Source of the DNA: Candidatus Obscuribacteraceae bacterium
Lineage (GTDB): Bacteria; Cyanobacteriota; Vampirovibrionia; Obscuribacterales; Obscuribacteraceae
Direction of reading: 5' to 3'
Length of the DNA: 64,000 bases
NCBI GenBank assembly: GCA_044226015.1
Contig: JBGAHS010000006.1
Location: 64,001-128,000, forward strand
Below are positions 1 through 64,000 of this stretch, one piece after another (the first letter of the stretch is position 1; each line of letters begins with the position of its first letter). Position numbers and translations under genes: made by a program. A model generated the notes under the pieces. That model did not search any database. It had not been told where the DNA came from and saw only the letters and a list, made by a program, of their open reading frames with translations.

Positions 1-3000
1 ACTAATACTAGTGCGTTGTCAGTGCATGGCGGTGATGCTGGACGCGTTGGTACACTCGGCGCTGGTGGTGCTGGTGGTACTGTCTCAGTAACAGCAACTG
101 CTGGAGGTCTTCTTTCTGGTGCACTGAATGTGCGTGGTGGTAACGGAGGTTCGGCTGGCAACAACACTACAGGTGGTACTGGCGGCGTGGGTAATGTGCT
201 GGGTGGTTCCGGCGGCGATATGGGAGTCACAGGCAGCGGCGGTGCTGGCGGGAGTGTAAATGTCAGCGTGACTACTGGAACGCTTGATATGAACGGTCAA
301 AACATTACTGCTGTTGGAGGTAACAGTGGAACTGCTCGTGGAAGTGGAGGCACCGGTGGTGCTTCTCTGCAGGGAAGTGGTGGTCAGGGCGGTGATGCTC
401 AAGGTTCAGGTTCCGGTGGCAGCGGTGGTACTGTGACATTGAAGTCCACAACTGGTGCGATGGTTCTTTATGGAATCAATGCCAGTGGCGGTTCAGTTTC
501 GAACTCCGTCGCAATATCTGGTGGTACTGGCGGTGCAGCGACCACTACAGGCACTGTTGGTGGAACAAATTTCGGGGGCGCTGGTGGCAATCTTGGAGTA
601 CTCGGAGACGGTGGTAAAGGTGGGCAAATTTCAATAAGTTCTACCGGTGGGACAGGAGCAATAAGAGTTCTTAACCTTATAAACTCCGATGGAGGCAATG
701 CTGGCTCTCATACTTCCGTGCTTCCGGGCGCTGGTGGCGTTGACAATGACGCACTCGGTACAGCTGGTGCTACTGGTTCTTTCACGAATGGAGGAACAGG
801 CGGAGCTGCTGGGTCTATAAGCATCAATTCTGGACAGAATGTCATCTTGTCTAACAACATATCCTTCACCTTACTTGGTGGCTCAGGCGCTTCGCTTGCT
901 TCTGCCCCTGTTCTTGCAGGTGGGGTTGGCACTGTAGGTGGTAGCGGCTCAGACGCTTCCTCTCTACACGGCGGAGCAGGAGGTGCAGGTGGGACGTTTA
1001 CCCTTGTAGCGACGACCAAAAACTTTGATCTTGCCGGAACAATAAGCAATAATGGCGGCTCAGGTGGTAGCGCTCCAGGGGGCACCGCAGGTGGTGGTAA
1101 TACTGGTGCTAGCTCATCTCTAATTGGAGGTAATGGTGGCTCAGGAGGCGTTGGAGGCGATGGTGCTAACGCTGGTACTATCACAATCAACGTAAATTCA
1201 TTGACTGGTGCCGGACAGATAAATAGCCTCGGTAGCACTAACGGTTCCGCTGGAGCTGGTGGCGTTGGCGGTGCATTGCCGAATTCCACTGGCAGCTCCG
1301 GCAATGGCGGGAATGCAGGAAATGCTGGTAAAGCAGGAAATGGCGGGGGCGTTGTAATCAATGTAAAAGCAGCATCGACCCTTCCGACAATGAACCTGAA
1401 TGGCGGAGGGCTAAGCACCGCGCCCGCAGGAGCTCTTGCTGGCGCGGTTCTGGCAGGAGGTACTGCGGGGTCCGGAGGCAATGGTGGAAACGCTGGTACG
1501 AGTGGTAATGGAGGAACCCTGACTGCTAGCTCCAGTTCTGGGGTGATTTATTTGTCCAGGTCCATCTCAGCAAACGCTGGTGGGACAGCTATTGGGGGTA
1601 GTGGTGCAAGTGGGCTCGTCGCGGACATCGTCGGTGCGGCTGGTAATGGTGGTGCCGGTGGTTCGGGTGGTAATGGCGGAAGTCTTACAGTATCGGCTGT
1701 CGGTGGAATAGTCCTGCAAAACACAGGGAACCCTCTAACTGCCAATGGCGGCAATGGGCAAACAGGTGGAGCGGGAGGCAACGATGGAACTGCCGCGTTT
1801 ATGCCATTTGCAACAGGTGGTGCAGCCGGACTGGGTGGAATTGGAGGAAACGGGGGCACCATCTCTCTGAGCTCAAGCAATGGTGGATTGAGTTCTGCCG
1901 TTGGAGCGGCATTCAATGCTACTGGCGGAGCTGGTGGTGCTGGTGGTGCTGGCGGTGCTGGCGGTAATTCAACTGCATCTTTCGGAGGTGCTGGTGCTGT
2001 TGGAGGAAAAGCTGGCTCCGGAGGCGCGGGTGGTGTGGTCTCCCTTACCTTTAATAAAGGAACGATAAGCAGCAGCAATGGATTGAGCAATGGTCTGTTT
2101 GCAATAAGCACAAACGTTTCAGGTGGACAGGGCGGACTTGGTGGCACTGGAGCTGGAGGCGGTACCGGTGTTCTATCGTCCGGTAACAGTGGCGCCGGAG
2201 GAGATGGGGGCGCCGGTGGTGCAGGAGGCGCAGGTGGTTCGCTGCTCATAAGCGCGAATGCCATAAACTTGTTTACTGGTTCTACAATTGGTGGCGGTAA
2301 TGGTGGAAATGGAGGAACTCCTGGTTTCGGAGCTGTTCTTTCGCCTTCCGCTGGCTTTGCTGATGGCTCAAGCGGAGGAAACGGAGGTAGTGGTGGCGTT
2401 GGCGGTGCCGCAGGTTCTGCGAAAATCAGTGCGACGGTCCAACTCACAATGTCCTACAATTCTACTATAAACGGAAACGGTGGTAGCGGCGGGAATGGAG
2501 CCAATGGTGGTGGCTCTACTTCATCTGGAACTTCCGGCACAGGTGGCACCGGCGGTAGTGGTGGAAATGGTGGAGCCGGCGGCAATGGCGCCAGTTCGAT
2601 AGAGTTAACAGTTTCCAAAGGAAATTTAGACCTCGGGTCTAGCAGCACATTTGGTTCAGCTACTATTAATGCAGTAGGGGGTGGATCGGGGTTCGCTGGC
2701 GGCGGTGCAAATGGCGCTAGTGGTACTGCTGGAGGTGGCAAGGGCGGTAATGTAGGCAGCATCTTTGCTGCTGGGTCTGGAGGAAGTATAAAACTCACTG
2801 CTTCTGGAACAGTAACCGTAGCCGCGCTGTCAGCTGCCGGTGGCAACGCCGGGATTGCTAACGCTGTGGCTGGCGCTGGAGGCAAAGCAACTGGAATCGT
2901 AGGTCTAGGAAACGGAGGAGACGGCGGAAATGGTGGCATTACTGGAGCTGCCGGAAATGGCGGAAGCATCCTTATTAGCTCAAGCTCTTCAAACATAGCC

Positions 3001-6000
3001 GTTTCGCAAAACTCTTTTAACCCGACTATATCTGTAAATGGTGGTATTTCCCAAAACAACTTATCCTTCGCTGGTGGTGCTGGAGGCGACTCAAGCTCTG
3101 TTACGACTTCCGTGGGTGGAAGTGCTGGTGCCGGTGCTGTTGGAGGAAAAGGTGGTTCTGGTGGTGCTTTGACTATCAGTGCTGTGAAGGGAAACCTGGT
3201 TGGACCATTCACTTTCTCAGCCCAAGGAAGTTCAGGGACAAGTGGCACAGGCAACGGTGGAGCTGGCGGTAACGGCTACCTCACCGGCGGAGCCGGTGGA
3301 ACAGGCAATTCTGCAGGCAACGGAGGGGATGGTGGAACTGTCTCAATAACGTCTCTAGGCGTCAGTCAGCTCAGCATCAATGCTTCGGGTGGCAGTGGTG
3401 GCACTATGCAAGGTTCTGGTGGTGCTGGTGGCAAGCAGACCGGCTCTCCTACTAGCGGTGGAGCTGGTGGGATAGGAGGAGCTGTGGGAGCATCCGGCAC
3501 TGGAGGAAAGGGTGGAAGCATATCAGTAAGTGTGGGAGCAAAAGGGCTGACTTTGTTGTCCGGTGGCAGCCTCAGCGCTACTGGAGGCGCTGGGGGCAGT
3601 CTCACAGGCAGTGGTGGTAATGGGGGCAGCGCTATAGACGGAGCTGGCGGCGGTGGAGGAGATGCAGGAACCATTGGGGCTGGCGGTGATGGTGGCAGCA
3701 TAACCGTAAGTGCCAATGGCACAGGTTCGATCGATCTCTCGCCGATTGCTGTTACGGCACGGGGCGGGAATTCGGGAACAGCAGTCGTGAATGGTGGTAA
3801 TGGAGGCTCATCAGTCAACGGTGCTGGTGGTTCAGGTGGAAATTCACCAATCTATCTCTCCAATTCTGGGTCGGGTGGTTCTGGTGGAAAGGGAGGTTCA
3901 ATCTCCCTGAATACTGTAACTGGAAAAATCACTGTAAATAGTCTTGTAGCTGATGGAGGTATTCTTATTGGATTAGCTTCTGGTAACGCTGGTAACGGTG
4001 GAGCCGGTGCCACATCAGGCGGGGCAGGTGGCTCTGTCGGCAATTTTGGCACAGCTGGACAAGGTGGCAATATCTTGCTCAACTCAAGCGGCACTGCCAC
4101 CACTGGCGGAGCGATTACTGTTCAGGGGGCTGTGAGTGCTAGTGGAGGCAGTGCAGGCGGAATTAACTTCGCCTCGGGTTCGGGAGGCAACGGTTCTTCG
4201 GGAGGTGCTGCAGGTACTTTTGCTAATCTTCCAGGTGGAGCAAGTGCTTCGAGCAGTTCGACAAGTCCAGCCATTAAATTATTAACAGCAGGACCGATTA
4301 GCCTCTCTGCTGCTGCTTCGCTAAATGCGGATGGTGGGTCAGGTGGAAGTTCAAATGTTAGTGTCGGAAATGCTGGCAACAGCTCAGGAACCTTAGGTGT
4401 AGCAGGTGGCAACGCTGCTTTGTTTGCAGGCTCTGGTGGTACGGGTGGGCTTATAAGCATCAGCTCTAAGTCTGCATTCAGTACCAATGGCTCTATAAGT
4501 GCCGTAGGAGGAAATGCTGGGGCTGGAGGTTCGGGTGGTGCTGGCGGAACGGCTGCTACCGTGGCTGGTCTAGGAGGTCAAGGCGGCTCTGGGACCACTG
4601 GTGGCGCAGGTGGTGCTGGCGGATCTGTGACCGTCTCTGCTTTGAGCATTAGTGACTACCGCAACTTGAACAATATAGGTATCAGTACCTCTGGCGGCAG
4701 TGCCAGTAACGGTGGAAACGGTGGACAGGGCGGATCTGGTGAGATAGGTGGAGCCGGTGGTGCGGCAGGAAATGGCGGGTCTGGTGGCAGCGCTGGTCAA
4801 ATAATCTTGCTTTCGACAGGCACAAAGACAAGCGGATTTATTAACTTCACTAACAATTTCTTTGTGACGGCTGCCGGAGCTACCGGAGCGAGCGGAGGCA
4901 TTGGCGGAGCCGGTGGCGATGGAAGTAAATTGGCAGGAATCGGCGGTAACGGTGGTAGTGGTGGCGCAGGTGGTGCTGGTGCTACTGGAAGTCTGCCGGG
5001 CACATCGGGTATATCCGTTACCTCCACAGGAGCTATTACAATAAGTGCTCAGTTCTCGGCAAGTGGAGCCAATGGTGGCTCAGCTGGTAAAGGTGCTTCG
5101 GGCGGTAATGTAACAAGTGCCGCAGTGAGTACTGCCGTAGCCGGGGCTGGAGGCAATTCCGGTTCCGCCGGAGCTGGCGGCAACGCTGGAAGCATTTCAT
5201 TCAGCAGTTCGCAATCAAATATAAGTACCTATGCACGTTCGGGTCTTGTACTTAGCGCAACAGGCGGAAATGCAGGAAATGGTGCAAATGCTGGTAACGG
5301 AGGTTCGGTAACAGATCTTGTTCTGGGTACCTCGGGAATAGGTGGTGCTGGCGGGTTCGCGGGGGCTGCTGCCAGCGGTGGCAAAGGAGGAACCATCTCG
5401 CTGAGTGCTCCGTTAGGAACAATATCAAGTGGCACTAGTGGAAATGCGCTGCTTAATGCAAGCGGTGGTTCTGCAACTAACAATGGTTATGGAGGTGGAA
5501 ATGGAGGCACTGGTGCCTTAGTCGGTGGAAGTGGCGCTGACTCATCTGCTGCTGCATCGGCTAACGGTGGTGATGGTGGCACGGTCTCAATTTCAGCATT
5601 GACTCCTTCGCTCTCGGTCCTCAACATGCCTGGCATTACAGCTAACGGTGGCAATGGATCTCGCGGGGCTGTCGGTGGGCTGGGCGCTAACGGTACTTCG
5701 GCGACTGCCGGCGGAGGAGCTGGTGGAAGTGGCGGCAATGGTGGTTCTGGCGGGAAAGGTGGTGCCATAAGCATCGCAATCAGCACCGGTCAATTGACCT
5801 TCAGCCCAGGAGCTACCCTGAGTGCTACAGGTGGCGCAGGCGGTGGCTCTGGAAATGGCTCCAACGCAGGTTCTGCCGGTGCCAGCAGCACCAGCACGGC
5901 AGACGGCGGAAACTCTGGTAATGCTGGTTCTGGGGGACAGGGCGGAAGCATAGGTATCTCAAGTACAACTGGCAGTCTTAGCTTACCTCTACTTAGTGTC

Positions 6001-7392
6001 ACAGGTGGAAATGGTGCTGACTCCTCTGCAGCAGGGGCGGGTAACAATGGAGGAAAAGGAGGCAACGCTGGAGCTTCTGCTAATGGCGGTAACGCTGGTG
6101 CCATTCAACTGACTAGCACGGCAGGTTCGATTAGCTTCTCTGCTCTTGCAACTGGAGGCGTCGCTGGTTCCAACGCAGCAGGAGCCAATGGTGGTTCAAG
6201 CAACTCCATAGCTGCTGGCAATGGTGGAAATGGTTCTGCTGGAGGTGCTGGTGGCAACGGTGGAACTGTCACTGTTAGCACAGGCAAGAATACAATCACA
6301 ATTAACTCATTAGACATCTCCGGTGGTTTTGGCAGCGCTGGTGGTGTAGGTGGTAATGGTGGCATCAGCGCTAGCGCCCAAAGTGGCAACGGCGGAAATG
6401 GTGGCAACGGCGGTATCGGTGGTAGCGCAGGAAAAAGCACCATTACATCAGCTACGCAAATTAGCCTGCTCGCCTTGCCATCTGCTAAAGGCGGAAGTGG
6501 AGGCGTCGGTGCTAATGGTGGAAATGGTGGAGTCGGTGTTCTGCCAGGAAATAATGGAGTTGGTGGCAGCGGAGCAAACGGCGGAAATGGTGGCAACATT
6601 ACATTGACCGCACCAAGCGTACTGCCGCCTGCCGTCTCAATTCCGTCCACGCAAGTTTCCGGTGGCACCGGAGGCACAGGACCCAGCGGGAACGGTAGCG
6701 CTGGAACAAATGGAAGCATTACATTACTTGATGATGGCGATTCTGACCTGAACTCGCAGAGAAACTCAAAGCCAAAAATTGCTGAATCTCAAAGCAGCGA
6801 TGCTCAAGGTTCACAGCAGCATGAGGTGTACAAGCCTGTGGCATTTGTTCAAAACGTATTGCGTTTTGCACAGCAAGACCTCCAGGCATCAAATATCTTG
6901 CTTGCTCCAAGCAAGCGCGCCGCTAGTGTCAAATGTGGAGACCTTTTGATTACTGTTGCAAAAGGTGCAGCAGCATTCGTTCTGGACAACGGTGAGAACA
7001 CTTGCGTTATGAGCTTGCATGATAATCGAAACGGTGACATCAAAGTCAGCAGTGGCAAGAACAGATTTACTCTGCGAACCAGTGAGGAATTGCTCGTGAG
7101 CCGAACTGGAGAGAGTTTTGACTCTGCACATGTGCTGCCGCAACTAGGAGTGAGAAACATCGTTTCACATCCGCTACCTGGTGGAAAGAGTGCATACTTG
7201 AGTGACTTCAGTTTGCCATCAGCTATCTGGCAACTTGACGCACTCAAGAAGCTTAAGAACTCGAACATCGCGTCAGAGCGTTCACTCTACGAGAAGATGA
7301 TGAAAAATGCTGCTGTAGTTTTGCAGTTAATGGCGAAAAAGGGAGCCTATCAGAATGCAAATGCTGTACTCGGCAAAAAGGCTAGCCTCTAG
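1..7392 (+). CDS. Giant glycine-rich repeat surface protein/adhesin (PE_PGRS-like Gly runs alternating with beta-strand spacers) with a C-terminal ~190-aa globular domain; 5' truncated
   Basis: Frame +1 is open from base 1 (TNTSALSVHGG...), so the TTG at 16 is not the true start. Over 2200 aa of GGxGGxGG runs are separated by motifs such as GGTISLSS..., followed by a polar linker (~6725-6830) and a non-repetitive C-terminal domain. Confidence 0.85.
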   Translation, partial: TNTSALSVHGGDAGRVGTLGAGGAGGTVSVTATAGGLLSGALNVRGGNGGSAGNNTTGGTGGVGNVLGGSGGDMGVTGSGGAGGSVNVSVTTGTLDMNGQNITAVGGNSGTARGSGGTGGASLQGSGGQGGDAQGSGSGGSGGTVTLKSTTGAMVLYGINASGGSVSNSVAISGGTGGAATTTGTVGGTNFGGAGGNLGVLGDGGKGGQISISSTGGTGAIRVLNLINSDGGNAGSHTSVLPGAGGVDNDALGTAGATGSFTNGGTGGAAGSISINSGQNVILSNNISFTLLGGSGASLASAPVLAGGVGTVGGSGSDASSLHGGAGGAGGTFTLVATTKNFDLAGTISNNGGSGGSAPGGTAGGGNTGASSSLIGGNGGSGGVGGDGANAGTITINVNSLTGAGQINSLGSTNGSAGAGGVGGALPNSTGSSGNGGNAGNAGKAGNGGGVVINVKAASTLPTMNLNGGGLSTAPAGALAGAVLAGGTAGSGGNGGNAGTSGNGGTLTASSSSGVIYLSRSISANAGGTAIGGSGASGLVADIVGAAGNGGAGGSGGNGGSLTVSAVGGIVLQNTGNPLTANGGNGQTGGAGGNDGTAAFMPFATGGAAGLGGIGGNGGTISLSSSNGGLSSAVGAAFNATGGAGGAGGAGGAGGNSTASFGGAGAVGGKAGSGGAGGVVSLTFNKGTISSSNGLSNGLFAISTNVSGGQGGLGGTGAGGGTGVLSSGNSGAGGDGGAGGAGGAGGSLLISANAINLFTGSTIGGGNGGNGGTPGFGAVLSPSAGFADGSSGGNGGSGGVGGAAGSAKISATVQLTMSYNSTINGNGGSGGNGANGGGSTSSGTSGTGGTGGSGGNGGAGGNGASSIELTVSKGNLDLGSSSTFGSATINAVGGGSGFAGGGANGASGTAGGGKGGNVGSIFAAGSGGSIKLTASGTVTVAALSAAGGNAGIANAVAGAGGKATGIVGLGNGGDGGNGGITGAAGNGGSILISSSSSNIAVSQNSFNPTISVNGGISQNNLSFAGGAGGDSSSVTTSVGGSAGAGAVGGKGGSGGALTISAVKGNLVGPFTFSAQGSSGTSGTGNGGAGGNGYLTGGAGGTGNSAGNGGDGGTVSITSLGVSQLSINASGGSGGTMQGSGGAGGKQTGSPTSGGAGGIGGAVGASGTGGKGGSISVSVGAKGLTLLSGGSLSATGGAGGSLTGSGGNGGSAIDGAGGGGGDAGTIGAGGDGGSITVSANGTGSIDLSPIAVTARGGNSGTAVVNGGNGGSSVNGAGGSGGNSPIYLSNSGSGGSGGKGGSISLNTVTGKITVNSLVADGGILIGLASGNAGNGGAGATSGGAGGSVGNFGTAGQGGNILLNSSGTATTGGAITVQGAVSASGGSAGGINFASGSGGNGSSGGAAGTFANLPGGASASSSSTSPAIKLLTAGPISLSAAASLNADGGSGGSSNVSVGNAGNSSGTLGVAGGNAALFAGSGGTGGLISISSKSAFSTNGSISAVGGNAGAGGSGGAGGTAATVAGLGGQGGSGTTGGAGGAGGSVTVSALSISDYRNLNNIGISTSGGSASNGGNGGQGGSGEIGGAGGAAGNGGSGGSAGQIILLSTGTKTSGFINFTNNFFVTAAGATGASGGIGGAGGDGSKLAGIGGNGGSGGAGGAGATGSLPGTSGISVTSTGAITISAQFSASGANGGSAGKGASGGNVTSAAVSTAVAGAGGNSGSAGAGGNAGSISFSSSQSNISTYARSGLVLSATGGNAGNGANAGNGGSVTDLVLGTSGIGGAGGFAGAAASGGKGGTISLSAPLGTISSGTSGNALLNASGGSATNNGYGGGNGGTGALVGGSGADSSAAASANGGDGGTVSISALTPSLSVLNMPGITANGGNGSRGAVGGLGANGTSATAGGGAGGSGGNGGSGGKGGAISIAISTGQLTFSPGATLSATGGAGGGSGNGSNAGSAGASSTSTADGGNSGNAGSGGQGGSIGISSTTGSLSLPLLSVTGGNGADSSAAGAGNNGGKGGNAGASANGGNAGAIQLTSTAGSISFSALATGGVAGSNAAGANGGSSNSIAAGNGGNGSAGGAGGNGGTVTVSTGKNTITINSLDISGGFGSAGGVGGNGGISASAQSGNGGNGGNGGIGGSAGKSTITSATQISLLALPSAKGGSGGVGANGGNGGVGVLPGNNGVGGSGANGGNGGNITLTAPSVLPPAVSIPSTQVSGGTGGTGPSGNGSAGTNGSITLLDDGDSDLNSQRNSKPKIAESQSSDAQGSQQHEVYKPVAFVQNVLRFAQQDLQASNILLAPSKRAASVKCGDLLITVAKGAAAFVLDNGENTCVMSLHDNRNGDIKVSSGKNRFTLRTSEELLVSRTGESFDSAHVLPQLGVRNIVSHPLPGGKSAYLSDFSLPSAIWQLDALKKLKNSNIASERSLYEKMMKNAAVVLQLMAKKGAYQNANAVLGKKASL

Positions 7393-7528
7393 TTCATTCT
7401 CTAAGCGCTAAGCTGCGAGGACATTGCATCAAGAAACGCGGGTATTTCGATATCCGCGTTTTGCTTTTCCATTCCACGAAAATTCGACAAATTGGCCACA
7501 TAATAATGAAAGGTTGGATGGACTGCAA

Positions 7529-8932
7529 ATGACTGAAAAATCTTATCGCCCCGAAGAGGAGTCGAAGGCAGACTCAGCTTCGACCACTGAATTGCAAAGC
7601 CGTGAGCAGTTGACGAGGGAGGCTTACAGTTCTCCCCCTTCAGTAAGTGAAAGAGACCGCTCGCATGAGAATAGTGCGGAGTTTCTTCCAAACCTGTCTA
7701 TCGATAACTCCGGGTCTGCGCCCGAGACTCTTTCCGACTCTGCCAGTCCTGAAAAAAGAAGAGATTGGCTCCAAAACAGCGCCCATCGACAAGATATCAA
7801 CCTGAAAGAAATCTGGAGCCCAGACTCGAAGGTGCTTGCGATTGGAGATATGCACGAAATGCTGAGCATAAAGAAGTGGACTGCTGATCACTTCAAGGAG
7901 CTGGCCGGAGAAGTTCACAAAGCAACTGCTTTCGCTATGGAGTTTTTGCCGAAAGATTCTCAAAAGATGCTTGATGATTATGCTCAAATTCGTCGCAGCG
8001 GACCTGCAGATCAGATTCCTGCTGCAAGAGAGAAAATTGCAGAGATGATTGCTTCGCATCAGCGTGGGCCAAACGAAAAGACTGACCCTGGAAAAGAGGA
8101 AGCGCTGCAATCTCAAATTAGTATGGTAGATGCTGCAATTGATGCCGGACTAAAGCCACTCGGAATTGAACCAAACGTACCTGGTATGTGGGTTGAAGGA
8201 ACTGGCTTTGATTTGATGAGCTCGGGAATAAGTAAGCTGCCTCAAGATGCACAGGCTTCGTTTGATGGTTTTACTAAACCGGGCAAAACGCAGGGAGAGT
8301 ATGATGAGTCCAGGCAAGTGCTTATGAATGCACTGCAAGGAAGTATGAGCCCTGAGGAATCCTCTCGCTGGATGTCGCTAGTTGAAAGTGCCAGAGATGG
8401 CGGAATGAATTTTGCTGGATTGAAGGTGGGTTCGTCCGACATGGCTAACGAGAACCTAATCGGCGAGCATCAACAAGATTGGCGTAACCGAATCTGGGCT
8501 TCAGCTGTCGCGGAACACCTTGATGGAGGCGGAAGAGTCGTGATGTTTGCTGGAGCCGCGCACTTCAAGCATGGCAAACTTGATACGCCACTGGGAAATC
8601 TTAATTCAGTGAATGAAAACTTTAGCAAACTCGGACATTCAAGCACTGTCGTTCAATTCGCTGGTGGTGATTATGTAAGCTCTGGAAGCCAGGCTAGTGA
8701 CAGAAGAAATCTATATTCTCAATACTGGGAAACTCATAAGCAGTTTGGAGTTAAACAGAGTGAAACTGGTGAATGTCCGGAAATACCAGATAGAGCAAAA
8801 TTCGATTCAATGCGTTGGACAGATGCGGCTAAAAGCGCTGGTATTCAGGGGCGAGACTTTGCTGTAAAGGTTACGCCGAGAGGTGCTCGCCAAACAGACT
8901 GGCTTATTCACTTGAAGCAGGTCTCTCAATGA
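7529..8932 (+). CDS. EreA/ChaN/TIKI-superfamily (RRSP/DUF5-like) protein with polar N-terminal leader; candidate effector
   Basis: The motifs LAIGDMH, AFAMEFL..DSQKMLDDY, AAIDAGLKPLGIE, RNRIWA and VVMFAGAAH occur in the order expected for this fold. I prefer ATG 7529 (purine-rich upstream sequence) over TTG 7424. Confidence 0.7.
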   Translation: MTEKSYRPEEESKADSASTTELQSREQLTREAYSSPPSVSERDRSHENSAEFLPNLSIDNSGSAPETLSDSASPEKRRDWLQNSAHRQDINLKEIWSPDSKVLAIGDMHEMLSIKKWTADHFKELAGEVHKATAFAMEFLPKDSQKMLDDYAQIRRSGPADQIPAAREKIAEMIASHQRGPNEKTDPGKEEALQSQISMVDAAIDAGLKPLGIEPNVPGMWVEGTGFDLMSSGISKLPQDAQASFDGFTKPGKTQGEYDESRQVLMNALQGSMSPEESSRWMSLVESARDGGMNFAGLKVGSSDMANENLIGEHQQDWRNRIWASAVAEHLDGGGRVVMFAGAAHFKHGKLDTPLGNLNSVNENFSKLGHSSTVVQFAGGDYVSSGSQASDRRNLYSQYWETHKQFGVKQSETGECPEIPDRAKFDSMRWTDAAKSAGIQGRDFAVKVTPRGARQTDWLIHLKQVSQ

Positions 8933-9019
8933 GAATGAAAGAAAATGTCATTTCGATAGTAAACATTTTCGATTTGACCTGCTCACGAAATTGTATTTTT
9001 TCTGAATAAAAGAACAAGA

Positions 9020-9050
9020 TAGGGCTGTCAGGATTTTCCTGGCAGCCCTA
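9020..9050 (-). terminator. Intrinsic terminator between convergent genes
   Basis: TAGGGCTGTCAGGA-TTT-TCCTGGCAGCCCTA forms a 14-bp stem with 1 mismatch. The T-rich tail is on the minus strand (TCTTGTTCTTTTATT). Confidence 0.75.
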
Positions 9051-9101
9051 ATTACTCATTTTCAAGCTCAAGGTCGCCACTAAACAGTAAGTTACTGCCT
9101 T

Positions 9102-10073
9102 TTATGTGGCACCATATTGAACGCGATCAACTTGAATTGGTGCATCAAGTAATAACTTTATTGGAGTTCCAGATTGAATCACAACATCATGACCACGACG
9201 CAGTAGCAAGCTATCCGCCAAGCCGACGCCACCGCCTATGGCGGCACCAGACCAAGCTCCTCTTCCTGCACCTCTAGCCGCACCACTTCGGTTGGTGTAG
9301 TAGTTGACTGGCATCAACTGACTTCCCATACCAGGATATCCCATATTTGGATAGCCCATACCCATGCCAGGATATCCCATGCCAGGATATCCCATGTTTG
9401 GATAACCGACAGGAACAATAGCGGTTCGCAACTGAGGTTGAGGATTTCCCTTCCCCGCAATTGCACCGACTGCGGTGCCAAGAGCTGCACCTGCACCAGC
9501 GCCGATGGCGGATCGGACTAAAGCTTGTCCGACTTTAGTTCCAACGGTCTCACCATGCACGGTGCTGCTTCCCTCTGCCAGTTTATACTTGCCGATATTT
9601 CCGCTAATGTGTGCAGCCATTGGCAGTGACATTCCGCCCGGTGTTCTTAGATGATCGAATTTGACAGTCAATTCGCCGGATCGTCCGAGGAAACCTCCGG
9701 ACTTGGCGTTTTCGACATGTCCCTCAAGTACAGTGCCTGCAGGAATCTGACCATTGGCGGTAACTATTGCGTCGCTCAAAGTGGCCTGAACTAGATCACC
9801 GGCTTTGGCAGCCTGCGTGGAAATAGACGTTTGAAGTGAGGCTGATAACATCATGCCGGCTGGCACGTAGCATTGAGTTAATTGCGGAACCGGAGATGGT
9901 GAAGTGTAATTATTGCTTGGCGGGAGATAGGAGCTGCCGCCTGCAGGTGGACTATAAGTAGTGGATGGTGGAATGTAGGAGCTGCCACCGCTATAGGACT
10001 GCGCTAGCGCTGAGGCAGGCATCAATAAGGCTGTTGCAGCCAACAACACAAAAGGAATAGGATTAGAGTTCAT
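9102..10073 (-). CDS. Exported VirB10/TrbI-like beta-barrel domain protein with glycine zipper and GYPxM repeats
   Basis: Signal peptide (..ASALA-Q). VPAGMMLSASLQTSIST..AGDLVQATL..IPAGTVLEGHV..G.LTVKFD and DVVIQSGTPIKLLLDAPI are typical of TrbI/VirB10-like C-terminal domains. Contains GAGAGAALGTAVGAIAG zippers. Confidence 0.7.
   Translation of the reverse strand: MNSNPIPFVLLAATALLMPASALAQSYSGGSSYIPPSTTYSPPAGGSSYLPPSNNYTSPSPVPQLTQCYVPAGMMLSASLQTSISTQAAKAGDLVQATLSDAIVTANGQIPAGTVLEGHVENAKSGGFLGRSGELTVKFDHLRTPGGMSLPMAAHISGNIGKYKLAEGSSTVHGETVGTKVGQALVRSAIGAGAGAALGTAVGAIAGKGNPQPQLRTAIVPVGYPNMGYPGMGYPGMGMGYPNMGYPGMGSQLMPVNYYTNRSGAARGAGRGAWSGAAIGGGVGLADSLLLRRGHDVVIQSGTPIKLLLDAPIQVDRVQYGAT
9324..9407 (-). 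repeat. Coding 15-bp tandem repeat (GYP[N/G]M x5)
   Basis: Near-identical ccaggatatcccat(g/a) units; protein GYPNMGYPGMGYPGMGMGYPNMGYPGMG. Confidence 0.9.
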
Positions 10074-10115
10074 ACGCGCCTCATTCTTGTCTGAGAACTA
10101 ACAACTGTTCTGACT

Positions 10116-10140
10116 GACGAAGAGCAACAAAAAGTGTTTC
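10116..10140 (-). promoter_or_regulatory. Putative ECF-sigma-type promoter GAAAC-N16-CGTC
   Basis: The minus strand reads GAAAC actttttgttgctctt CGTC, 42 bp upstream of the ATG at 10073. It has the same spacing as the site at 38795-38819. Confidence 0.4.
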
Positions 10141-10582
10141 ATCGAAAATGCTTGTTTAACTGCTAGTTAACAAGATTGTTTTCAAGGGAATGTCACTCTC
10201 AAAGATGCTGGGAACATTTTGAGTGATCATGGAAAACAGCCTGTGCTGCTGATTTCGCTGGTAGCATATCTACTAAATTCGCTCTGCGCTTAAAAAGATG
10301 AAGACTATCGTATCTAAAAATGCTCTAGAGTTTGACAGCATAGCTTTGAGAATTTATACGCGAAAAAGTGTATAAGCGCCATTCCTGAAAAATTAGATTT
10401 GGGCTTGGTGCTACTGTCACTATGACCAGTCATAGACGAAACTGTTGGCAGTAAATCGTTTCGAGGAAATTCGAAGTAGTCTGTAAAAGTGCCAGGGTTC
10501 AAAAATACCACAATTGAAAAATATACTTTGATGTATCCGATCGTTGATGAGGCTGGCTCAAACACACGAAAAGGTATAAAAG

Positions 10583-13500
10583 ATGGCAGAAATAGAGAGA
10601 CTAGCAAAGGACGATGAAGAGAAAAAAGCTAACCAAGCCTCTTCTGATCTCAACTCTCAATACGATTTCAGCAGGTTCAGCTCGGAGAATGGCGGCTTAC
10701 CTTTTGGCAGCTCCCGAGTAGACAGAGTAGCTGATTCATTGCCTTCTTTAAATATAGATTCAGCGGCGATAAATAAACAATCGGCAGAGCACTGGAGTTT
10801 CAACAATAGCTCAGAGATGTTAGATCGCATTTTAAGTGGTTCGTCTTTGTTTACTCATGAAAATGGCTCCAAGAAGAGCGCTGAGCGTGTTCCGAGCGAT
10901 AGAACAGGCGCTGTTGAAGACGGTAAAATTCCTAGCAAAGTAATTCTTATAAATACTGATAATCGGTCGAATTCCAAATCAGCGAATGATGCAAAACCAT
11001 CTGAAGCAGGCAAGGATTCAAGCGTCCCTAAGTCAGATGCCGGCGATTCAAAAAATGACAGTGCAGAGAAGAAAGGACCAGTTAAGCTTCCCCAAGAAAA
11101 ATTCGATACCCAAGACATCAAAAAGGCCTTTCAAATAGCCAAAGAAAACAATCTTCCCGTCATAGTATACAAGGGAGCAAATTTCTGCGGAAACTGTCCA
11201 CCAGTCAGTCACGCCATCGACAAACTAGCTGACGACATCAAAAAATCACCAAATACCGAAGCTGTTGTTTTGAAACTTAATTGGGAAAAAGCGCAGGAGA
11301 TTAGCAAGAAGGATCCTGAATTAGGAAAGCTCATTGAAGAGATAATGCCGCTTAGCGGAAGTTCCTTCCCCGATGTGAAAGTGTATAACCCGAATGACAC
11401 CACGAAGCCACTAAAAGATTCCAATCGTTATGGAGGAGACGCTGAATTCCTGAAGAGCCTTATAAAGGTAGGGCAGGATTCGTTTGCTCAAGCTCAAGCT
11501 GAAAAGCCGAAAGAAAAGTCTAATGACTCAAAGCCGGAACCAGGTATCAGAGGCAACTCAGACACTAAAGTTGAACCAAAACCAATCTGGACCAAGCCTT
11601 CAGATAGCAGCACGAATGTTTTTCCTAAGCCGGTCATAGATGGACTCACTGATAGAAGTTCTGTCTCAAGATCCTCCGACACGCAGCACCAGGGACCTTC
11701 AAGTCTTCCCGACCTGTCCTTGAGCACCGTCGACAGCAAAGCTGTAAAACTTGATGATGGAACTTATAAGCGTGACGACCAGGGTCGTGTGACGGAAACG
11801 ATTTCTGCCGATGGTAAAACGAAACGTTCATTTAAATATGAGGATGCTGCTAATCCAAATCGAATTACCTCTGAAACCATAAACGACAAAACCACCTACA
11901 AATTCATTGGAACTTGCAAGGTCAATAATCAGCCTCACAAAATTGATGGAAAAGAAGATAACAGCTACTCCATATATGAAGATGGCAAACTAGTCGGAAA
12001 CTGGTCCGGAGTTCGCGATATCAGTCCAAATGGTGTTTACGCCTTCAAGGACGATAAGATGCAGAACATCGAATATCGCGATGCTTCTGGTCAAAAGTTG
12101 AGTGATGAAGAGCGGCAGCATAGAGATCAGGGAGGAATTTGGCCCAGCGAATTCCAAGTTGCTACCGACAATGGCAGCAAGCTTCACGCTAAGTTGAACG
12201 GAAATCGTTTGGAATCTCTAACTGAGACAAAGAGTGAAAACGGTCAAGAAAAGCAAATTGCATGGAGCCGCAAAGGAGATTTGTGGACTTCCAATGAAAG
12301 TCCAGCTAGAGAGCGTAAGAATCTCACCGTTGATAAGCAAGGTAATATTCGCTACGACTCTGTTGATGGTGCAATTAAGCATGAGCTACTAAGAGACGGA
12401 AATAGAACAGAAACAAATCGGGACGGCATTCGTACTACGTTCAATAAATCTGAGCAGCTCTCTGAAGTTCGTCAGGCGAATGGTGATACTAAAACACTCA
12501 ATTATGACGGAACATCTCTAGTCTCTATCAACGAGAAAATTGCTGGAACTGAGAAGCAGTGGAAGCGAACTGCTGGAACTGATGATTGGTCTGATGGTCA
12601 AAAGACTGAAACAAGGAGAGACATCGAGACCAGACCCGATGGTTCCATCAGATACAAGAATGCTGACGGACAGGCAGTAACTGAGGCAAGTGACCAGGCT
12701 CGTATTACATCAGATGATCAGAACCGCCCCATAAAGGTTGAGTATCCCAGTGGCAGCACAAGAAGCTTCGACTACACAAATGGACAATTGAATTCGTTTA
12801 CAGACAAATTGATTGTCGCTGGTAAGGAGCAAACTAGCACTTGGACCAGAAATGGTGCTACAGGTGAGTTCACCAGTCCTGGTGCCAATGGGACTACGAA
12901 ATCTCGCAGTGACATCAATGTAAGTGCAAATGGTGATTATTCCTATAAGAGCTCTGATGGAAAGGATCACAAAAACCGTGCCTATGATCTGGAACGCCAG
13001 GCTCGTGGCGAAATAATTGTCGGCTCAGAATCTGTTCAAGAAGCAAGGGACAATTTCATCGAACTTGCAAGAGAACGGGGCTTAAAGGCTGAACGATACG
13101 AAAAATACTTGAATCAGCTCGATGCAACATCCAAAAATTATGGAAGCACTCCAGCACAGATCGGCAAAGCATTAGACAGCCTGTCTTCGATTCTCGAAGC
13201 CGACAAAGGTAAGTATCATTCGCGTGCCGAACTAGACAATCTTGTAGAAACTGCTTTGCACAACATCGCTTACCCAGCTGATATTGATCAAGGTTACCAT
13301 CCAACCTGCAATGTAACTACAACTGAAATTTTTGCTGCTGCCAAACATCCAGATAAGTATGCTGAGCTCTTAAAACAAGTTGCGCTGACTGGCGAGTATA
13401 TGACCTCTTTGGGCAAGGCAGTACATCCTCCAGAAAATGCTCTTAAGCCAGGGCGTGACGAGAAGAATTACAATCCAGACGAAACAAACCCTCAAATCAA

Positions 13501-14098
13501 TAAGCGAAATTTTGCCAGCCAGATCTATCAGATGACAACAATCAATGGTGTATACGAGTTGGGAATCCACAGCTCAGAGAAGGACGGCAAAGATAGCGGT
13601 ACCAGATATGTTATGGGCGAAGTGCGTAGCAAAAAGATTCCTAATGGATCTGTTGACCTCGGTGAAGATCTTCTCGTAGATAAGAATGGAAAGATGATGA
13701 CGAGGAAAAATGGAGAGAGCATAGACGGTCCAGAATTCATCCAAGATGACAACGTCACAGCCGCGAAAATGGTGACTGGTGAAACCATGCCTTATCTGGA
13801 AGCACCATATTCTCTGCAAGGTGAAACTAAGAAGCACTACGACTTACCTACATCTGAACGCCTCCAAAAAGCCAAGGCAGAAGGTAAGTTCCCTCTCGGA
13901 GTTTCCACAATGGATGGAAATCACGTACAAACAATTCACGACGTTGTAGTTGACTCCAAAGGTTCAACCTGGGTTCTTCTGGATAATCAACATGGAAAGG
14001 CGAAAGATGGATGGGTTCCTCTTTCTGATCTCCACAAAACTCAGAGTTCTGATCTTGAGTTAGAACCGAAGCGAAGACCATCAGAACGTCCGCAATAG
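10583..14098 (+). CDS. Multidomain toxin-like protein: polar leader, thioredoxin domain (CGNC), YD/RHS-like repeats, C-terminal papain/calpain-like cysteine protease
   Basis: AKENNLPVIVYKGANFCGNC...SFP matches the Trx fold. YKRDDQGRVTETISADG and DDQNRPIKVEYPSGSTRSFDY are YD-like. DIDQGYHPTC (C909), GNHVQTI (H1114) and VLLDNQHG (N1135) form a papain-type Q/C/H/N set. Confidence 0.75.
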   Translation: MAEIERLAKDDEEKKANQASSDLNSQYDFSRFSSENGGLPFGSSRVDRVADSLPSLNIDSAAINKQSAEHWSFNNSSEMLDRILSGSSLFTHENGSKKSAERVPSDRTGAVEDGKIPSKVILINTDNRSNSKSANDAKPSEAGKDSSVPKSDAGDSKNDSAEKKGPVKLPQEKFDTQDIKKAFQIAKENNLPVIVYKGANFCGNCPPVSHAIDKLADDIKKSPNTEAVVLKLNWEKAQEISKKDPELGKLIEEIMPLSGSSFPDVKVYNPNDTTKPLKDSNRYGGDAEFLKSLIKVGQDSFAQAQAEKPKEKSNDSKPEPGIRGNSDTKVEPKPIWTKPSDSSTNVFPKPVIDGLTDRSSVSRSSDTQHQGPSSLPDLSLSTVDSKAVKLDDGTYKRDDQGRVTETISADGKTKRSFKYEDAANPNRITSETINDKTTYKFIGTCKVNNQPHKIDGKEDNSYSIYEDGKLVGNWSGVRDISPNGVYAFKDDKMQNIEYRDASGQKLSDEERQHRDQGGIWPSEFQVATDNGSKLHAKLNGNRLESLTETKSENGQEKQIAWSRKGDLWTSNESPARERKNLTVDKQGNIRYDSVDGAIKHELLRDGNRTETNRDGIRTTFNKSEQLSEVRQANGDTKTLNYDGTSLVSINEKIAGTEKQWKRTAGTDDWSDGQKTETRRDIETRPDGSIRYKNADGQAVTEASDQARITSDDQNRPIKVEYPSGSTRSFDYTNGQLNSFTDKLIVAGKEQTSTWTRNGATGEFTSPGANGTTKSRSDINVSANGDYSYKSSDGKDHKNRAYDLERQARGEIIVGSESVQEARDNFIELARERGLKAERYEKYLNQLDATSKNYGSTPAQIGKALDSLSSILEADKGKYHSRAELDNLVETALHNIAYPADIDQGYHPTCNVTTTEIFAAAKHPDKYAELLKQVALTGEYMTSLGKAVHPPENALKPGRDEKNYNPDETNPQINKRNFASQIYQMTTINGVYELGIHSSEKDGKDSGTRYVMGEVRSKKIPNGSVDLGEDLLVDKNGKMMTRKNGESIDGPEFIQDDNVTAAKMVTGETMPYLEAPYSLQGETKKHYDLPTSERLQKAKAEGKFPLGVSTMDGNHVQTIHDVVVDSKGSTWVLLDNQHGKAKDGWVPLSDLHKTQSSDLELEPKRRPSERPQ

Positions 14099-14217
14099 TT
14101 TCTGTATGCAGAAAACTATTTGATTCTTGGTCTGTCAATTGAAGGCGGCTTCAAACTTAAGTGCTGAGAGGACTGTCCGTGCCTGCGGGTAGGATCGACC
14201 TGCATTTGCGTCCAGTC

Positions 14218-14988
14218 CTAACCGCCATGCGTGAATGGGCACACCCAACTTGAGTGTGAGCCGCCGCATTTTGAACAGTAATGTTCTGTAGCTGGTGTAT
14301 CGTTGTGAGGATACATTCCCGGCGGGGGGATTCCTTTGGGCTGATGGCGATAGAAGTCGGCATTTAGCTGTTTCATTGTGCCATTGCGCTTTTGGATCTC
14401 GTTCAAACAAGACGTCTTGAGCTGATTTGCTGCGGTGTTGTAAGAGCTATTTGCCATGCCGAGTACTCGGTCGCATTCCATAATTGAGTTTTGCAGTGGT
14501 TGAAAATTGAACTGGTTTGGAATGCTACTATTGATGCCCAGTCGGTTTGCTAGAGCAGCCGTCATTCCTGTAGCGGGCAAAGAAGACTCTGTCTTGTACA
14601 AAACTGCAATCTGGTAATGCCATTTTGGATTTTGCGGATCCCAATTGGAGAGTGAGCTCAGCAATCTTTTTTCCGCTTCAATAAGTTTGCTGCAAGATGA
14701 ATAGTCCTTCTTTGCCAACGAAGCTTTGAGCTTTGTGTCTATTAAGTCTGCTTTGCTGCTGGCTATCTGTATGAAGTAGCTTCCAGTCTGCTGCGAAGAA
14801 CGCATAAGCGTGCAAGCTTCAACTATTCTGTTGGCTCCCATCTCATAGTCATTCTGTTGAAAGAAAGTTTCTGCCTCAAGCAATCGGCGTTCTGCCATCG
14901 CATCGGTTCGTGATTGGGCAGAAGCTTCTGCTGAGTTAAGCAGAAGAACAAATAAAGCACACAGAACTCGAAGCAAATTATTCTTCAT
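14218..14988 (-). CDS. Exported helical (TPR-like) protein with C-terminal C-x2-C-x3-H-x4-C zinc-knuckle-like motif
   Basis: Signal peptide MKNNLLRVLCALFVLLLNSAEASA-Q; C-terminus YCSKCGGSHSSWVCP. The ORF track start is TTG 14997. Confidence 0.65.
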   Translation of the reverse strand: MKNNLLRVLCALFVLLLNSAEASAQSRTDAMAERRLLEAETFFQQNDYEMGANRIVEACTLMRSSQQTGSYFIQIASSKADLIDTKLKASLAKKDYSSCSKLIEAEKRLLSSLSNWDPQNPKWHYQIAVLYKTESSLPATGMTAALANRLGINSSIPNQFNFQPLQNSIMECDRVLGMANSSYNTAANQLKTSCLNEIQKRNGTMKQLNADFYRHQPKGIPPPGMYPHNDTPATEHYCSKCGGSHSSWVCPFTHGG

Positions 14989-15030
14989 TTCTTTCAACTT
15001 TAGGAGAGCAAATCTGGTGTGTTCAGCACA

Positions 15031-16191
15031 TCAGTTTGATTTTCTTGTTTTTGGCAATATGAATGAACGTCCGGTATCAGTTGTTACCTGTTCATAATCT
15101 GGATCGACTTCGCTCCATTTTTTCTTGATATCGCCATGAATTTCGGAGACTCTTCCGTTGATGATGAATGTGTTAGTGCTAAGTCTTGGATTCCAGACCT
15201 TGTCTCCGGTCTTTTCATAGAGAGCTTTCGGTACTTCCATTTCAACTCTATGAGATGTCGTCAGATTGGTCAGATGCTTAGTCCAGTCAAAAGTGAAACT
15301 GGAATTGCTTATCTCTACATCAACAAAATATCTGTTCATCGGTTGCCTGGCAACAATCTTCATATCCGAGATTGGCTTTTCAGAGATATATGTGTGAGTT
15401 GAGCCAGCATAAGGCGTATCTAAAAGCGTTCGCCCCTGTCTTTGAAGTTCAGCTTTTAATTCGTTGTACAAAGGCGCAGTAAGATTGTGAGGCTTGTTTT
15501 GTCCATCGACCCAATTGTAATTTTTCTCAATCCGTTTGTCTGATACAGAGACGCTATAGCTGCCGTACTTATCGTTTAGAAGCGCACCCATAACATCGAA
15601 CTTTGTCGATAGCGTTTGACCCTTTTGATATTTATCAAACTGCCTTTCGCCAACCAACGTTGTTCTATACTCGGCTTTAGCTGCGTTTTCAACATGTTCC
15701 CAGAAGTCCAGTGAGTAGCTGGTTTTCTGCATTTTCAAATCAACGAGGTACATGCGTTCTTCGTTGAGTTCTTGGGCATTTTTCACTACGTCTTCATAAT
15801 TCTTACTTGCGAAATCATCATTGACTGATTTAATCATTCTGTCATTCGGTGATGCGCTCGCTTTGGCATTAAAAGCATCCATATCTTTTGAACTGATGCC
15901 TTTGCTGTCCGAGAATACGAGAAAGCCCGATTCATCTCGATTGAGTCGCTGTATCTCTCTAGCGTTTTTGCTTAAGGCGTCTGCTTGTCTGTATTCACGG
16001 CTGATTTGATTGAACTGAGTTCTGAAACTGTCCAGTTCTCTGCCGCTTACAAATCCATTTTTGTCAGTATCGATTTTATCTTTGTTGTTGTCGTAAAAGG
16101 ATTTGAGGCTTTTCGCTGATAGAGCTTCATCTTCCAAATTCAAAATTGGTTTGGAAGGTGAGACAGCGGTTCTGCTAGATAATCCATCCAT
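15031..16191 (-). CDS. EF-hand protein with two copies of an uncharacterised ~75-aa domain
   Basis: Canonical EF loop DTDKNGFVSGRE (aa 41-52). Internal repeat YLVDLKMQKTSYSLDFWEHVEN (aa 148-) / YFVDVEISNSSFTFDWTKHLTN (aa 288-). Confidence 0.7.
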   Translation of the reverse strand: MDGLSSRTAVSPSKPILNLEDEALSAKSLKSFYDNNKDKIDTDKNGFVSGRELDSFRTQFNQISREYRQADALSKNAREIQRLNRDESGFLVFSDSKGISSKDMDAFNAKASASPNDRMIKSVNDDFASKNYEDVVKNAQELNEERMYLVDLKMQKTSYSLDFWEHVENAAKAEYRTTLVGERQFDKYQKGQTLSTKFDVMGALLNDKYGSYSVSVSDKRIEKNYNWVDGQNKPHNLTAPLYNELKAELQRQGRTLLDTPYAGSTHTYISEKPISDMKIVARQPMNRYFVDVEISNSSFTFDWTKHLTNLTTSHRVEMEVPKALYEKTGDKVWNPRLSTNTFIINGRVSEIHGDIKKKWSEVDPDYEQVTTDTGRSFILPKTRKSN

Positions 16192-16537
16192 GCTTCTTTT
16201 CCCTCATCGATTCAACAAACGATGTGCAAAATTTATCCGCGCTCAAGTTTCCAAACTATACGTGAAATACGCACGAAAGGTCGCGAATGCTCTGAAACAC
16301 GGAAAACCCATAATCTGCAAGCTATTAAACTTAGTAAATAACTTGAGGCGCTGTTACATTACTATCAAACAACCCTGCATTGTTAACGAGCGCTTAGCTT
16401 TGCTGCGCGGAGCTAAAGCGTTTTCCCCACAAATTCCTCACGCAGTCCTAAGGTTTTGTTCGCTTTTGGGACGCAATTACTCACAAGTTCCTCAGCTAAA
16501 AACGGTTTACTAAGAGTATCAGCACGAGGACAGGACA

Positions 16538-16879
16538 ATGAAATTTATAGCAGTATTGATGACTTTAACCGTTTTGGCTTTCTTTCCTATGGCTGCTTCA
16601 GCCCAGGGGTTCGGAAACAGTTTGAACATCAATTTGAATGACGCTATGGTGATGCAACGCAATCAGCAAATGTCTGAACTCTTGAATAATCCAAATACAG
16701 CATCGCTCTTCACGCACAAGAAGCACCATCAAAAGCGCGATAAGAAGAACAAGGACGCGATGGTAGCAAAAATGAATGGCGATGACAGCACGAACGCTAA
16801 GGTCCCGGTTCTCAAAGGCTCTGTTGAAACCGACTCCGTGCAAATCAGTCACAATGTCGACCTTCCAGCAGGAAACTAG
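16538..16879 (+). CDS. Small secreted hypothetical protein
   Basis: RBS (GAGGA/AGGA), signal peptide MKFIAVLMTLTVLAFFPMAASA-Q, followed by a terminator. Confidence 0.75.
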   Translation: MKFIAVLMTLTVLAFFPMAASAQGFGNSLNINLNDAMVMQRNQQMSELLNNPNTASLFTHKKHHQKRDKKNKDAMVAKMNGDDSTNAKVPVLKGSVETDSVQISHNVDLPAGN

Positions 16880-16903
16880 GTTCCCTCTTGCTAGAAGTTA
16901 GGC

Positions 16904-16941
16904 TAAAAGCAGGCAACAGTGCAGTGCGTTGCCTGCTTTTA
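16904..16941. terminator. Bidirectional intrinsic terminator
   Basis: Perfect 14-bp inverted repeat TAAAAGCAGGCAAC / GTTGCCTGCTTTTA between convergent genes; it overlaps the yfhO-like stop codon. Confidence 0.85.
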
Positions 16942-19752
16942 CATTTGCTTTGGGCATTTTTTTTGCTTGAGTCTTCGCATCAATCCGCCGAAGAAAATCA
17001 GGAATATGATGCTTGCTGCAATGGCAATTTTTATTGCATCACCAAGTGACCTTGGAGCGTAGTTCAAAGATACTTGATGCCTGCCAGCATCTATAAGTAC
17101 TCCTCTGTTTAGCAAATTGACTTTCAGGCTATTTACTTCTTTACCATCTACTGTGACAGTCCACCCCGGATAAAAGTGGTCAGCGATTACGAGCACTTTT
17201 GGTGTTTTACTTTCGACTGAAACTGTGAATGATTGACCATTATCGAAAGCAATGAAGGCTGCGTCTTCGGCATTATTTGGATTCTGCTTATCGGAAGTTT
17301 TGTGATTAGTGCTTTCATGTTGATCAGGGGATTCACCGATATTCTTGCTTGAAGAATTTGCCGTTTCGGAGTTATTTGAAAGGCTCTCAAAGAAGAGTTT
17401 GTTTTTCAATTTGTCGCGATTCAGAATGTATGTAATGTCTCTTGAGGCATCAAGTGTTTGGGTCTGCGGAACATCTTCTGGCGAACAAACTACCTTTTCG
17501 AGATCCTTGAAAGACTCCACGAAACACAGGTTACTTGTGAGATAAACGCGCGGTCTGGGGTTGAGTACACGATAAACTCGGAAGTTCATTTTTCTATTTG
17601 ACTTCACAAGTTCAAATTTTTTAGGGTCGAGAATTGGAATACTATAATATGGATGCAGTTTATAGATTTGCGAGTTGGCAAACTCCGTTGCTGTTAGAGC
17701 GCAGAACCTGTGAAGCGGTAAATCGCTGATCGTTCTTTTCTCGCCATCTTTTCGCTGATGTTGGCTAGAGCTCAGATAGACGTCTGTGTAGCAGTTTTTG
17801 TAATCTGCCGTTTCTGCAGCTTCATAGCCGTAGCTGGAATGGAATCTTGCATCCATTATCGATTGATAGAGCAGTACTTCTCTGCAGTACTGAAAAAAAC
17901 TCTCGTCAAACTCGCAGTTTCGATAGTACTCATATGTTTCGGGTACGCTAACAGGGTCGAAGAACAGATTTAACACTCTTGATGCAGACCTGCCGCTATT
18001 TCTACTTGCTGTTGCACCATATTTGGTATCGTTTCGTAACTCTTCGATCGTGCTTGCAACGCTACTTTTGTGCTCGTAAAAGCCGAACTTCGTGTAGTTA
18101 CTAAAAGTCCAGCTAGACTGAATCAGAGCGATAATCGTCATGACTGTGATCAAAGAGATCGACAGTTCCGGTTTTAGCTTATTCTTCAGTGCTCCGTAAA
18201 CAAGAAGGCAGCATATCAGCCCTAAAACCGCTGCACCTTGAATCGAGTCTGCAAGCATATATTGTGTTGATTTAACCAGGCTCAACTCTGGAGTCTTGTG
18301 AAAAAGAAAACTGAGTTTTGTAGCTTCGAATCCAATTTGTGGGAAATATCCAAGTATAAAACCGAGTATTAAAAGCGTGGTCCATGTAATCGACGCAGAT
18401 TTGAGAGCTAGTGCTGGAATTCTCCTCTTAAGCAGCATTTCTGAACCTAAGGCAGCCAGCAGAATTAGGCTGAGGCAAGGAAAAATAAGCAGCTTCACCG
18501 GGTAGCGTAAAGAGGCCAGTGCACTAGATAGTTTCACTATTGAAGGAGCAAATGGCGTATAGTTTCCTGCTGCCATGAGACTGAATCCTAAAAATATCAA
18601 AATAGACAGTCTCTTAAGTTGATTCTTGCGATCAAACAGCGCAAAGAATGCAAGTGTCACCACGAATGGTGACAGGTAAGCGGAGCTCAAAAACGGTAAA
18701 TGAGAGCCTCGACTTAACACCATCTGTCTGATGTGAGCTGCCTGGTCTGTGAGGCGGCAAAGATCACCAAATGGGTTTGACAAAACGATGCAGAGAAAAT
18801 CAAACCAATTGGCACTCCATGTGAAGACCCATTTCAGAGCCATGCCTTGAGAGCGAGGAGAGAGAGCCGTCCATTCCACACCCGGAAATACCGTTGGTAA
18901 TGCCCAGGCAATTCCCAAAACAATGCAAGCTAATCTAATAACGGTGCTCAACACGAGATGCTTGTCTATTTCTGGACTGAGCACTTCAGCAGAGTTAGAA
19001 GCCGATTCGCTCGTAGCATCGTCCTTCCGGTTCTGATTTCCTTTTGCAAGTCTGGTCTGGAAAATTTCAACAAACAGAGACCAGACACAAGCAACACCGA
19101 TCAATAGCAGCTCTGGTACGCCGACCTCTGGTCGACCTACATAAACAAGCATTGAAACGCAGAAAGCTAGACCTAGCATCCAACCGAAGGAATGCCAGCC
19201 ATTTTTTGCATGGATTTTTCTGCAGAAATACAGAGCAAGAGGAAACCAAGCCATCGAACCTGGCAGTGTGAAATTTCGCAGGAAAGAGAAGTTGTATGCA
19301 CACAGCGTCAGAACAGACGATGCAAATATTGAAGATGCACGAGTAAAACGCAAGTCTCTAAGCAAAAGATACGAGCCCAAACCCATTAGTGACTGATGGA
19401 AGAGCATGTAGCAGCCGAGTCCACAGGAAAAAGGAAGCAAGAACATAAACCAACTCGGTGGGTAAAACATTCCTGGTGACGGCGTCGCTATCTGAGACAT
19501 GCCTGCGTAAAGCATGGGATTCCACATGGCTAGAATCCCTTTTCTTGCATTTTCACCGATGAATCGGCTAAATGGCTCAAAGTAAAAGGTCAGGTCAGAG
19601 CAATAGACGTCCGCGTTGCAGGAAATCAGCGGACCGTAATAAAAGAGCAGTCCACAGCCTGCAGCGAGAGCCAGCACTAGGGTCCATCTGACGTTCAAGT
19701 CAGATGGCTGGTTCTCGTTGACGATGCCAATTTCTTCCATGACATCAGCCAT
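16939..19752 (-). CDS. YfhO-family (GT-C fold) membrane glycosyltransferase
   Basis: D-L-x-x-YFEP, MWNPMLYAGM...FYPP, many TM helices, and a C-terminal VLVIADHFYPGWTVTVDG..VNLLNRGV..AGRHQVSLNYAP signature. Confidence 0.85.
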   Translation of the reverse strand: MADVMEEIGIVNENQPSDLNVRWTLVLALAAGCGLLFYYGPLISCNADVYCSDLTFYFEPFSRFIGENARKGILAMWNPMLYAGMSQIATPSPGMFYPPSWFMFLLPFSCGLGCYMLFHQSLMGLGSYLLLRDLRFTRASSIFASSVLTLCAYNFSFLRNFTLPGSMAWFPLALYFCRKIHAKNGWHSFGWMLGLAFCVSMLVYVGRPEVGVPELLLIGVACVWSLFVEIFQTRLAKGNQNRKDDATSESASNSAEVLSPEIDKHLVLSTVIRLACIVLGIAWALPTVFPGVEWTALSPRSQGMALKWVFTWSANWFDFLCIVLSNPFGDLCRLTDQAAHIRQMVLSRGSHLPFLSSAYLSPFVVTLAFFALFDRKNQLKRLSILIFLGFSLMAAGNYTPFAPSIVKLSSALASLRYPVKLLIFPCLSLILLAALGSEMLLKRRIPALALKSASITWTTLLILGFILGYFPQIGFEATKLSFLFHKTPELSLVKSTQYMLADSIQGAAVLGLICCLLVYGALKNKLKPELSISLITVMTIIALIQSSWTFSNYTKFGFYEHKSSVASTIEELRNDTKYGATASRNSGRSASRVLNLFFDPVSVPETYEYYRNCEFDESFFQYCREVLLYQSIMDARFHSSYGYEAAETADYKNCYTDVYLSSSQHQRKDGEKRTISDLPLHRFCALTATEFANSQIYKLHPYYSIPILDPKKFELVKSNRKMNFRVYRVLNPRPRVYLTSNLCFVESFKDLEKVVCSPEDVPQTQTLDASRDITYILNRDKLKNKLFFESLSNNSETANSSSKNIGESPDQHESTNHKTSDKQNPNNAEDAAFIAFDNGQSFTVSVESKTPKVLVIADHFYPGWTVTVDGKEVNSLKVNLLNRGVLIDAGRHQVSLNYAPRSLGDAIKIAIAASIIFLIFFGGLMRRLKQKKCPKQM

Positions 19753-19764
19753 GAATTTGCTGGG

Positions 19765-21327
19765 CTAATTGTTGCTGCTGTCTTGCTGTGGCAACTGACC
19801 AATAGTTTGAGTTTTGTTCAAACCGATGTTCTGTGGCTGGCTAAGAGAATTCACTGCCTTGTTTGAGAAATCGACGAGTGGCGTGACCATCGAAGTTCCA
19901 GCAGCAATGATGCCAATGAGGCTGACTGCCAGAGCGAGAACTGGACCGACTTGTGAATCGCCAAGAGGACGACGAGTCTCTGGCAGCGCATTCACTCTGG
20001 CAGATGGTTCACGCACAATCATCTTGATGGCAACGCGAGTGTAGTAGAACACTGCTGGAATGGATGTGACCAGACCAGCAATCACCAGCGTATTGCCCAG
20101 GGTCGAATACATCTGTATGCCTGACCAGAATACAAAAAACTTAGCCAGGAAGCCTGCCGGAGGAACTGGTAGTCCACCCAGATTGAGTAAGCAGACAGTC
20201 ATAGCAACAGCAACAAATGGGCGTTTGCGAATCAAACCACACCAGTCTTCCATGTCGTCACTTCCGACTTCGTTTTCGATCATTATCGCTGCGGTGAATG
20301 CGCCAAGATTCATCAGACCGTAAACAATAATATAGAAGAACACCGCACCAAGAGATTCATGGGTGTTTGCACAGAAGGCTATCAAAAAGTAGCCGACGTG
20401 GGCTATTGATGAGTAAGCGAGCATGCGCTTTACGGAACGTTGGCAGAGAGCGATGAGATTGCCTGCAACCATAGAAAGTATTGCAAGTATGCCGAGTAAT
20501 GGCACCCAGTTTGCAGATGCTGCTCCGAAAACTGTCGTGAGCAAGCGCAGTGCAACAACAAGCCCCCCTAGCTTCGAGCCTACAGAAAGGAATGCTGTCA
20601 CTGGCGTCGGTGCGCCTTCATATACGTCAGGAGTCCACATGTGGAACGGAACGATAGATAACTTAAATCCAATTACACTGATCAACAGTGTCATAAGAAG
20701 CATTGCCACCAGTGATGGTGATTGAGCTACCTGGTAAAACTTCGACTGAATCGAATCGTAGTCAGTGAAACCAGTCAATCCATATAAGAAGGTTAGACCA
20801 TACATGAACGTGGCAGTGGTAGCGGCAGTTGATAGCAGATATTTCAAAGCCGCTTCGTTGCTACGTATGTCTCTTTTGGTCATGCCGGACATAAGGACGC
20901 AACATATAGTAAGTGTTTCTAACGAGACGAACAGCATAACGAGGTCCGTGGTTCCGGCAAGGAACATCACTGACAGCACTGCCGTCAAAAGTATTGCGTA
21001 GTATTCGCCTTTGTTAGGACCGAACTTTCGCTCGTATCCCATACTCATGAGGACGCACACCGCACCAACCAGACAAGTTACTAAGCCAACGCTAGTTGTG
21101 AGCAGGTCTCCTGTGTAGATTTTCATCAGGATGCTTGCGCTCTTGAGGTCGAGCTGACCGAGGTATATCGCGGCTGCAGCTACGAGACTCAGCACTGCGG
21201 CAATCGGGGTGACTTGTTTCAGCTTCGGGAAAAACAAATTCCAAAGAGCTGCAACGATAATGCCCGCGATCACAATCATATGTGGCGCCAGCCAGGGGAA
21301 AATTCCGGAGAATATTTGTGTGTTCAT
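19765..21327 (-). CDS. nuoN: NADH-quinone oxidoreductase subunit N / NdhB
   Basis: LFVSLET, SNEAALKYLL, FKLSIVPFHMWTPDVYEGAPTPVTAFLSVGSK, KRMLAYSSIAH. Confidence 0.95.
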   Translation of the reverse strand: MNTQIFSGIFPWLAPHMIVIAGIIVAALWNLFFPKLKQVTPIAAVLSLVAAAAIYLGQLDLKSASILMKIYTGDLLTTSVGLVTCLVGAVCVLMSMGYERKFGPNKGEYYAILLTAVLSVMFLAGTTDLVMLFVSLETLTICCVLMSGMTKRDIRSNEAALKYLLSTAATTATFMYGLTFLYGLTGFTDYDSIQSKFYQVAQSPSLVAMLLMTLLISVIGFKLSIVPFHMWTPDVYEGAPTPVTAFLSVGSKLGGLVVALRLLTTVFGAASANWVPLLGILAILSMVAGNLIALCQRSVKRMLAYSSIAHVGYFLIAFCANTHESLGAVFFYIIVYGLMNLGAFTAAIMIENEVGSDDMEDWCGLIRKRPFVAVAMTVCLLNLGGLPVPPAGFLAKFFVFWSGIQMYSTLGNTLVIAGLVTSIPAVFYYTRVAIKMIVREPSARVNALPETRRPLGDSQVGPVLALAVSLIGIIAAGTSMVTPLVDFSNKAVNSLSQPQNIGLNKTQTIGQLPQQDSSNN

Positions 21328-21912
21328 GAACCTAGATTCTGCCTTTCACGTTCGAACTGACTTATTCTACAGATTTATGATTTCCAAGATGTAAGTCCGC
21401 AGGGGCTAGAAAAGTAGTTAGCTTTTTCATCAACAGCAAGGCACGCTGTGACGCCATTTCAGGCGTTAGCGGAAAACTTAAACCTCTCCAAGCATTCAAA
21501 ACTTCGAAACAGTCGAGCAGAAGACTGCCCTGATAGATATACTACGTGACCCTTGATATAAAGGTAGTGAAGCTGAGTTATGTTGACATTCGCCGCTCAG
21601 AGTTCTTGGATTTCGCTCAGGATGAGAGTTGTTGACAATCATGTAGACAAAGATTTCTCTAGAGTTCTCACTGAAATACAGTCGGAAACCCCTGAATTCA
21701 GTGCCTGTCGGGACGCGCAGGGAACTGACGCTGACAAGAGTACTAAGCGCTTAGATAGAAATCAGCAAGAGGCGCCTTGTACAAGCTTTATAATTGAACT
21801 TGCGGCTTGTCAACGGTGCCATTCAAGGCGTTCACGGGTTAGCAACGTTCCCAGGAAGAAACCTGGTTGCGACACTATAAGTTCAGCAGTGGCAGCATAA
21901 GGTGTAAAACAA

Positions 21913-23055
21913 ATGAGTTATTCTCCATCGCGTTCCGGGCTGAGTCAGGGCACACCGAGTCTTCTTGCTTTAGAAGATGGACGCACTTTCTCTGGAATAG
22001 GTTTCGGCGCTACAGGCACCACTACTGGTGAACTCGTCTTCAACACAAGCCTGACCGGATATCAGGAAATCATGACAGACCCGAGCTATGCGGGTCAGGT
22101 TGTGACCATGACTTATCCCGAGCAGGGAAATTACGGCACGAACAATGAAGATGTTGAGTCGCGTCGTATTTTTGCTCGCGCAATGGTGGTTAGACATTTG
22201 AGCCGGCGATATAGCTCGTGGAGAGCTGATAAGTCCCTGCATCAATTTCTTGCTGAGCAGCAAATCATGGGTATCTCCGATGTTGATACCAGAGCCATCA
22301 CTCGCCACATTCGAGACAAAGGTGCGATGAGATGTGCGATATCTACTGAAATCTTAGACCCGGAAGAACTTGTAAAAGTAGCTCAGCATGCTGCTGCGAT
22401 GGAAGGTGCTGACTTCACGCATGAAGTGAGCACCAGAGAAAAGTACACCATGGGCAGTGGCGATTTTCATGTGGCTGTTCTTGATTTTGGTTGCAAACAA
22501 AATATTTTGAATAGTCTGGCTGCACAAAACATGAGGCTCACCGTTTTTCCAGCGCGCACCAAAGCCAAGGAAATTCTTGCGGCAAGTCCTGATGGAATCT
22601 TTCTGTCAAATGGACCTGGAGACCCTGCGGCGTGCACAGATATCATTGCCGAACTTCCAGAACTGATTAATACAAAGCTACCTATCTTCGGCATTTGTCT
22701 TGGACATCAGCTACTCTCCATCGCTCTTGGTGCCAAGACTTACAAGCTGAAGTTTGGTCACAGAGGTGGAAATCAGCCGGTGAAAGACCTTTCAACCGGA
22801 AAAATTGAGATTACCTGTCAGAATCACGGATTCGCTGTAGATGAGTCGACCTTGCCAGCACATCTAGAATTGACTCATATGAATCTCAACGACAACAGCG
22901 TCGAAGGTTTCAAACACAAAGACCTTCCAATAATCTGTGTTCAATATCACCCTGAATCGAATCCCGGACCTCACGATTCAGCGTATCTATTTGAACGTTT
23001 TAGAAACCTCATCGAAGCAAAAAAAGGGCTGAGTAAAGCAACTTGTACAAACTAG
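21913..23055 (+). CDS. carA: Carbamoyl-phosphate synthase small subunit
   Basis: LALEDG, GELVFNTSLTGYQEIMTDPSY, LSNGPGDP, FGICLGHQ, CVQYHPESNPGPHD. Confidence 0.98.
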   Translation: MSYSPSRSGLSQGTPSLLALEDGRTFSGIGFGATGTTTGELVFNTSLTGYQEIMTDPSYAGQVVTMTYPEQGNYGTNNEDVESRRIFARAMVVRHLSRRYSSWRADKSLHQFLAEQQIMGISDVDTRAITRHIRDKGAMRCAISTEILDPEELVKVAQHAAAMEGADFTHEVSTREKYTMGSGDFHVAVLDFGCKQNILNSLAAQNMRLTVFPARTKAKEILAASPDGIFLSNGPGDPAACTDIIAELPELINTKLPIFGICLGHQLLSIALGAKTYKLKFGHRGGNQPVKDLSTGKIEITCQNHGFAVDESTLPAHLELTHMNLNDNSVEGFKHKDLPIICVQYHPESNPGPHDSAYLFERFRNLIEAKKGLSKATCTN

Positions 23056-23696
23056 CAATTTTTGATTTTGACGGCACTCTAGTAGATTCCGCTCCAGGCA
23101 TCGTTGACGTAATGAGAGATTGTTGCGTCGAATACAATTTCAGCGAAAAAACGCTCGAACTCTGGTCACATCTAATCGGTGTGCCATTAGTACGCCAGGT
23201 TGAGATATTGTTTCCTGACCACCCTCACGAGTTTCATGAGGAAGTTGCCGCCCGCTACAGGCAAATATACGACTCAAAAGCCATCGAGATTTGTCCGCCA
23301 TTTGACGGTCTTGAAGAAATGCTGCGGAACTTGCATCAGGCTAATATTCTTATAAGCATAGCGTCGTCAAAACGCCGGCATTTAATTGACCTTGTTGTGG
23401 ATTTTCATGGATTGGCTGAGTATTTCAGCCTCATAGTCGGTGCTGAGGAAGTTACAAAACACAAGCCTGATGCTGAGTCAGTTCTATATACTCTGGAAAA
23501 ACTCAATGTTGTGCTAGAAGAAACTGTAGTAATTGGTGACAGTAGCTTCGACCTAGACATGGCGCGGAATGCAGGAGTTGACGCAATTGGTGTCACTACC
23601 GGCATACACACACGAGAATACCTCCAAAAATCAGCACCCAAATACATTGTCGATAATCTTGTTGAAGTCGCGCCGTTGATACTTAACGGACGGTGA
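23043..23696 (+). CDS. HAD-superfamily phosphatase (Gph/PpaX-like)
   Basis: IFDFDGTLVDS, KHKPD, VIGDSSFDL; TTG start overlaps the carA stop region. Confidence 0.9.
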   Translation: MYKLAIFDFDGTLVDSAPGIVDVMRDCCVEYNFSEKTLELWSHLIGVPLVRQVEILFPDHPHEFHEEVAARYRQIYDSKAIEICPPFDGLEEMLRNLHQANILISIASSKRRHLIDLVVDFHGLAEYFSLIVGAEEVTKHKPDAESVLYTLEKLNVVLEETVVIGDSSFDLDMARNAGVDAIGVTTGIHTREYLQKSAPKYIVDNLVEVAPLILNGR

Positions 23697-23866
23697 TCAA
23701 GTAGAAATTTTTCTCATCAAATTGGCTCGCTTATAAGCAACCAATGACTACTCGCTGGCGTCTGCTATCATAGCCTTTGCTACCTAATTGCAACCAGCGA
23801 AGGCTTATGCCTAGCCAGTTCAGAAGCGCGTGCAATGCGCAACGAAGAAAAAAGTTGAAGGTAATT

Positions 23867-25129
23867 ATGAAGCCTATTATTTTATTGATCGCCACAAGTA
23901 TTTTTATCGGCAATTTTTCAGCTGTTTTGGCTGCAGATTCTAATGCCAAAACCAGCACGAATGCAAATACTTCGTCTGCTACGGTCAAAGCTGATGCAAG
24001 CAAATCAATTACTGTGAATGATGCCAATGCGGCTGCTAGTTCTACTGTTGGTATCAGTAATGGTGCAGCAGCGAGCACTGCAGTAAATTCTGCTAGCACT
24101 GCTGCTGATAAGAACTCCAGTGACGCCAGCAAGTCGGCGTCCTCAACTGGTACTGAGGAGAAGAAGCCTGAGGTTACTAAATGGAAACCAGGTATCGAAT
24201 TGAGCGTTGGCACCGACACACAAGACCTTGTGCCTACAGATGATGTGGATCTAGCAAAGAAACAGGTCGACGCTTACCCGGACAGTCCAGAGGCTAGATT
24301 TATCCTCGCAGTCGCATTGACCCGCACAAGTCGAGTTGAGGAAGCCCTAAAAGAAGTGAGAACTGCTCGCAAACTTGCTGAGGCGAAGGGTGGCACGACT
24401 TATTTTGACCAGATGATTCTCACTTACGAGGACATGCTCAAGAATTACCCCAACGAAAATAGGGTACGTTATGGTCTGGCCTGGGCCTATTATATGAAGG
24501 CTTATTTGCTAGCAAACTACTCGAAGAAGGTTGCTGCATGGAAGGCTAAGAATGGGGACCCTAACGTCGCGTTGGCTAATGCAGCAAAAGCTGCTGCTTC
24601 TTCTGGTTCTAGTACCGCAAGTGGTACTAGCGCGGGTGCAACAAAAGCTGCTGATCAGTTGAGCGCTGCGCAGAAACAAGCAAACCTTGATGCCGCTAAA
24701 AATCAGGTTATTGCAGCCACCCAAAAAGGTAAGCCATTCGATATTAATGGAATCATGGGTGCTGTTGGCGCACTTGCTCAAGGTAATACGAGTGCTCTGC
24801 CGAAAATTCCTTCTGTAATGGACAATGTTGACCCAGCAGACGTTCCGCAGATTCGCAAATTTTATGAGCAGGGACTCAGCAAGTTAGACGAGTTGATTGC
24901 GCAGAAACCCGATGATGTTTGGGCTCTGGTATATCGAGCGCATCTACGAGCTGAATACGATGGCAATCTAGAAGCCGCGATGAATACCTGGAAGCAATGT
25001 AGTGAGAAATTTCCAAACAATCCCGCTGCCTATTTCTTTCTTGGAGAGGGTTATCTAAAGCAAGGGAACCTCAAGGAGTCAATCAGTAATGTTTCCAAAG
25101 CCGTTGCTTTGCGCGGGATGGGAAATTAA
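23867..25129 (+). CDS. Exported TPR protein with Ser/Ala/Thr-rich linker, immediately upstream of lptC
   Basis: Signal peptide MKPIILLIATSIFIGNFSAVLA. TPR motifs YPDSPEARFILAVAL, YPNENRVRYGLAWAY and FPNNPAAYFFLGEGY. ATG 23867 is preferred over TTG 23777. Confidence 0.8.
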   Translation: MKPIILLIATSIFIGNFSAVLAADSNAKTSTNANTSSATVKADASKSITVNDANAAASSTVGISNGAAASTAVNSASTAADKNSSDASKSASSTGTEEKKPEVTKWKPGIELSVGTDTQDLVPTDDVDLAKKQVDAYPDSPEARFILAVALTRTSRVEEALKEVRTARKLAEAKGGTTYFDQMILTYEDMLKNYPNENRVRYGLAWAYYMKAYLLANYSKKVAAWKAKNGDPNVALANAAKAAASSGSSTASGTSAGATKAADQLSAAQKQANLDAAKNQVIAATQKGKPFDINGIMGAVGALAQGNTSALPKIPSVMDNVDPADVPQIRKFYEQGLSKLDELIAQKPDDVWALVYRAHLRAEYDGNLEAAMNTWKQCSEKFPNNPAAYFFLGEGYLKQGNLKESISNVSKAVALRGMGN

Positions 25130-25135
25130 GGGCGA

Positions 25136-25756
25136 ATGAGCGTGGCAGTATTTTCCATTCATAGTCCGTGGGTCAAAAACACATTCCGATTTCTTGGAGC
25201 CATTTCCATTCCGGCTCTAATTGTGTGGGGATTCGTTTCAGCGCAGAAAGGTGCTGAACACGAATACAACTCATTGACCACTGAAATGAAGGACCATCCA
25301 ACTTCAACGAAAACAGAGACAACTGAATTCGAGTTAAAGGAGCTGGATGAAAACAATACAGTTCGCTGGCACCTCACTGGCAAAAAAGGTACGACAGCAG
25401 AAATGAAAGTAGTCGATGTTACAGATGTAAAGATGCGATATTTTGACGGACCAAATGTCAAGATGGAGATTATTGCACCTCTTGGTAACGTCGATGTGAG
25501 TAATCGTTATGTCAAGATGAAGTCTGCCAAGGGGCAACGCGTAAGCGGAATCGGGGACGGAGGTAAGAGTAAGTTCGATGCCGAAACCATTGAATTAGAC
25601 AAACAAAATCAGTTCATTGCAACCGGCGGTGTTAAGATCGACTGGTCTGATGTTGCCCTCGTAACCGGCAATGAGGCCAGAGGAAAAATGAGTAAGGACG
25701 GAATACAGAATGTCAAGGTGATTGGACATACTCACGCCATAATCCAATCAAAGTAG
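25136..25756 (+). CDS. lptC: LPS export periplasmic protein LptC
   Basis: N-terminal TM anchor, beta-jellyroll pattern (ELKELDENNTVRWHLTG...), position before lptA/lptB. Confidence 0.75.
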   Translation: MSVAVFSIHSPWVKNTFRFLGAISIPALIVWGFVSAQKGAEHEYNSLTTEMKDHPTSTKTETTEFELKELDENNTVRWHLTGKKGTTAEMKVVDVTDVKMRYFDGPNVKMEIIAPLGNVDVSNRYVKMKSAKGQRVSGIGDGGKSKFDAETIELDKQNQFIATGGVKIDWSDVALVTGNEARGKMSKDGIQNVKVIGHTHAIIQSK

Positions 25757-25778
25757 AAAGAGAAGCGACGAGCTAGAC

Positions 25779-27200
25779 ATGAAAAACGGCAACACAAAAA
25801 TATCAGCACTTCTATTGACAGCATGCCTCAGCATTGCTGGCATTCGCGTGGCGCAAGCTCAGATGCCCGGCGCTCCTGGGGCTCCTGGTGGCAATGGTCC
25901 TATCGACATTACCGCTGACGAGCAGGAATTCGCGGGTGATTCCGTCATTGCTCGTGGACGAGTTAGAGTCGTATACAAGGACAGCGTCATCGTCGCACCA
26001 CTGGCGACACTATATAAAGACCCAGCTGGTTCTCCGAGTCGGGCAATCTTCACTGGTCACCCTCATTTGACTCAGGGCAAAAACAAGATCGATGCCAACA
26101 CACTCACGTTTGAGATGGCAGTCAACAAAATTATTGCTGATGGAAATGCTCACTCTGAAGTAGATGTTCCAGAGGACGAGCAAGAACCCGCGCCAACTCC
26201 AGCAGCGACTGCAAATAACAAAGTTCCGCAAGCTCAAGCTCCGAAAAATGTTGATGACGAAGACGAGGACGAGGTTCCTGCAGCGAAGCCTGCTGTAGCT
26301 GAAAAACCGAAAGAAGAAAAGAAAAAAGGTGGAGAAAAAATCATCACCGATTCAGTCCGCCAGGAGTATGACCAGGCTACCGGAAGATTTGACGCTATGG
26401 GACATGTGAAAGTGGTTCATGGTGACATCATTGTTTTCGCTGACAAATTACAGTTGGTCTACAGTGCCACCAGCAGCAAGCCTGAAACAGCACTTTTTAC
26501 CGGGAATGTGCAGGCAACCCAGGGCAAGAATACAACTTGCGCTGACACCATGAATTATTCGCTTTCGACTAAACGGCTGCAGGCAACTGGACATGTGAAG
26601 TCTAAGGTTATTCAAGAGAAGAAGGAAGGCGCACCTGCACCTAAGAAGAAGGTGAATGATGATGAGGAAGATCCTACAGCGAAGATAGACATCTTCGGTG
26701 CTGCTCCGGCGAAGGCTTCTAATTCAGGTGTTAACCAGACTGGATCTAAAACTGCTATCGCAGGACCAATGTCTGGTGGCAACGATAAACCAGTCTGGGT
26801 TTACTCCGATGCGCAAGATTACAGCAAAGAAAATGGTCGCGTCTCCGCTAGTGGCAACGTAAGAGTTGTATCTGGTGAAATGTATGGTTGCGGTCCTGCA
26901 ATAGTGCTCATAAAGAAGCCGGATGGACGCGCTGACAAAATAATCTTCAAAGGGCGCTCGCAAATATCGCAACCAGGACGTAGATGGATTGCTGACAAAA
27001 TCGTTTATCTCGTCGACGAACATCGAGTTATCGCTACAGGAAATGCAAAAGCAATGATGCTGCAAAATCCTGAAGACAAAGCAAAGCAGAAACTTACCCC
27101 CTCGGCTCCGGTCTCACCAGGACTGGCTCCAAACAACACAAGGTTGGCTGACCCCAACCGCCAAAAGATCAGTGCTAAAGAGGTAGAGGCTACAAAATGA
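25779..27200 (+). CDS. lptA: LptA/OstA-family LPS transport protein, elongated
   Basis: Signal peptide, PIDITADEQEF..ARGRVRV, ITDSVRQEYD..AMGHVKV, YSDAQDYS..ASGNVRV (repeated OstA blocks); overlaps lptB. Confidence 0.8.
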   Translation: MKNGNTKISALLLTACLSIAGIRVAQAQMPGAPGAPGGNGPIDITADEQEFAGDSVIARGRVRVVYKDSVIVAPLATLYKDPAGSPSRAIFTGHPHLTQGKNKIDANTLTFEMAVNKIIADGNAHSEVDVPEDEQEPAPTPAATANNKVPQAQAPKNVDDEDEDEVPAAKPAVAEKPKEEKKKGGEKIITDSVRQEYDQATGRFDAMGHVKVVHGDIIVFADKLQLVYSATSSKPETALFTGNVQATQGKNTTCADTMNYSLSTKRLQATGHVKSKVIQEKKEGAPAPKKKVNDDEEDPTAKIDIFGAAPAKASNSGVNQTGSKTAIAGPMSGGNDKPVWVYSDAQDYSKENGRVSASGNVRVVSGEMYGCGPAIVLIKKPDGRADKIIFKGRSQISQPGRRWIADKIVYLVDEHRVIATGNAKAMMLQNPEDKAKQKLTPSAPVSPGLAPNNTRLADPNRQKISAKEVEATK

Positions 27201-27919
27201 GTCTACTAATCGAGAACATTCAGAAATCTTACGCGGGGCGTCGAGTTGTTGACGGCGTGAGTTTCAACGTTGAGAAAGGCGAAGTCGTAGGTTTGCTGGG
27301 ACGTAACGGTGCCGGCAAGACGACGAGTTTCGATATGTGTCTCGGACTGGTCAAACCTGAGAAAGGAAAGATCACACTTGATGGTGTCGATATTTCCAAA
27401 ATGGCGATTCACGATCGTTCCAAGCTTGGAATTGGATATCTGCCACAGGAAGCATCTATCTTCAGAAAATTGTCTGTGTACGACAACATGAAACTCATCC
27501 TTGAACTGAAAGGAAGGAGTCGTCGTGAGCAGAAAGAAATTATTGATGGACTCCTTCACGACTTTGGTTTGGAGCATCTATCAGAAACCATCGCAGTGCA
27601 GCTTTCTGGTGGTGAAAGAAGACGACTTGAAATTGCGCGTTGCTTGGCTTCAAAGCCTGCATTTATTCTACTGGACGAACCTTTCACTGGTATCGACCCT
27701 ATCAGTATCGCGGACATTCAAGGATTGATTCGTCGCTTGCGTGACCAGTGGGGGCTGGGTGTTCTTCTCACCGACCACAACCCGAGAGCAACACTAAAAA
27801 TTACAGACAGAGCCTATTTGATCGATAGAGGCAAAATTCTGGTGGCTGGAACTTCGCAAGAAGTTGCGTTTAATCCGACCGCTCGTAAACAGTATTTAGG
27901 TGAGGACTTCATTCTATGA
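27197..27919 (+). CDS. lptB: LPS export ABC transporter ATP-binding protein
   Basis: GLLGRNGAGKTT, GIGYLPQEASIFRKL, LSGGERRRLEIAR, LLDEPFTGIDP, TDHN. Confidence 0.97.
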   Translation: MSLLIENIQKSYAGRRVVDGVSFNVEKGEVVGLLGRNGAGKTTSFDMCLGLVKPEKGKITLDGVDISKMAIHDRSKLGIGYLPQEASIFRKLSVYDNMKLILELKGRSRREQKEIIDGLLHDFGLEHLSETIAVQLSGGERRRLEIARCLASKPAFILLDEPFTGIDPISIADIQGLIRRLRDQWGLGVLLTDHNPRATLKITDRAYLIDRGKILVAGTSQEVAFNPTARKQYLGEDFIL

Positions 27920-29013
27920 TCGGTACCCAGTTACTCGACCGCTATATTGCAAACGAATTCTGGCAGCCATTGCTGTTCGGTATCGGTATCGTAACCGGCG
28001 TATGGTTCGGTGCTGATCAATTGAAGACTATCTTCAATTTGATCATGAAGTCAGGTGTGCCACTGCATCTCGCGTTTGAGATCATCGGCTTGCACTTGCC
28101 TGAAATTATCGTATTAACCATTCCTATCGGTGTATTGCTCGGTACATTGCTTGTGTTCAATCGATTGTCTGGTGACTCAGAAATCATCGCTTTGCGTACA
28201 AGCGGCATCAGCTTCTATCGCATCATGGTGGCACCATTGATGTTTGGATTGCTGACCAGTATTGCTAGCTTCGGCATCAACGAATATGTTGTGCCGGTTG
28301 CAAACCGCACATCCAAAAAGCTTGAATTCGTTGCTTTGTACAAACAAAATCTGCCTGAAGGAACCGCAAACTTCACCTATATGGAGCGCGGAAAAGACCT
28401 TTCATTGAGCCGTGTGTATTACATTGGCTTGGCTGACAAAACTCAGATCAACAACGTTATCATTCTGGACTTCACCCGAGACAAGCTCGTTCAGATCATC
28501 AGCGCAGCACATGGTCTCTGGAACCACGGCGAGTGGATTCTACAAAAAGGGCGAACCTATGTTCTTGCTGGCGACAGTGACATCACAAGAATCATGAAGT
28601 TTGAATCGCTGGTCATTCCAGGCGTGCGAAATGCTGCTGAAGCATTGAAGTTAAACAAAGTGGCAGTCAAAGATATGAATATTGGAGAATTGTCTGCCTA
28701 CATTGATAACATGAAGAAAACTGGAGTAGTACCTCGTGACCTGATGGTTCGCTTCCACCAGAAGTTTTCGCAGCCACTGGCATGTTTGATCGTAGCATTG
28801 GCAGGTGCACCTCTGGGTCTGCTTGCACGCCGTTCACGAAGCAACCTTGGTCTTGTTTATTCAGCAGCAATCGTATTTTTGTATTACGTATTGCAATCAA
28901 GTTCTGGCGCGTTGGGTGATTCCGGTAGGCTCGATCCGATAGTAGCTGCATGGCTGCCGAACGCGGTCATCGGAACACTTGGTACCGTTATCCTCTATTT
29001 CAAAGCTCGATAA
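27916..29013 (+). CDS. lptG: LptF/LptG-family LPS export permease
   Basis: LLDRYIANE, RLSGDSEIIALRTSGIS, AAWLPN. F versus G cannot be resolved by eye. Confidence 0.9.
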   Translation: MIGTQLLDRYIANEFWQPLLFGIGIVTGVWFGADQLKTIFNLIMKSGVPLHLAFEIIGLHLPEIIVLTIPIGVLLGTLLVFNRLSGDSEIIALRTSGISFYRIMVAPLMFGLLTSIASFGINEYVVPVANRTSKKLEFVALYKQNLPEGTANFTYMERGKDLSLSRVYYIGLADKTQINNVIILDFTRDKLVQIISAAHGLWNHGEWILQKGRTYVLAGDSDITRIMKFESLVIPGVRNAAEALKLNKVAVKDMNIGELSAYIDNMKKTGVVPRDLMVRFHQKFSQPLACLIVALAGAPLGLLARRSRSNLGLVYSAAIVFLYYVLQSSSGALGDSGRLDPIVAAWLPNAVIGTLGTVILYFKAR

Positions 29014-29036
29014 GGTATAGCTCGTTATGATTATTT

Positions 29037-29066
29037 GGGAGACGGTTATCCGTCTCCCTTTTGTTT
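29037..29066 (+). terminator. Rho-independent terminator of the lpt operon
   Basis: GGGAGACGG-TTAT-CCGTCTCCC followed by TTTTGTTT. Confidence 0.85.
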
Positions 29067-29242
29067 GCGGATGCTCCTGCAGCTTTGATAGAGTTTAGAG
29101 CGGAATTGTTCGATGAAGAGATGCTCGCAATGTAGTGCTTACTATCTCATCTGCTACACTGAACTGAGTCAATCGCAGACTTACAGATGACAACGTGGTG
29201 TTGTTCTTGATACCACTGCTGAAAAATACGAGGCAAAAAAGA

Positions 29243-29761
29243 ATGAGTTTTCTTGTTATTAGTTCCAGTTTGAATTCTCAGAGCAAGAGTGCCATTCTTG
29301 CAAGCGAAGCAATGAAGCACCTAAAGGCCGCTGGAAAGACTGTTGAGTGGGTTGACTTAAGAGAAGTTGAACTTCCATTATGTGATGGCGAAAGGGCTTA
29401 TGGTCATCCGAATGTCGCGAAAATGGCCGCTAAGATCAAAGATGCCTCGTGCATACTAATCGGCGTGCCGATTTACAATTATGATTGTGGTGCCGCCGTA
29501 AAAAATCTACTTGAACTCACCGGTAAAGCATGGACGGAAAAGACTGTTGGCTTTCTCTGTGCTGCAGGTGGAAAGTCAAGCTACATGTCCATTATGGGAT
29601 TTGCAAATAGTCTAATGCTCGATTTTCGTTGTTTGATAATTCCTCGATTCGTTTACACTGATGGCTCTGCATTCAAAGAAAGCCAGATCATCGATAAGGA
29701 AATTAGCGAGCGCATTGAACAGCTTGTTCAAGCTGCCATCAAATACGATACCGCAGGCTAA
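29243..29761 (+). CDS. NADPH-dependent FMN reductase (flavodoxin-like)
   Basis: LVISSSLNSQSKS, GVPIYNY...AVKNLLE, K.VGF. ATG 29243 preferred. Confidence 0.9.
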   Translation: MSFLVISSSLNSQSKSAILASEAMKHLKAAGKTVEWVDLREVELPLCDGERAYGHPNVAKMAAKIKDASCILIGVPIYNYDCGAAVKNLLELTGKAWTEKTVGFLCAAGGKSSYMSIMGFANSLMLDFRCLIIPRFVYTDGSAFKESQIIDKEISERIEQLVQAAIKYDTAG

Positions 29762-29885
29762 TTGCGTGTAAGTCTGCAATTCTTGGAATTTGTCCAAGAA
29801 TTGCCTTACTTTCGTTCACGGGTATCAAGAAATTACGTTGTCTCAACTGGAAGAGTAGCTCGCAATTGCGCTGCTCTTCTTTGTT

Positions 29886-30290
29886 TTAGAAACCCCTATA
29901 ACCCAAGACCACAAGCAGGCAAGGTCCACCATAAATAACGTTGAGTCCAGCCTTCTCAGCTTTCTCAATTGCAGCCGTACTTTCTGCTCCGGGTTGTATC
30001 CAGATATTTTTGACACCACTAGCAATGGCATCGTCTATTATGCGATCTGTAACATGAGGCTGCGTAATGACAGAAATTGATTCGACTTTTTCTGGCAGCG
30101 ATGCGATGTCTTTGAATACAGGATTTCCTAGAATTTCCTTGCTGTTCGGGTTTATGGGGTAAGCCTTGCGACCTTTGTCCAGATAGCATTTGTAGCATCG
30201 ATAACCGTATTTGTAGGTGTCTTCACTTGCACCGGCAACTCCAAACACCGGAGCTGCAAGAAATGCCTCAATTTTTTCGTCGATAGTCAT
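29886..30290 (-). CDS. CoA-binding domain protein (YccU-like)
   Basis: VAGASEDTYKYG, YPINP, IWIQPGAES, CLLV. Confidence 0.9.
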   Translation of the reverse strand: MTIDEKIEAFLAAPVFGVAGASEDTYKYGYRCYKCYLDKGRKAYPINPNSKEILGNPVFKDIASLPEKVESISVITQPHVTDRIIDDAIASGVKNIWIQPGAESTAAIEKAEKAGLNVIYGGPCLLVVLGYRGF

Positions 30291-30452
30291 GATATTACCT
30301 GAGATGAAATGATGCTAAGAAATCAGCCTTGAAATCCGTCTGATAGCGGATTAGCGGACTGGGAGAATACGTATTGACTCAGAGCCCTATTCAAATTAAT
30401 GTTCTATATATCTTAAAGCTATTCACGACGACTTCACGCTTCTTGTTGCAAG

Positions 30453-31799
30453 ATGACTAATTCTTCCAATGTCATGAGAAACCGACGGGCTGCTCCGCCT
30501 AAAGCTCTATTCGCTATAGGGGCGTTGCTTATTGTCGCGGTTACTGTTCCAATCGCAGCTCAGCATATGGGTGCGGTTCAATTTCCAGACCTCAGCAAAT
30601 TGGTTCCGACAAAGAATGTCGATACTCAAAAAGATGCTTCAGCTGAAAAGGTCAAAACTTCCTTTGCCGTGGCGAGTAACGGTACTGCAACTTACGTGCA
30701 AGCGCTCGATCATGCTGCAGCTCAGTTGTCTTCTGAAATTCAACATCGACCGTCCGATCCTTCGCTGCAGAATCGACTCGGGCTCATTTATCTCACTCTG
30801 GGTGATTCCAAAGCGGCAGAGCAGTGCTTTCAGAATGCTGTTACTCTGAGCAGGGGCGCGATTTCGGCTTACGCAACAAATGTCGAAAAATTCAAAGGAC
30901 AGGGCAAAATGTCCGATGCTTCCAAGCAGGTCTTGGAGGCGTCTCAAGCCTCTATCGAACTGGCAGCGGCCCATTCCAACCTCGCGAGAGTGTACGACCA
31001 GAGAGGTGACCGAAAGGCTGTCATCGCTGAACTTGACCAGATTAACAAAGACGGAGCGCTCTTTAGCTCTGGCTTTGGAACAGGCACTAACAACGGTAAA
31101 TTGAGTTCTAATGACGGCAATTTGAGTGCAAGAGATACTCAGATGCTTGCTCAAGCAGAGTCAATGTTTAAGGCCAATCAGCTAGGACCCGCGTTGGAAA
31201 CATACCGCAGGCTTGCTGAAGCGAACCCCAGATTGGCTTTTGTTCAAGACCGAATCGGCTTGATTTCAGTAATGACTGGTGATGTGAATTCCGGTATAGA
31301 AGCCTGGGAAAAGGCTGCTAAGCTTAACCCTGGCTCTGCGACGATACAAGGCAATCTGGGACTTGCATATCATCAACTCGGCATGGACAAAGAGTCGGAG
31401 TCTTCTTTCCGTAAGGCACTTGTACTCAACCCCTCTTTGGAAGAAGCCGCTCTAAATCTTGGCGAATTGCTTTCTGCAAAAGGTGACTTTAAGGGCGCTG
31501 TTGCAGTCATGAGCGATGCAACCAAGCACTGTCCAAACTCAGCAAGAGCCGCAAACAATTTGGGCACCATGCTTTCTATGTCTGGAAATTACAGTGACGC
31601 AATTTCTTCGTTCCACAGAGCAATTCGGCTTGACCCTGGAATGTCGTCAGCTCATTATGGAATGGGAATGGCGCTGATGAAGATGCATAAATATGCAGCT
31701 GCTATACCTGAATTGAAAATTGCATTAGCGCTCAATGGCAAGCTGATTGACGCACAGAATAAGATTGAGGAAGCTCAGAAGGCTTTGTCGAGACACTAA
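30453..31799 (+). CDS. Membrane-anchored/exported TPR protein
   Basis: N-terminal hydrophobic helix and multiple 34-aa TPRs (NLGLAYHQLG, NNLGTMLSMSG). Confidence 0.85.
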   Translation: MTNSSNVMRNRRAAPPKALFAIGALLIVAVTVPIAAQHMGAVQFPDLSKLVPTKNVDTQKDASAEKVKTSFAVASNGTATYVQALDHAAAQLSSEIQHRPSDPSLQNRLGLIYLTLGDSKAAEQCFQNAVTLSRGAISAYATNVEKFKGQGKMSDASKQVLEASQASIELAAAHSNLARVYDQRGDRKAVIAELDQINKDGALFSSGFGTGTNNGKLSSNDGNLSARDTQMLAQAESMFKANQLGPALETYRRLAEANPRLAFVQDRIGLISVMTGDVNSGIEAWEKAAKLNPGSATIQGNLGLAYHQLGMDKESESSFRKALVLNPSLEEAALNLGELLSAKGDFKGAVAVMSDATKHCPNSARAANNLGTMLSMSGNYSDAISSFHRAIRLDPGMSSAHYGMGMALMKMHKYAAAIPELKIALALNGKLIDAQNKIEEAQKALSRH

Positions 31800-31805
31800 A
31801 CTGAA

Positions 31806-32552
31806 ATGGAAAAATCAGTTGTCGCTTTGCTAGGTCCCTCCGGAAGCGGAAAATCCAGCATAGGTCAATGTATAGCCAGAAAACTTGATTGGGATTTTCT
31901 CGACTCAGACCGCGAAATAGAAGTTCTGACTGGACTTAGCATCGCTGAGATCTTCCGAAAAAACGGCGAAGCAGCGTTCAGGAACCTGGAGAAACTGTTT
32001 CTTGAGAATCTAGTTTTCTCCCTTGGTTCAGGACTTTCGAATCTTGGTAAAGGTATTCGAAGCCAGTTGGAAGCCGGTGCTCCCAGCTGTGAAGCGGTTT
32101 CTTCTACTGCAGAAGCGGTTTCTTTCGTTGGGCAAGCGAGTTCTTCCACAGGTGAACCCAAACTGGAAGTGGCTTCTTACAGAGCTGGCGGATGTGTTCT
32201 TTCGACTGGAGGAGGAATGCCAATATTTAATGACAACATTGCACTTCTTCAATCGTTCGCTACCCTTGTATACCTGACAGCGCCGCTTGAAGTTCTTGTT
32301 ACACGAATAAAAACGAGCGAAAATCGTCCTTTGCTTTCCGGCTCTGAGACTAAAAGGCACGAGGTGACAGATAATGAGTTAATTTTGCGACTTGGCAAGC
32401 TAATTGCTGAAAGAGAGAGCATTTACAACCTTGCCCGGTATAGAATTGACACGTCATCGTCCAGTCCAGAACAGCTAGCTGATGACATCATCGAAATGGC
32501 GGGTCTCGTTTCGCAGCCCGCTGCTCAGGGTAGGATCATTCACGAGACGTGA
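31806..32552 (+). CDS. aroK: Shikimate kinase with an internal low-complexity insertion
   Basis: GPSGSGKSSIG, FLDSDREIE, GEAAFRNLE, VLSTGGG, RPLL, ER..IY. Confidence 0.9.
   Translation: MEKSVVALLGPSGSGKSSIGQCIARKLDWDFLDSDREIEVLTGLSIAEIFRKNGEAAFRNLEKLFLENLVFSLGSGLSNLGKGIRSQLEAGAPSCEAVSSTAEAVSFVGQASSSTGEPKLEVASYRAGGCVLSTGGGMPIFNDNIALLQSFATLVYLTAPLEVLVTRIKTSENRPLLSGSETKRHEVTDNELILRLGKLIAERESIYNLARYRIDTSSSSPEQLADDIIEMAGLVSQPAAQGRIIHET
32070..32153 (+). repeat. Four degenerate 21-bp tandem repeats inside aroK
   Basis: gaagccggtgctcccagctgt / gaagcggtttcttctactgca / gaagcggtttctttcgttggg / caagcgagttcttccacaggt (EAGAPSC EAVSSTA EAVSFVG QASSSTG). Confidence 0.7.
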
Positions 32553-32569
32553 GCACGGAGGGTTAAGGC

Positions 32570-33178
32570 TTGACGGTCACCCAGGAAGAATTGATGTTTT
32601 TGCAGTCCCAGCTGGAAGGGTTAGAATCCATCTTCCTGGAACTTATTCCATTTGGTGTTGAGCTCAAAAGACAGCACGTTCAAGATTACTACGAAAAACG
32701 TTTTGATCAGGCTACACGACCAACTGCTAACGTGGCTGAAAATGAGCTGAAGCGTCAGTTCAACACGAAAGCTAACAACGTGAGAAATCTTGTGGATGCC
32801 GCTGAGTCATTGGGCGACGCAGGCAACAAGTTGAACCTGATTCGTGCTGCGGCAACATTACCAGATGAGCGCACCAAACCTTTGAAAGGCAACATGGCTG
32901 CAGTTTGCCAGAAATTGCTCTATGAAAATTCTCTTGACCAACAGTCTCTTGCCCAGGCGATGGCTAGTGGCGATCTCGCACATGTCGAAGCTCGTGTCTT
33001 GCTTGGTTCACTAATGTTTTTGATAGTTGATCAGTTGGAATGCAACGGGCAGCAAGTCTCGGTGCAAGAACTGCTCGGTAAAATAATTCAGTTCGTCAGT
33101 CAGCGAGGCATACTCGCTCGCAACGATCCATTTCTGATAGAAGCGCAATGTGCGCTTGAAGCAATGTCAGACGAATAG
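32570..33178 (+). CDS. Hypothetical helical protein
   Basis: Strong RBS GGAGG upstream of TTG; 202 aa; lies between aroK and aroQ. Confidence 0.75.
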   Translation: MTVTQEELMFLQSQLEGLESIFLELIPFGVELKRQHVQDYYEKRFDQATRPTANVAENELKRQFNTKANNVRNLVDAAESLGDAGNKLNLIRAAATLPDERTKPLKGNMAAVCQKLLYENSLDQQSLAQAMASGDLAHVEARVLLGSLMFLIVDQLECNGQQVSVQELLGKIIQFVSQRGILARNDPFLIEAQCALEAMSDE

Positions 33179-33208
33179 CATTTCGCCTAGATTGGAATTC
33201 CGGCTGCG

Positions 33209-33667
33209 ATGAGCACCAACCTGCCCTTAAAAATTCAAGTAATCAATGGACCGAATCTCAACTTGCTTGGGAAGAGGGAACCAGATCTCTATGGAGCCGT
33301 TACCCTGGATGACATCAGTCGTGGTCTGGCTGACTGTGCGCGAGAGCTGAATATAGAAATTCAGTTTTACCAGTCGAATATCGAAGGTGAACTCGTCACA
33401 ATGGTTCAGAAAGCACGCGAAAGAGGCATTGATGGCATCCTCATAAACCCGGGTGCTTATACGCACACATCCATTGCCATTCGCGATGCACTACTGGCGG
33501 TGAACATTCCTTTTGTCGAGGTGCATGTCACCAATACTTTTTCCCGCGAGTCGTTCAGGCAGCAGAGCTACTTGTCAGACGTCGCGGCGGGCGTAGTTGT
33601 TGGCTTCGGACCTCAGGGCTATGAACTAGCTCTGCTTGGACTTGTAGGGCGTCTCAAGTCGCGCTGA
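33209..33667 (+). CDS. aroQ: Type II 3-dehydroquinate dehydratase
   Basis: INGPNLNLLGKREPDLYG, QSNIEGELV, INPGAYTHTSIAIRDAL, VEVHVTN. Confidence 0.97.
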   Translation: MSTNLPLKIQVINGPNLNLLGKREPDLYGAVTLDDISRGLADCARELNIEIQFYQSNIEGELVTMVQKARERGIDGILINPGAYTHTSIAIRDALLAVNIPFVEVHVTNTFSRESFRQQSYLSDVAAGVVVGFGPQGYELALLGLVGRLKSR

Positions 33668-33795
33668 TTCTAAATTTTAAAAGAATAAGCCGGAGGGTAC
33701 TGCAATCCAGAACAGCTCCCTACGGCTCATTCGCATTTGTTTCATCGCATGAGAACAGTCTAGGCTGCGCAGGTAAAGAAGTTGTGGAAGGAGAA

Positions 33796-35178
33796 TCAAG
33801 CGCTTCTTAAATTTGCTTCTTCCGAACTACTGAATTTTCGCTGGAGGGCAACAAAGCGTGAGTGTCCTGATTGGCGATGTGAAGCTTGCGACAACTGCTT
33901 ACAAGCAAGCTGTTCGTTAGAGATATCCTTGCCGGACCTCAGTCCAGCTCGGCGAAGCGCTGAGCGTGCGCCACCCGTACCGGTCTGATTTACAAGATCG
34001 CAAACAAGAGCTATGCCGAGTTCACTCTTAAAGCCAAATTCTTGAGCAAGCTTGATAGATGATTTGACGAATTGCCTGGCAAGTTCAACCTGGGTGGCTT
34101 GCATTGCTTTATTGTGCAGAGCTTTGTCCATGCGCGTCATCAGATCTGGATCTGCCGACATGTTGTAGTTCCTTACCCAGGACTCCGAGCAGAGTTTGTC
34201 GCTATATTTCTCGCCGAATATCTCATTGAATTCACGGGGATTCTTTGATTGCCATGCCTTCAGAAGTGTTGGCAGTTCGCCCACTTTCTGGTTCCATTGT
34301 CTGATGCCAATTGAAATGCCATAACCGCAATCGTTTCGATTTAGGGAGACAAAATTGCCTTCATTGCCACTGACTGCGTGAACTACCTGGTCAATGAACT
34401 GTTTCTGATTCAGATGATCGCTGAGCTTCGAATTTGCAGATCCCTTGCTCTGTAATTCCTTTCTGTATCTTGCGAAGATTGAACTGCGTTCGCCACCGGC
34501 TCCCGAAAATCCTGACCCATCTGACGAACGAAGCCCAACGTGATCAGAATATCTTGAACTTGGAATTTGCAAAGAGTCAGTGCTCAATATCATTGGCGGT
34601 GGCATTTCGCTATTGAAAATACTCTGCCAGTTTTGGGTATAGCTTGCATCAGGGTTGTGCATGTGAAGATAAGAAATCACATCTCGCAATGCTGCTTTTT
34701 GTTCAGGACTGAGAGTATTGCTGTCTTTATCGTATTCAAATGAAATTAGCACTCTAGGATTTATGGTCCCTTCGAGCTGGGCAGTACGTAAAGGATTAAG
34801 CTCAATGCTGCCATCTCTGCGTATAATCAAATCTGAATTTTTGTCTCTGCTTGATTCTTCAAGATCTTCAGCATTTTCCAGAAGTGTCTGAACCTTCTCA
34901 ACTTGCTGCTTTTGCAAGGCGAGGTCAAGAATCTCAAAGCGCTCAGCCGAGGAACTTGCACTCTTTATTGTGAATCTGTTCTCTGGTACTGCCTGCGGTG
35001 CCAGAAATGTTAATTCCGGCAAGGCATTTCTAGCCGAATCATTAGATTCGGAATGAGTCTCATGACTGAAAGCTTGTTTTAGTCCAAGCAAACCAACTGC
35101 GGTTTGCTCCAATGAGTTGAGAATATGTTGAAACGAGGAATCACGATGTTTTTCCGAACCAAAAATATCTGCAGCCAA
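33796..35178 (-). CDS. Putative peptidoglycan hydrolase: polar leader, degenerate amidase_2-like segment, C-terminal lysozyme-like domain
   Basis: VSGNEGNFVSLNRND.GYGISIGIRQWN..GELPTLL...Q..Q...GFKSELGIALVCDLVNQTGTGG resembles lysozyme-superfamily muramidases (candidate catalytic E273). TTG start with GCAGG upstream. Confidence 0.65.
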   Translation of the reverse strand: MAADIFGSEKHRDSSFQHILNSLEQTAVGLLGLKQAFSHETHSESNDSARNALPELTFLAPQAVPENRFTIKSASSSAERFEILDLALQKQQVEKVQTLLENAEDLEESSRDKNSDLIIRRDGSIELNPLRTAQLEGTINPRVLISFEYDKDSNTLSPEQKAALRDVISYLHMHNPDASYTQNWQSIFNSEMPPPMILSTDSLQIPSSRYSDHVGLRSSDGSGFSGAGGERSSIFARYRKELQSKGSANSKLSDHLNQKQFIDQVVHAVSGNEGNFVSLNRNDCGYGISIGIRQWNQKVGELPTLLKAWQSKNPREFNEIFGEKYSDKLCSESWVRNYNMSADPDLMTRMDKALHNKAMQATQVELARQFVKSSIKLAQEFGFKSELGIALVCDLVNQTGTGGARSALRRAGLRSGKDISNEQLACKQLSQASHRQSGHSRFVALQRKFSSSEEANLRSA

Positions 35179-35441
35179 TAAACCTGCGCTCTAAATGTCT
35201 GCCAACCTTACTCCAATGGATATATAGCCCAAAATCATAATTTACTAATATGGGAAAATTACGTAAGTGTAATGAATATCGCCTTCAAATATTAAATCCT
35301 GCAATTACCCGTGGTTGAATGGTTCCGGGAACCGAGTCTTTCTAGCCTTAGTCCGCGCTAGGGTGCTAAAGGTTCAGACCAGTTATAATCAACAACTGGT
35401 GTAAAGCGGCATGAGAGCCGGTAGTTCTGGAGGCCAGATTC

Positions 35442-36479
35442 ATGTTTAAGACCAACTGTACACTCTCTAGTGTCATGTTGAATGCAGTTTTTATAGGGCT
35501 GTCAACAATCGTAGCCCTGGCTCCGCTCGCTCAGGCGGAAGATGCCGCCCCGGCAGATGCCAGCGCTGGCGCAAGTACAGCTGCTAGCACGAGTAGTGAG
35601 GAAACTCCGGCCCCTGAAAAGTCTAAGAAGGCGAAGAAAGAAAAGAAAGACTCGAAATCGTGGAATGGTCAGTGGCCCAAGAAAGGCGATGCTGCAGATA
35701 AGGGTTCGGAAGCTGCAGTGATAAACAGAGAAAACGGGGAAGAACCCGAAATTAAAACGGATGCAGATAAGAGACCTGACAAAGACGAAAAGAAAGAGTC
35801 AAAAGCTGGGCTTGATCCCAATCGGCCCTTTAACCCGGAAGCTATCAAAGAGTACAACCAGGGCGTTGAGTTTCAACAACAAGACATGTTGAATCAGGCA
35901 ATTCAAAAATACAAGCATGCAATCGAACTCGATGAGAGGCTAGAGAGAGCCTGGTGTAATCTCGGTTTGATCTATACCTCGCAGAGAAATTTCAGCAAAG
36001 CAAATGATGCGTTCAAGAAAGCTCTTGTACTAAAACCAAACAATCCTTATTCGCTAAACGGCATGGGAAGCGTACTTTACTCGAAGAATAAACTGCCGGA
36101 AGCGATGGAAAAATGGCAAAAAGCTATTGAAGTCGACCCCAATTTCTTCTCTGTTTATTTCAATATGGGTAATGCCTGGGACAACGAAAAGCAGTTCGAG
36201 AAAGCTCTAGATAACTACGTTATGACCATCAAAACGAATGGTCAAATGGCTGAACCCTATTACAAGATTGGTTTGATCTTCGAAAAGCAAAAGCACACCG
36301 CGCAGGCCCAAGCAATGCTAAATCGCGCGATACAGCTTAATCCTGAGGGCGAATTCGTTGCTGATGCTAAGCGCCAATTAGCCGCGCTTGATGGAGTAAT
36401 GGGCAAAGACGAAGGCACCGATGGTGATATCAAAATGCGAGTTTTGGCTCCGCCAAGTCCTGAAGAAAGCAACAAGTAA
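35442..36479 (+). CDS. Exported TPR protein
   Basis: GGAGG RBS, signal peptide (..APLAQA-E), acidic/Lys linker and about 5 TPRs. Confidence 0.85.
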   Translation: MFKTNCTLSSVMLNAVFIGLSTIVALAPLAQAEDAAPADASAGASTAASTSSEETPAPEKSKKAKKEKKDSKSWNGQWPKKGDAADKGSEAAVINRENGEEPEIKTDADKRPDKDEKKESKAGLDPNRPFNPEAIKEYNQGVEFQQQDMLNQAIQKYKHAIELDERLERAWCNLGLIYTSQRNFSKANDAFKKALVLKPNNPYSLNGMGSVLYSKNKLPEAMEKWQKAIEVDPNFFSVYFNMGNAWDNEKQFEKALDNYVMTIKTNGQMAEPYYKIGLIFEKQKHTAQAQAMLNRAIQLNPEGEFVADAKRQLAALDGVMGKDEGTDGDIKMRVLAPPSPEESNK

Positions 36480-37048
36480 TGGTCGAATTTGCTGAAAAAC
36501 AGCGAGAGATTGCCTCTCTCATCGATGGGGAGGTTATCGATGATAGTGACCGCGTTGCCGTTTGCATCAAAGGAACTGTCAACGGGTTTCCGGCTCAGCT
36601 TGAAACCTTTATGACCGGCTGGCCTTTTAACGTGACTTATGTGGTCGAAAGCAACAAGGAGCGACCTGAAGACTTCGACCCGCAGGATGGAGCAAAAATC
36701 TCAGTTCTGCCTCGCTTGGGTCAGGGGCTCTGGGGCATTTTTACTCATATCTTTTTGTTCGAAAGCAAAGGCATGTCCATTAGCGACAAGAAGCTCGAGA
36801 AGAAGCTGATTTTTAGTTATGACCTGCGCGACCCAACGTTGCGCTTGCTCAAATATCCTGGAGTCGGCGAGAGCTTGCTTGTGCTCGAGGAAGATTGCAA
36901 ATTGAAGGAAATGACCATTAAAACCAATGCTGGTCTATATTTCATTCAAGGAACCACTTTCGATCAACTGGATACGGACTTGTGCCATGCCACTTTTAAT
37001 TACCTGGGGCAGATGGCTCAGGTTATGGCAGAGCTCTTTAATTCATAA
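36479..37048 (+). CDS. Hypothetical protein
   Basis: TAATG stop/start overlap with the upstream TPR gene; 189 aa. Confidence 0.75.
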   Translation: MVEFAEKQREIASLIDGEVIDDSDRVAVCIKGTVNGFPAQLETFMTGWPFNVTYVVESNKERPEDFDPQDGAKISVLPRLGQGLWGIFTHIFLFESKGMSISDKKLEKKLIFSYDLRDPTLRLLKYPGVGESLLVLEEDCKLKEMTIKTNAGLYFIQGTTFDQLDTDLCHATFNYLGQMAQVMAELFNS

Positions 37049-37177
37049 ATAGTCGGCGTATTTTATCCAACAAAAACGTTCACAAAAGCGCATTAATTCA
37101 AGCGTTCAGTTATTACTTTCAGACTTTAGGGTATAAAAATAATACGGGTTTAATTTACTGGTTCAGGAGACAAATGA

Positions 37178-37567
37178 ATGGTTAGCGCCACCTGGAAAAT
37201 TAAGCGATCGGGCACTAAAGCCTGGCGTATGAAAGTTGTTGAAATTGAAAGCAAGCGTGAAGTAGATGATTCAACCGAGCAGCATTACCAGGAAGCCCTT
37301 CACGCTGCAGCGCAGGCTTGCGGCTCTGACCACCCCGAAGTGGCTGAGGCAGCTGGGTATTTAGCCGACCTCTACATGTTCTTAGAGCGGTATGGCGAAG
37401 CTGAAGCTCTCTACAGGCGCGCTCTGAAGATCTATAAGAATACCCTGGGCGATGAGCATATGATTTACTCGATGGCTTTGCGCAACCTGGCAGTAGTTCT
37501 GGAAGTGCGGGGGAAAGCTGATGAAGCCAAACGCTTGCGTTATGAAGCACGAGGCATATTCGGCTAG
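37178..37567 (+). CDS. Small kinesin-light-chain-type TPR protein
   Basis: GSDHPEVAEAAGYLADLY..RYGEAEALYRRAL..LGDEH; RBS AGGAG. Confidence 0.85.
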   Translation: MVSATWKIKRSGTKAWRMKVVEIESKREVDDSTEQHYQEALHAAAQACGSDHPEVAEAAGYLADLYMFLERYGEAEALYRRALKIYKNTLGDEHMIYSMALRNLAVVLEVRGKADEAKRLRYEARGIFG

Positions 37568-37597
37568 TCTGTCCAAAATCCAAATAAGCTATTAAAT

Positions 37598-37633
37598 AGA
37601 AGGAGCACGATTTCTCGTGCTCCTTCTTATTTT
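37598..37633. terminator. Bidirectional intrinsic terminator
   Basis: AGAAGGAGCACGA-TTTC-TCGTGCTCCTTCT, a perfect 13-bp stem with A/T flanks between convergent genes. Confidence 0.85.
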
Positions 37634-37650
37634 GGCGATCTGAAGTCCGC

Positions 37651-38661
37651 TTAGTTGAGATAGGCGTCCAGGTTACGTATACGGCTGTGTTTACGCAGCT
37701 TGTACATCGCTCTCTGTTCTACCTGCCTAATTCTTTCTCTGGAGAAACCGAGAATCTTTCCGGATTGCTCCAGTGAAAGAGGTTCGCCGGTTTCAAGTCC
37801 GAAACGAAGTTTGATAACTGCTTTCTCGCGTTCTGCGAGGCAATCGAGCAATTCATTTATATCTTCACTCATCATGTGGGATGCAGCTTCAAGTTCGGGC
37901 TGTCTTGAGCCTTCGTCTTCGATCACTTCTCCAAGTGGAGTGTCATATTCATCACGTACTGCTGTATCAAGTGAGACTAAATCACTAGCGGCTTCCAATG
38001 TAAGCAAGAGTTTCTTCTTGCTCCATTTGGATTCCTCTGCAATTTCATCAATTGTTGGCTGGCGGCCCATTTTCTCGCGCATGTCGCGAATCAATTTTCG
38101 CAGTTTGCTCATCTGCTCGTGCATGTGCACTGGGATTCGGATTACTCGAGATTTGTCGGTCAAGGCACGTGTGATGCCTTGTCTTACCCACCAGGTCGCG
38201 TAGGTCGAGAATTTATATCCTTTCTCAGGGTCAAACTTCTCTACCGCTCTCATCAAGCCAAGGCTGCCTTCTTGAATGAGATCGAGTAATGGAAGTCCGC
38301 GGTTCATATATCGTCGAGCGATGCTTACGACCAGGCGTAAATTGCTCTGAACCAATTTCTGCTTAGCAGCTTTGTCTCCAGCTCGAGCTTGTCGAGCTAA
38401 CTCGATCTCTTCGTGTCCTTTTAATAGCTTATGGCGATTGATTTCGCGCAAGAATGATTTGATTGAGTCTTCGTCTCCAGGACGACGCTCAACCGAAACC
38501 TGTTCAACTTCTTGATCAGCAGATACGCCATCTTCCAGAACTTCACCTGCCAAATCACCTAACTCTTCCACTTCCGGATTAGCAGCGAATTTCTTCTCTT
38601 CGTTTTTCACCGGACGTAATTGTTTTGGTTTGATAGCTCTTGCTGTATTCTTGCTGGCCAT
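37651..38661 (-). CDS. RpoD/SigA-family sigma-70 factor (group-2-like, short N-terminus)
   Basis: [10 protein letters not shown] (1.2), [46 protein letters not shown] (2), SRERIRQVE (4.2). Confidence 0.95.
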
Positions 38662-38794
38662 TTTCTGTCCTACCTAGTTTTTCAGTGAATGAAGGAATCA
38701 CAAGCCCTTCTCAGGGGAGACCTCAAGCCGGAGCCCCAGGTTTTGCCTGGATATACTCTCAGTTGTCCGATCACCACTCTTCACAGAAACTTTT

Positions 38795-38819
38795 GACGCT
38801 TCCAGAGGGGTGAGGTTCC
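38795..38819 (-). promoter_or_regulatory. Putative ECF-sigma-type promoter GGAAC-N16-CGTC
   Basis: The minus strand reads GGAAC ctcacccctctggaag CGTCAA, about 135 bp upstream of the sigma factor ATG. Confidence 0.5.
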
Positions 38820-38924
38820 CCAAATCTTGTTAAGGGAAAGTGAAGAGTATAGAAAACAAGAACCGAAATTTGGGCGTTTCCAGGCATCGAGAATTCAATG
38901 GCTGGGTAATACTAGAGGTAAGTC

Positions 38925-40793
38925 TTGCAGTCGGGGAGTTGTGTGGGAAATTTATCAGACTACATTAAATCTGGAGACGATGCGCTGTCAGAAAATCGTC
39001 TAGCTGATGCTGAGCAAAATTTCGAGAAAGCGCTTGCCAGCTCGACTTCAGAAGCAGAACGTCAGCAGGTGATCGAATGTCTGTTTCGGCTTGCAAATGC
39101 ACATTTTAGTTTGGATCAAGCGGATAAGCCTGAACTTCTTTTCGCGCTAATTGGAAAAGCGAATTTCGACGACAAAGTTGTGTTGCTTGAATCTCTAGCG
39201 AGAGTTCATCAAAAGAGAAACGATATGAGCAAAGCAGAGAAAGTATACTGCGACCTGTTTGAATTGCGGGCACGTACACTTGGTCCGGCGCACCCCGAGA
39301 CGATATCAACATTAAAGACTGCAGCTTTATTCCGACAGTTTCAGGGACTTCCTGCTAATGATCTCTTTGCAAAAGCGACAGCGTTAGCAAAAGAAATCGG
39401 ACTGAGCATTCCCTTGCCACAGAGCAGTGCCATCGCGAACGCATCCCCAACAAATACGCAAAGTGAACAAAATAAGACTGATTCAGCGAAGTCCAAAACT
39501 GAACAGCCAGACGCGTCTCAGGGTCCTGTTCCGCGCGATAATCCGCACGTAGCAGCTGAGCTAAAGCCAGAGGATCTTGTTAGAGATGCAAGGAAAAAAT
39601 CAGGTGCGAAGAAATCAACTCTTTATTTGCTGGATGAACTTATTGTTCATCAAGGACGAAGCGAGCCAATTTCAAACGCTGACAATGTTCAAGAACTCAC
39701 TACCGATGAGATGCCTGACTTCGCCGAGTCAAGCTTGAACCTCAAGGCGAGCTTGCAGGAACTCCTGAAAGAATGGGAGCCTTACTGCAACATGCTTACT
39801 AAGCAGCTTGTGAAACTGTTGCAGCAAAACACGTCGCCTTCGTATAGACAGGTATTGAATAAGCTCACCACTCTACTAACAGAGAAAACAGCCAAGCTGG
39901 TTGATCTCGATTACCCGTTTTTGCAAGCGAAGAGAAAACCTGCCGATCGATACTTGGATTGGAGTATCGTGCAAGAGCTCGTTCCTGTCTATTCAGCGTA
40001 TGATGGAACGTGGGGCACTTATCCTTTCGAAATTGGCATGATCTATTCATGTTTGCGGCGTGCATTTGAGTTGGGTCCGTTGCACGTGGACACCCTGCAG
40101 AGTCTTTATCGACTGGCACATATCTACACCAACGAAATGTTCGGCTGTTACGATCTAGAATTTGCTGCGTCAACATTCAAAATGTGCGTCATGGCCTTTA
40201 GAGAACATCCAGAAATAGATGAACTTAGCAAAGTAAGATGTCGCACCAGTCTAGCTAATGTATTGATGGCACAGGACAGATTGAGTGAAGCCAAGGCTGC
40301 TCTCAAAGACGCAATTAAAGTTGCTGATGCTTTAGATGCACAACTCGGAAAGCAAGAACTCTTAAGCATCCTGAAAATTCTTGCTGAATGCACCGCAAAA
40401 CTGGGTGATTACGAAACCGCAATTGGCGTTTGTGAAAGGATGAGAGGGTTTCAGGAGTCGATTGCTCGGGACGCAGAATTGTTCGAGACACTCATTCAAC
40501 TAGTTCATAACTATGGAAAAATTGGTGATAACGCGCAGGTTACGGCTTGCCTGCAGAAAATTCAGGCTGAATTGGATTTCTTTGAAGACCCAAATCCAAT
40601 GCGTGAGATAGTGGCACTCAAAGCTGAAGATCAGGGCGAATATTTTCTGGCAGAGAAAATGTTGAACGATATTATGGCGAACTGCAAACCTTACGATGCT
40701 GTTGCGGGTAGAGTTGCTTCAATTCTGATTCGCATATACGATAAGACTGGTCGCAATGAGCTGGCTGCCCGCTTGAGAGGAAGCCACGCATGA
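38925..40793 (+). CDS. TPR-containing hypothetical protein
   Basis: RTLGPAHPETISTL and ELGPLHVDTLQSLYRLA (KLC-type TPR). The start may be GTG 38943 after GGGGAG. Confidence 0.75.
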   Translation: MQSGSCVGNLSDYIKSGDDALSENRLADAEQNFEKALASSTSEAERQQVIECLFRLANAHFSLDQADKPELLFALIGKANFDDKVVLLESLARVHQKRNDMSKAEKVYCDLFELRARTLGPAHPETISTLKTAALFRQFQGLPANDLFAKATALAKEIGLSIPLPQSSAIANASPTNTQSEQNKTDSAKSKTEQPDASQGPVPRDNPHVAAELKPEDLVRDARKKSGAKKSTLYLLDELIVHQGRSEPISNADNVQELTTDEMPDFAESSLNLKASLQELLKEWEPYCNMLTKQLVKLLQQNTSPSYRQVLNKLTTLLTEKTAKLVDLDYPFLQAKRKPADRYLDWSIVQELVPVYSAYDGTWGTYPFEIGMIYSCLRRAFELGPLHVDTLQSLYRLAHIYTNEMFGCYDLEFAASTFKMCVMAFREHPEIDELSKVRCRTSLANVLMAQDRLSEAKAALKDAIKVADALDAQLGKQELLSILKILAECTAKLGDYETAIGVCERMRGFQESIARDAELFETLIQLVHNYGKIGDNAQVTACLQKIQAELDFFEDPNPMREIVALKAEDQGEYFLAEKMLNDIMANCKPYDAVAGRVASILIRIYDKTGRNELAARLRGSHA

Positions 40794-41326
40794 GTTTCAA
40801 TGTTGCAGCGATTGACGTCGAGCTCTATAAGACAGGTTTTCTCTATTTGCCAAATACAGCAAAGCACAATAGCTTTGCTGATCAATTGGATGAGGCAAAT
40901 GGAATTTTGAAGCAGTGCATCGACGAGTGCCAAATCACCAGGTTCTCTGCTGATATCGTCGTTCCTGACAAACCTCTGTTCGATGGCTGGGCTGGGGCAA
41001 TTCCAGATCTCGCTCTCGTAAAAGAATGCCTGAATTTCTTGCGCAATCTGCAGTATTCCAAGGCTTCAAAAGAGCACCGCCCGTGGTGGATAAGGCAATC
41101 GTCACTCAATATTGCTATTGCCGAACCCGATGAACTGAAGAAATTTACTCAAGATGTACATGAATGCAAGTTTTTTGAGATTTTCCTGGCAAATATAATC
41201 AGCAAAAACACGGCAAAGGATTTTGTCGAGTTAGGGCAGTTTTTGGAATTGAGCGCGGTGAATGATTGTATGCTTTTTGCGTGGAAGGCAAAGCCGAACG
41301 CAGAATCCCATAAACCTGCAAATTAG
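40790..41326 (+). CDS. Hypothetical protein
   Basis: ATGA overlap with the upstream gene; 178 aa. Confidence 0.65.
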   Translation: MSFNVAAIDVELYKTGFLYLPNTAKHNSFADQLDEANGILKQCIDECQITRFSADIVVPDKPLFDGWAGAIPDLALVKECLNFLRNLQYSKASKEHRPWWIRQSSLNIAIAEPDELKKFTQDVHECKFFEIFLANIISKNTAKDFVELGQFLELSAVNDCMLFAWKAKPNAESHKPAN

Positions 41327-41488
41327 TTAGTTGGAAGCAGCTATAAGGAGAAGCCTACCAGTCAATTCAGACAATTTTGGACGAGTGTAGCAAAACAGAC
41401 AAGAAAAAAGCTGCAAGCTTTCTTAGAGATTCTAGAACTTATTTTTCTCATGGGGATATACTTAGCCGTAATATCGCAGATAGATTCT

Positions 41489-42151
41489 ATGCAAAAGATC
41501 ATAATTTTTGGTGCGTCCTCGCTTAGTAAAATCGTCTACCAGCACATCATGGACGCGGGAAGTCATGATGTGGCTGCTTTTGTAGTTGATGACAATTTTC
41601 GCGATTCCGACTCTTTTTGCAATCTGCCTTTGGTCGCATTGGACGGACTTGCGGCGGCATATCCTCCCACTAAGTTTCATGCTTTGGTCGCTGTTGGCTA
41701 CAATCAGCTTAATCTGGTGCGAAAGAGGAAGTTTGAAGAGCTTAAATCTCTCGGTTATGAGTTTGCAAATTTTATCCATCCGAGCAACCTGATTTCGTCT
41801 GCTGCGGTGATTGGAGAAAACGTTATCATGATGGAAAGCAACATCATTCAGCCGTTTTCAGTTGTGGGCGACAACGTGTTGATGTTTTCAAATAACATCG
41901 TGGGTCACGGTGTGACACTAGGCAAGCACTCTTTTCTTAGCTCTAGAGTCACTCTTAGTGGTGACGTTCGCGTGGGAGAAAGATGCTTCTTTGGTGCGAA
42001 CTCCGGTGTTGAAGTCGGTGGTGCACTCGGTGAAAATTGCATTTTAGATGCATTTGCATGGGTGAGCGACATCTCTGCAAACGATTGTGTTTATCAGCAT
42101 GGCAAGAATAACTTGCGAAAAATACCAAGCAGTAAGGTGAAACTAAAGTGA
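41489..42151 (+). CDS. NeuD/PglD-family sugar acetyltransferase (hexapeptide repeats)
   Basis: KIIIFGAS, ALVAVGYN..RKR.F, NFIHPS, hexapeptide LbH repeats with IVGH. ATG 41489 preferred over 41450. Confidence 0.9.
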   Translation: MQKIIIFGASSLSKIVYQHIMDAGSHDVAAFVVDDNFRDSDSFCNLPLVALDGLAAAYPPTKFHALVAVGYNQLNLVRKRKFEELKSLGYEFANFIHPSNLISSAAVIGENVIMMESNIIQPFSVVGDNVLMFSNNIVGHGVTLGKHSFLSSRVTLSGDVRVGERCFFGANSGVEVGGALGENCILDAFAWVSDISANDCVYQHGKNNLRKIPSSKVKLK

Positions 42152-43020
42152 TGAATTCGATCAAACAGCCTTGCTCAGTGGTTTCCGGTTCAGAAGGTTG
42201 GATGCAGGTGTGCCTTGACGCTCTAGATGAATTTGGCTATGTCATTGTACAAAGTGTTTTTGATGCCGAGTTTTGCGTGAAAGCGGCCGAGAAAATGCGG
42301 CAGGTCAGGCAAACTCAGTTCCACGATTTGAGGAAGCAAAACTTGATAGGTGATGTGGATCCACCTTTCGTGCTTGGATTGATGAAGTACGACCAGATAT
42401 TCATTGAGACCATCGTGCAAAAAAATATTGTTGAGCTTGCACAGAATTATCTCGGAATTAATGCCATTCTGAGAAATCAAATGGGGCAGTTCGTTTCACC
42501 GATAGAGCAAGAGCATGAAGGAAGAATGGTCTTCCATAATTTTCACCGGCAATTTAGATACATCCAGAACACTTGCCGGCTGACTCTCGAAACAGGAATT
42601 TTGCTTGAAGATTTACACAAGGACAATGGGGCACTTACAGTAATTCCTGGTTCCCACAAATCAAAAGGCACACCAACTGAGGCCGAACTGAAAAAGAACG
42701 AAATTCTTTTGACAGCTGCAGCTGGGTCTGTATTAGTCCTTGATGGAATGACATGGCATCGGGAGCTCGACAATTTAACAACAAGTGAGTTTCCGTTGTT
42801 GACTCAACAGTATTGCAATCATGCGCTAAAACAATATATGGACTTTCCGCGCTATTTGGGCAAAGAGTTCATCGAATCATGCCCTGCTCTAGTCAGGCAG
42901 TTGCTTGGCGCTATTTCACAGCCCCCTGCCAATTTCAATGAATATTTCAAACCCATCGAACGCGACGTGTACACCAAAAACGCGGCTAATTGTATAGTAA
43001 AAGTCCATCAAGATGAATAA
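42148..43020 (+). CDS. PhyH-family (phytanoyl-CoA dioxygenase-like) protein with atypical metal motif
   Basis: LDEFGYVIVQSVF, LEDLHKDNGALTVIPGSH, AGSVLVLDGMTWH; HRQ where HxD is expected. Confidence 0.85.
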   Translation: MMNSIKQPCSVVSGSEGWMQVCLDALDEFGYVIVQSVFDAEFCVKAAEKMRQVRQTQFHDLRKQNLIGDVDPPFVLGLMKYDQIFIETIVQKNIVELAQNYLGINAILRNQMGQFVSPIEQEHEGRMVFHNFHRQFRYIQNTCRLTLETGILLEDLHKDNGALTVIPGSHKSKGTPTEAELKKNEILLTAAAGSVLVLDGMTWHRELDNLTTSEFPLLTQQYCNHALKQYMDFPRYLGKEFIESCPALVRQLLGAISQPPANFNEYFKPIERDVYTKNAANCIVKVHQDE

Positions 43021-43319
43021 GCTTTAGATGACGAAAGTATCTCGGTTTCATGAAACACGAGAAATGGGCTTCTGATCTGACTTGTGCTTTCGTTTGCATG
43101 GGAACTTTCCCCAGCTTGCCGCCTTATTTGCGATCATTGATAGATAATGTACAAACGGTTGGAATTGTTCGAATGAAATCGTCCTCAAGGATGACCCTAT
43201 TACTGCTGCTGAGTGATGCGAATGTTCTTAATTCCTGGAAAAATTAGTAAAAGCTTGGATACCCGATGGCTATTGGTCTGATTGAGATATATTGAAGTTA
43301 GAAAGCAGGAGAACATATC

Positions 43320-44297
43320 ATGAGAGGCAAATCAATTCTTCTGGCATTAAGCGGCTCCAGGCAATCGCGTTTTGCGACTGAAGTTTGCTGGAAGATGGCA
43401 CAAAAACTTGGTGCTACTATCACAGCTCAGCATGTGGTCGATTCTCACAGTGCTTGGGAGTTTCTTGGACATGAGAAACCAGGATTTCTTGACTCTTCGC
43501 GATATCTCGATGTTTATCAGGGGCTTTTGAACAGCTTGTTTGAGCTTGGAGAAGGCCTCACTATTGCCTATGCTGAACAAGCTTCTCGGCTGGGTCTAGA
43601 CGCTCTGTGCGTGACGGATGAAGGTAATCCAATTTCTGAAATTTGTCGAAGAGCTGTAAATCATAAGCTTGTGGTGATTGGACATAAACCCAAAAGCACT
43701 AGAACAAAAGCACGAGAACACTTTCGCCGTCTGTCAATCGCCGAGTCACTTGCACATGACTGTTCCAGACCATTGTTAGTTGTGCAAGATGAGTGCAAAG
43801 AATGGTCATCGCTTGCAATTATGATTTCGCTAGACCATATCAACGAAGTTTTCATCAACTCCTGTCTGGATATGGCAAAGGCTCTTGATTTGAGACCATC
43901 CCTCCTCTGTTTGACTGGTGGAGCCAATGAAGAAGATCCCGAGCAACTGGTGCGCGATTTCAGGCAAGCAAACTTGCGATTGAAAGAATATCCAATCGCT
44001 GTGGTTCATGCTGAAAAGGACATCAGCGTTGGAATTGAAGACTGGTATGCCCCAGAAAATCAGCCTTATGTCCGTGAAAATTGGACAAATCCATTGATTG
44101 TAATTCCAACGAGAATGGTTGCCGGTGAGAGAATTACTGTCGTAGACAGCTCTCCATCAGGTTTCGTCCGCAATATGACTCTACCAAGCATAATGCTCTG
44201 GCCTGAGGAGTTTACCTATTCACTAACTGCTGATGAGGCTGGCTGCTCAGAAAAAAGCGGGGATCAACAGAATAAGACTGTTCGAATTTGCAAATAA
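43320..44297 (+). CDS. Universal stress protein (USP domain plus degenerate second domain)
   Basis: SILLALSGSRQS..A, HVVD, EGNPISEIC, LVVIGH, SIAESLAHDCSRPLLVV; RBS AGGAG. Confidence 0.85.
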   Translation: MRGKSILLALSGSRQSRFATEVCWKMAQKLGATITAQHVVDSHSAWEFLGHEKPGFLDSSRYLDVYQGLLNSLFELGEGLTIAYAEQASRLGLDALCVTDEGNPISEICRRAVNHKLVVIGHKPKSTRTKAREHFRRLSIAESLAHDCSRPLLVVQDECKEWSSLAIMISLDHINEVFINSCLDMAKALDLRPSLLCLTGGANEEDPEQLVRDFRQANLRLKEYPIAVVHAEKDISVGIEDWYAPENQPYVRENWTNPLIVIPTRMVAGERITVVDSSPSGFVRNMTLPSIMLWPEEFTYSLTADEAGCSEKSGDQQNKTVRICK

Positions 44298-44414
44298 GCA
44301 TTGATCTGCCATAAGCACCTGCTGGCTTGCCTTTTGAGATCCTTGGAAACATATTAGTATGCTTCTACCGACAGGGTGACTAAAATAATGTCTTGTCAAG
44401 TAAAGGTGCTCGAT

Positions 44415-44732
44415 ATGGACATCGAAGGAATTCTCGCAATCGGCGGCTTCTGGCTTTGTATGATACTTCTGATTTTCAGAGGTGCCATTAGGGAGAGGTT
44501 GGTCAACGCACCGCCAAAGAATGTTGGCGAAATCACCGAGATGAAGGCTCGATTGCTCACACTCGAAGCCCGTGTCACAGCCATGAATGGCGAAATTCTA
44601 GAGCTTCAAGAAGGGCAAATGTTTGACAAAAAACTTTTAGGAAACTCTGATAAGAAACAGGCAACGAGCGGTCCGAAGCTCGTTACATCCAGCGCTTCTT
44701 CCTCAGGAAGAACAGGATCGCTGCTGAAGTAA
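44415..44732 (+). CDS. Small membrane protein with coiled coil
   Basis: TM GILAIGGFWLCMILLIF then MKARLLTLEARV...; the 3' end overlaps the corA 3' end by 50 bp. Confidence 0.6.
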   Translation: MDIEGILAIGGFWLCMILLIFRGAIRERLVNAPPKNVGEITEMKARLLTLEARVTAMNGEILELQEGQMFDKKLLGNSDKKQATSGPKLVTSSASSSGRTGSLLK

Positions 44733-45786
44733 CCACCATCAAAAGCAGCGAAAAAGGATAACCAAAATACCAGTCAAGTTCTGGCATATTGAACGGACTT
44801 TTGTCGCCATGGAAGTTCATGCCATAAACTCCGGCAATAAAAGTCGGCGGAATAAATAGCGATGTGATAATTGTCAAAACCTTGATGATTTCGTTCATTC
44901 GGTTATTCACTGCACTCAGATAAATGCTGAGCAAATCACTAGCAAGCTCTCTGTACATTTCAACGAGGTCAATGATTCGCGATAGATGGTCGTAGCAATC
45001 TCGCAAATAAACACGGGTTTCATCGCTGATGAAAGATGAGCTATCGCGGCAAAGAATGTTTATGGTGTCTCGCATTGGCCAAACCGAACGCCTCACAGCC
45101 AGAACTTCAAGTTTTAATTCGTGTATCTTGCTGGTTGCCTGATTTGCAGGAGTGTCCGCGTGGGGGGTAACGATTGTGTCCTCAAGAGATTCTATTCTGT
45201 CTCCGAGCCGTTCCATCATAGGGAAGTATGCATCGACACCAGCATCTATTATTGAATAAGCAAGATGATCGGCCGCCTTAGCTCTGATGCCACCACGGTC
45301 TTTCCTGATGCGCTCTCTTACGGGCTCGAGGCAGTCACCACCAGTTTTTTCCTGAAAACTTATGACGTAATTTTTTCCAAGGAAAATAGCAAACTGTTCG
45401 GTGTCACACGAAAGTTCTTTGTCTGTTGGAATTCGAATTACGATAAAAAGGTGTTCCTTGAACGTGTCAACTTTTGAACGTTGATGAAATTTCATCGCAT
45501 CTTCGAGTGCCAATTCATGAATGCCGAAAAGATCTACAAGCGGTTGCAGATGCTGACTTTCTCCGCTTTCGATGTTTATCCAATTGACGGCATAGTGGCC
45601 GAGTTTTTTACTCAGAGTGAATATCGAATCGATTTCTTCTTCATGAAACGAGTGCGGTCCATAACCAATGAAGTGCATTCGAAGCTTGCTGGCTTCTGCA
45701 AGTGCAGCAGACGCAGAAATCTCATCGAAGACCTCTTTGCTAGCTTCCCCGAGTCTATAGAATTTGCTTGTTTTGCGCCTACTCAC
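44683..45786 (-). CDS. corA: Magnesium/cobalt transporter CorA
   Basis: FGIHELALED..HQRSKVD, YLRDCYDH, PPTFIAGVYGMNF..MPELDWYFGYP. Confidence 0.97.
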   Translation of the reverse strand: MSRRKTSKFYRLGEASKEVFDEISASAALAEASKLRMHFIGYGPHSFHEEEIDSIFTLSKKLGHYAVNWINIESGESQHLQPLVDLFGIHELALEDAMKFHQRSKVDTFKEHLFIVIRIPTDKELSCDTEQFAIFLGKNYVISFQEKTGGDCLEPVRERIRKDRGGIRAKAADHLAYSIIDAGVDAYFPMMERLGDRIESLEDTIVTPHADTPANQATSKIHELKLEVLAVRRSVWPMRDTINILCRDSSSFISDETRVYLRDCYDHLSRIIDLVEMYRELASDLLSIYLSAVNNRMNEIIKVLTIITSLFIPPTFIAGVYGMNFHGDKSPFNMPELDWYFGYPFSLLLMVVTSAAILFFLRKKRWM

Positions 45787-45924
45787 AACTGTTTTCTCCG
45801 CTCAAACGAATAGGTTATCGGAAAATATTGCAGCACGCAAACAGAGCTTTGCTGGAGAAAGAATTTCTGAAAGCAAGCAGCTATACTGAACGGGATCACA
45901 TTGACCGTGGGTGGAGGAATTTCA

Positions 45925-46464
45925 ATGTCTAAGTTCTTATTTGCACTTCTTGCTCTAGCTGTAATGGTGGCGCCAGCTGCCAATGCAGATGACAAAGCTG
46001 ACCCTGCCAAGAAACCAGGACTTCTGAAGAAAGCTGGAGAAGACATCAAGAAGGGGGCTGAAGCTGTTGTAAAAGATAGCGCCAAAGCAGTTGAAAAGAG
46101 TGCAAAGGTTACAGAAAAGGCTGTAGTTGGTGGCGCTAAAGTTACTGAAAAGGGCGTCGAAGCCAGTGCTAAAGCTACCGGTAAGGTTGGCAAAGACCTG
46201 GTAAAAGGTAGCGAAAAAGTTAGCACTGACGTCGTAAAGGGTTCTGCAGACGCTACAAAGAGCGTTGTTAAAGGCAGCGAGAAAGTTACTACAGACGTCG
46301 TAAAGGGCTCTGCTGACGCTACCAAAAAGGTAGTTAAAGGCGGCGAAAAAGCAGGTAAAGACGCTGTGGGAGCCACCGAGACAGTCGGCAAGGACGCTGT
46401 TAAGGGAACAGAGAAAGTTGGAAAAGATGTTGCCAAGGATGCTGGAAAGGCTGTTGGCAAATAG
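45925..46464 (+). CDS. Secreted LEA-like protein made of 11-residue repeats
   Basis: GGAGG RBS, signal peptide (..APAANA-D), repeats KGSEKVSTDVV/KGSADATKSVV etc. Confidence 0.85.
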   Translation: MSKFLFALLALAVMVAPAANADDKADPAKKPGLLKKAGEDIKKGAEAVVKDSAKAVEKSAKVTEKAVVGGAKVTEKGVEASAKATGKVGKDLVKGSEKVSTDVVKGSADATKSVVKGSEKVTTDVVKGSADATKKVVKGGEKAGKDAVGATETVGKDAVKGTEKVGKDVAKDAGKAVGK

Positions 46465-46501
46465 TTAGTACATCTTTCTAGCTGCAGCATGCAGTTGAAG
46501 T

Positions 46502-46550
46502 AGAGGGCGGAATTTAGTAGTCCGCTATATTCCGTCCCTCTCAAAGTTTT
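46502..46550 (+). terminator. Probable terminator hairpin
   Basis: AGAGGGCGGAAT...ATTCCGTCCCTCT stem with a bulge, then caaagttttt. Confidence 0.5.
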
Positions 46551-46566
46551 ATTGTTGGAGTCAGCG

Positions 46567-47550
46567 ATGCGCGCAATAGTTATCAAACAACCCGGTGGAC
46601 CGGAAGTACTGAGTCTCGAACAAGTTTCGGACCCAGAAGTGGCTAAGGGTGAAGCTCTAGTCAGAGTGAAAGCCACTGCAGTTAACCGGGCTGATGTAAT
46701 GCAGCGTATGGGTCACTACCCTTCGCCTCCTGACTCGCCGCCGGACATACCAGGACTTGAATACGCTGGTGTAGTTGAGGCTTTAGGTTCAGGTGTTAGC
46801 GACTTTCAGGTCGGAGACAAAGTCTTTGGTATCGCAGGTGGCGGCACATATGCTGATTACGTGGTAGTACCAGCACGCTGTTTAGCTCGTATGCCCGTCA
46901 AAATGTCTTTTGTGGAGGCGGCTTCCATTCCAGAAGTCTTCGTCACAGCTTATGATGCGATGGTCAGCCAGTGCGGCTTGATGACCGGTGAATCAGTGTT
47001 GATTCACGCGATAGGAAGCGGTGTTGGTTTGGCAGCTTTGCAGATAGCCAAGTTACTTGGCGCCACCACTTTCGGTACTGCAAGAACCAAAGAGAAGTTA
47101 GAGAACGCTCTTTCGCATGGCTTAGACCATGGCATTCTTGTAAGAGATGGCAAATTCGCTGAGCAAATCAAAGATATTATTCCCAGCGGAATAGATGTTA
47201 CGATGGAACTTGTTGGTGGTGATTATTTCAACGAAGATATCTCATGCGCCGCAGTCAAAGGACGTATCGTAGTCGTCGGGCTGATGGCTGGTTTGCATGT
47301 TGAGGCTGATTTAGGACAAATCTTGAGAAAGAGGCTGACTATAAAAGGCACCACACTCAGGATGCGCCCGCTCGAAGAGAAAATAGTTGCAGCGAAGCTC
47401 TTGCAAAATCAGATCGTTCCGCTCTTTGAGAAAGGTCTACTTAAGCCAACTATCGATAAAATTTACCCGCTCTCAGCTGCAGCAGAAGCTCATGAGCATA
47501 TGGGCAAAAATCAAAACTTTGGCAAAATTGTGCTTGAAATATCTAAGTGA
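46567..47550 (+). CDS. NAD(P)H-quinone oxidoreductase, PIG3/zeta-crystallin (MDR) family
   Basis: PGGPEVL, VNRADVMQRMGHYP.PP...IPGLEYAG, VLIHAIGSGVG, GKIVL. Confidence 0.92.
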   Translation: MRAIVIKQPGGPEVLSLEQVSDPEVAKGEALVRVKATAVNRADVMQRMGHYPSPPDSPPDIPGLEYAGVVEALGSGVSDFQVGDKVFGIAGGGTYADYVVVPARCLARMPVKMSFVEAASIPEVFVTAYDAMVSQCGLMTGESVLIHAIGSGVGLAALQIAKLLGATTFGTARTKEKLENALSHGLDHGILVRDGKFAEQIKDIIPSGIDVTMELVGGDYFNEDISCAAVKGRIVVVGLMAGLHVEADLGQILRKRLTIKGTTLRMRPLEEKIVAAKLLQNQIVPLFEKGLLKPTIDKIYPLSAAAEAHEHMGKNQNFGKIVLEISK

Positions 47551-48422
47551 CATACCGTCTCGTCCTCACTGAAGATGGCTCCCCTACGTTGAAGGATGAG
47601 GAGTCGGGCGAGTTGTATCACAATCGTGCTGGTGCCTATCTTGAAGCACTACTGAATTATGTTCAGCCATCTGCAGCATTAAAGGCACTAGACAGGCACG
47701 ATTCGCGGCTCATAGTTCTGGATGTTTGTTTTGGGTTAGGCTACAACAGTTTTGTCCTTCTTGAAGAAGCATTGAAGCACGCTTGCACTGGAAGTATCAG
47801 CTTGACGGCTATCGAGAAAAACATAGAGTTGCTTCACTTGCTCCCGGAAATAATAAGCAGTGGTAAGTTTCCATTTCTTGAAGAAATTCTTGAGAGAAAT
47901 AAGCGGCGAGGGCTGGCGCAACTAATGTGTGAACGTCGTTTTCGCGGAGGCAGAAATGATTTTGCTTTTGATATGGAAATAATAGAAGGAACCTTACAGG
48001 GACAGATTCAGAAAATACATGATGATTTTGACCTCATATTTCACGACCCGTTTTCCCCGAAACGTGCGCCAGAGCTATGGACGGCAGATATCTTCGGCAT
48101 GTACCAAAAGCTACTTCGAAATAGAAAAGGTGCTGTTTTAACCTATAGTTCGGCCTCTGCGGTTCGGGGCGGACTCAGAGAAGTCGGCTTTGAAGTGAGA
48201 AAAACTACCGCACTAGGAGGCAAGTCTGGCGGTACAATTGCAATGATTAGCGCTGAATCTGCCCATTTTAGCTTTTTGGAGCTTGGGGAAGACGAAGCAA
48301 AGAAACTCGACTCCGTATCTGGAGTACCCTACAGATCCAAGGGTTTTGGGATGGATCGTCCAAGTGTCTTGCGAACTCGAACTGAGGAGCAAGCGCAATA
48401 CAAGCGACTTGGAAAGGATTAG
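47547..48422 (+). CDS. mnmD: Stand-alone MnmC/MnmD-type SAM-dependent methyltransferase
   Basis: TEDGSPTL...ELYHNRAGA..E, VLDVCFGLGYN, DLIFHDPFSPKRAPELWT, TYSSASAVRGGL. Confidence 0.8.
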   Translation: MTYRLVLTEDGSPTLKDEESGELYHNRAGAYLEALLNYVQPSAALKALDRHDSRLIVLDVCFGLGYNSFVLLEEALKHACTGSISLTAIEKNIELLHLLPEIISSGKFPFLEEILERNKRRGLAQLMCERRFRGGRNDFAFDMEIIEGTLQGQIQKIHDDFDLIFHDPFSPKRAPELWTADIFGMYQKLLRNRKGAVLTYSSASAVRGGLREVGFEVRKTTALGGKSGGTIAMISAESAHFSFLELGEDEAKKLDSVSGVPYRSKGFGMDRPSVLRTRTEEQAQYKRLGKD

Positions 48423-48510
48423 CGGCTAACGCTGCTGGGTACGAAACGCTGGGGTGAGTCCGGCAGCAGAGCTGGATTCTTGACAATGTAACTGTAGGAA
48501 GTTTCCGATA

Positions 48511-51500
48511 ATGGAATTGCTAGCTGCTCTCATAATCTGTGGTGCCATAGGTGGATTGGGGTATGTCCTGATGACACTCTGGTTTGTGAAGTATCAACAA
48601 CTTATGGACGCGCAACAACAGAAGTCGTACGCGTTTTTGAAAGAAGCGTTGAACCAGAATGCCGAGCTGATGATGAGGAAACAGCAAGACCTCCTCGATC
48701 AGCACATGGAGTTATTAAAGAAGCAGCACACAGAAGCATTGCGTCAGGCAAAAGCAATGGCCGAATTGCAATCAAACATTGACCTTGAATCTTTGCGTTA
48801 TCTAGTCGAACACACCTCCAAAGTCGCGGAAGTACAAGTTATTACCTCATTGCTGCCAATGGTGGGTCATAACCCGGAAGCAAACAAAGCAATTGAATTT
48901 GCCATGTCATTCTTGCACAATCATGATATTGTCCAGGGCGTCAAAGGCATGATGAAATCTAGCTCTGTTCCACTGATAGGAGCGCCGACGGTCATTCGTA
49001 CCACGGCACCAAATATGGTGCCAAATTTTCTGCCTTCCTCGGCTCAGTCGAACACTGCCGAAGCTTCGAAATTCTCCTCTACCCCGACGGTTCCACCCAC
49101 TCTGGTTACAGCACCTGCAGAACCAGCTGAATTGGAGTCTTTTGCGCCAAATTCAGATGCTGCATCCAATTCGTCGCAGACCGTTGGAGTTTCTACCTTC
49201 AATTCAAGTTCAGGTCAAAGCCTTTTAGGGGCAACTGACATTGCTCCTTCAAAAGAAGATGCTGCGCGGCTTGAGCAAGAAGAAGCAATCAATAGGTTGT
49301 TTGCCGAAACAGAGCAGAAAAAACAGGCTGAGGAAATTGAGAAGGCGCGTCAAGGCGAAGCCGAACAGAAGCGCATGGCCGAACAAGCCAAACAGATTCA
49401 AGCTGAAGCAGAAGCTGCTGCTGCAAAACTAGCAGAAGAACAGCGCAAGAAAGATGAAGAGGCTGCCAAATTAGCAGCAGAGCAAAAGCAACTTGAAGAA
49501 GAAAAGGCGGCCTTCGCGCAGGCGACTGCGGCAGCTGAAGCGGAGAGATTGCGTCAGGCTGAGCTGGCGAAACAGCAAGAAGAGCGCAGTCGTCAGGAAG
49601 AGGAAAGAAATCGATTAGCTGAGCAAGCTAGGCTTGAAGAGGAGAAGAAGCAGTCTGACGCAGCTAAGGCTGCAGAGGAAGAAAAACAACGCCAGCTCGA
49701 AGCGGCGATGATAGCTGAAGAGACTAAGAAAAGAGAGGCAGCGGCAGCAGCTGCCGCCGCTGCCGTGGCGACTCAAGTCAGCGGAAAACCTGCATCAGGC
49801 AAGACAGCCGAAGAAGAAGCTGCCGAACGTTTGTTTGGCGCAGGACCGCAAGCAAACAAAGGCTTGTTGAGTGTTACAGATAACGAGCTGGGTAATCTCT
49901 TCGATCAGATTTTGTCTAAAGATTCGAAAGATAAGGCACCAGATGTTGATGACGAGGAAGTTCGGCGCCGCATAGAAGCTGCTGATTCTAAGCGTCTTGA
50001 AGAACAGTTAGCCGAGGAATTGCTTAAGGAAGAAGAATTCGTTGCGCTTTTGAAACGACAAGAGGAAGAAGCTGCAATTATCGCTCAGGCTGCAGTAGAG
50101 GCAGCAGCTCTTCTTGCAGCAGAAGAGGCTAAACCTTCGGAGGCAGAAATTGCAGCGAAAAGTGCTGCAGAGGAAGAGCGCCTGCAAGCTGAGAAAGACG
50201 CCGAAGCCAGGCTGTTTGGAAATTTATTTGGTGCTCAAAAGTCTGAAGACATTGCCGAGAAGCAAAGGCAGGCTGATGAAGCAGAGAAGCTTCGCAGAGA
50301 AGAGTCCGAAGAGAAACGCCGTTTGGCGGCTGCAGTTGAGAAAGAATTGATGGCTCGCGAACAAGCGAAAAAACGCGCCGCTGAGGCAATCAAAAATGCT
50401 GCACCAACTACAATACCATCTCCGCAGAATTCAGGTTCTTTCGCTGCAGCCAAAGTGGCTGCAGCCGCAGCAGCGTCAGCTGCCGTAAGCAATGTTGCTC
50501 AGTCTGTACCTCCAACGCCGACACCACCGCCTGTAAACAGTCCGGCTGCCGACAGCAAGCAAAAGGCGATGGAGGCTGCCGAGAAGAAGCTAGCCGCATT
50601 GTCTGGACTTGGACGTCCAGATGATGTCCAGCAAATGGAATTCGAAAAAGTGCGCGATCTCGAAGCACAAAAACTTCTAGAAGATTCTGAACGCATGCGA
50701 CCAAAAGAGCAGCTCGACGCAGCCACTGAACGCTTGATGGCTATGGAAGCCAAAGGCATGTCGTTCTCCTTCGATTCGCAAGCAACGGTCGAACAGCCAT
50801 TCTCTGAGGCATTTACGAGAGATGGAAACAGATTGTATGACCAGGGTAAATATGCTGAGGCTGAAAAACACTACAGAGCAGCCTTGCCAACTCTTGAAGA
50901 AGTGATGGGACGTGAGCATCTTGCAGTGGTTGAGATATTGCACAAATTAGGCACCATTGCGTTTCGTCGCGGCAAGTATGCTGACGCTGAAGAAACTTTC
51001 CAACAAGCTTTGGTTCGTCGTGTAATGGCACTCGGCGGAAATCATCCTGACACTGTCACTACTTTGAACGACCTGGGTCAGCTCTATACTCGACGCGCCA
51101 ATTACAAGGAAGCGAAGAGAGTTTTGACAGAAGCTCTGGAGCTGCGCAGGTTGGTTTTTGGCGATGAACATAGAGCAACTGCTCAAACCTGTCATGACAT
51201 TGGACTTCTATACATGGCTCAGGGTCAATACAATGACGCAGGCATTATGATGGAACGTGCCTATGCAATGAGAAAGAAGATCTTCGGAGATGATCATGTT
51301 GATTCTGTACAGAGCAAGAGCGATATTGGCAGACTCTGCCTCTTATTGGACAAGCTTGCTCAGGCGGAAAAGTTGCTTTCACAAGCACTAGCTTACAGGA
51401 AAGAAAAGCTGGGTGAGGAGCATCCTGACTATGCGCAGACACTTCAATATTATGGAGAATATCTGTGCAGGTTAGGCAACTATGCAAGTGCTCAACCTTT

Positions 51501-52128
51501 GCTTGAACATTCACTTTCTGTGCGAAAGAAATGCCTGGGTGAAAGGCATCCTGATACTGCAGCTAGTTTCAATCAACTTGGTGTGCTCTGCTTACACCAG
51601 TCTGAGTTTGAGGAATCTAAGCGCAACCTCAGTCAGGCGCTCTATATTCGCAAGACGAGTCTCGGCGAAAATCATCCGGATACTGCCTCGTCGATGCATG
51701 ACTTCGGGAAACTATGTTGGGTCCGAGGCACCGCAGGTGAGGACACACAACTTGCTGAAGGTATGCCATTGCTCGAGAAATCTCTAGCAATTAGAAAGAA
51801 TATTCTTGGAGAAGGCCACCCCGACACACTTGAATCTATGACGAGTTTAGGTGGAATTCTTACATCTTTGAATAGTCCTGGTGAAGCAGAACCACTGTTG
51901 CGAACGTCTTTTTCAAAGAGAAAAGAGCTGTTCGGATTACATCACATTTGTGTTGCAGAAAGTGCACATGCTCTTGCTGAGTGCTTGTTGAAATTGGGTC
52001 GCAATCAAGATGCCCGTCCTCTTCTAGATGAGGAAGTCACCGTCAGGGCAAATGTTCTGGGGCACGATAATCCGCAAGTTTCCAGTGCACGTATGGAAGG
52101 GCAGAGGCTTCTAGCCATGAAGCATTAG
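48511..52128 (+). CDS. Large membrane-anchored coiled-coil protein with ~10 C-terminal 42-aa (KLC-type) TPRs
   Basis: N-terminal TM, E/K/A/Q-rich coiled coil, repeats of LGxxHPDTAxSLxxLG. Confidence 0.88.
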   Translation: MELLAALIICGAIGGLGYVLMTLWFVKYQQLMDAQQQKSYAFLKEALNQNAELMMRKQQDLLDQHMELLKKQHTEALRQAKAMAELQSNIDLESLRYLVEHTSKVAEVQVITSLLPMVGHNPEANKAIEFAMSFLHNHDIVQGVKGMMKSSSVPLIGAPTVIRTTAPNMVPNFLPSSAQSNTAEASKFSSTPTVPPTLVTAPAEPAELESFAPNSDAASNSSQTVGVSTFNSSSGQSLLGATDIAPSKEDAARLEQEEAINRLFAETEQKKQAEEIEKARQGEAEQKRMAEQAKQIQAEAEAAAAKLAEEQRKKDEEAAKLAAEQKQLEEEKAAFAQATAAAEAERLRQAELAKQQEERSRQEEERNRLAEQARLEEEKKQSDAAKAAEEEKQRQLEAAMIAEETKKREAAAAAAAAAVATQVSGKPASGKTAEEEAAERLFGAGPQANKGLLSVTDNELGNLFDQILSKDSKDKAPDVDDEEVRRRIEAADSKRLEEQLAEELLKEEEFVALLKRQEEEAAIIAQAAVEAAALLAAEEAKPSEAEIAAKSAAEEERLQAEKDAEARLFGNLFGAQKSEDIAEKQRQADEAEKLRREESEEKRRLAAAVEKELMAREQAKKRAAEAIKNAAPTTIPSPQNSGSFAAAKVAAAAAASAAVSNVAQSVPPTPTPPPVNSPAADSKQKAMEAAEKKLAALSGLGRPDDVQQMEFEKVRDLEAQKLLEDSERMRPKEQLDAATERLMAMEAKGMSFSFDSQATVEQPFSEAFTRDGNRLYDQGKYAEAEKHYRAALPTLEEVMGREHLAVVEILHKLGTIAFRRGKYADAEETFQQALVRRVMALGGNHPDTVTTLNDLGQLYTRRANYKEAKRVLTEALELRRLVFGDEHRATAQTCHDIGLLYMAQGQYNDAGIMMERAYAMRKKIFGDDHVDSVQSKSDIGRLCLLLDKLAQAEKLLSQALAYRKEKLGEEHPDYAQTLQYYGEYLCRLGNYASAQPLLEHSLSVRKKCLGERHPDTAASFNQLGVLCLHQSEFEESKRNLSQALYIRKTSLGENHPDTASSMHDFGKLCWVRGTAGEDTQLAEGMPLLEKSLAIRKNILGEGHPDTLESMTSLGGILTSLNSPGEAEPLLRTSFSKRKELFGLHHICVAESAHALAECLLKLGRNQDARPLLDEEVTVRANVLGHDNPQVSSARMEGQRLLAMKH

Positions 52129-52159
52129 GCTCGCGTAACGTGTGCATTTGTTGATATCT

Positions 52160-52194
52160 AAAAAGAACTCGTAAGTTGATTGCGAGTTCTTTTA
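52160..52194. terminator. Bidirectional intrinsic terminator
   Basis: AAAAGAACTCGTAA-GTTGA-TTGCGAGTTCTTTT. Confidence 0.75.
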
Positions 52195-52409
52195 TCTTTG
52201 TTGAGCCTGAAAACGAGAAGTCCATTTTTACTGGGCAACTCTCGCAACTCACAGGATGTACTAAAGCTTCCCGATAATTCGAATAAAAAATAGGAATCCG
52301 GGCTATTCGGAATCAGTAGCAGTACGTGCAAGGAAGGGTGCAATACCTGAGTATTGAAATGAGGATCCAATAAGGAGTTCGGCGAATGCTTCGCGAAAAT
52401 AAAAAGAAC

Positions 52410-53483
52410 CTAGACGATGCCGCCGCGAAGAAGATCCTTTAGATGAATGATTCCTGTCGGCTTCTCCTCAGCATCAAGAATAAGCAAATCGGAGATTGAA
52501 TGGGTCTCCATAATTTTCAATGCTTCTGCTGCAAGTGAGTTTGAGCAGATTGTCTTCGGATTTAGCGTCATGAATTCCTGAGCCTTCATTTTGAAAGCGC
52601 GGGAGCCCCATCGAACCATCGCTCGCCTGACGTCGCCGTCGGTAATGATACCAGCCACGGTGCCTTCTGGTTTCAGGACAACGGTAAATCCTAGTTTCTT
52701 TTTGTCGATTTCTGTCAGGACTTTGTCATAGACTTCGTTTTCTGCAACTGTTGGCACATCTACGCCCTTGCGCATCAAATCACTAACTTTGACTAGCTGC
52801 TTACCAAGACTGCCGCCCGGGTGCGAACGTGCAAAATCCTCGGCTTTGAATCCCTTCTGTGTCATCAAGGCTATCGCGATAGCATCACCCATGGCTAGTG
52901 CTGCAGTCGTTGACGATGTTGGTGCCAGGTTAAGCGGACATGCTTCACGTTCAACAGCAACATCCAGAACAACATCACTAAATTGGGCTAGTGTAGATTT
53001 TGAATTCCCTGTCAGCGAAATGATTGGCAAACCCAGCCTTTTAATCGGATCGAGAACCAGCTTAATTTCTTGAGTCTCTCCAGTTGCCGATAGGGCAATG
53101 ACTACATCTCGAGAATCCAACATGCCGAAATCGCCGTGACGCAATTCAGCGGGATGAACAAAAAACGCGGGAGTTCCAGTCGATGCAAGTGTTGCGGCGA
53201 TCTTGTTGGCAATGTGCCCGGACTTGCCCATGCCAGTTACAACAACCTTGCCCTGACATTTTGTTAAGAGCTGTATCGCGTTCACAAAACGATCGTCTAG
53301 CTTTCGTGTCAGTCGTAGTACCGCCTCAGACTCTAGTTCAAGCACATTCCTGGCGTTTGCTAGAATCTCCTGAGCCTCTGGAAGAGCTGTAAATGTTTCT
53401 CCGTTGGCTGCAAACGGCTCAAAATTTGTCAATTTCTGCGAAAATTCTTTCATTAGTACTCGTCTTTCTTGACCCGCTGCCAT
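52410..53483 (-). CDS. kdsD: Arabinose-5-phosphate isomerase KdsD/GutQ (SIS + 2 CBS)
   Basis: VTGMGKSGHIANKIAATLASTGTPAFFVHPAE..HGD.G, EACPLNLAPTSST, HPGGSLG. The start may be 53453. Confidence 0.95.
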   Translation of the reverse strand: MAAGQERRVLMKEFSQKLTNFEPFAANGETFTALPEAQEILANARNVLELESEAVLRLTRKLDDRFVNAIQLLTKCQGKVVVTGMGKSGHIANKIAATLASTGTPAFFVHPAELRHGDFGMLDSRDVVIALSATGETQEIKLVLDPIKRLGLPIISLTGNSKSTLAQFSDVVLDVAVEREACPLNLAPTSSTTAALAMGDAIAIALMTQKGFKAEDFARSHPGGSLGKQLVKVSDLMRKGVDVPTVAENEVYDKVLTEIDKKKLGFTVVLKPEGTVAGIITDGDVRRAMVRWGSRAFKMKAQEFMTLNPKTICSNSLAAEALKIMETHSISDLLILDAEEKPTGIIHLKDLLRGGIV

Positions 53484-53597
53484 TGTACCGAGTGATGTAC
53501 TTTGATACTTGAGAAGCTGTTCAAGATGAAATTGGTCTCAGGACGTGGCACAAAATAGATATCGGCGAAAAGCTAGTTGAGGAGTACCAAAAGAGCA

Positions 53598-55664
53598 ATG
53601 TTTACACCTGGTGACAAGCTCGAGTTTGGACATTACACAATTCTGAGGGAACTTGGTTCCGGAGGTATGGGTGTTGTATATCACTGCCGTGATGAATTCC
53701 TTCAACGCGAAATCGCTATAAAAATGATGCTGCCAGAGCTCATGTCAGAGCCAGATACTGTCGAGATTTTTCGTCAAGAGGCAAGGCTTGCTGCTCAACT
53801 CGAACATCCTGGTATCGTCACTATCCACAATATTGGTGTCGAAAATCGAGAAGGCAACACGCATCATTATATTGCAATGGAATTCTTGCCTGGTGGCAGT
53901 TTGCGCGGGCGCATCGGTAAAGAGCCCGTACAGATCGAACAAGCTGTAGAGTGGATGAAACAACTTGCGACAGCTCTGAATTATGCACATAAGAGAGGTG
54001 TCGTCCATCAAGACATCAAGCCGGACAATATTTTTATTACTCACGATGGCAATCTGAAAATCGGTGATTTCGGATTAGCACTTATCGCAACGGGACCTGC
54101 GTTCGAGCGTCATGCCCAGGGAAAAGGTACGCCTGCATATATGTCCCCTGAATTGTGTCGCGGCGAACCTCGCGACCATCGCTCTGATATTTATTCACTT
54201 GGTGCAGTGTTCTACGAAATGCTCACAGGTGAAAAGCCTTATAAAGCTGATGGCATGATTGAAATGGCTTTGAAGCATGCAACAGCACCGATTCCACAAG
54301 CATCGAAGTTGCGTCCTGACATTCCGCCTTTGCTAGACAAGGCACTGAAGGTGATGCTCACAAAAATGCCGGAAGATAGACTGCAATCTTTGAATGATTT
54401 GCTTCCATCACTTGAGAAACTTTTGTTGGAAATCAAAGTGGCAAGACTCGGCATATCTCAGCCTTCTCCAGGTCTAGATGGCAAGAAAGGTGATGATAAC
54501 AAGCAGCCGGGCGAACAATCGATAGACTTCAGTCCTGCAGAAGCAGAAAAGCGGAAGGAATCGGCGGCGACTGCGGCGGCAAGTGCCAGGGAAGCCAAAG
54601 AAGCGGCGGCAACAGCCGCGCAAGAAGCTAATGCTGTCATTAATGATAATCCGAATCTGAGTGCGGAAAAAGAAAAGTCCATTGAATTGCTTTGGACTTT
54701 CAAAACTTTTGGACCCATCGGATGGTCGGCCACACCGGTGCTGAACAGAACGAGAAAGGAAATTTACGTTCCTTCTGCCGATGGAATAATGTACGCTCTA
54801 GATATGAATACTGGTGCATGCAACTGGCATTACAACGCCGGTTCACCGCTAGTAAGTTCAGTTCTTCAGTTGAATAGCGAAATTTATTTTACTGCAAGCG
54901 ACGGCACGATTCATTGTGTCTCTGCTGAGAGTGGCAAGAAATTGTGGATTCACGAGGGCAGCAGCCCTGCAGTTTCTACGCCTGTCACTGCCGGTGATGC
55001 GATTCTTGTCACCGCCCTTGATGGCGGAGTGAAGTCGTTGAATTCAAAAGACGGTGCAGTTAATTGGACATATCGCTGCGACAAAGGCGTTGTTGCGAGC
55101 CCCCAAATCGTGGAGAAGGCAGCCTTCATTGCTAGTAAAGATAAGGGACTGCACGCTATAGATTTGAACTCTGGCAGTCGAAAATGGTTTGCTGAGTCAA
55201 CAGATGCAATGCTTGCTAGTGTTCTTGCATCAACAGACAGTGTTTATTGCGCAAGCATTGACGGCAACATCATGGCTGTGGATATTTCGTCTGGCAGCAA
55301 GACATGGTCGTACAAATCAAGCTATTCCTTCCTCTGCAAAGGAAATCTGGAATTTACGTCACTGAACTATTGCACAAAAGATGGTTTCGTTCATAGTTTG
55401 GATAAATACAAAGGCAACCTCCTCTGGAGAACTAAAGCTTCTGGACCAGTTCTTGGTGGTATCACCAGCTCCAGTGGCGCTTTGTACGTGTCCAGCAGAA
55501 ACGGAGTTCTGCATTGCTACAATGCGAAGACTGGTGAGCTAAATTGGTATTTGAGCTTCCCTTGTGCCTTGGAATCAGCTCCACTGGTTTCTAGCACTGT
55601 AATCTACCAGGGGACCGTTACCGGGGAAGTGCAGGCTCTGTCAGCTCCAGCTAAAGCTAAATAA
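53598..55664 (+). CDS. Hanks-type Ser/Thr kinase with C-terminal PQQ-type beta-propeller (AfsK-like)
   Basis: LGSGGMGVVY, IAIK, HQDIKPDNI, DFG, GTPAYMSPE, DIYSLG. W-containing propeller repeats (YALDMNTGACNWHY). No TM segment. Confidence 0.92.
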   Translation: MFTPGDKLEFGHYTILRELGSGGMGVVYHCRDEFLQREIAIKMMLPELMSEPDTVEIFRQEARLAAQLEHPGIVTIHNIGVENREGNTHHYIAMEFLPGGSLRGRIGKEPVQIEQAVEWMKQLATALNYAHKRGVVHQDIKPDNIFITHDGNLKIGDFGLALIATGPAFERHAQGKGTPAYMSPELCRGEPRDHRSDIYSLGAVFYEMLTGEKPYKADGMIEMALKHATAPIPQASKLRPDIPPLLDKALKVMLTKMPEDRLQSLNDLLPSLEKLLLEIKVARLGISQPSPGLDGKKGDDNKQPGEQSIDFSPAEAEKRKESAATAAASAREAKEAAATAAQEANAVINDNPNLSAEKEKSIELLWTFKTFGPIGWSATPVLNRTRKEIYVPSADGIMYALDMNTGACNWHYNAGSPLVSSVLQLNSEIYFTASDGTIHCVSAESGKKLWIHEGSSPAVSTPVTAGDAILVTALDGGVKSLNSKDGAVNWTYRCDKGVVASPQIVEKAAFIASKDKGLHAIDLNSGSRKWFAESTDAMLASVLASTDSVYCASIDGNIMAVDISSGSKTWSYKSSYSFLCKGNLEFTSLNYCTKDGFVHSLDKYKGNLLWRTKASGPVLGGITSSSGALYVSSRNGVLHCYNAKTGELNWYLSFPCALESAPLVSSTVIYQGTVTGEVQALSAPAKAK

Positions 55665-55924
55665 GAAGCGAGCTTGTTGCTGCGTGACTTTCCTTAGTGC
55701 GATTCTTTTCAATCTATCTGAGACAGAACCTCGAAGCTAGCAGGATGCTGGCTCTCCCCTCAGCGAATATCGAGCGCGCCAGGTGCATGCTCCCCGGGGT
55801 CAGGGGCTCGGTCTATTGACGGATATTGAAATAAATATCGAAACAGAAGCCACCATCTTGGAACATTTTTCATCTCTTCGAAGACATATTACATATCGCT
55901 ATCGTGCTATCCGGGAAACCCATT

Positions 55925-57061
55925 ATGCTCAACATTCTAAAAATGAGTGGACTATTCAAATCCAACGACCAGGTAAACACAACCCAAGCAACTACTGAAG
56001 CTGTTGTGAATAATAACGACTTAGTTCAGCAAGAGCCTGTTTTGAAGGTCAGTCATTTGCATGTAGCAAGAGCGTTGAGAACGATAGAAGATATAAAGTC
56101 TCGTTACCCCGAACATTTTCCGCGCTCGACCAGTGCCCCTATCGAGCGAACTATGGCCGATGGAAGTGTTCATAAGTTCTTTGCGGATCATTCATTGCTA
56201 GTACAAGACAGCAATGGGCTTGTGGTCAAAACGCGTGATGTTCGAAATCAGATCAGAGAGTTTCGAATCAGTCAGAATGGACAGACAGAAATGTGCTTTC
56301 TAGGGCAGTGGAAGCAACTCTCGGCAGATCAAAAGATTCTTCCTGATGGAACTTTTGTCCTTGAGACTAAGAACAAGAGAGTGCATCAAAAGTTAGATGG
56401 AACCACAATGACCGTCTGCCTCGATAAAGGGGCAGTGATGGAAACAAACCCTGTGAGTAAAAGTGATATTGTTCTCTACTCTAATGGCACAGTGCTGATC
56501 AGAAGGGTAGATGAAGTAAATATTGAAGAGCAGATTGTTTTGAAGGACTCGAAAGAAGTTTCGCGCTCAAAGATTTTTCCGAGAAACAATTTGATAAATG
56601 TTGAAATTGGATCTTATGTTCAGCGAATTCTTGCCGGAAGAATTGACACGGATGTTTGCGACGGCAAGCCAGTTAGAAAAACATTTCTGGCATCAGGTCT
56701 TGAACTGCAACCTGTCAGCTTGAAATTCGCCCAGATAGAAGTTTTTGGCAAAGTCAGCAAAGTCGAAATTCAATACAATAACGGCGAAGTTATTGCGGCC
56801 AGTGTTGCTATGAATGACCCGATAGACTATAGCTTTTCAGGGCAGCCGAAAGTATTTCATGCTCATAGTTCAGTTCTGAAGCTGCAGAAGCGCACCAAAG
56901 ACGGTGCTTTTGAAGCAGTTCTGACAAATGAAGAGTCGGGTGAAAGTGTTCAGGTTGGAGTCGTTCAATCGCTGGAAACCCATAGTGGCTTCGCTTTGCC
57001 ACGGAATGCTCGTTTTTCAAGCACCGGTGAACATAGTGCTGCGAGAAACTTCTTCAGCTAA
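55925..57061 (+). CDS. Hypothetical beta-rich protein with xxDG-turn hairpin repeats
   Basis: Long ORF with repeated ADGS/SNG/PDGT/LDGT turns; start uncertain (55904/55925/55943). Confidence 0.65.
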   Translation: MLNILKMSGLFKSNDQVNTTQATTEAVVNNNDLVQQEPVLKVSHLHVARALRTIEDIKSRYPEHFPRSTSAPIERTMADGSVHKFFADHSLLVQDSNGLVVKTRDVRNQIREFRISQNGQTEMCFLGQWKQLSADQKILPDGTFVLETKNKRVHQKLDGTTMTVCLDKGAVMETNPVSKSDIVLYSNGTVLIRRVDEVNIEEQIVLKDSKEVSRSKIFPRNNLINVEIGSYVQRILAGRIDTDVCDGKPVRKTFLASGLELQPVSLKFAQIEVFGKVSKVEIQYNNGEVIAASVAMNDPIDYSFSGQPKVFHAHSSVLKLQKRTKDGAFEAVLTNEESGESVQVGVVQSLETHSGFALPRNARFSSTGEHSAARNFFS

Positions 57062-57968
57062 TTAGTTTGTTAATCAACACCGCAACAAATGTTGCAATAC
57101 TCACGAACCCGTTCGTGTTGAAAAAAGCCGCGTTTATCTTTGACAGATCATCGGGTTTAACTAACGAGTGCTCGTACTTCAACATGATCATGACCATGCC
57201 AGCACCCAGCCAATACGCTGGGCCCAGCGACATCTGCACACCGAGAAGCACTAGCATTGCTGCAGTCAATAGATGCAGTCCCGAAGAGATCATAAGAGCG
57301 TTGGGTATGCCAAAGCGCGCTGGAATACTATGCAGTCGTTTCTCTAGATCAAACTCGACGTCTTGAAGAGCGTAGATGATGTCGAAACCGGCAACCCACG
57401 AGCTGACTGCTACTGCCAGGAGCCATGGAGAAGCTGTGACAAGTGAGCCACCTGCGGCTACCCATCCACCGAGTGCTGCGCCACCAAGTGCAATACCAAG
57501 CACGATGTGGCAGAGCCAGGTAAATCGCTTGGTAAAGGAGTAGAAACTCAGCCAAACAACTGCGATGGGGGAGAGCTGAAGGCATATGGAAGGTAGCTGC
57601 ATGGCTGCCACGATCATGAGTCCAAATGATAAGACTGCGAAAATCAGCGCCTGCACCGGTCCTATCTTTCCGGCTGGAATTGCCCTTGTGTTTGTCCTCG
57701 GGTTCGCCGCATCGATGGAGGCATCGATCAATCGATTGAGAGTCATCGCAGCTGCTCTCGCTCCAGCAAAAGCAAGTACAGTCCACAACCAGACTGCTGG
57801 AGCGGGAAGCGATGAACTTCCGAGAATCAAGCCAGTAAGCGCAAAAGGTAACGCGAAGACTGTGTGCTCAACCTTGATCATTTCAGCCCATTCTCGAATT
57901 TTCGAGACAGAGCTGCTTTGCGCTTGTTGCGGAACTTTTAGTTGAGTATTGGTCGTTTCGTCAGTCAT
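57054..57968 (-). CDS. UbiA-family prenyltransferase, MqnP-like
   Basis: EMIKVEHTVFALPFA, GARAAAMTLNRLIDASIDAANPRT..RAIPAG, YSFTKRFTWLCH, WVAGFDIIYALQD, AFFNTNG. Confidence 0.92.
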   Translation of the reverse strand: MTDETTNTQLKVPQQAQSSSVSKIREWAEMIKVEHTVFALPFALTGLILGSSSLPAPAVWLWTVLAFAGARAAAMTLNRLIDASIDAANPRTNTRAIPAGKIGPVQALIFAVLSFGLMIVAAMQLPSICLQLSPIAVVWLSFYSFTKRFTWLCHIVLGIALGGAALGGWVAAGGSLVTASPWLLAVAVSSWVAGFDIIYALQDVEFDLEKRLHSIPARFGIPNALMISSGLHLLTAAMLVLLGVQMSLGPAYWLGAGMVMIMLKYEHSLVKPDDLSKINAAFFNTNGFVSIATFVAVLINKLIS

Positions 57969-58147
57969 TAGCCGTCCCCAGGCTAGTTGAAGCAGTTCTA
58001 GAGAATGCCTCAAATCGGCAATCTTTTCAATTCAAGTTTACTAAGGCTAAGTATCCTGCTGTCTAAATGCGGCTAAAAATAGATGACAAGCGGGCGCGGC
58101 TTAGCTGCCGCCACTTGCATCTTACGCTCAGTCCTGTCAAGATAACC

Positions 58148-58720
58148 ATGAAATCTTCTAAGCTTGAGGTTCTTAATAAGCTCATGAGTGGCAATGACAA
58201 GTTTAACTTTGGCGCAGATGCCAGCGCTGGACAGACGATCGATTTACAAGGTGTGGCTTCATTTGCAAGTCTGGTTGAAACACTGGCTCAAGAGCTGGGA
58301 ACAACAGCTGGCAAAATTCAAGGTCTTCTTCCGAATGGTCCCTCAAGTTTTGAGCAATTGGTCGGTGAAATTCAGGTCAATTCGCAAGGTTTCGTGAGAA
58401 CGGTTCAACTCTTCACCGCTACAAATCAGCCTCTTAAGTTGAGGGTTGCGAGCGTATGGAGAGATGGACTTGTATCTGAGAAAACCGGCAACACGGGTGT
58501 CGAGTCGCAGATGATTTTAGGTGCAAGCGCTGACAAAATTGCTCCACAAGCGAGAGCACTCGCTCGCCATTTAGAAGAGCTTTTCTCTGTGCTCGATAGA
58601 CTTGCAACCCTTGGGCAATCCCGCATTGGTTCAATGTCCATCTCGGAAGCAGAACTAGCAAGATTTGAGTATCAGGAAGGCGAGATGCTGAGCTCTCCAA
58701 AGCCGCGTCCGTCTGTCTAA
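58148..58720 (+). CDS. Hypothetical protein
   Basis: ORF fills the gap between ubiA-like and M4 protease genes; start uncertain (58067 or 58148). Confidence 0.65.
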   Translation: MKSSKLEVLNKLMSGNDKFNFGADASAGQTIDLQGVASFASLVETLAQELGTTAGKIQGLLPNGPSSFEQLVGEIQVNSQGFVRTVQLFTATNQPLKLRVASVWRDGLVSEKTGNTGVESQMILGASADKIAPQARALARHLEELFSVLDRLATLGQSRIGSMSISEAELARFEYQEGEMLSSPKPRPSV

Positions 58721-58837
58721 ATTACAATAGCCAACGCAAATTTTTTCAACCGCGATTGCGCGTGATTGAGAGTGAATGAGAGTGGAATCGATGGAATTCC
58801 ATTGGCTGCTATCAATCGATGAATTGGAAGATAGCGA

Positions 58838-60106
58838 TTAATACACTTCGATTGGATTCGAAGAATCACCATTCAGTCGTTTTGGGGTGTCTGTATCTGC
58901 AGCAGTAGCAGAGGGTTTTACGCCGACCTCTTGCCACGCCTTTCGCAGTGCATCCAGATCATTCTCGTATCCCAACGATTTGGCTGCAGCAAGAGTCTTG
59001 TCCGCAAACTGAGCAAATGATGGTGTTCTACCAGCTAAAGTACGTGCCTTGTACCAGATTTGTCCGGGTTCTTTCCATGCATTGCCGCCAACGCTTTTTG
59101 CAAAAGTGACAAAGGCTCTATTAGGAATGCCTGAGTTATAGTGGACTCCACCGTTGTCTGCACGCGTCTTTATGTAATCCTTCATATGTGCAGGCTGAGG
59201 ATCCTTTCCAATTTTTGGGTCATCATATGCGGTGCCAGGGTTTAGCATATCCCGCAGAGCGCGTCCTTTGATGCTGTCCTTCCAAATGCCTTCTCCGGAT
59301 AGCCAGCTAGCTTTGTCAGCCGTTTGATTTTTTGAGTATTGAACAATCAGCGCTCCAAATACATCCGAAAGACTTTCGTTTAACGCACCTGATTGTCCGT
59401 AATATTCGAGATCTGTGTCTCTTTGTGTAACGCCGTGAGTTACTTCATGCCCTGCTATATCGAGAAGCACAAAGGTCTTGAAGGGGCTAGATGAGCCTGG
59501 TCGCCCATAAGTGCATTGGGCGCCATCCCAAAATGCGTTGCTGAAATCGTTTCCGAAATTGACTGTGGAGATCAACTTCATTCCTTTGCCATCGATTGAA
59601 TTGCGGTCAAAAACGTTTTTATAGAATTTCCGTATTTGAAGCGAATAATCGTAGCAGGCGTTCACTTCTTTGTCGGCTGCAGGTTTGTCTCCTTCAAAAC
59701 GAGCTTTTTCTCCAGGTCTTGATTCCCCACCCTGTGCATCATAGATTTCGACTTTGGCTCCGCCCGCTGCACCGATCGCAAATGGCGCAAAGCCAAGTTT
59801 TTCGATTTGCTGCATTTCTTGAATAGTGGAGATTATGTCTACGTCATTGTGGCTCCTGATTCGAATCTCGCTCATCAAATATGGTGGAACCACCGGGTCT
59901 ATATAATCGTGTAATTCCGAGCTGGGTGTAACTGCCATCGGTCGAACAATTCTGACTGTCTGAAAGGTATGTGTAGTGCAAGCGAGAGCGGGCTTGCACT
60001 GCTGTACAGACGGCTTAGTTTGCGGAACTAATACAAATAGAATTTGATGAAAGACAAGACCGAGAGCGAATGCAATAAGAGCGCCAGGAAGAGTTAGACC
60101 TGTCAT
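58838..60106 (-). CDS. M4-family zinc metalloprotease, protealysin-like
   Basis: VVPPYL propeptide motif, NAFWDG, HEVTH, GALNESLSDVFG, DNGGVHYNSGIPN. N-terminal hydrophobic helix. Alternative start 60148. Confidence 0.93.
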   Translation of the reverse strand: MTGLTLPGALIAFALGLVFHQILFVLVPQTKPSVQQCKPALACTTHTFQTVRIVRPMAVTPSSELHDYIDPVVPPYLMSEIRIRSHNDVDIISTIQEMQQIEKLGFAPFAIGAAGGAKVEIYDAQGGESRPGEKARFEGDKPAADKEVNACYDYSLQIRKFYKNVFDRNSIDGKGMKLISTVNFGNDFSNAFWDGAQCTYGRPGSSSPFKTFVLLDIAGHEVTHGVTQRDTDLEYYGQSGALNESLSDVFGALIVQYSKNQTADKASWLSGEGIWKDSIKGRALRDMLNPGTAYDDPKIGKDPQPAHMKDYIKTRADNGGVHYNSGIPNRAFVTFAKSVGGNAWKEPGQIWYKARTLAGRTPSFAQFADKTLAAAKSLGYENDLDALRKAWQEVGVKPSATAADTDTPKRLNGDSSNPIEVY

Positions 60107-60241
60107 ATTGTTGAATCCCAGAAAATTGCTTTTCCCAGCATAACACAAACGAATGACAACTAGCCTCCGTCCGCTGAAATCTAATCAAGCTATGGCATTA
60201 CAAGGGTTTTTAGCACATTAAAAGGCTTGAGCCGAAGTCCA

Positions 60242-60958
60242 TTACCTTTGTGCAATTAGTAAGTCATAGAGAGCCTGGCTAGCCGGCTCCTGAGCATGAT
60301 TGTCCACGAGGTATCGGTTCAAACCCGCAGCTACTGAAGAATTTAGTTGAGAGCATACATACTGACCTACCCATACGGCGAGGCTGGCATAAGATTTGAG
60401 CTGACAATTGAACCCATATCCTTGCAGAATATCTATTACCCAGTCCGAGTCAGGCAGAGACCACTCAACATGTTCTTTTAGCAATTGATTGCCCGTTGCT
60501 CTGTAGGCTAATTCTTGTGCGGCAAGAGTGCCGGCGGAGGGATAATTTAATACCAGGAATTTCTCGCAAGACTTATTTAATTCCTCAAGGAATCTTTCTC
60601 GTTTTTGAGGTTCGATATGTTCGAGAACGTCAACTGCAGCTAGAAGTTCAAAGTTCATGCTTTTTAAATCTGCGTCAAAAAAACTGGCACCAGTTGTTGC
60701 TGGATCGACCAGATAGATATCATATTCGGGCAAGAAAAGAGCCAGTGCTCCATCATAACCTCCCACGTCCAAAATCTTTGAAGGTGGAGATACAAGCGAG
60801 CGAATTGCACATGCACAAGCCTCCAATCGTACGTAACGATCCCAGCTTAAGTTCTTACGTTGCTCAACATCTTCAACGAAAATTCGTGAAAGATGAGAAT
60901 CAACAATTGGTCTGAGAGCGACTCCTGAAATCATGTTAATAGGCAGACTGGGAGCCAT
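60242..60958 (-). CDS. Class I SAM-dependent methyltransferase
   Basis: KILDVGGYDG, FELLAAVDVLEHI. Confidence 0.85.
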   Translation of the reverse strand: MAPSLPINMISGVALRPIVDSHLSRIFVEDVEQRKNLSWDRYVRLEACACAIRSLVSPPSKILDVGGYDGALALFLPEYDIYLVDPATTGASFFDADLKSMNFELLAAVDVLEHIEPQKRERFLEELNKSCEKFLVLNYPSAGTLAAQELAYRATGNQLLKEHVEWSLPDSDWVIDILQGYGFNCQLKSYASLAVWVGQYVCSQLNSSVAAGLNRYLVDNHAQEPASQALYDLLIAQR

Positions 60959-60961
60959 GTC

Positions 60962-62356
60962 TCACCACCAGTTGTCTTTCTCTTTTGGTGCTGGCGAGCA
61001 AGTCTTAACAGAAAGGAGCAGCCCGATCGCGACCAGGTCAATAATAAGTGCCGTTCCTCCATAACTCAAGAACGGCAATGGAACGCCTGCTACGGGCATG
61101 ATGCCCATCGTCATTCCGATGTTCAAGAAGGCGTGGAAGAGGAACATGCACATAATGCCAATTGCCATAAGGCTGCCCACAGGCTCTTCTCGACTCTGGA
61201 ACGCAATAAAAATGGCGCGAATGCAAATCATAAAATAACTGCAGATTACCAGCAAACACGTTTTGAATCCTTGCTCTTCACCTACAACTGCAAAGATGAA
61301 GTCGGTATGTTTTTCTGGGATGAAGTTTCCGCGAGTTTGGTTACCATTTCCGTGACCTGCTCCGCTGATGCCACCAGAGCCGATGGCAATCAAACTTTGT
61401 AAGATGTGATAACCAGAACCTCGGGGGTCCGAATATGGATTTACGAAGCTAGTAAGGCGCTTCTGCTGATATGGTTTCAATACATTCCACAACTTGGGGC
61501 GAGCTTCGGCTGCAACAAAATTCACAGCGACAATGCAGATGATCAAGAACAGGCGCACGAATACATTCATGTTTCTGACCCGCCAGAAGCATGTTAAAAA
61601 TACTCCCAAGAAAATGATGAAGCCGATCCAGATATAGTTTTCATATCCAGTTGGGGCCACGTTAGCGAGGTCTGTCCCCATGGGAACGCCGCGATAAATC
61701 CATGCTAGAAGCGGTTTGTCCACGGCGTTCAATATAAGTGTGATGATAGGACTTGCAAGCACCAGCAAGTCACCGAAGGAGGCACCAGCCCAAAATGTCA
61801 TTCCGAGAAACATTGCACCAAACACGAGAGACGTGCCCAGGTCTGGTTGTTTGAAAACAAGAAATGCGGGCACTGCCAGGATTGCGATGCAAAGGAAATT
61901 ATCAAAAAAGCCCTTGATTGGTCGCCAGGCAAGCCACGCAGACAAGGTGAAAATTATGACGAGCTTCGCAATTTCTGATGGTTGAAGTTTGATAGGACCT
62001 AACGATAGCCATCGTTGCGCGCCCAATGCCGAATGTCCAGCCACCATGACCGCTACGAGCAGTCCTATGTTGACGATGTACAGAATAGGCAGGACCCATT
62101 TGTTGGTCCAAGTCTTGTAAGGAATAATCCAAAAGCCGACAGCGGCAATGGCTCCTGCAATGAGGAAGTCCAATTGCCGCTCGTAATATTCTGAGTTTGG
62201 CGAAACGCCTGCTCCAGTGTTGGTCAGCGTGTTCAACCCCGTCCACAAAAGGAACGCGGTTGCCCCAAGCAGCAGCCAATCTACACTACCCAATAGTGAA
62301 ATCAGGCTTCGTAGCAAGGCCGATATGTTATCTGATTGGCGACCTTCTGAAAACAA
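60962..62356 (-). CDS. rodA: Rod shape-determining SEDS protein RodA
   Basis: GAQRWL.LGPIKLQPSEIAK, QPDLGT, LKPYQ.KRL, GYHILQSLIAIGSGG, IPEKHTDFIF, GVPLPFLSYGG. Confidence 0.92.
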   Translation of the reverse strand: MFSEGRQSDNISALLRSLISLLGSVDWLLLGATAFLLWTGLNTLTNTGAGVSPNSEYYERQLDFLIAGAIAAVGFWIIPYKTWTNKWVLPILYIVNIGLLVAVMVAGHSALGAQRWLSLGPIKLQPSEIAKLVIIFTLSAWLAWRPIKGFFDNFLCIAILAVPAFLVFKQPDLGTSLVFGAMFLGMTFWAGASFGDLLVLASPIITLILNAVDKPLLAWIYRGVPMGTDLANVAPTGYENYIWIGFIIFLGVFLTCFWRVRNMNVFVRLFLIICIVAVNFVAAEARPKLWNVLKPYQQKRLTSFVNPYSDPRGSGYHILQSLIAIGSGGISGAGHGNGNQTRGNFIPEKHTDFIFAVVGEEQGFKTCLLVICSYFMICIRAIFIAFQSREEPVGSLMAIGIMCMFLFHAFLNIGMTMGIMPVAGVPLPFLSYGGTALIIDLVAIGLLLSVKTCSPAPKEKDNWW

Positions 62357-62375
62357 CTGTGACCCGAATGTCAGA

Positions 62376-62633
62376 TTAGGACTTTGACCTCAATAGCGGA
62401 AAGTTAGCAACTAATGCCGCTTTTCTCTCATATTGTTGCAGATCGAAGTGGGTTGTGTCGCGGTCGATTTCGAAATAGCGACAAACAACTGTAATAAGCT
62501 CCTCTTCGAGGCTTGCCAAGCGATCAACTGGCAATTCAAGACGGTCATGAATCAGCATTTGCTTCATTCTGTCTTTTGCCGTGGTCCTGGCGCCGTCCGC
62601 GCTTTTGCGGAAAAACCAATTAATAAATTGCAC
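62376..62633 (-). CDS. minE: Cell division topological specificity factor
   Basis: AKDRMKQMLIHDR, EELITVVCRYFEID, ALVANFP; GGAGG RBS; downstream of minD. Confidence 0.93.
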   Translation of the reverse strand: MQFINWFFRKSADGARTTAKDRMKQMLIHDRLELPVDRLASLEEELITVVCRYFEIDRDTTHFDLQQYERKAALVANFPLLRSKS

Positions 62634-62648
62634 GATTAATTCCTCCGC

Positions 62649-63470
62649 TTAAACTCGCACTGTACTAGGCTTAAAGAAGTTGATTACCATAGTGAACCAG
62701 GTTTGGTTCTGCGAGTCTAAATTCAAGAACGGCACTTCTTCACCTTGCAAACGCTTGGCGATATTTCGATATGCCTGACCAGCTTTAAAGTTTTCAGAGG
62801 AACCTGATAAAGGCTCACCCTTGTTGGTTGAAACGATTACATCATCATCTTCTGGCACCACGCCGAGAAGTTTGCATGAAAGAATTTCAAGAACGTCATC
62901 GACACTCATCATGTCGTTGCTTTTAACCATGTGCGGTCTGATGCGATTGATGATGAGTCTGTACTGACTAATTTCATCTTTTCTAGCTTCAAGAAGACCA
63001 ATAACGCGGTCGGCATCTCTAACTGCCGACATTTCTGGAGTACAAATTACGATGGCTTCTTCAGCGCCAGCAATGGCGTTTTGAAACCCGCTTTCTATAC
63101 CAGCAGGGCTGTCGATGATTACGTAATCGAACATGCCTTTTAGTTCTGTCGTGAGAGCCTTCATTTGCTCAGCATTGATAGCTGTTTTGTCTCTTGTTTG
63201 CGCAGCAGGCAGCAGGCAGAGATTTGGAAGACGCTTATCTTTCACGAGAGCCTGTCGAAGTTTGCATTTCTCTTCAACGACGTCGATCAAATTGTAGACA
63301 ACACGATTTTCCAAGCCCATCAAAATGTCCAGATTGCGCAAGCCGATGTCCATATCGACAAGCACAACAGATGGACCGCTTGCAGCAAGCGCAAGTCCAA
63401 TGTTTGCTGAAGCGGTTGTTTTACCGACTCCACCTTTTCCTGATGTAACCACGATCACTCTGCCACTCAT
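62649..63470 (-). CDS. minD: Septum site-determining ATPase
   Basis: TSGKGGVGKTT, DIGLRNLD..MGLENRVVY, DSPAGIE.GF, RDADRVIGLL. Confidence 0.98.
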   Translation of the reverse strand: MSGRVIVVTSGKGGVGKTTASANIGLALAASGPSVVLVDMDIGLRNLDILMGLENRVVYNLIDVVEEKCKLRQALVKDKRLPNLCLLPAAQTRDKTAINAEQMKALTTELKGMFDYVIIDSPAGIESGFQNAIAGAEEAIVICTPEMSAVRDADRVIGLLEARKDEISQYRLIINRIRPHMVKSNDMMSVDDVLEILSCKLLGVVPEDDDVIVSTNKGEPLSGSSENFKAGQAYRNIAKRLQGEEVPFLNLDSQNQTWFTMVINFFKPSTVRV

Positions 63471-63517
63471 TATTTGTTCCTCAATGTGGAGAATCTTAGT
63501 GAACTATTTGTCCAGAA

Positions 63518-64000
63518 CTAGTCCGGCTCGTTAATAGAGATGCGAATCTTACCTTCTACAACTCTTGCCGTTTCTGGACCACCAGATACGGTGCTGGCAC
63601 CTTTGTGCCGGTCGGGTGACCGTGCTATTGCAGATGCTATCCGCAATTGAATTGGGTCAAATTTTAAAGCTCTAATTTCTGCGTTGGTATTTCCACCGGC
63701 ACCTGCATGAGCCATTCCTCTCAATGCGCCCCAGACTGTGATATCTCCGTCTGCCACAAGTTCTGCACCTGGGTTAACGTCTCCAATGATAACGAGATGA
63801 CCTCTGTGGCATACACGCTGACCAGAGCGAAGTGTCTGCTTCATCATCAAGACCGCGGGCGTGGTGTTGGTCTTCGCTGTCGAATTGGAAATTACTGGAG
63901 CTTTCGCAGCAACTGGCGCATTGTATGGCGCTGGCGCAGCTGGTAGGTCTCCGACGAATTTTGGAGCAGAGGCATCCACAGAACCGCTTCTGGCTGCTAA
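63518..64000 (-). CDS. minC: Septum site-determining protein MinC (C-terminal part; 5' truncated by the window edge)
   Basis: TLRSGQRV...GHLVIIGDVNPGAELVADGDITVWGALRGMAHAG; the frame stays open to base 64000. Confidence 0.93.
   Translation of the reverse strand, partial: LAARSGSVDASAPKFVGDLPAAPAPYNAPVAAKAPVISNSTAKTNTTPAVLMMKQTLRSGQRVCHRGHLVIIGDVNPGAELVADGDITVWGALRGMAHAGAGGNTNAEIRALKFDPIQLRIASAIARSPDRHKGASTVSGGPETARVVEGKIRISINEPD

Follow-up and report, generated by a model that had tools for sequence, protein, structure and literature searches.

The window analysed here, a stretch of 64,000 nucleotides from an Obscuribacterales genome (G000), raises the question why three unrelated proteins, A, B and C (Table 1), carry a similar short motif at the same distance from their start codons, and whether this motif could be an address for export. 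The sequence-only reading had proposed a lineage-specific leader, fixed at residue 53, that routes effectors to an export apparatus. The motifs LPNLSI, LPSLNI and LPELTF do start at residue 53 in all three, counted from ATG 7529, ATG 10583 and TTG 35178, and a gene caller that is blind to the motif (dicodon model plus RBS score) picked identical starts. The TTG start of protein C is further supported by its orthologue in genome G002, in which LPNLSF lies near residue 51 when counted from an ATG start. Scored with the leader model described below, A, B and C reach 32, 19 and 5.8 (all three being training members) versus 0.9 for the protein at 15031..16191; the membership of the latter, which had been counted as a loose relative, is thus unsupported, and the EF-hand ascribed to it was not found by Pfam.

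The assignment of protein A to an RRSP/TIKI fold holds weakly, as a Tiki/ChaN-like match, while its paralogues match that family at 1e-12 to 1e-13. Both database homologues of A, P0002 and P0003, retain a leader-like N-terminus as judged by eye; a search for related loci gave 0 relatives among 63 candidates. Protein B consists of the leader, a thioredoxin-like CxxC domain, RHS/YD repeats and a C-terminal papain-like domain. The YD repeats are matched weakly (E 5.5e-5), and the papain-like assignment draws on the conservation of Q903 and C909 in 12 of 13 in-genome homologues together with Atlas leads below 0.9; Q903, C909, H1114 and N1135 are the putative catalytic residues. Protein C has a leader with a weak helix element, a middle domain and a C-terminal GH46/lysozyme-fold domain. 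Its lysozyme-like character was borne out by the AF2 model (pLDDT 90), which resembles GH46 chitosanases and, more weakly, the T6SS effector-immunity structures 4nso/4noo; Glu273 and Asp283 of the domain are invariant in 16/16 aligned homologues, and a PDB sequence search with the whole protein gave 0 matches. The protein encoded between A and B is one of five weak TrbI-like matches in G000 and only putatively belongs to the secretion system discussed below.

Table 1. Features of the window, with positions counted from its first nucleotide.
Feature	Position	Strand	Support
Leader protein A, 467 aa: leader and Tiki/ChaN-like domain	7529..8932	+	Pfam Cofac_haem_bdg, E 1.6e-5
Helix element of leader A, LTREAY, residues 28-33	7610..7627	+	18.9 bits, training member
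LPNLSID strand of leader A, residues 53-59	7685..7705	+	
TrbI/VirB10-like protein, hydrophobic N-terminus, between A and B	9102..10073	-	PF03743 E 1e-7, below cut-off; NF038091 E 8e-4
Leader protein B, 1171 aa, ending PKRRPSERPQ	10583..14098	+	
LPSLNID strand of leader B, residues 53-59	10739..10759	+	
Second, internal motif copy in B, LPDLSL, residue 375, polar linker	11705..11722	+	
Protein named earlier as loose member, rejected	15031..16191	-	Leader score 0.9; no Pfam family
Leader protein C, 460 aa, TTG start	33796..35178	-	
Lysozyme-superfamily (chitosanase-like) domain of C	33799..34431	-	Foldseek E 1.4e-4, GH46 chitosanase
LPELTF strand of leader C, residues 53-58	35005..35022	-	

In the whole of G000, about 110-230 of the 6111 called proteins begin with such an acidic, polar leader, and the curated set of 125 proteins comprises 98 unrelated cargo clusters. 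The first leader element, a short helix [LF]xx[ED]A[WYFL], is found in 105 of the 125 at a median residue of 26 and is the more general of the two. The second element, LPxLx[ILF], is often present. In total, 62 such motifs lie within residues 45-77 (median 55) and 6 of them start at exactly residue 53, hence the position is a band, and the fixed residue of the window does not extend to the class. Extra copies in internal linkers and C-termini number 21 in 59,439 residues, a rate of 3.5 versus 1.9 per 10,000. Leader genes do not differ from others in GC content (0.474 versus 0.473) and are not clustered in G000, where 18/125 have another leader gene no more than two genes away; 32/125 of them are closely followed by a gene on the same strand, versus 2741/5986 other genes.

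With the three window proteins excluded, LP.L.[ILF] in a polar context is seen 22 times between residues 41 and 80 versus 3.8 expected from positions >110 of the proteins (p=1.3e-10). The excess is smaller for the narrower LP.L.[IF] (9 versus 2.7, p=0.002) and without the polar filter (19 versus 12.0, p=0.038), under the same exclusion. The helix element is found in 38 non-seed proteins versus 11.2 expected in a seed-excluded, composition-matched test (p=3e-10). A joint model of both elements, built as two weight matrices, gives a score of at least 6.5 to 120 real N-termini versus 9.8 per 6111 shuffled ones, and of at least 9 to 95 versus 0 per 6111 composition-keeping shuffles. Seeds and curated proteins alike were selected by eye, so the model counts are partly circular. 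A full-length profile HMM of 59 leaders was overfitted (one non-training match of at least 10 bits) and the matrices were used instead. That this HMM gained almost nothing past its training set, and that the seeds were picked by eye, would suit an explanation in which the leaders are merely disordered polar N-termini or the remnants of one ancestral family, an account that the seed-excluded tests and the shuffles speak against.

The distribution among genomes bears on the same point. A position-blind HMM search detected the leader in 15/24 genomes of the family and in 0/13 genomes of other orders. Some matches in relatives are orthologues of training proteins, as shared ancestry would have it, but 19 of 27 inspected position-blind matches have LP at residue 49-65, also in other genera. 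In genome G016, 0/423 sampled genes score at least 6.5, though both of its type IV secretion system (T4SS) loci are present, and family f2 has the T4SS with leader matches in 0/3. Random DNA yielded 0/85 matches for G012, 1/76 for G023, 1/72 for G019 and 1/82 for G017, of which only that of G023 looks real by eye.

What the leaders are attached to is an independent feature. Among the Pfam-annotated leader proteins, 32/44 are proteases, peptidoglycan hydrolases, nucleases/nucleotidases or esterases, compared to 3/56 soluble controls, or 8/56 if NUDIX and small-molecule phosphatases are taken in. Of the 109 leader proteins scanned, 65 lack a Pfam match, and the cargo of relatives adds SLT, Tlde1 and RHS-LysM. 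Members of one M4 protease family either bear the leader, lack it or start with a hydrophobic stretch. The other end of the proteins, whose charge played no part in their selection, is also distinctive. The last residue is K, R or H in 58/125 leader proteins versus 549/2100 (p=2.5e-6), and the net charge of the last five residues is +1.11 versus +0.40 in signal-peptide-like proteins (p=7e-9) and +0.29 in other proteins with a polar N-terminus; against signal-peptide-like proteins the last-residue bias alone is not significant (p=0.063). This basic tail is an enrichment of the set and not universal, as proteins A and C of the window are without a basic end. No C-terminal domain is common to the 98 clusters. 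The artefact or ancestry explanation, already largely refuted by the seed-excluded tests, the shuffles and the placement of matches in other genera, is further opposed by cargo and tail as independent features, and we regard it as very improbable. The earlier proposal is thereby sustained in its core: a lineage-specific N-terminal leader on unrelated proteins without a hydrophobic N-terminus, enriched in lytic or effector-like domains.

Such a leader might also act inside the cell, as a chaperone-binding, inhibitory or turnover element that quiets the enzymes until lysis and has no role in transport. The extra motif copies in linkers and C-termini and the presence of leaderless M4 protealysin-like proteases in the same genomes are compatible with this, as is the lack of immunity genes: small signal-peptide-like neighbours, looked for as adjacent immunity-like genes, were found downstream of 3/32 and upstream of 5/28, which is no enrichment. 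It is difficult to see, however, how one inhibitor could block 98 unrelated folds or why cell-wall hydrolases, which have no cytoplasmic substrate, should need it, and transport better accounts for the basic tail and for the narrow range of distances to the start codon. We consider quieting improbable, and the leader probably an export or targeting signal, as judged from the pattern of sequences.

For a machine that could read it, the best candidate is a T4SS of the order Obscuribacterales. A VirB4-like gene is present in 28/28 genomes of the order, a VirD4-like gene in 25/28 (72-94% identity) and a DUF2225 gene in 27/28, and the locus is syntenic in G016 and G025. The NCBIfam scores of the VirB4-like and VirD4-like proteins are all below the equivalog cut-offs; PF03135 missed the VirB4-like genes, which PF19044 detected, and the ATPases best fit Gram-positive/ICE-type models. 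The VirD4 of the order was sought in 13 genomes of other orders with no match, and its identity to plasmid proteins is only 23-25%. G000 has two VirB4 paralogues, one copy with two in-frame stops. The names VirB2, VirB3, VirB6 and VirB8 rest on position and topology (VirB2 also on an Atlas lead), whereas VirB9, VirB7 and a convincing VirB10 gave no match, weak TrbI/VirB10 matches being scattered; for a complete channel, with its VirB7/9/10 outer-membrane core and VirB11, the candidates are likewise positional and topological. VirB6-like multi-membrane matches number 7-12 in five large genomes of the leader-rich genus versus 2 in G016 and G011, a copy number confounded with genome size. Genome G010 has 11 VirB6-like matches and zero leader matches. 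The DUF2225 gene (Zn-ribbon/TPR) lies directly upstream of VirB3-like genes. Foldseek of its product gave weak TPR matches at most (best E 0.028).

Other known routes were sought along with the T4SS. A T3SS is unsupported: the FHIPEP gate (FlhA/SctV) was found in 0/28 genomes of the order and in 13/13 sampled genomes of other orders, controls having matched. For a T6SS or eCIS, the contractile sheath (TssC/VipB, Phage_sheath_1) gave 0 matches in G000 (92% complete), the one genome covered, and the controls again matched. The tube protein Phage_T4_gp19 was found in 0/41 genomes and a CesT-family class I chaperone in none, with controls likewise without a match in both cases. As for a T7SS, the EccC/EssC FtsK ATPase search in G000 returned just the VirB4-like gene and one weak P-loop match.

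Pilus loci are the basis of another explanation, in which the leader directs export through a pilus machine (Tad or type IVa), loading into vesicles or passage through some exporter not yet recognised, and the T4SS is for conjugation or attachment. G000 has a PilB/PilT locus, several more PilT-like ATPases and two Tad loci, with TadE-like genes inside its T4SS locus B (absent there in G016), and Tad-like killing systems exist in predatory bacteria. The T4SS is also wider than the leader, being kept in some relatives with almost no leaders, and a relaxase-like Replic_Relax gene adjoins VirD4 in 32/80 loci, so that the machine may move DNA. The basic tail, on the other hand, suits recognition by a coupling protein, pilus systems are not known to move folded cytoplasmic enzymes without Sec, and VirB6-like genes are multiplied in the leader-richest genus, with the confounding and the exception of G010 already given. 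Export by such a route is in our view unlikely, and it is reasonably probable that the exporting machine is the core chromosomal T4SS of the order.

Several described systems resemble parts of this picture. The dispersed peptidoglycan hydrolases, lytic transglycosylases, peptidases and lipases that are effectors (X-Tfes) of the bacteria-killing X-T4SS of Xanthomonadales share one signal and have VirD4 as receptor (PMC6536674). That signal is a C-terminal XVIPCD of about 120 residues and immunity genes lie upstream, unlike the short N-terminal leader with a basic tail and the lack of enriched immunity genes beside leader genes in Obscuribacteraceae; no XVIPCD Pfam match was found in 112 scanned proteins, and the Obscuribacterales ATPases differ in best matching Gram-positive/ICE-type models. 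Type IVA effectors, including those of Bartonella with BID and basic tail, have a positively charged C-terminus as their usual signal, sometimes with a second element (PMC12981334), and some T4SS effectors are guided by signals at the N-terminus (PMC8047123). The available parts of these sources describe no conserved, position-banded N-terminal motif on >100 substrates. The class II anchor of T3SS translocators likewise follows a polar N-terminus, as a short hydrophobic stretch at about residues 49-70 bound by a TPR chaperone (IpaB 65-PELKAP-70, YopD 58-63, PopD 49-54; PMC3443056), and LPELxL of the leader is similar in place and letters. The leader is nevertheless not such a P/VxLxxP anchor, since its consensus LPxLx[ILF]xD has no closing proline; moreover, its cargo consists of enzymes and not translocators, and the gate was not found in the 28 genomes of the order. 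The core T4SS of Patescibacteria, tied to life on host bacteria, is also vertically inherited, with Gram-positive-type VirB3/4/6/8/D4 and VirB2-like pilins (PMC12857230), a likeness in described parts. The owner here, G000, is instead a large-genome bacterium that has LPS transport genes, two paralogues of VirB4 and many marked enzymes. Vampirovibrio chlorellavorus, of the same class, is proposed to pass hydrolases into its prey through a T4SS (PMC4451040); that system is T-type and partly plasmid-borne, unlike the chromosomal one here, and the available text proposes no substrate signal. No earlier description of a leader of this kind was found in the literature searched.

What has been observed is thus the motif pattern with its positional band and its spread, the kinds of cargo, and the basic tail. 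The reading that joins them best, a modular export leader on lytic enzymes that are delivered by the T4SS, has in our estimate a probability of about 0.5. The leader would open with an acidic/polar stretch and a short amphipathic helix near residue 26, followed by a polar spacer and, in part of the proteins, by an LPxLx[ILF]D strand near residue 55; it would take the place of a Sec signal peptide on 110-230 stand-alone lytic or unfamiliar proteins. A cytoplasmic chaperone or adaptor, possibly the Zn-ribbon/TPR DUF2225 protein, may bind it and hold the enzyme unfolded or inactive, the VirD4-like coupling protein may read the basic tail, and the T4SS would take the enzymes through both membranes to the inside or surface of a contacted cell, which is probably a bacterial prey. 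A two-ended T4SS signal is the favoured reading, and the basic tail matches the usual type IVA signal. More tentative is the fullest version, in which an order without flagella or T3SS has a highly diverged, vertically inherited T4SS whose substrates are marked by a basic tail and by a T3SS-like leader that a TPR adaptor reads, and large-genome members would send 100-200 hydrolases through it into prey.

Taken together, the leader on >100 unrelated enzymes and unknown proteins suggests an export signal that has not been described before and is most likely read by the T4SS. T4SS signals described so far are mostly C-terminal, and the finding suggests that such systems can also rely on a conserved leader at the N-terminus. 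If the fullest version is true, the leader would form a new class of secretion signal, from which a whole effector repertoire could be predicted. Being present on 2-4% of the proteome, it directly lists the putative secreted arsenal of an uncultured lineage, of which 65/109 scanned members belong to no known family. The reciprocal split within the class, with the gate in 13/13 genomes of other orders and the T4SS in the order without it, makes the evolution of host/prey interaction in non-photosynthetic cyanobacteria testable. Obscuribacterales is an uncultured order, and the findings point to a predatory or cell-attacking lifestyle; its large-genome members would then be unrecognised contact-dependent predators.

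The 8.19-Mb source genome (92% complete) carries a real N-terminal leader on a large set of lytic proteins: an acidic, polar tag with a short helix and often an LPxLx[ILF] strand, found where a Sec signal peptide would sit. Most likely it is an export signal. The sequence-only reading had placed the motif at residue 53 in three window proteins (A, from ATG 7529; B, from ATG 10583; C, from TTG 35178 on the minus strand), and the count holds from these starts, which were also chosen by a gene caller blind to the motif. Leaving these three proteins out, we counted 22 copies of LP.L.[ILF] at residues 41-80 that follow a 30-residue stretch of at least 75% polarity, where 3.8 were expected (p=1.3e-10), and 41 copies against 22.4 with the polar filter off (p=2.6e-4); the enrichment is weaker for the narrower [IF] form. 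The proposed fixed position gives way to a band at residues 45-77 (median 55, n=62 members), with only 6 of the 62 strands at residue 53.

Counts for the source genome refer to 6111 genes from our own dicodon-plus-RBS caller, among which some wrong starts are expected. Seeds were 46 proteins picked by eye among 468 loose matches, and the training set, after five seeds had been dropped and ten proteins supplied by eye, numbered 59. Training revealed a second element, the short helix [LF]xx[ED][AV][WYFLM], some 25-35 residues upstream of the LP strand; residues 14-40 of non-seed proteins contain 38 copies of it, where 11.2 were expected (p=3e-10), and its median position in 105 members is residue 26 (10-90%: 22-32). 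Five-fold cross-validation, which is partly circular because the seeds had been chosen for the motif, recovered 46/59 held-out seeds at ≥10 bits versus 21/6111 internal decoys. At joint-model scores of 2, 4, 6.5, and 9, there were 300, 185, 120, and 95 N-termini, compared with 66, 32, 10, and 0 per 6111 shuffles, and we therefore estimate 110-230 members in this genome. The curated set of 125 (nine high scorers removed by eye) still forms 98 clusters after trimming of the first 65 residues. Its members are acidic over the first 20 residues (mean charge -1.8 vs. +0.2), and 10% have a predicted membrane segment, compared to 40% of other proteins. They also tend to end in a basic tail: the last residue is basic in 58/125 versus 549/2100 other soluble proteins (p=2.5e-6), and the last five residues together carry a net charge of +1.11, compared with +0.40 in signal-peptide-like proteins (p=7e-9) and +0.29 in other polar-start proteins. 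Last-residue identity alone does not separate leader from signal-peptide-like proteins significantly (p=0.063).

The suspicion that the cargo consists of enzymes acting outside the cytoplasm or on other cells is supported by a Pfam scan of 109 of the 125 proteins (giants by their last 1500 residues) plus the three of the window, at E≤0.001, with some matches below the curated cut-off. Matches were obtained for 44/109, and 32 of these are lytic, compared with only 3 of the 56 matched among 70 soluble non-leader controls. The 32 comprise 20 peptidases or peptidase-like proteins (five M4, three trypsin, two C11, two C2, two Tiki, M28, S53 pro-domain, S51, DJ-1, and two transglutaminase-like), five peptidoglycan hydrolases, five nucleases or nucleotidases, and two alpha/beta hydrolases; the others include LysM, FHA, HEAT, thioredoxin-like and similar domains and one weak response-regulator match. 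SLT, Tlde1, amidase, and lysozyme domains in the cargo suggest that the targets are bacterial. The domain of protein C, with an invariant Glu and Asp, has a predicted fold (pLDDT 90) matching GH46 chitosanases, and its substrate may therefore be peptidoglycan or chitosan. The leader is modular, since some M4 proteases carry it, others lack it, and others again have a hydrophobic N-terminus; paralogues of some leader proteins have signal-peptide-like starts.

By eye, protein C homologues retain the leader in three relatives (G002, G017, G023) and a looser version of it in others; in another family of the order, their N-terminus is different. A position-blind six-frame search with an HMM of 31 leaders (E≤1) matched 15/24 genomes of the source family, 0/3 of the sister family, and 0/13 of other orders. 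Of 27 matches inspected outside the source genome, 19 have LP at residues 49-65 (seven from other genera; several of the 19 are orthologues of training proteins), three at 78-106 in longer leaders, one is C-terminal, and four are noise. By contrast, random DNA from outside the source genus yielded few leaders: 0/423 genes in the relative G016, 0/175 and 0/167 in two other orders, and 0/85, 1/76, 1/72, and 1/82 in four other genera. The lytic arsenal is expanded in large-genome members of the source genus, six of which carry 4-13 M4 peptidase copies, versus 0-2 elsewhere.

As for the exporter, the T3SS/flagellar gate FlhA/SctV is absent from all 28 Obscuribacterales genomes and present in 13/13 sampled genomes of other orders, where several have two full-length copies, which suggests a non-flagellar T3SS in those Melainabacteria. 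The source genome encodes a type IVa pilus along with two Tad loci; TssC, a contractile sheath, and EccC were not found in it. Two chromosomal T4SS-like loci occur order-wide. Between them they contain a single VirD4-like gene and two paralogous VirB4-like genes, and their multi-membrane VirB6-like genes are multiplied; their synteny is conserved in the relatives G016 and G025. VirB4-like matches are found in 28/28 genomes of the order and 3/13 outside (one weak), VirD4-like in 25/28 and 0/13, and the neighboring DUF2225 gene, a candidate adaptor with a predicted zinc-ribbon-like part and TPR-like helices, in 27/28 and 0/13. The ATPases are only remotely related to any curated family or to plasmid proteins; a relaxase-like gene adjoins VirD4 in 32/80 loci.

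Further features noted (C, contig of the source genome G000; L, locus handle)
Location	Strand	Feature	Observation
C10:63035-90085 (L039, L040)		T4SS-like locus	VirB4-like paralogue
C1:182285-205260 (L036, L037)		T4SS-like locus	VirB4-like paralogue
L036:3274-5976		C1 VirB4-like gene	Two in-frame TAA stops, no frameshift; 79% identity to intact G016 copy; either decay or assembly error
L039:14036-17176		VirD4-like protein	Conserved 35-residue N-terminal module, long low-complexity linker, single membrane helix; C-terminal CxxC..CxxC zinc ribbon
C10:78943-81324		793-aa DUF2225 fusion	Beside normal DUF2225 gene, in leader-richest genus
C1:952017-954968		983-aa protein	End domain 55% identical to VirB2-like protein; adjoins 1952-aa leader protein
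Window 9102-10073	-	TrbI/VirB10-like protein	Glycine zipper; five weak matches in genome, one adjoining T4SS locus B here and in G016
Window 16-7392	+	3' part of 5098-aa Gly-rich protein	Signal-peptide-like start; tandem with 5065-aa paralogue upstream of window
Window 15031-16191	-	Protein with EF-hand-like loop	Loop seen by eye (DTDKNGFVSGRE), no Pfam match; C-terminal end is a basic tail
Window 58838-60148	-	M4 peptidase	Hydrophobic N-terminus; family has 13 copies in source genome, at least 5 with leader
L298:1501-2064; L070:17923-18609		Small polar proteins	LPxLxL at extreme C-terminus

Within the openly available full-text literature searched, no description of these two loci was found and the leader is previously unrecorded; neither a secretion leader nor a T4SS of Obscuribacterales was found there, although an earlier mention of the T4SS genes elsewhere is possible. 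The consulted portion of PMC12857230 mentions neither Obscuribacter nor Melainabacteria.

The core T4SS is the leading but unproven candidate for the export apparatus. Since it is retained where leaders are scarce, it may have a second job, or the model trained on the source genome may miss a diverged leader. Beyond the directly observed pattern, position, spread, cargo, tail, T4SS-like core, and missing T3SS gate, a chaperone would bind the leader, the coupling protein would recognize the basic tail, and the enzymes would be delivered in one step and used for predation. Unlike in the X-T4SS, where immunity genes are found, no enrichment of immunity-like genes is seen beside the leader genes, which is easier to reconcile with attack in one direction, on prey, than with mutual killing.
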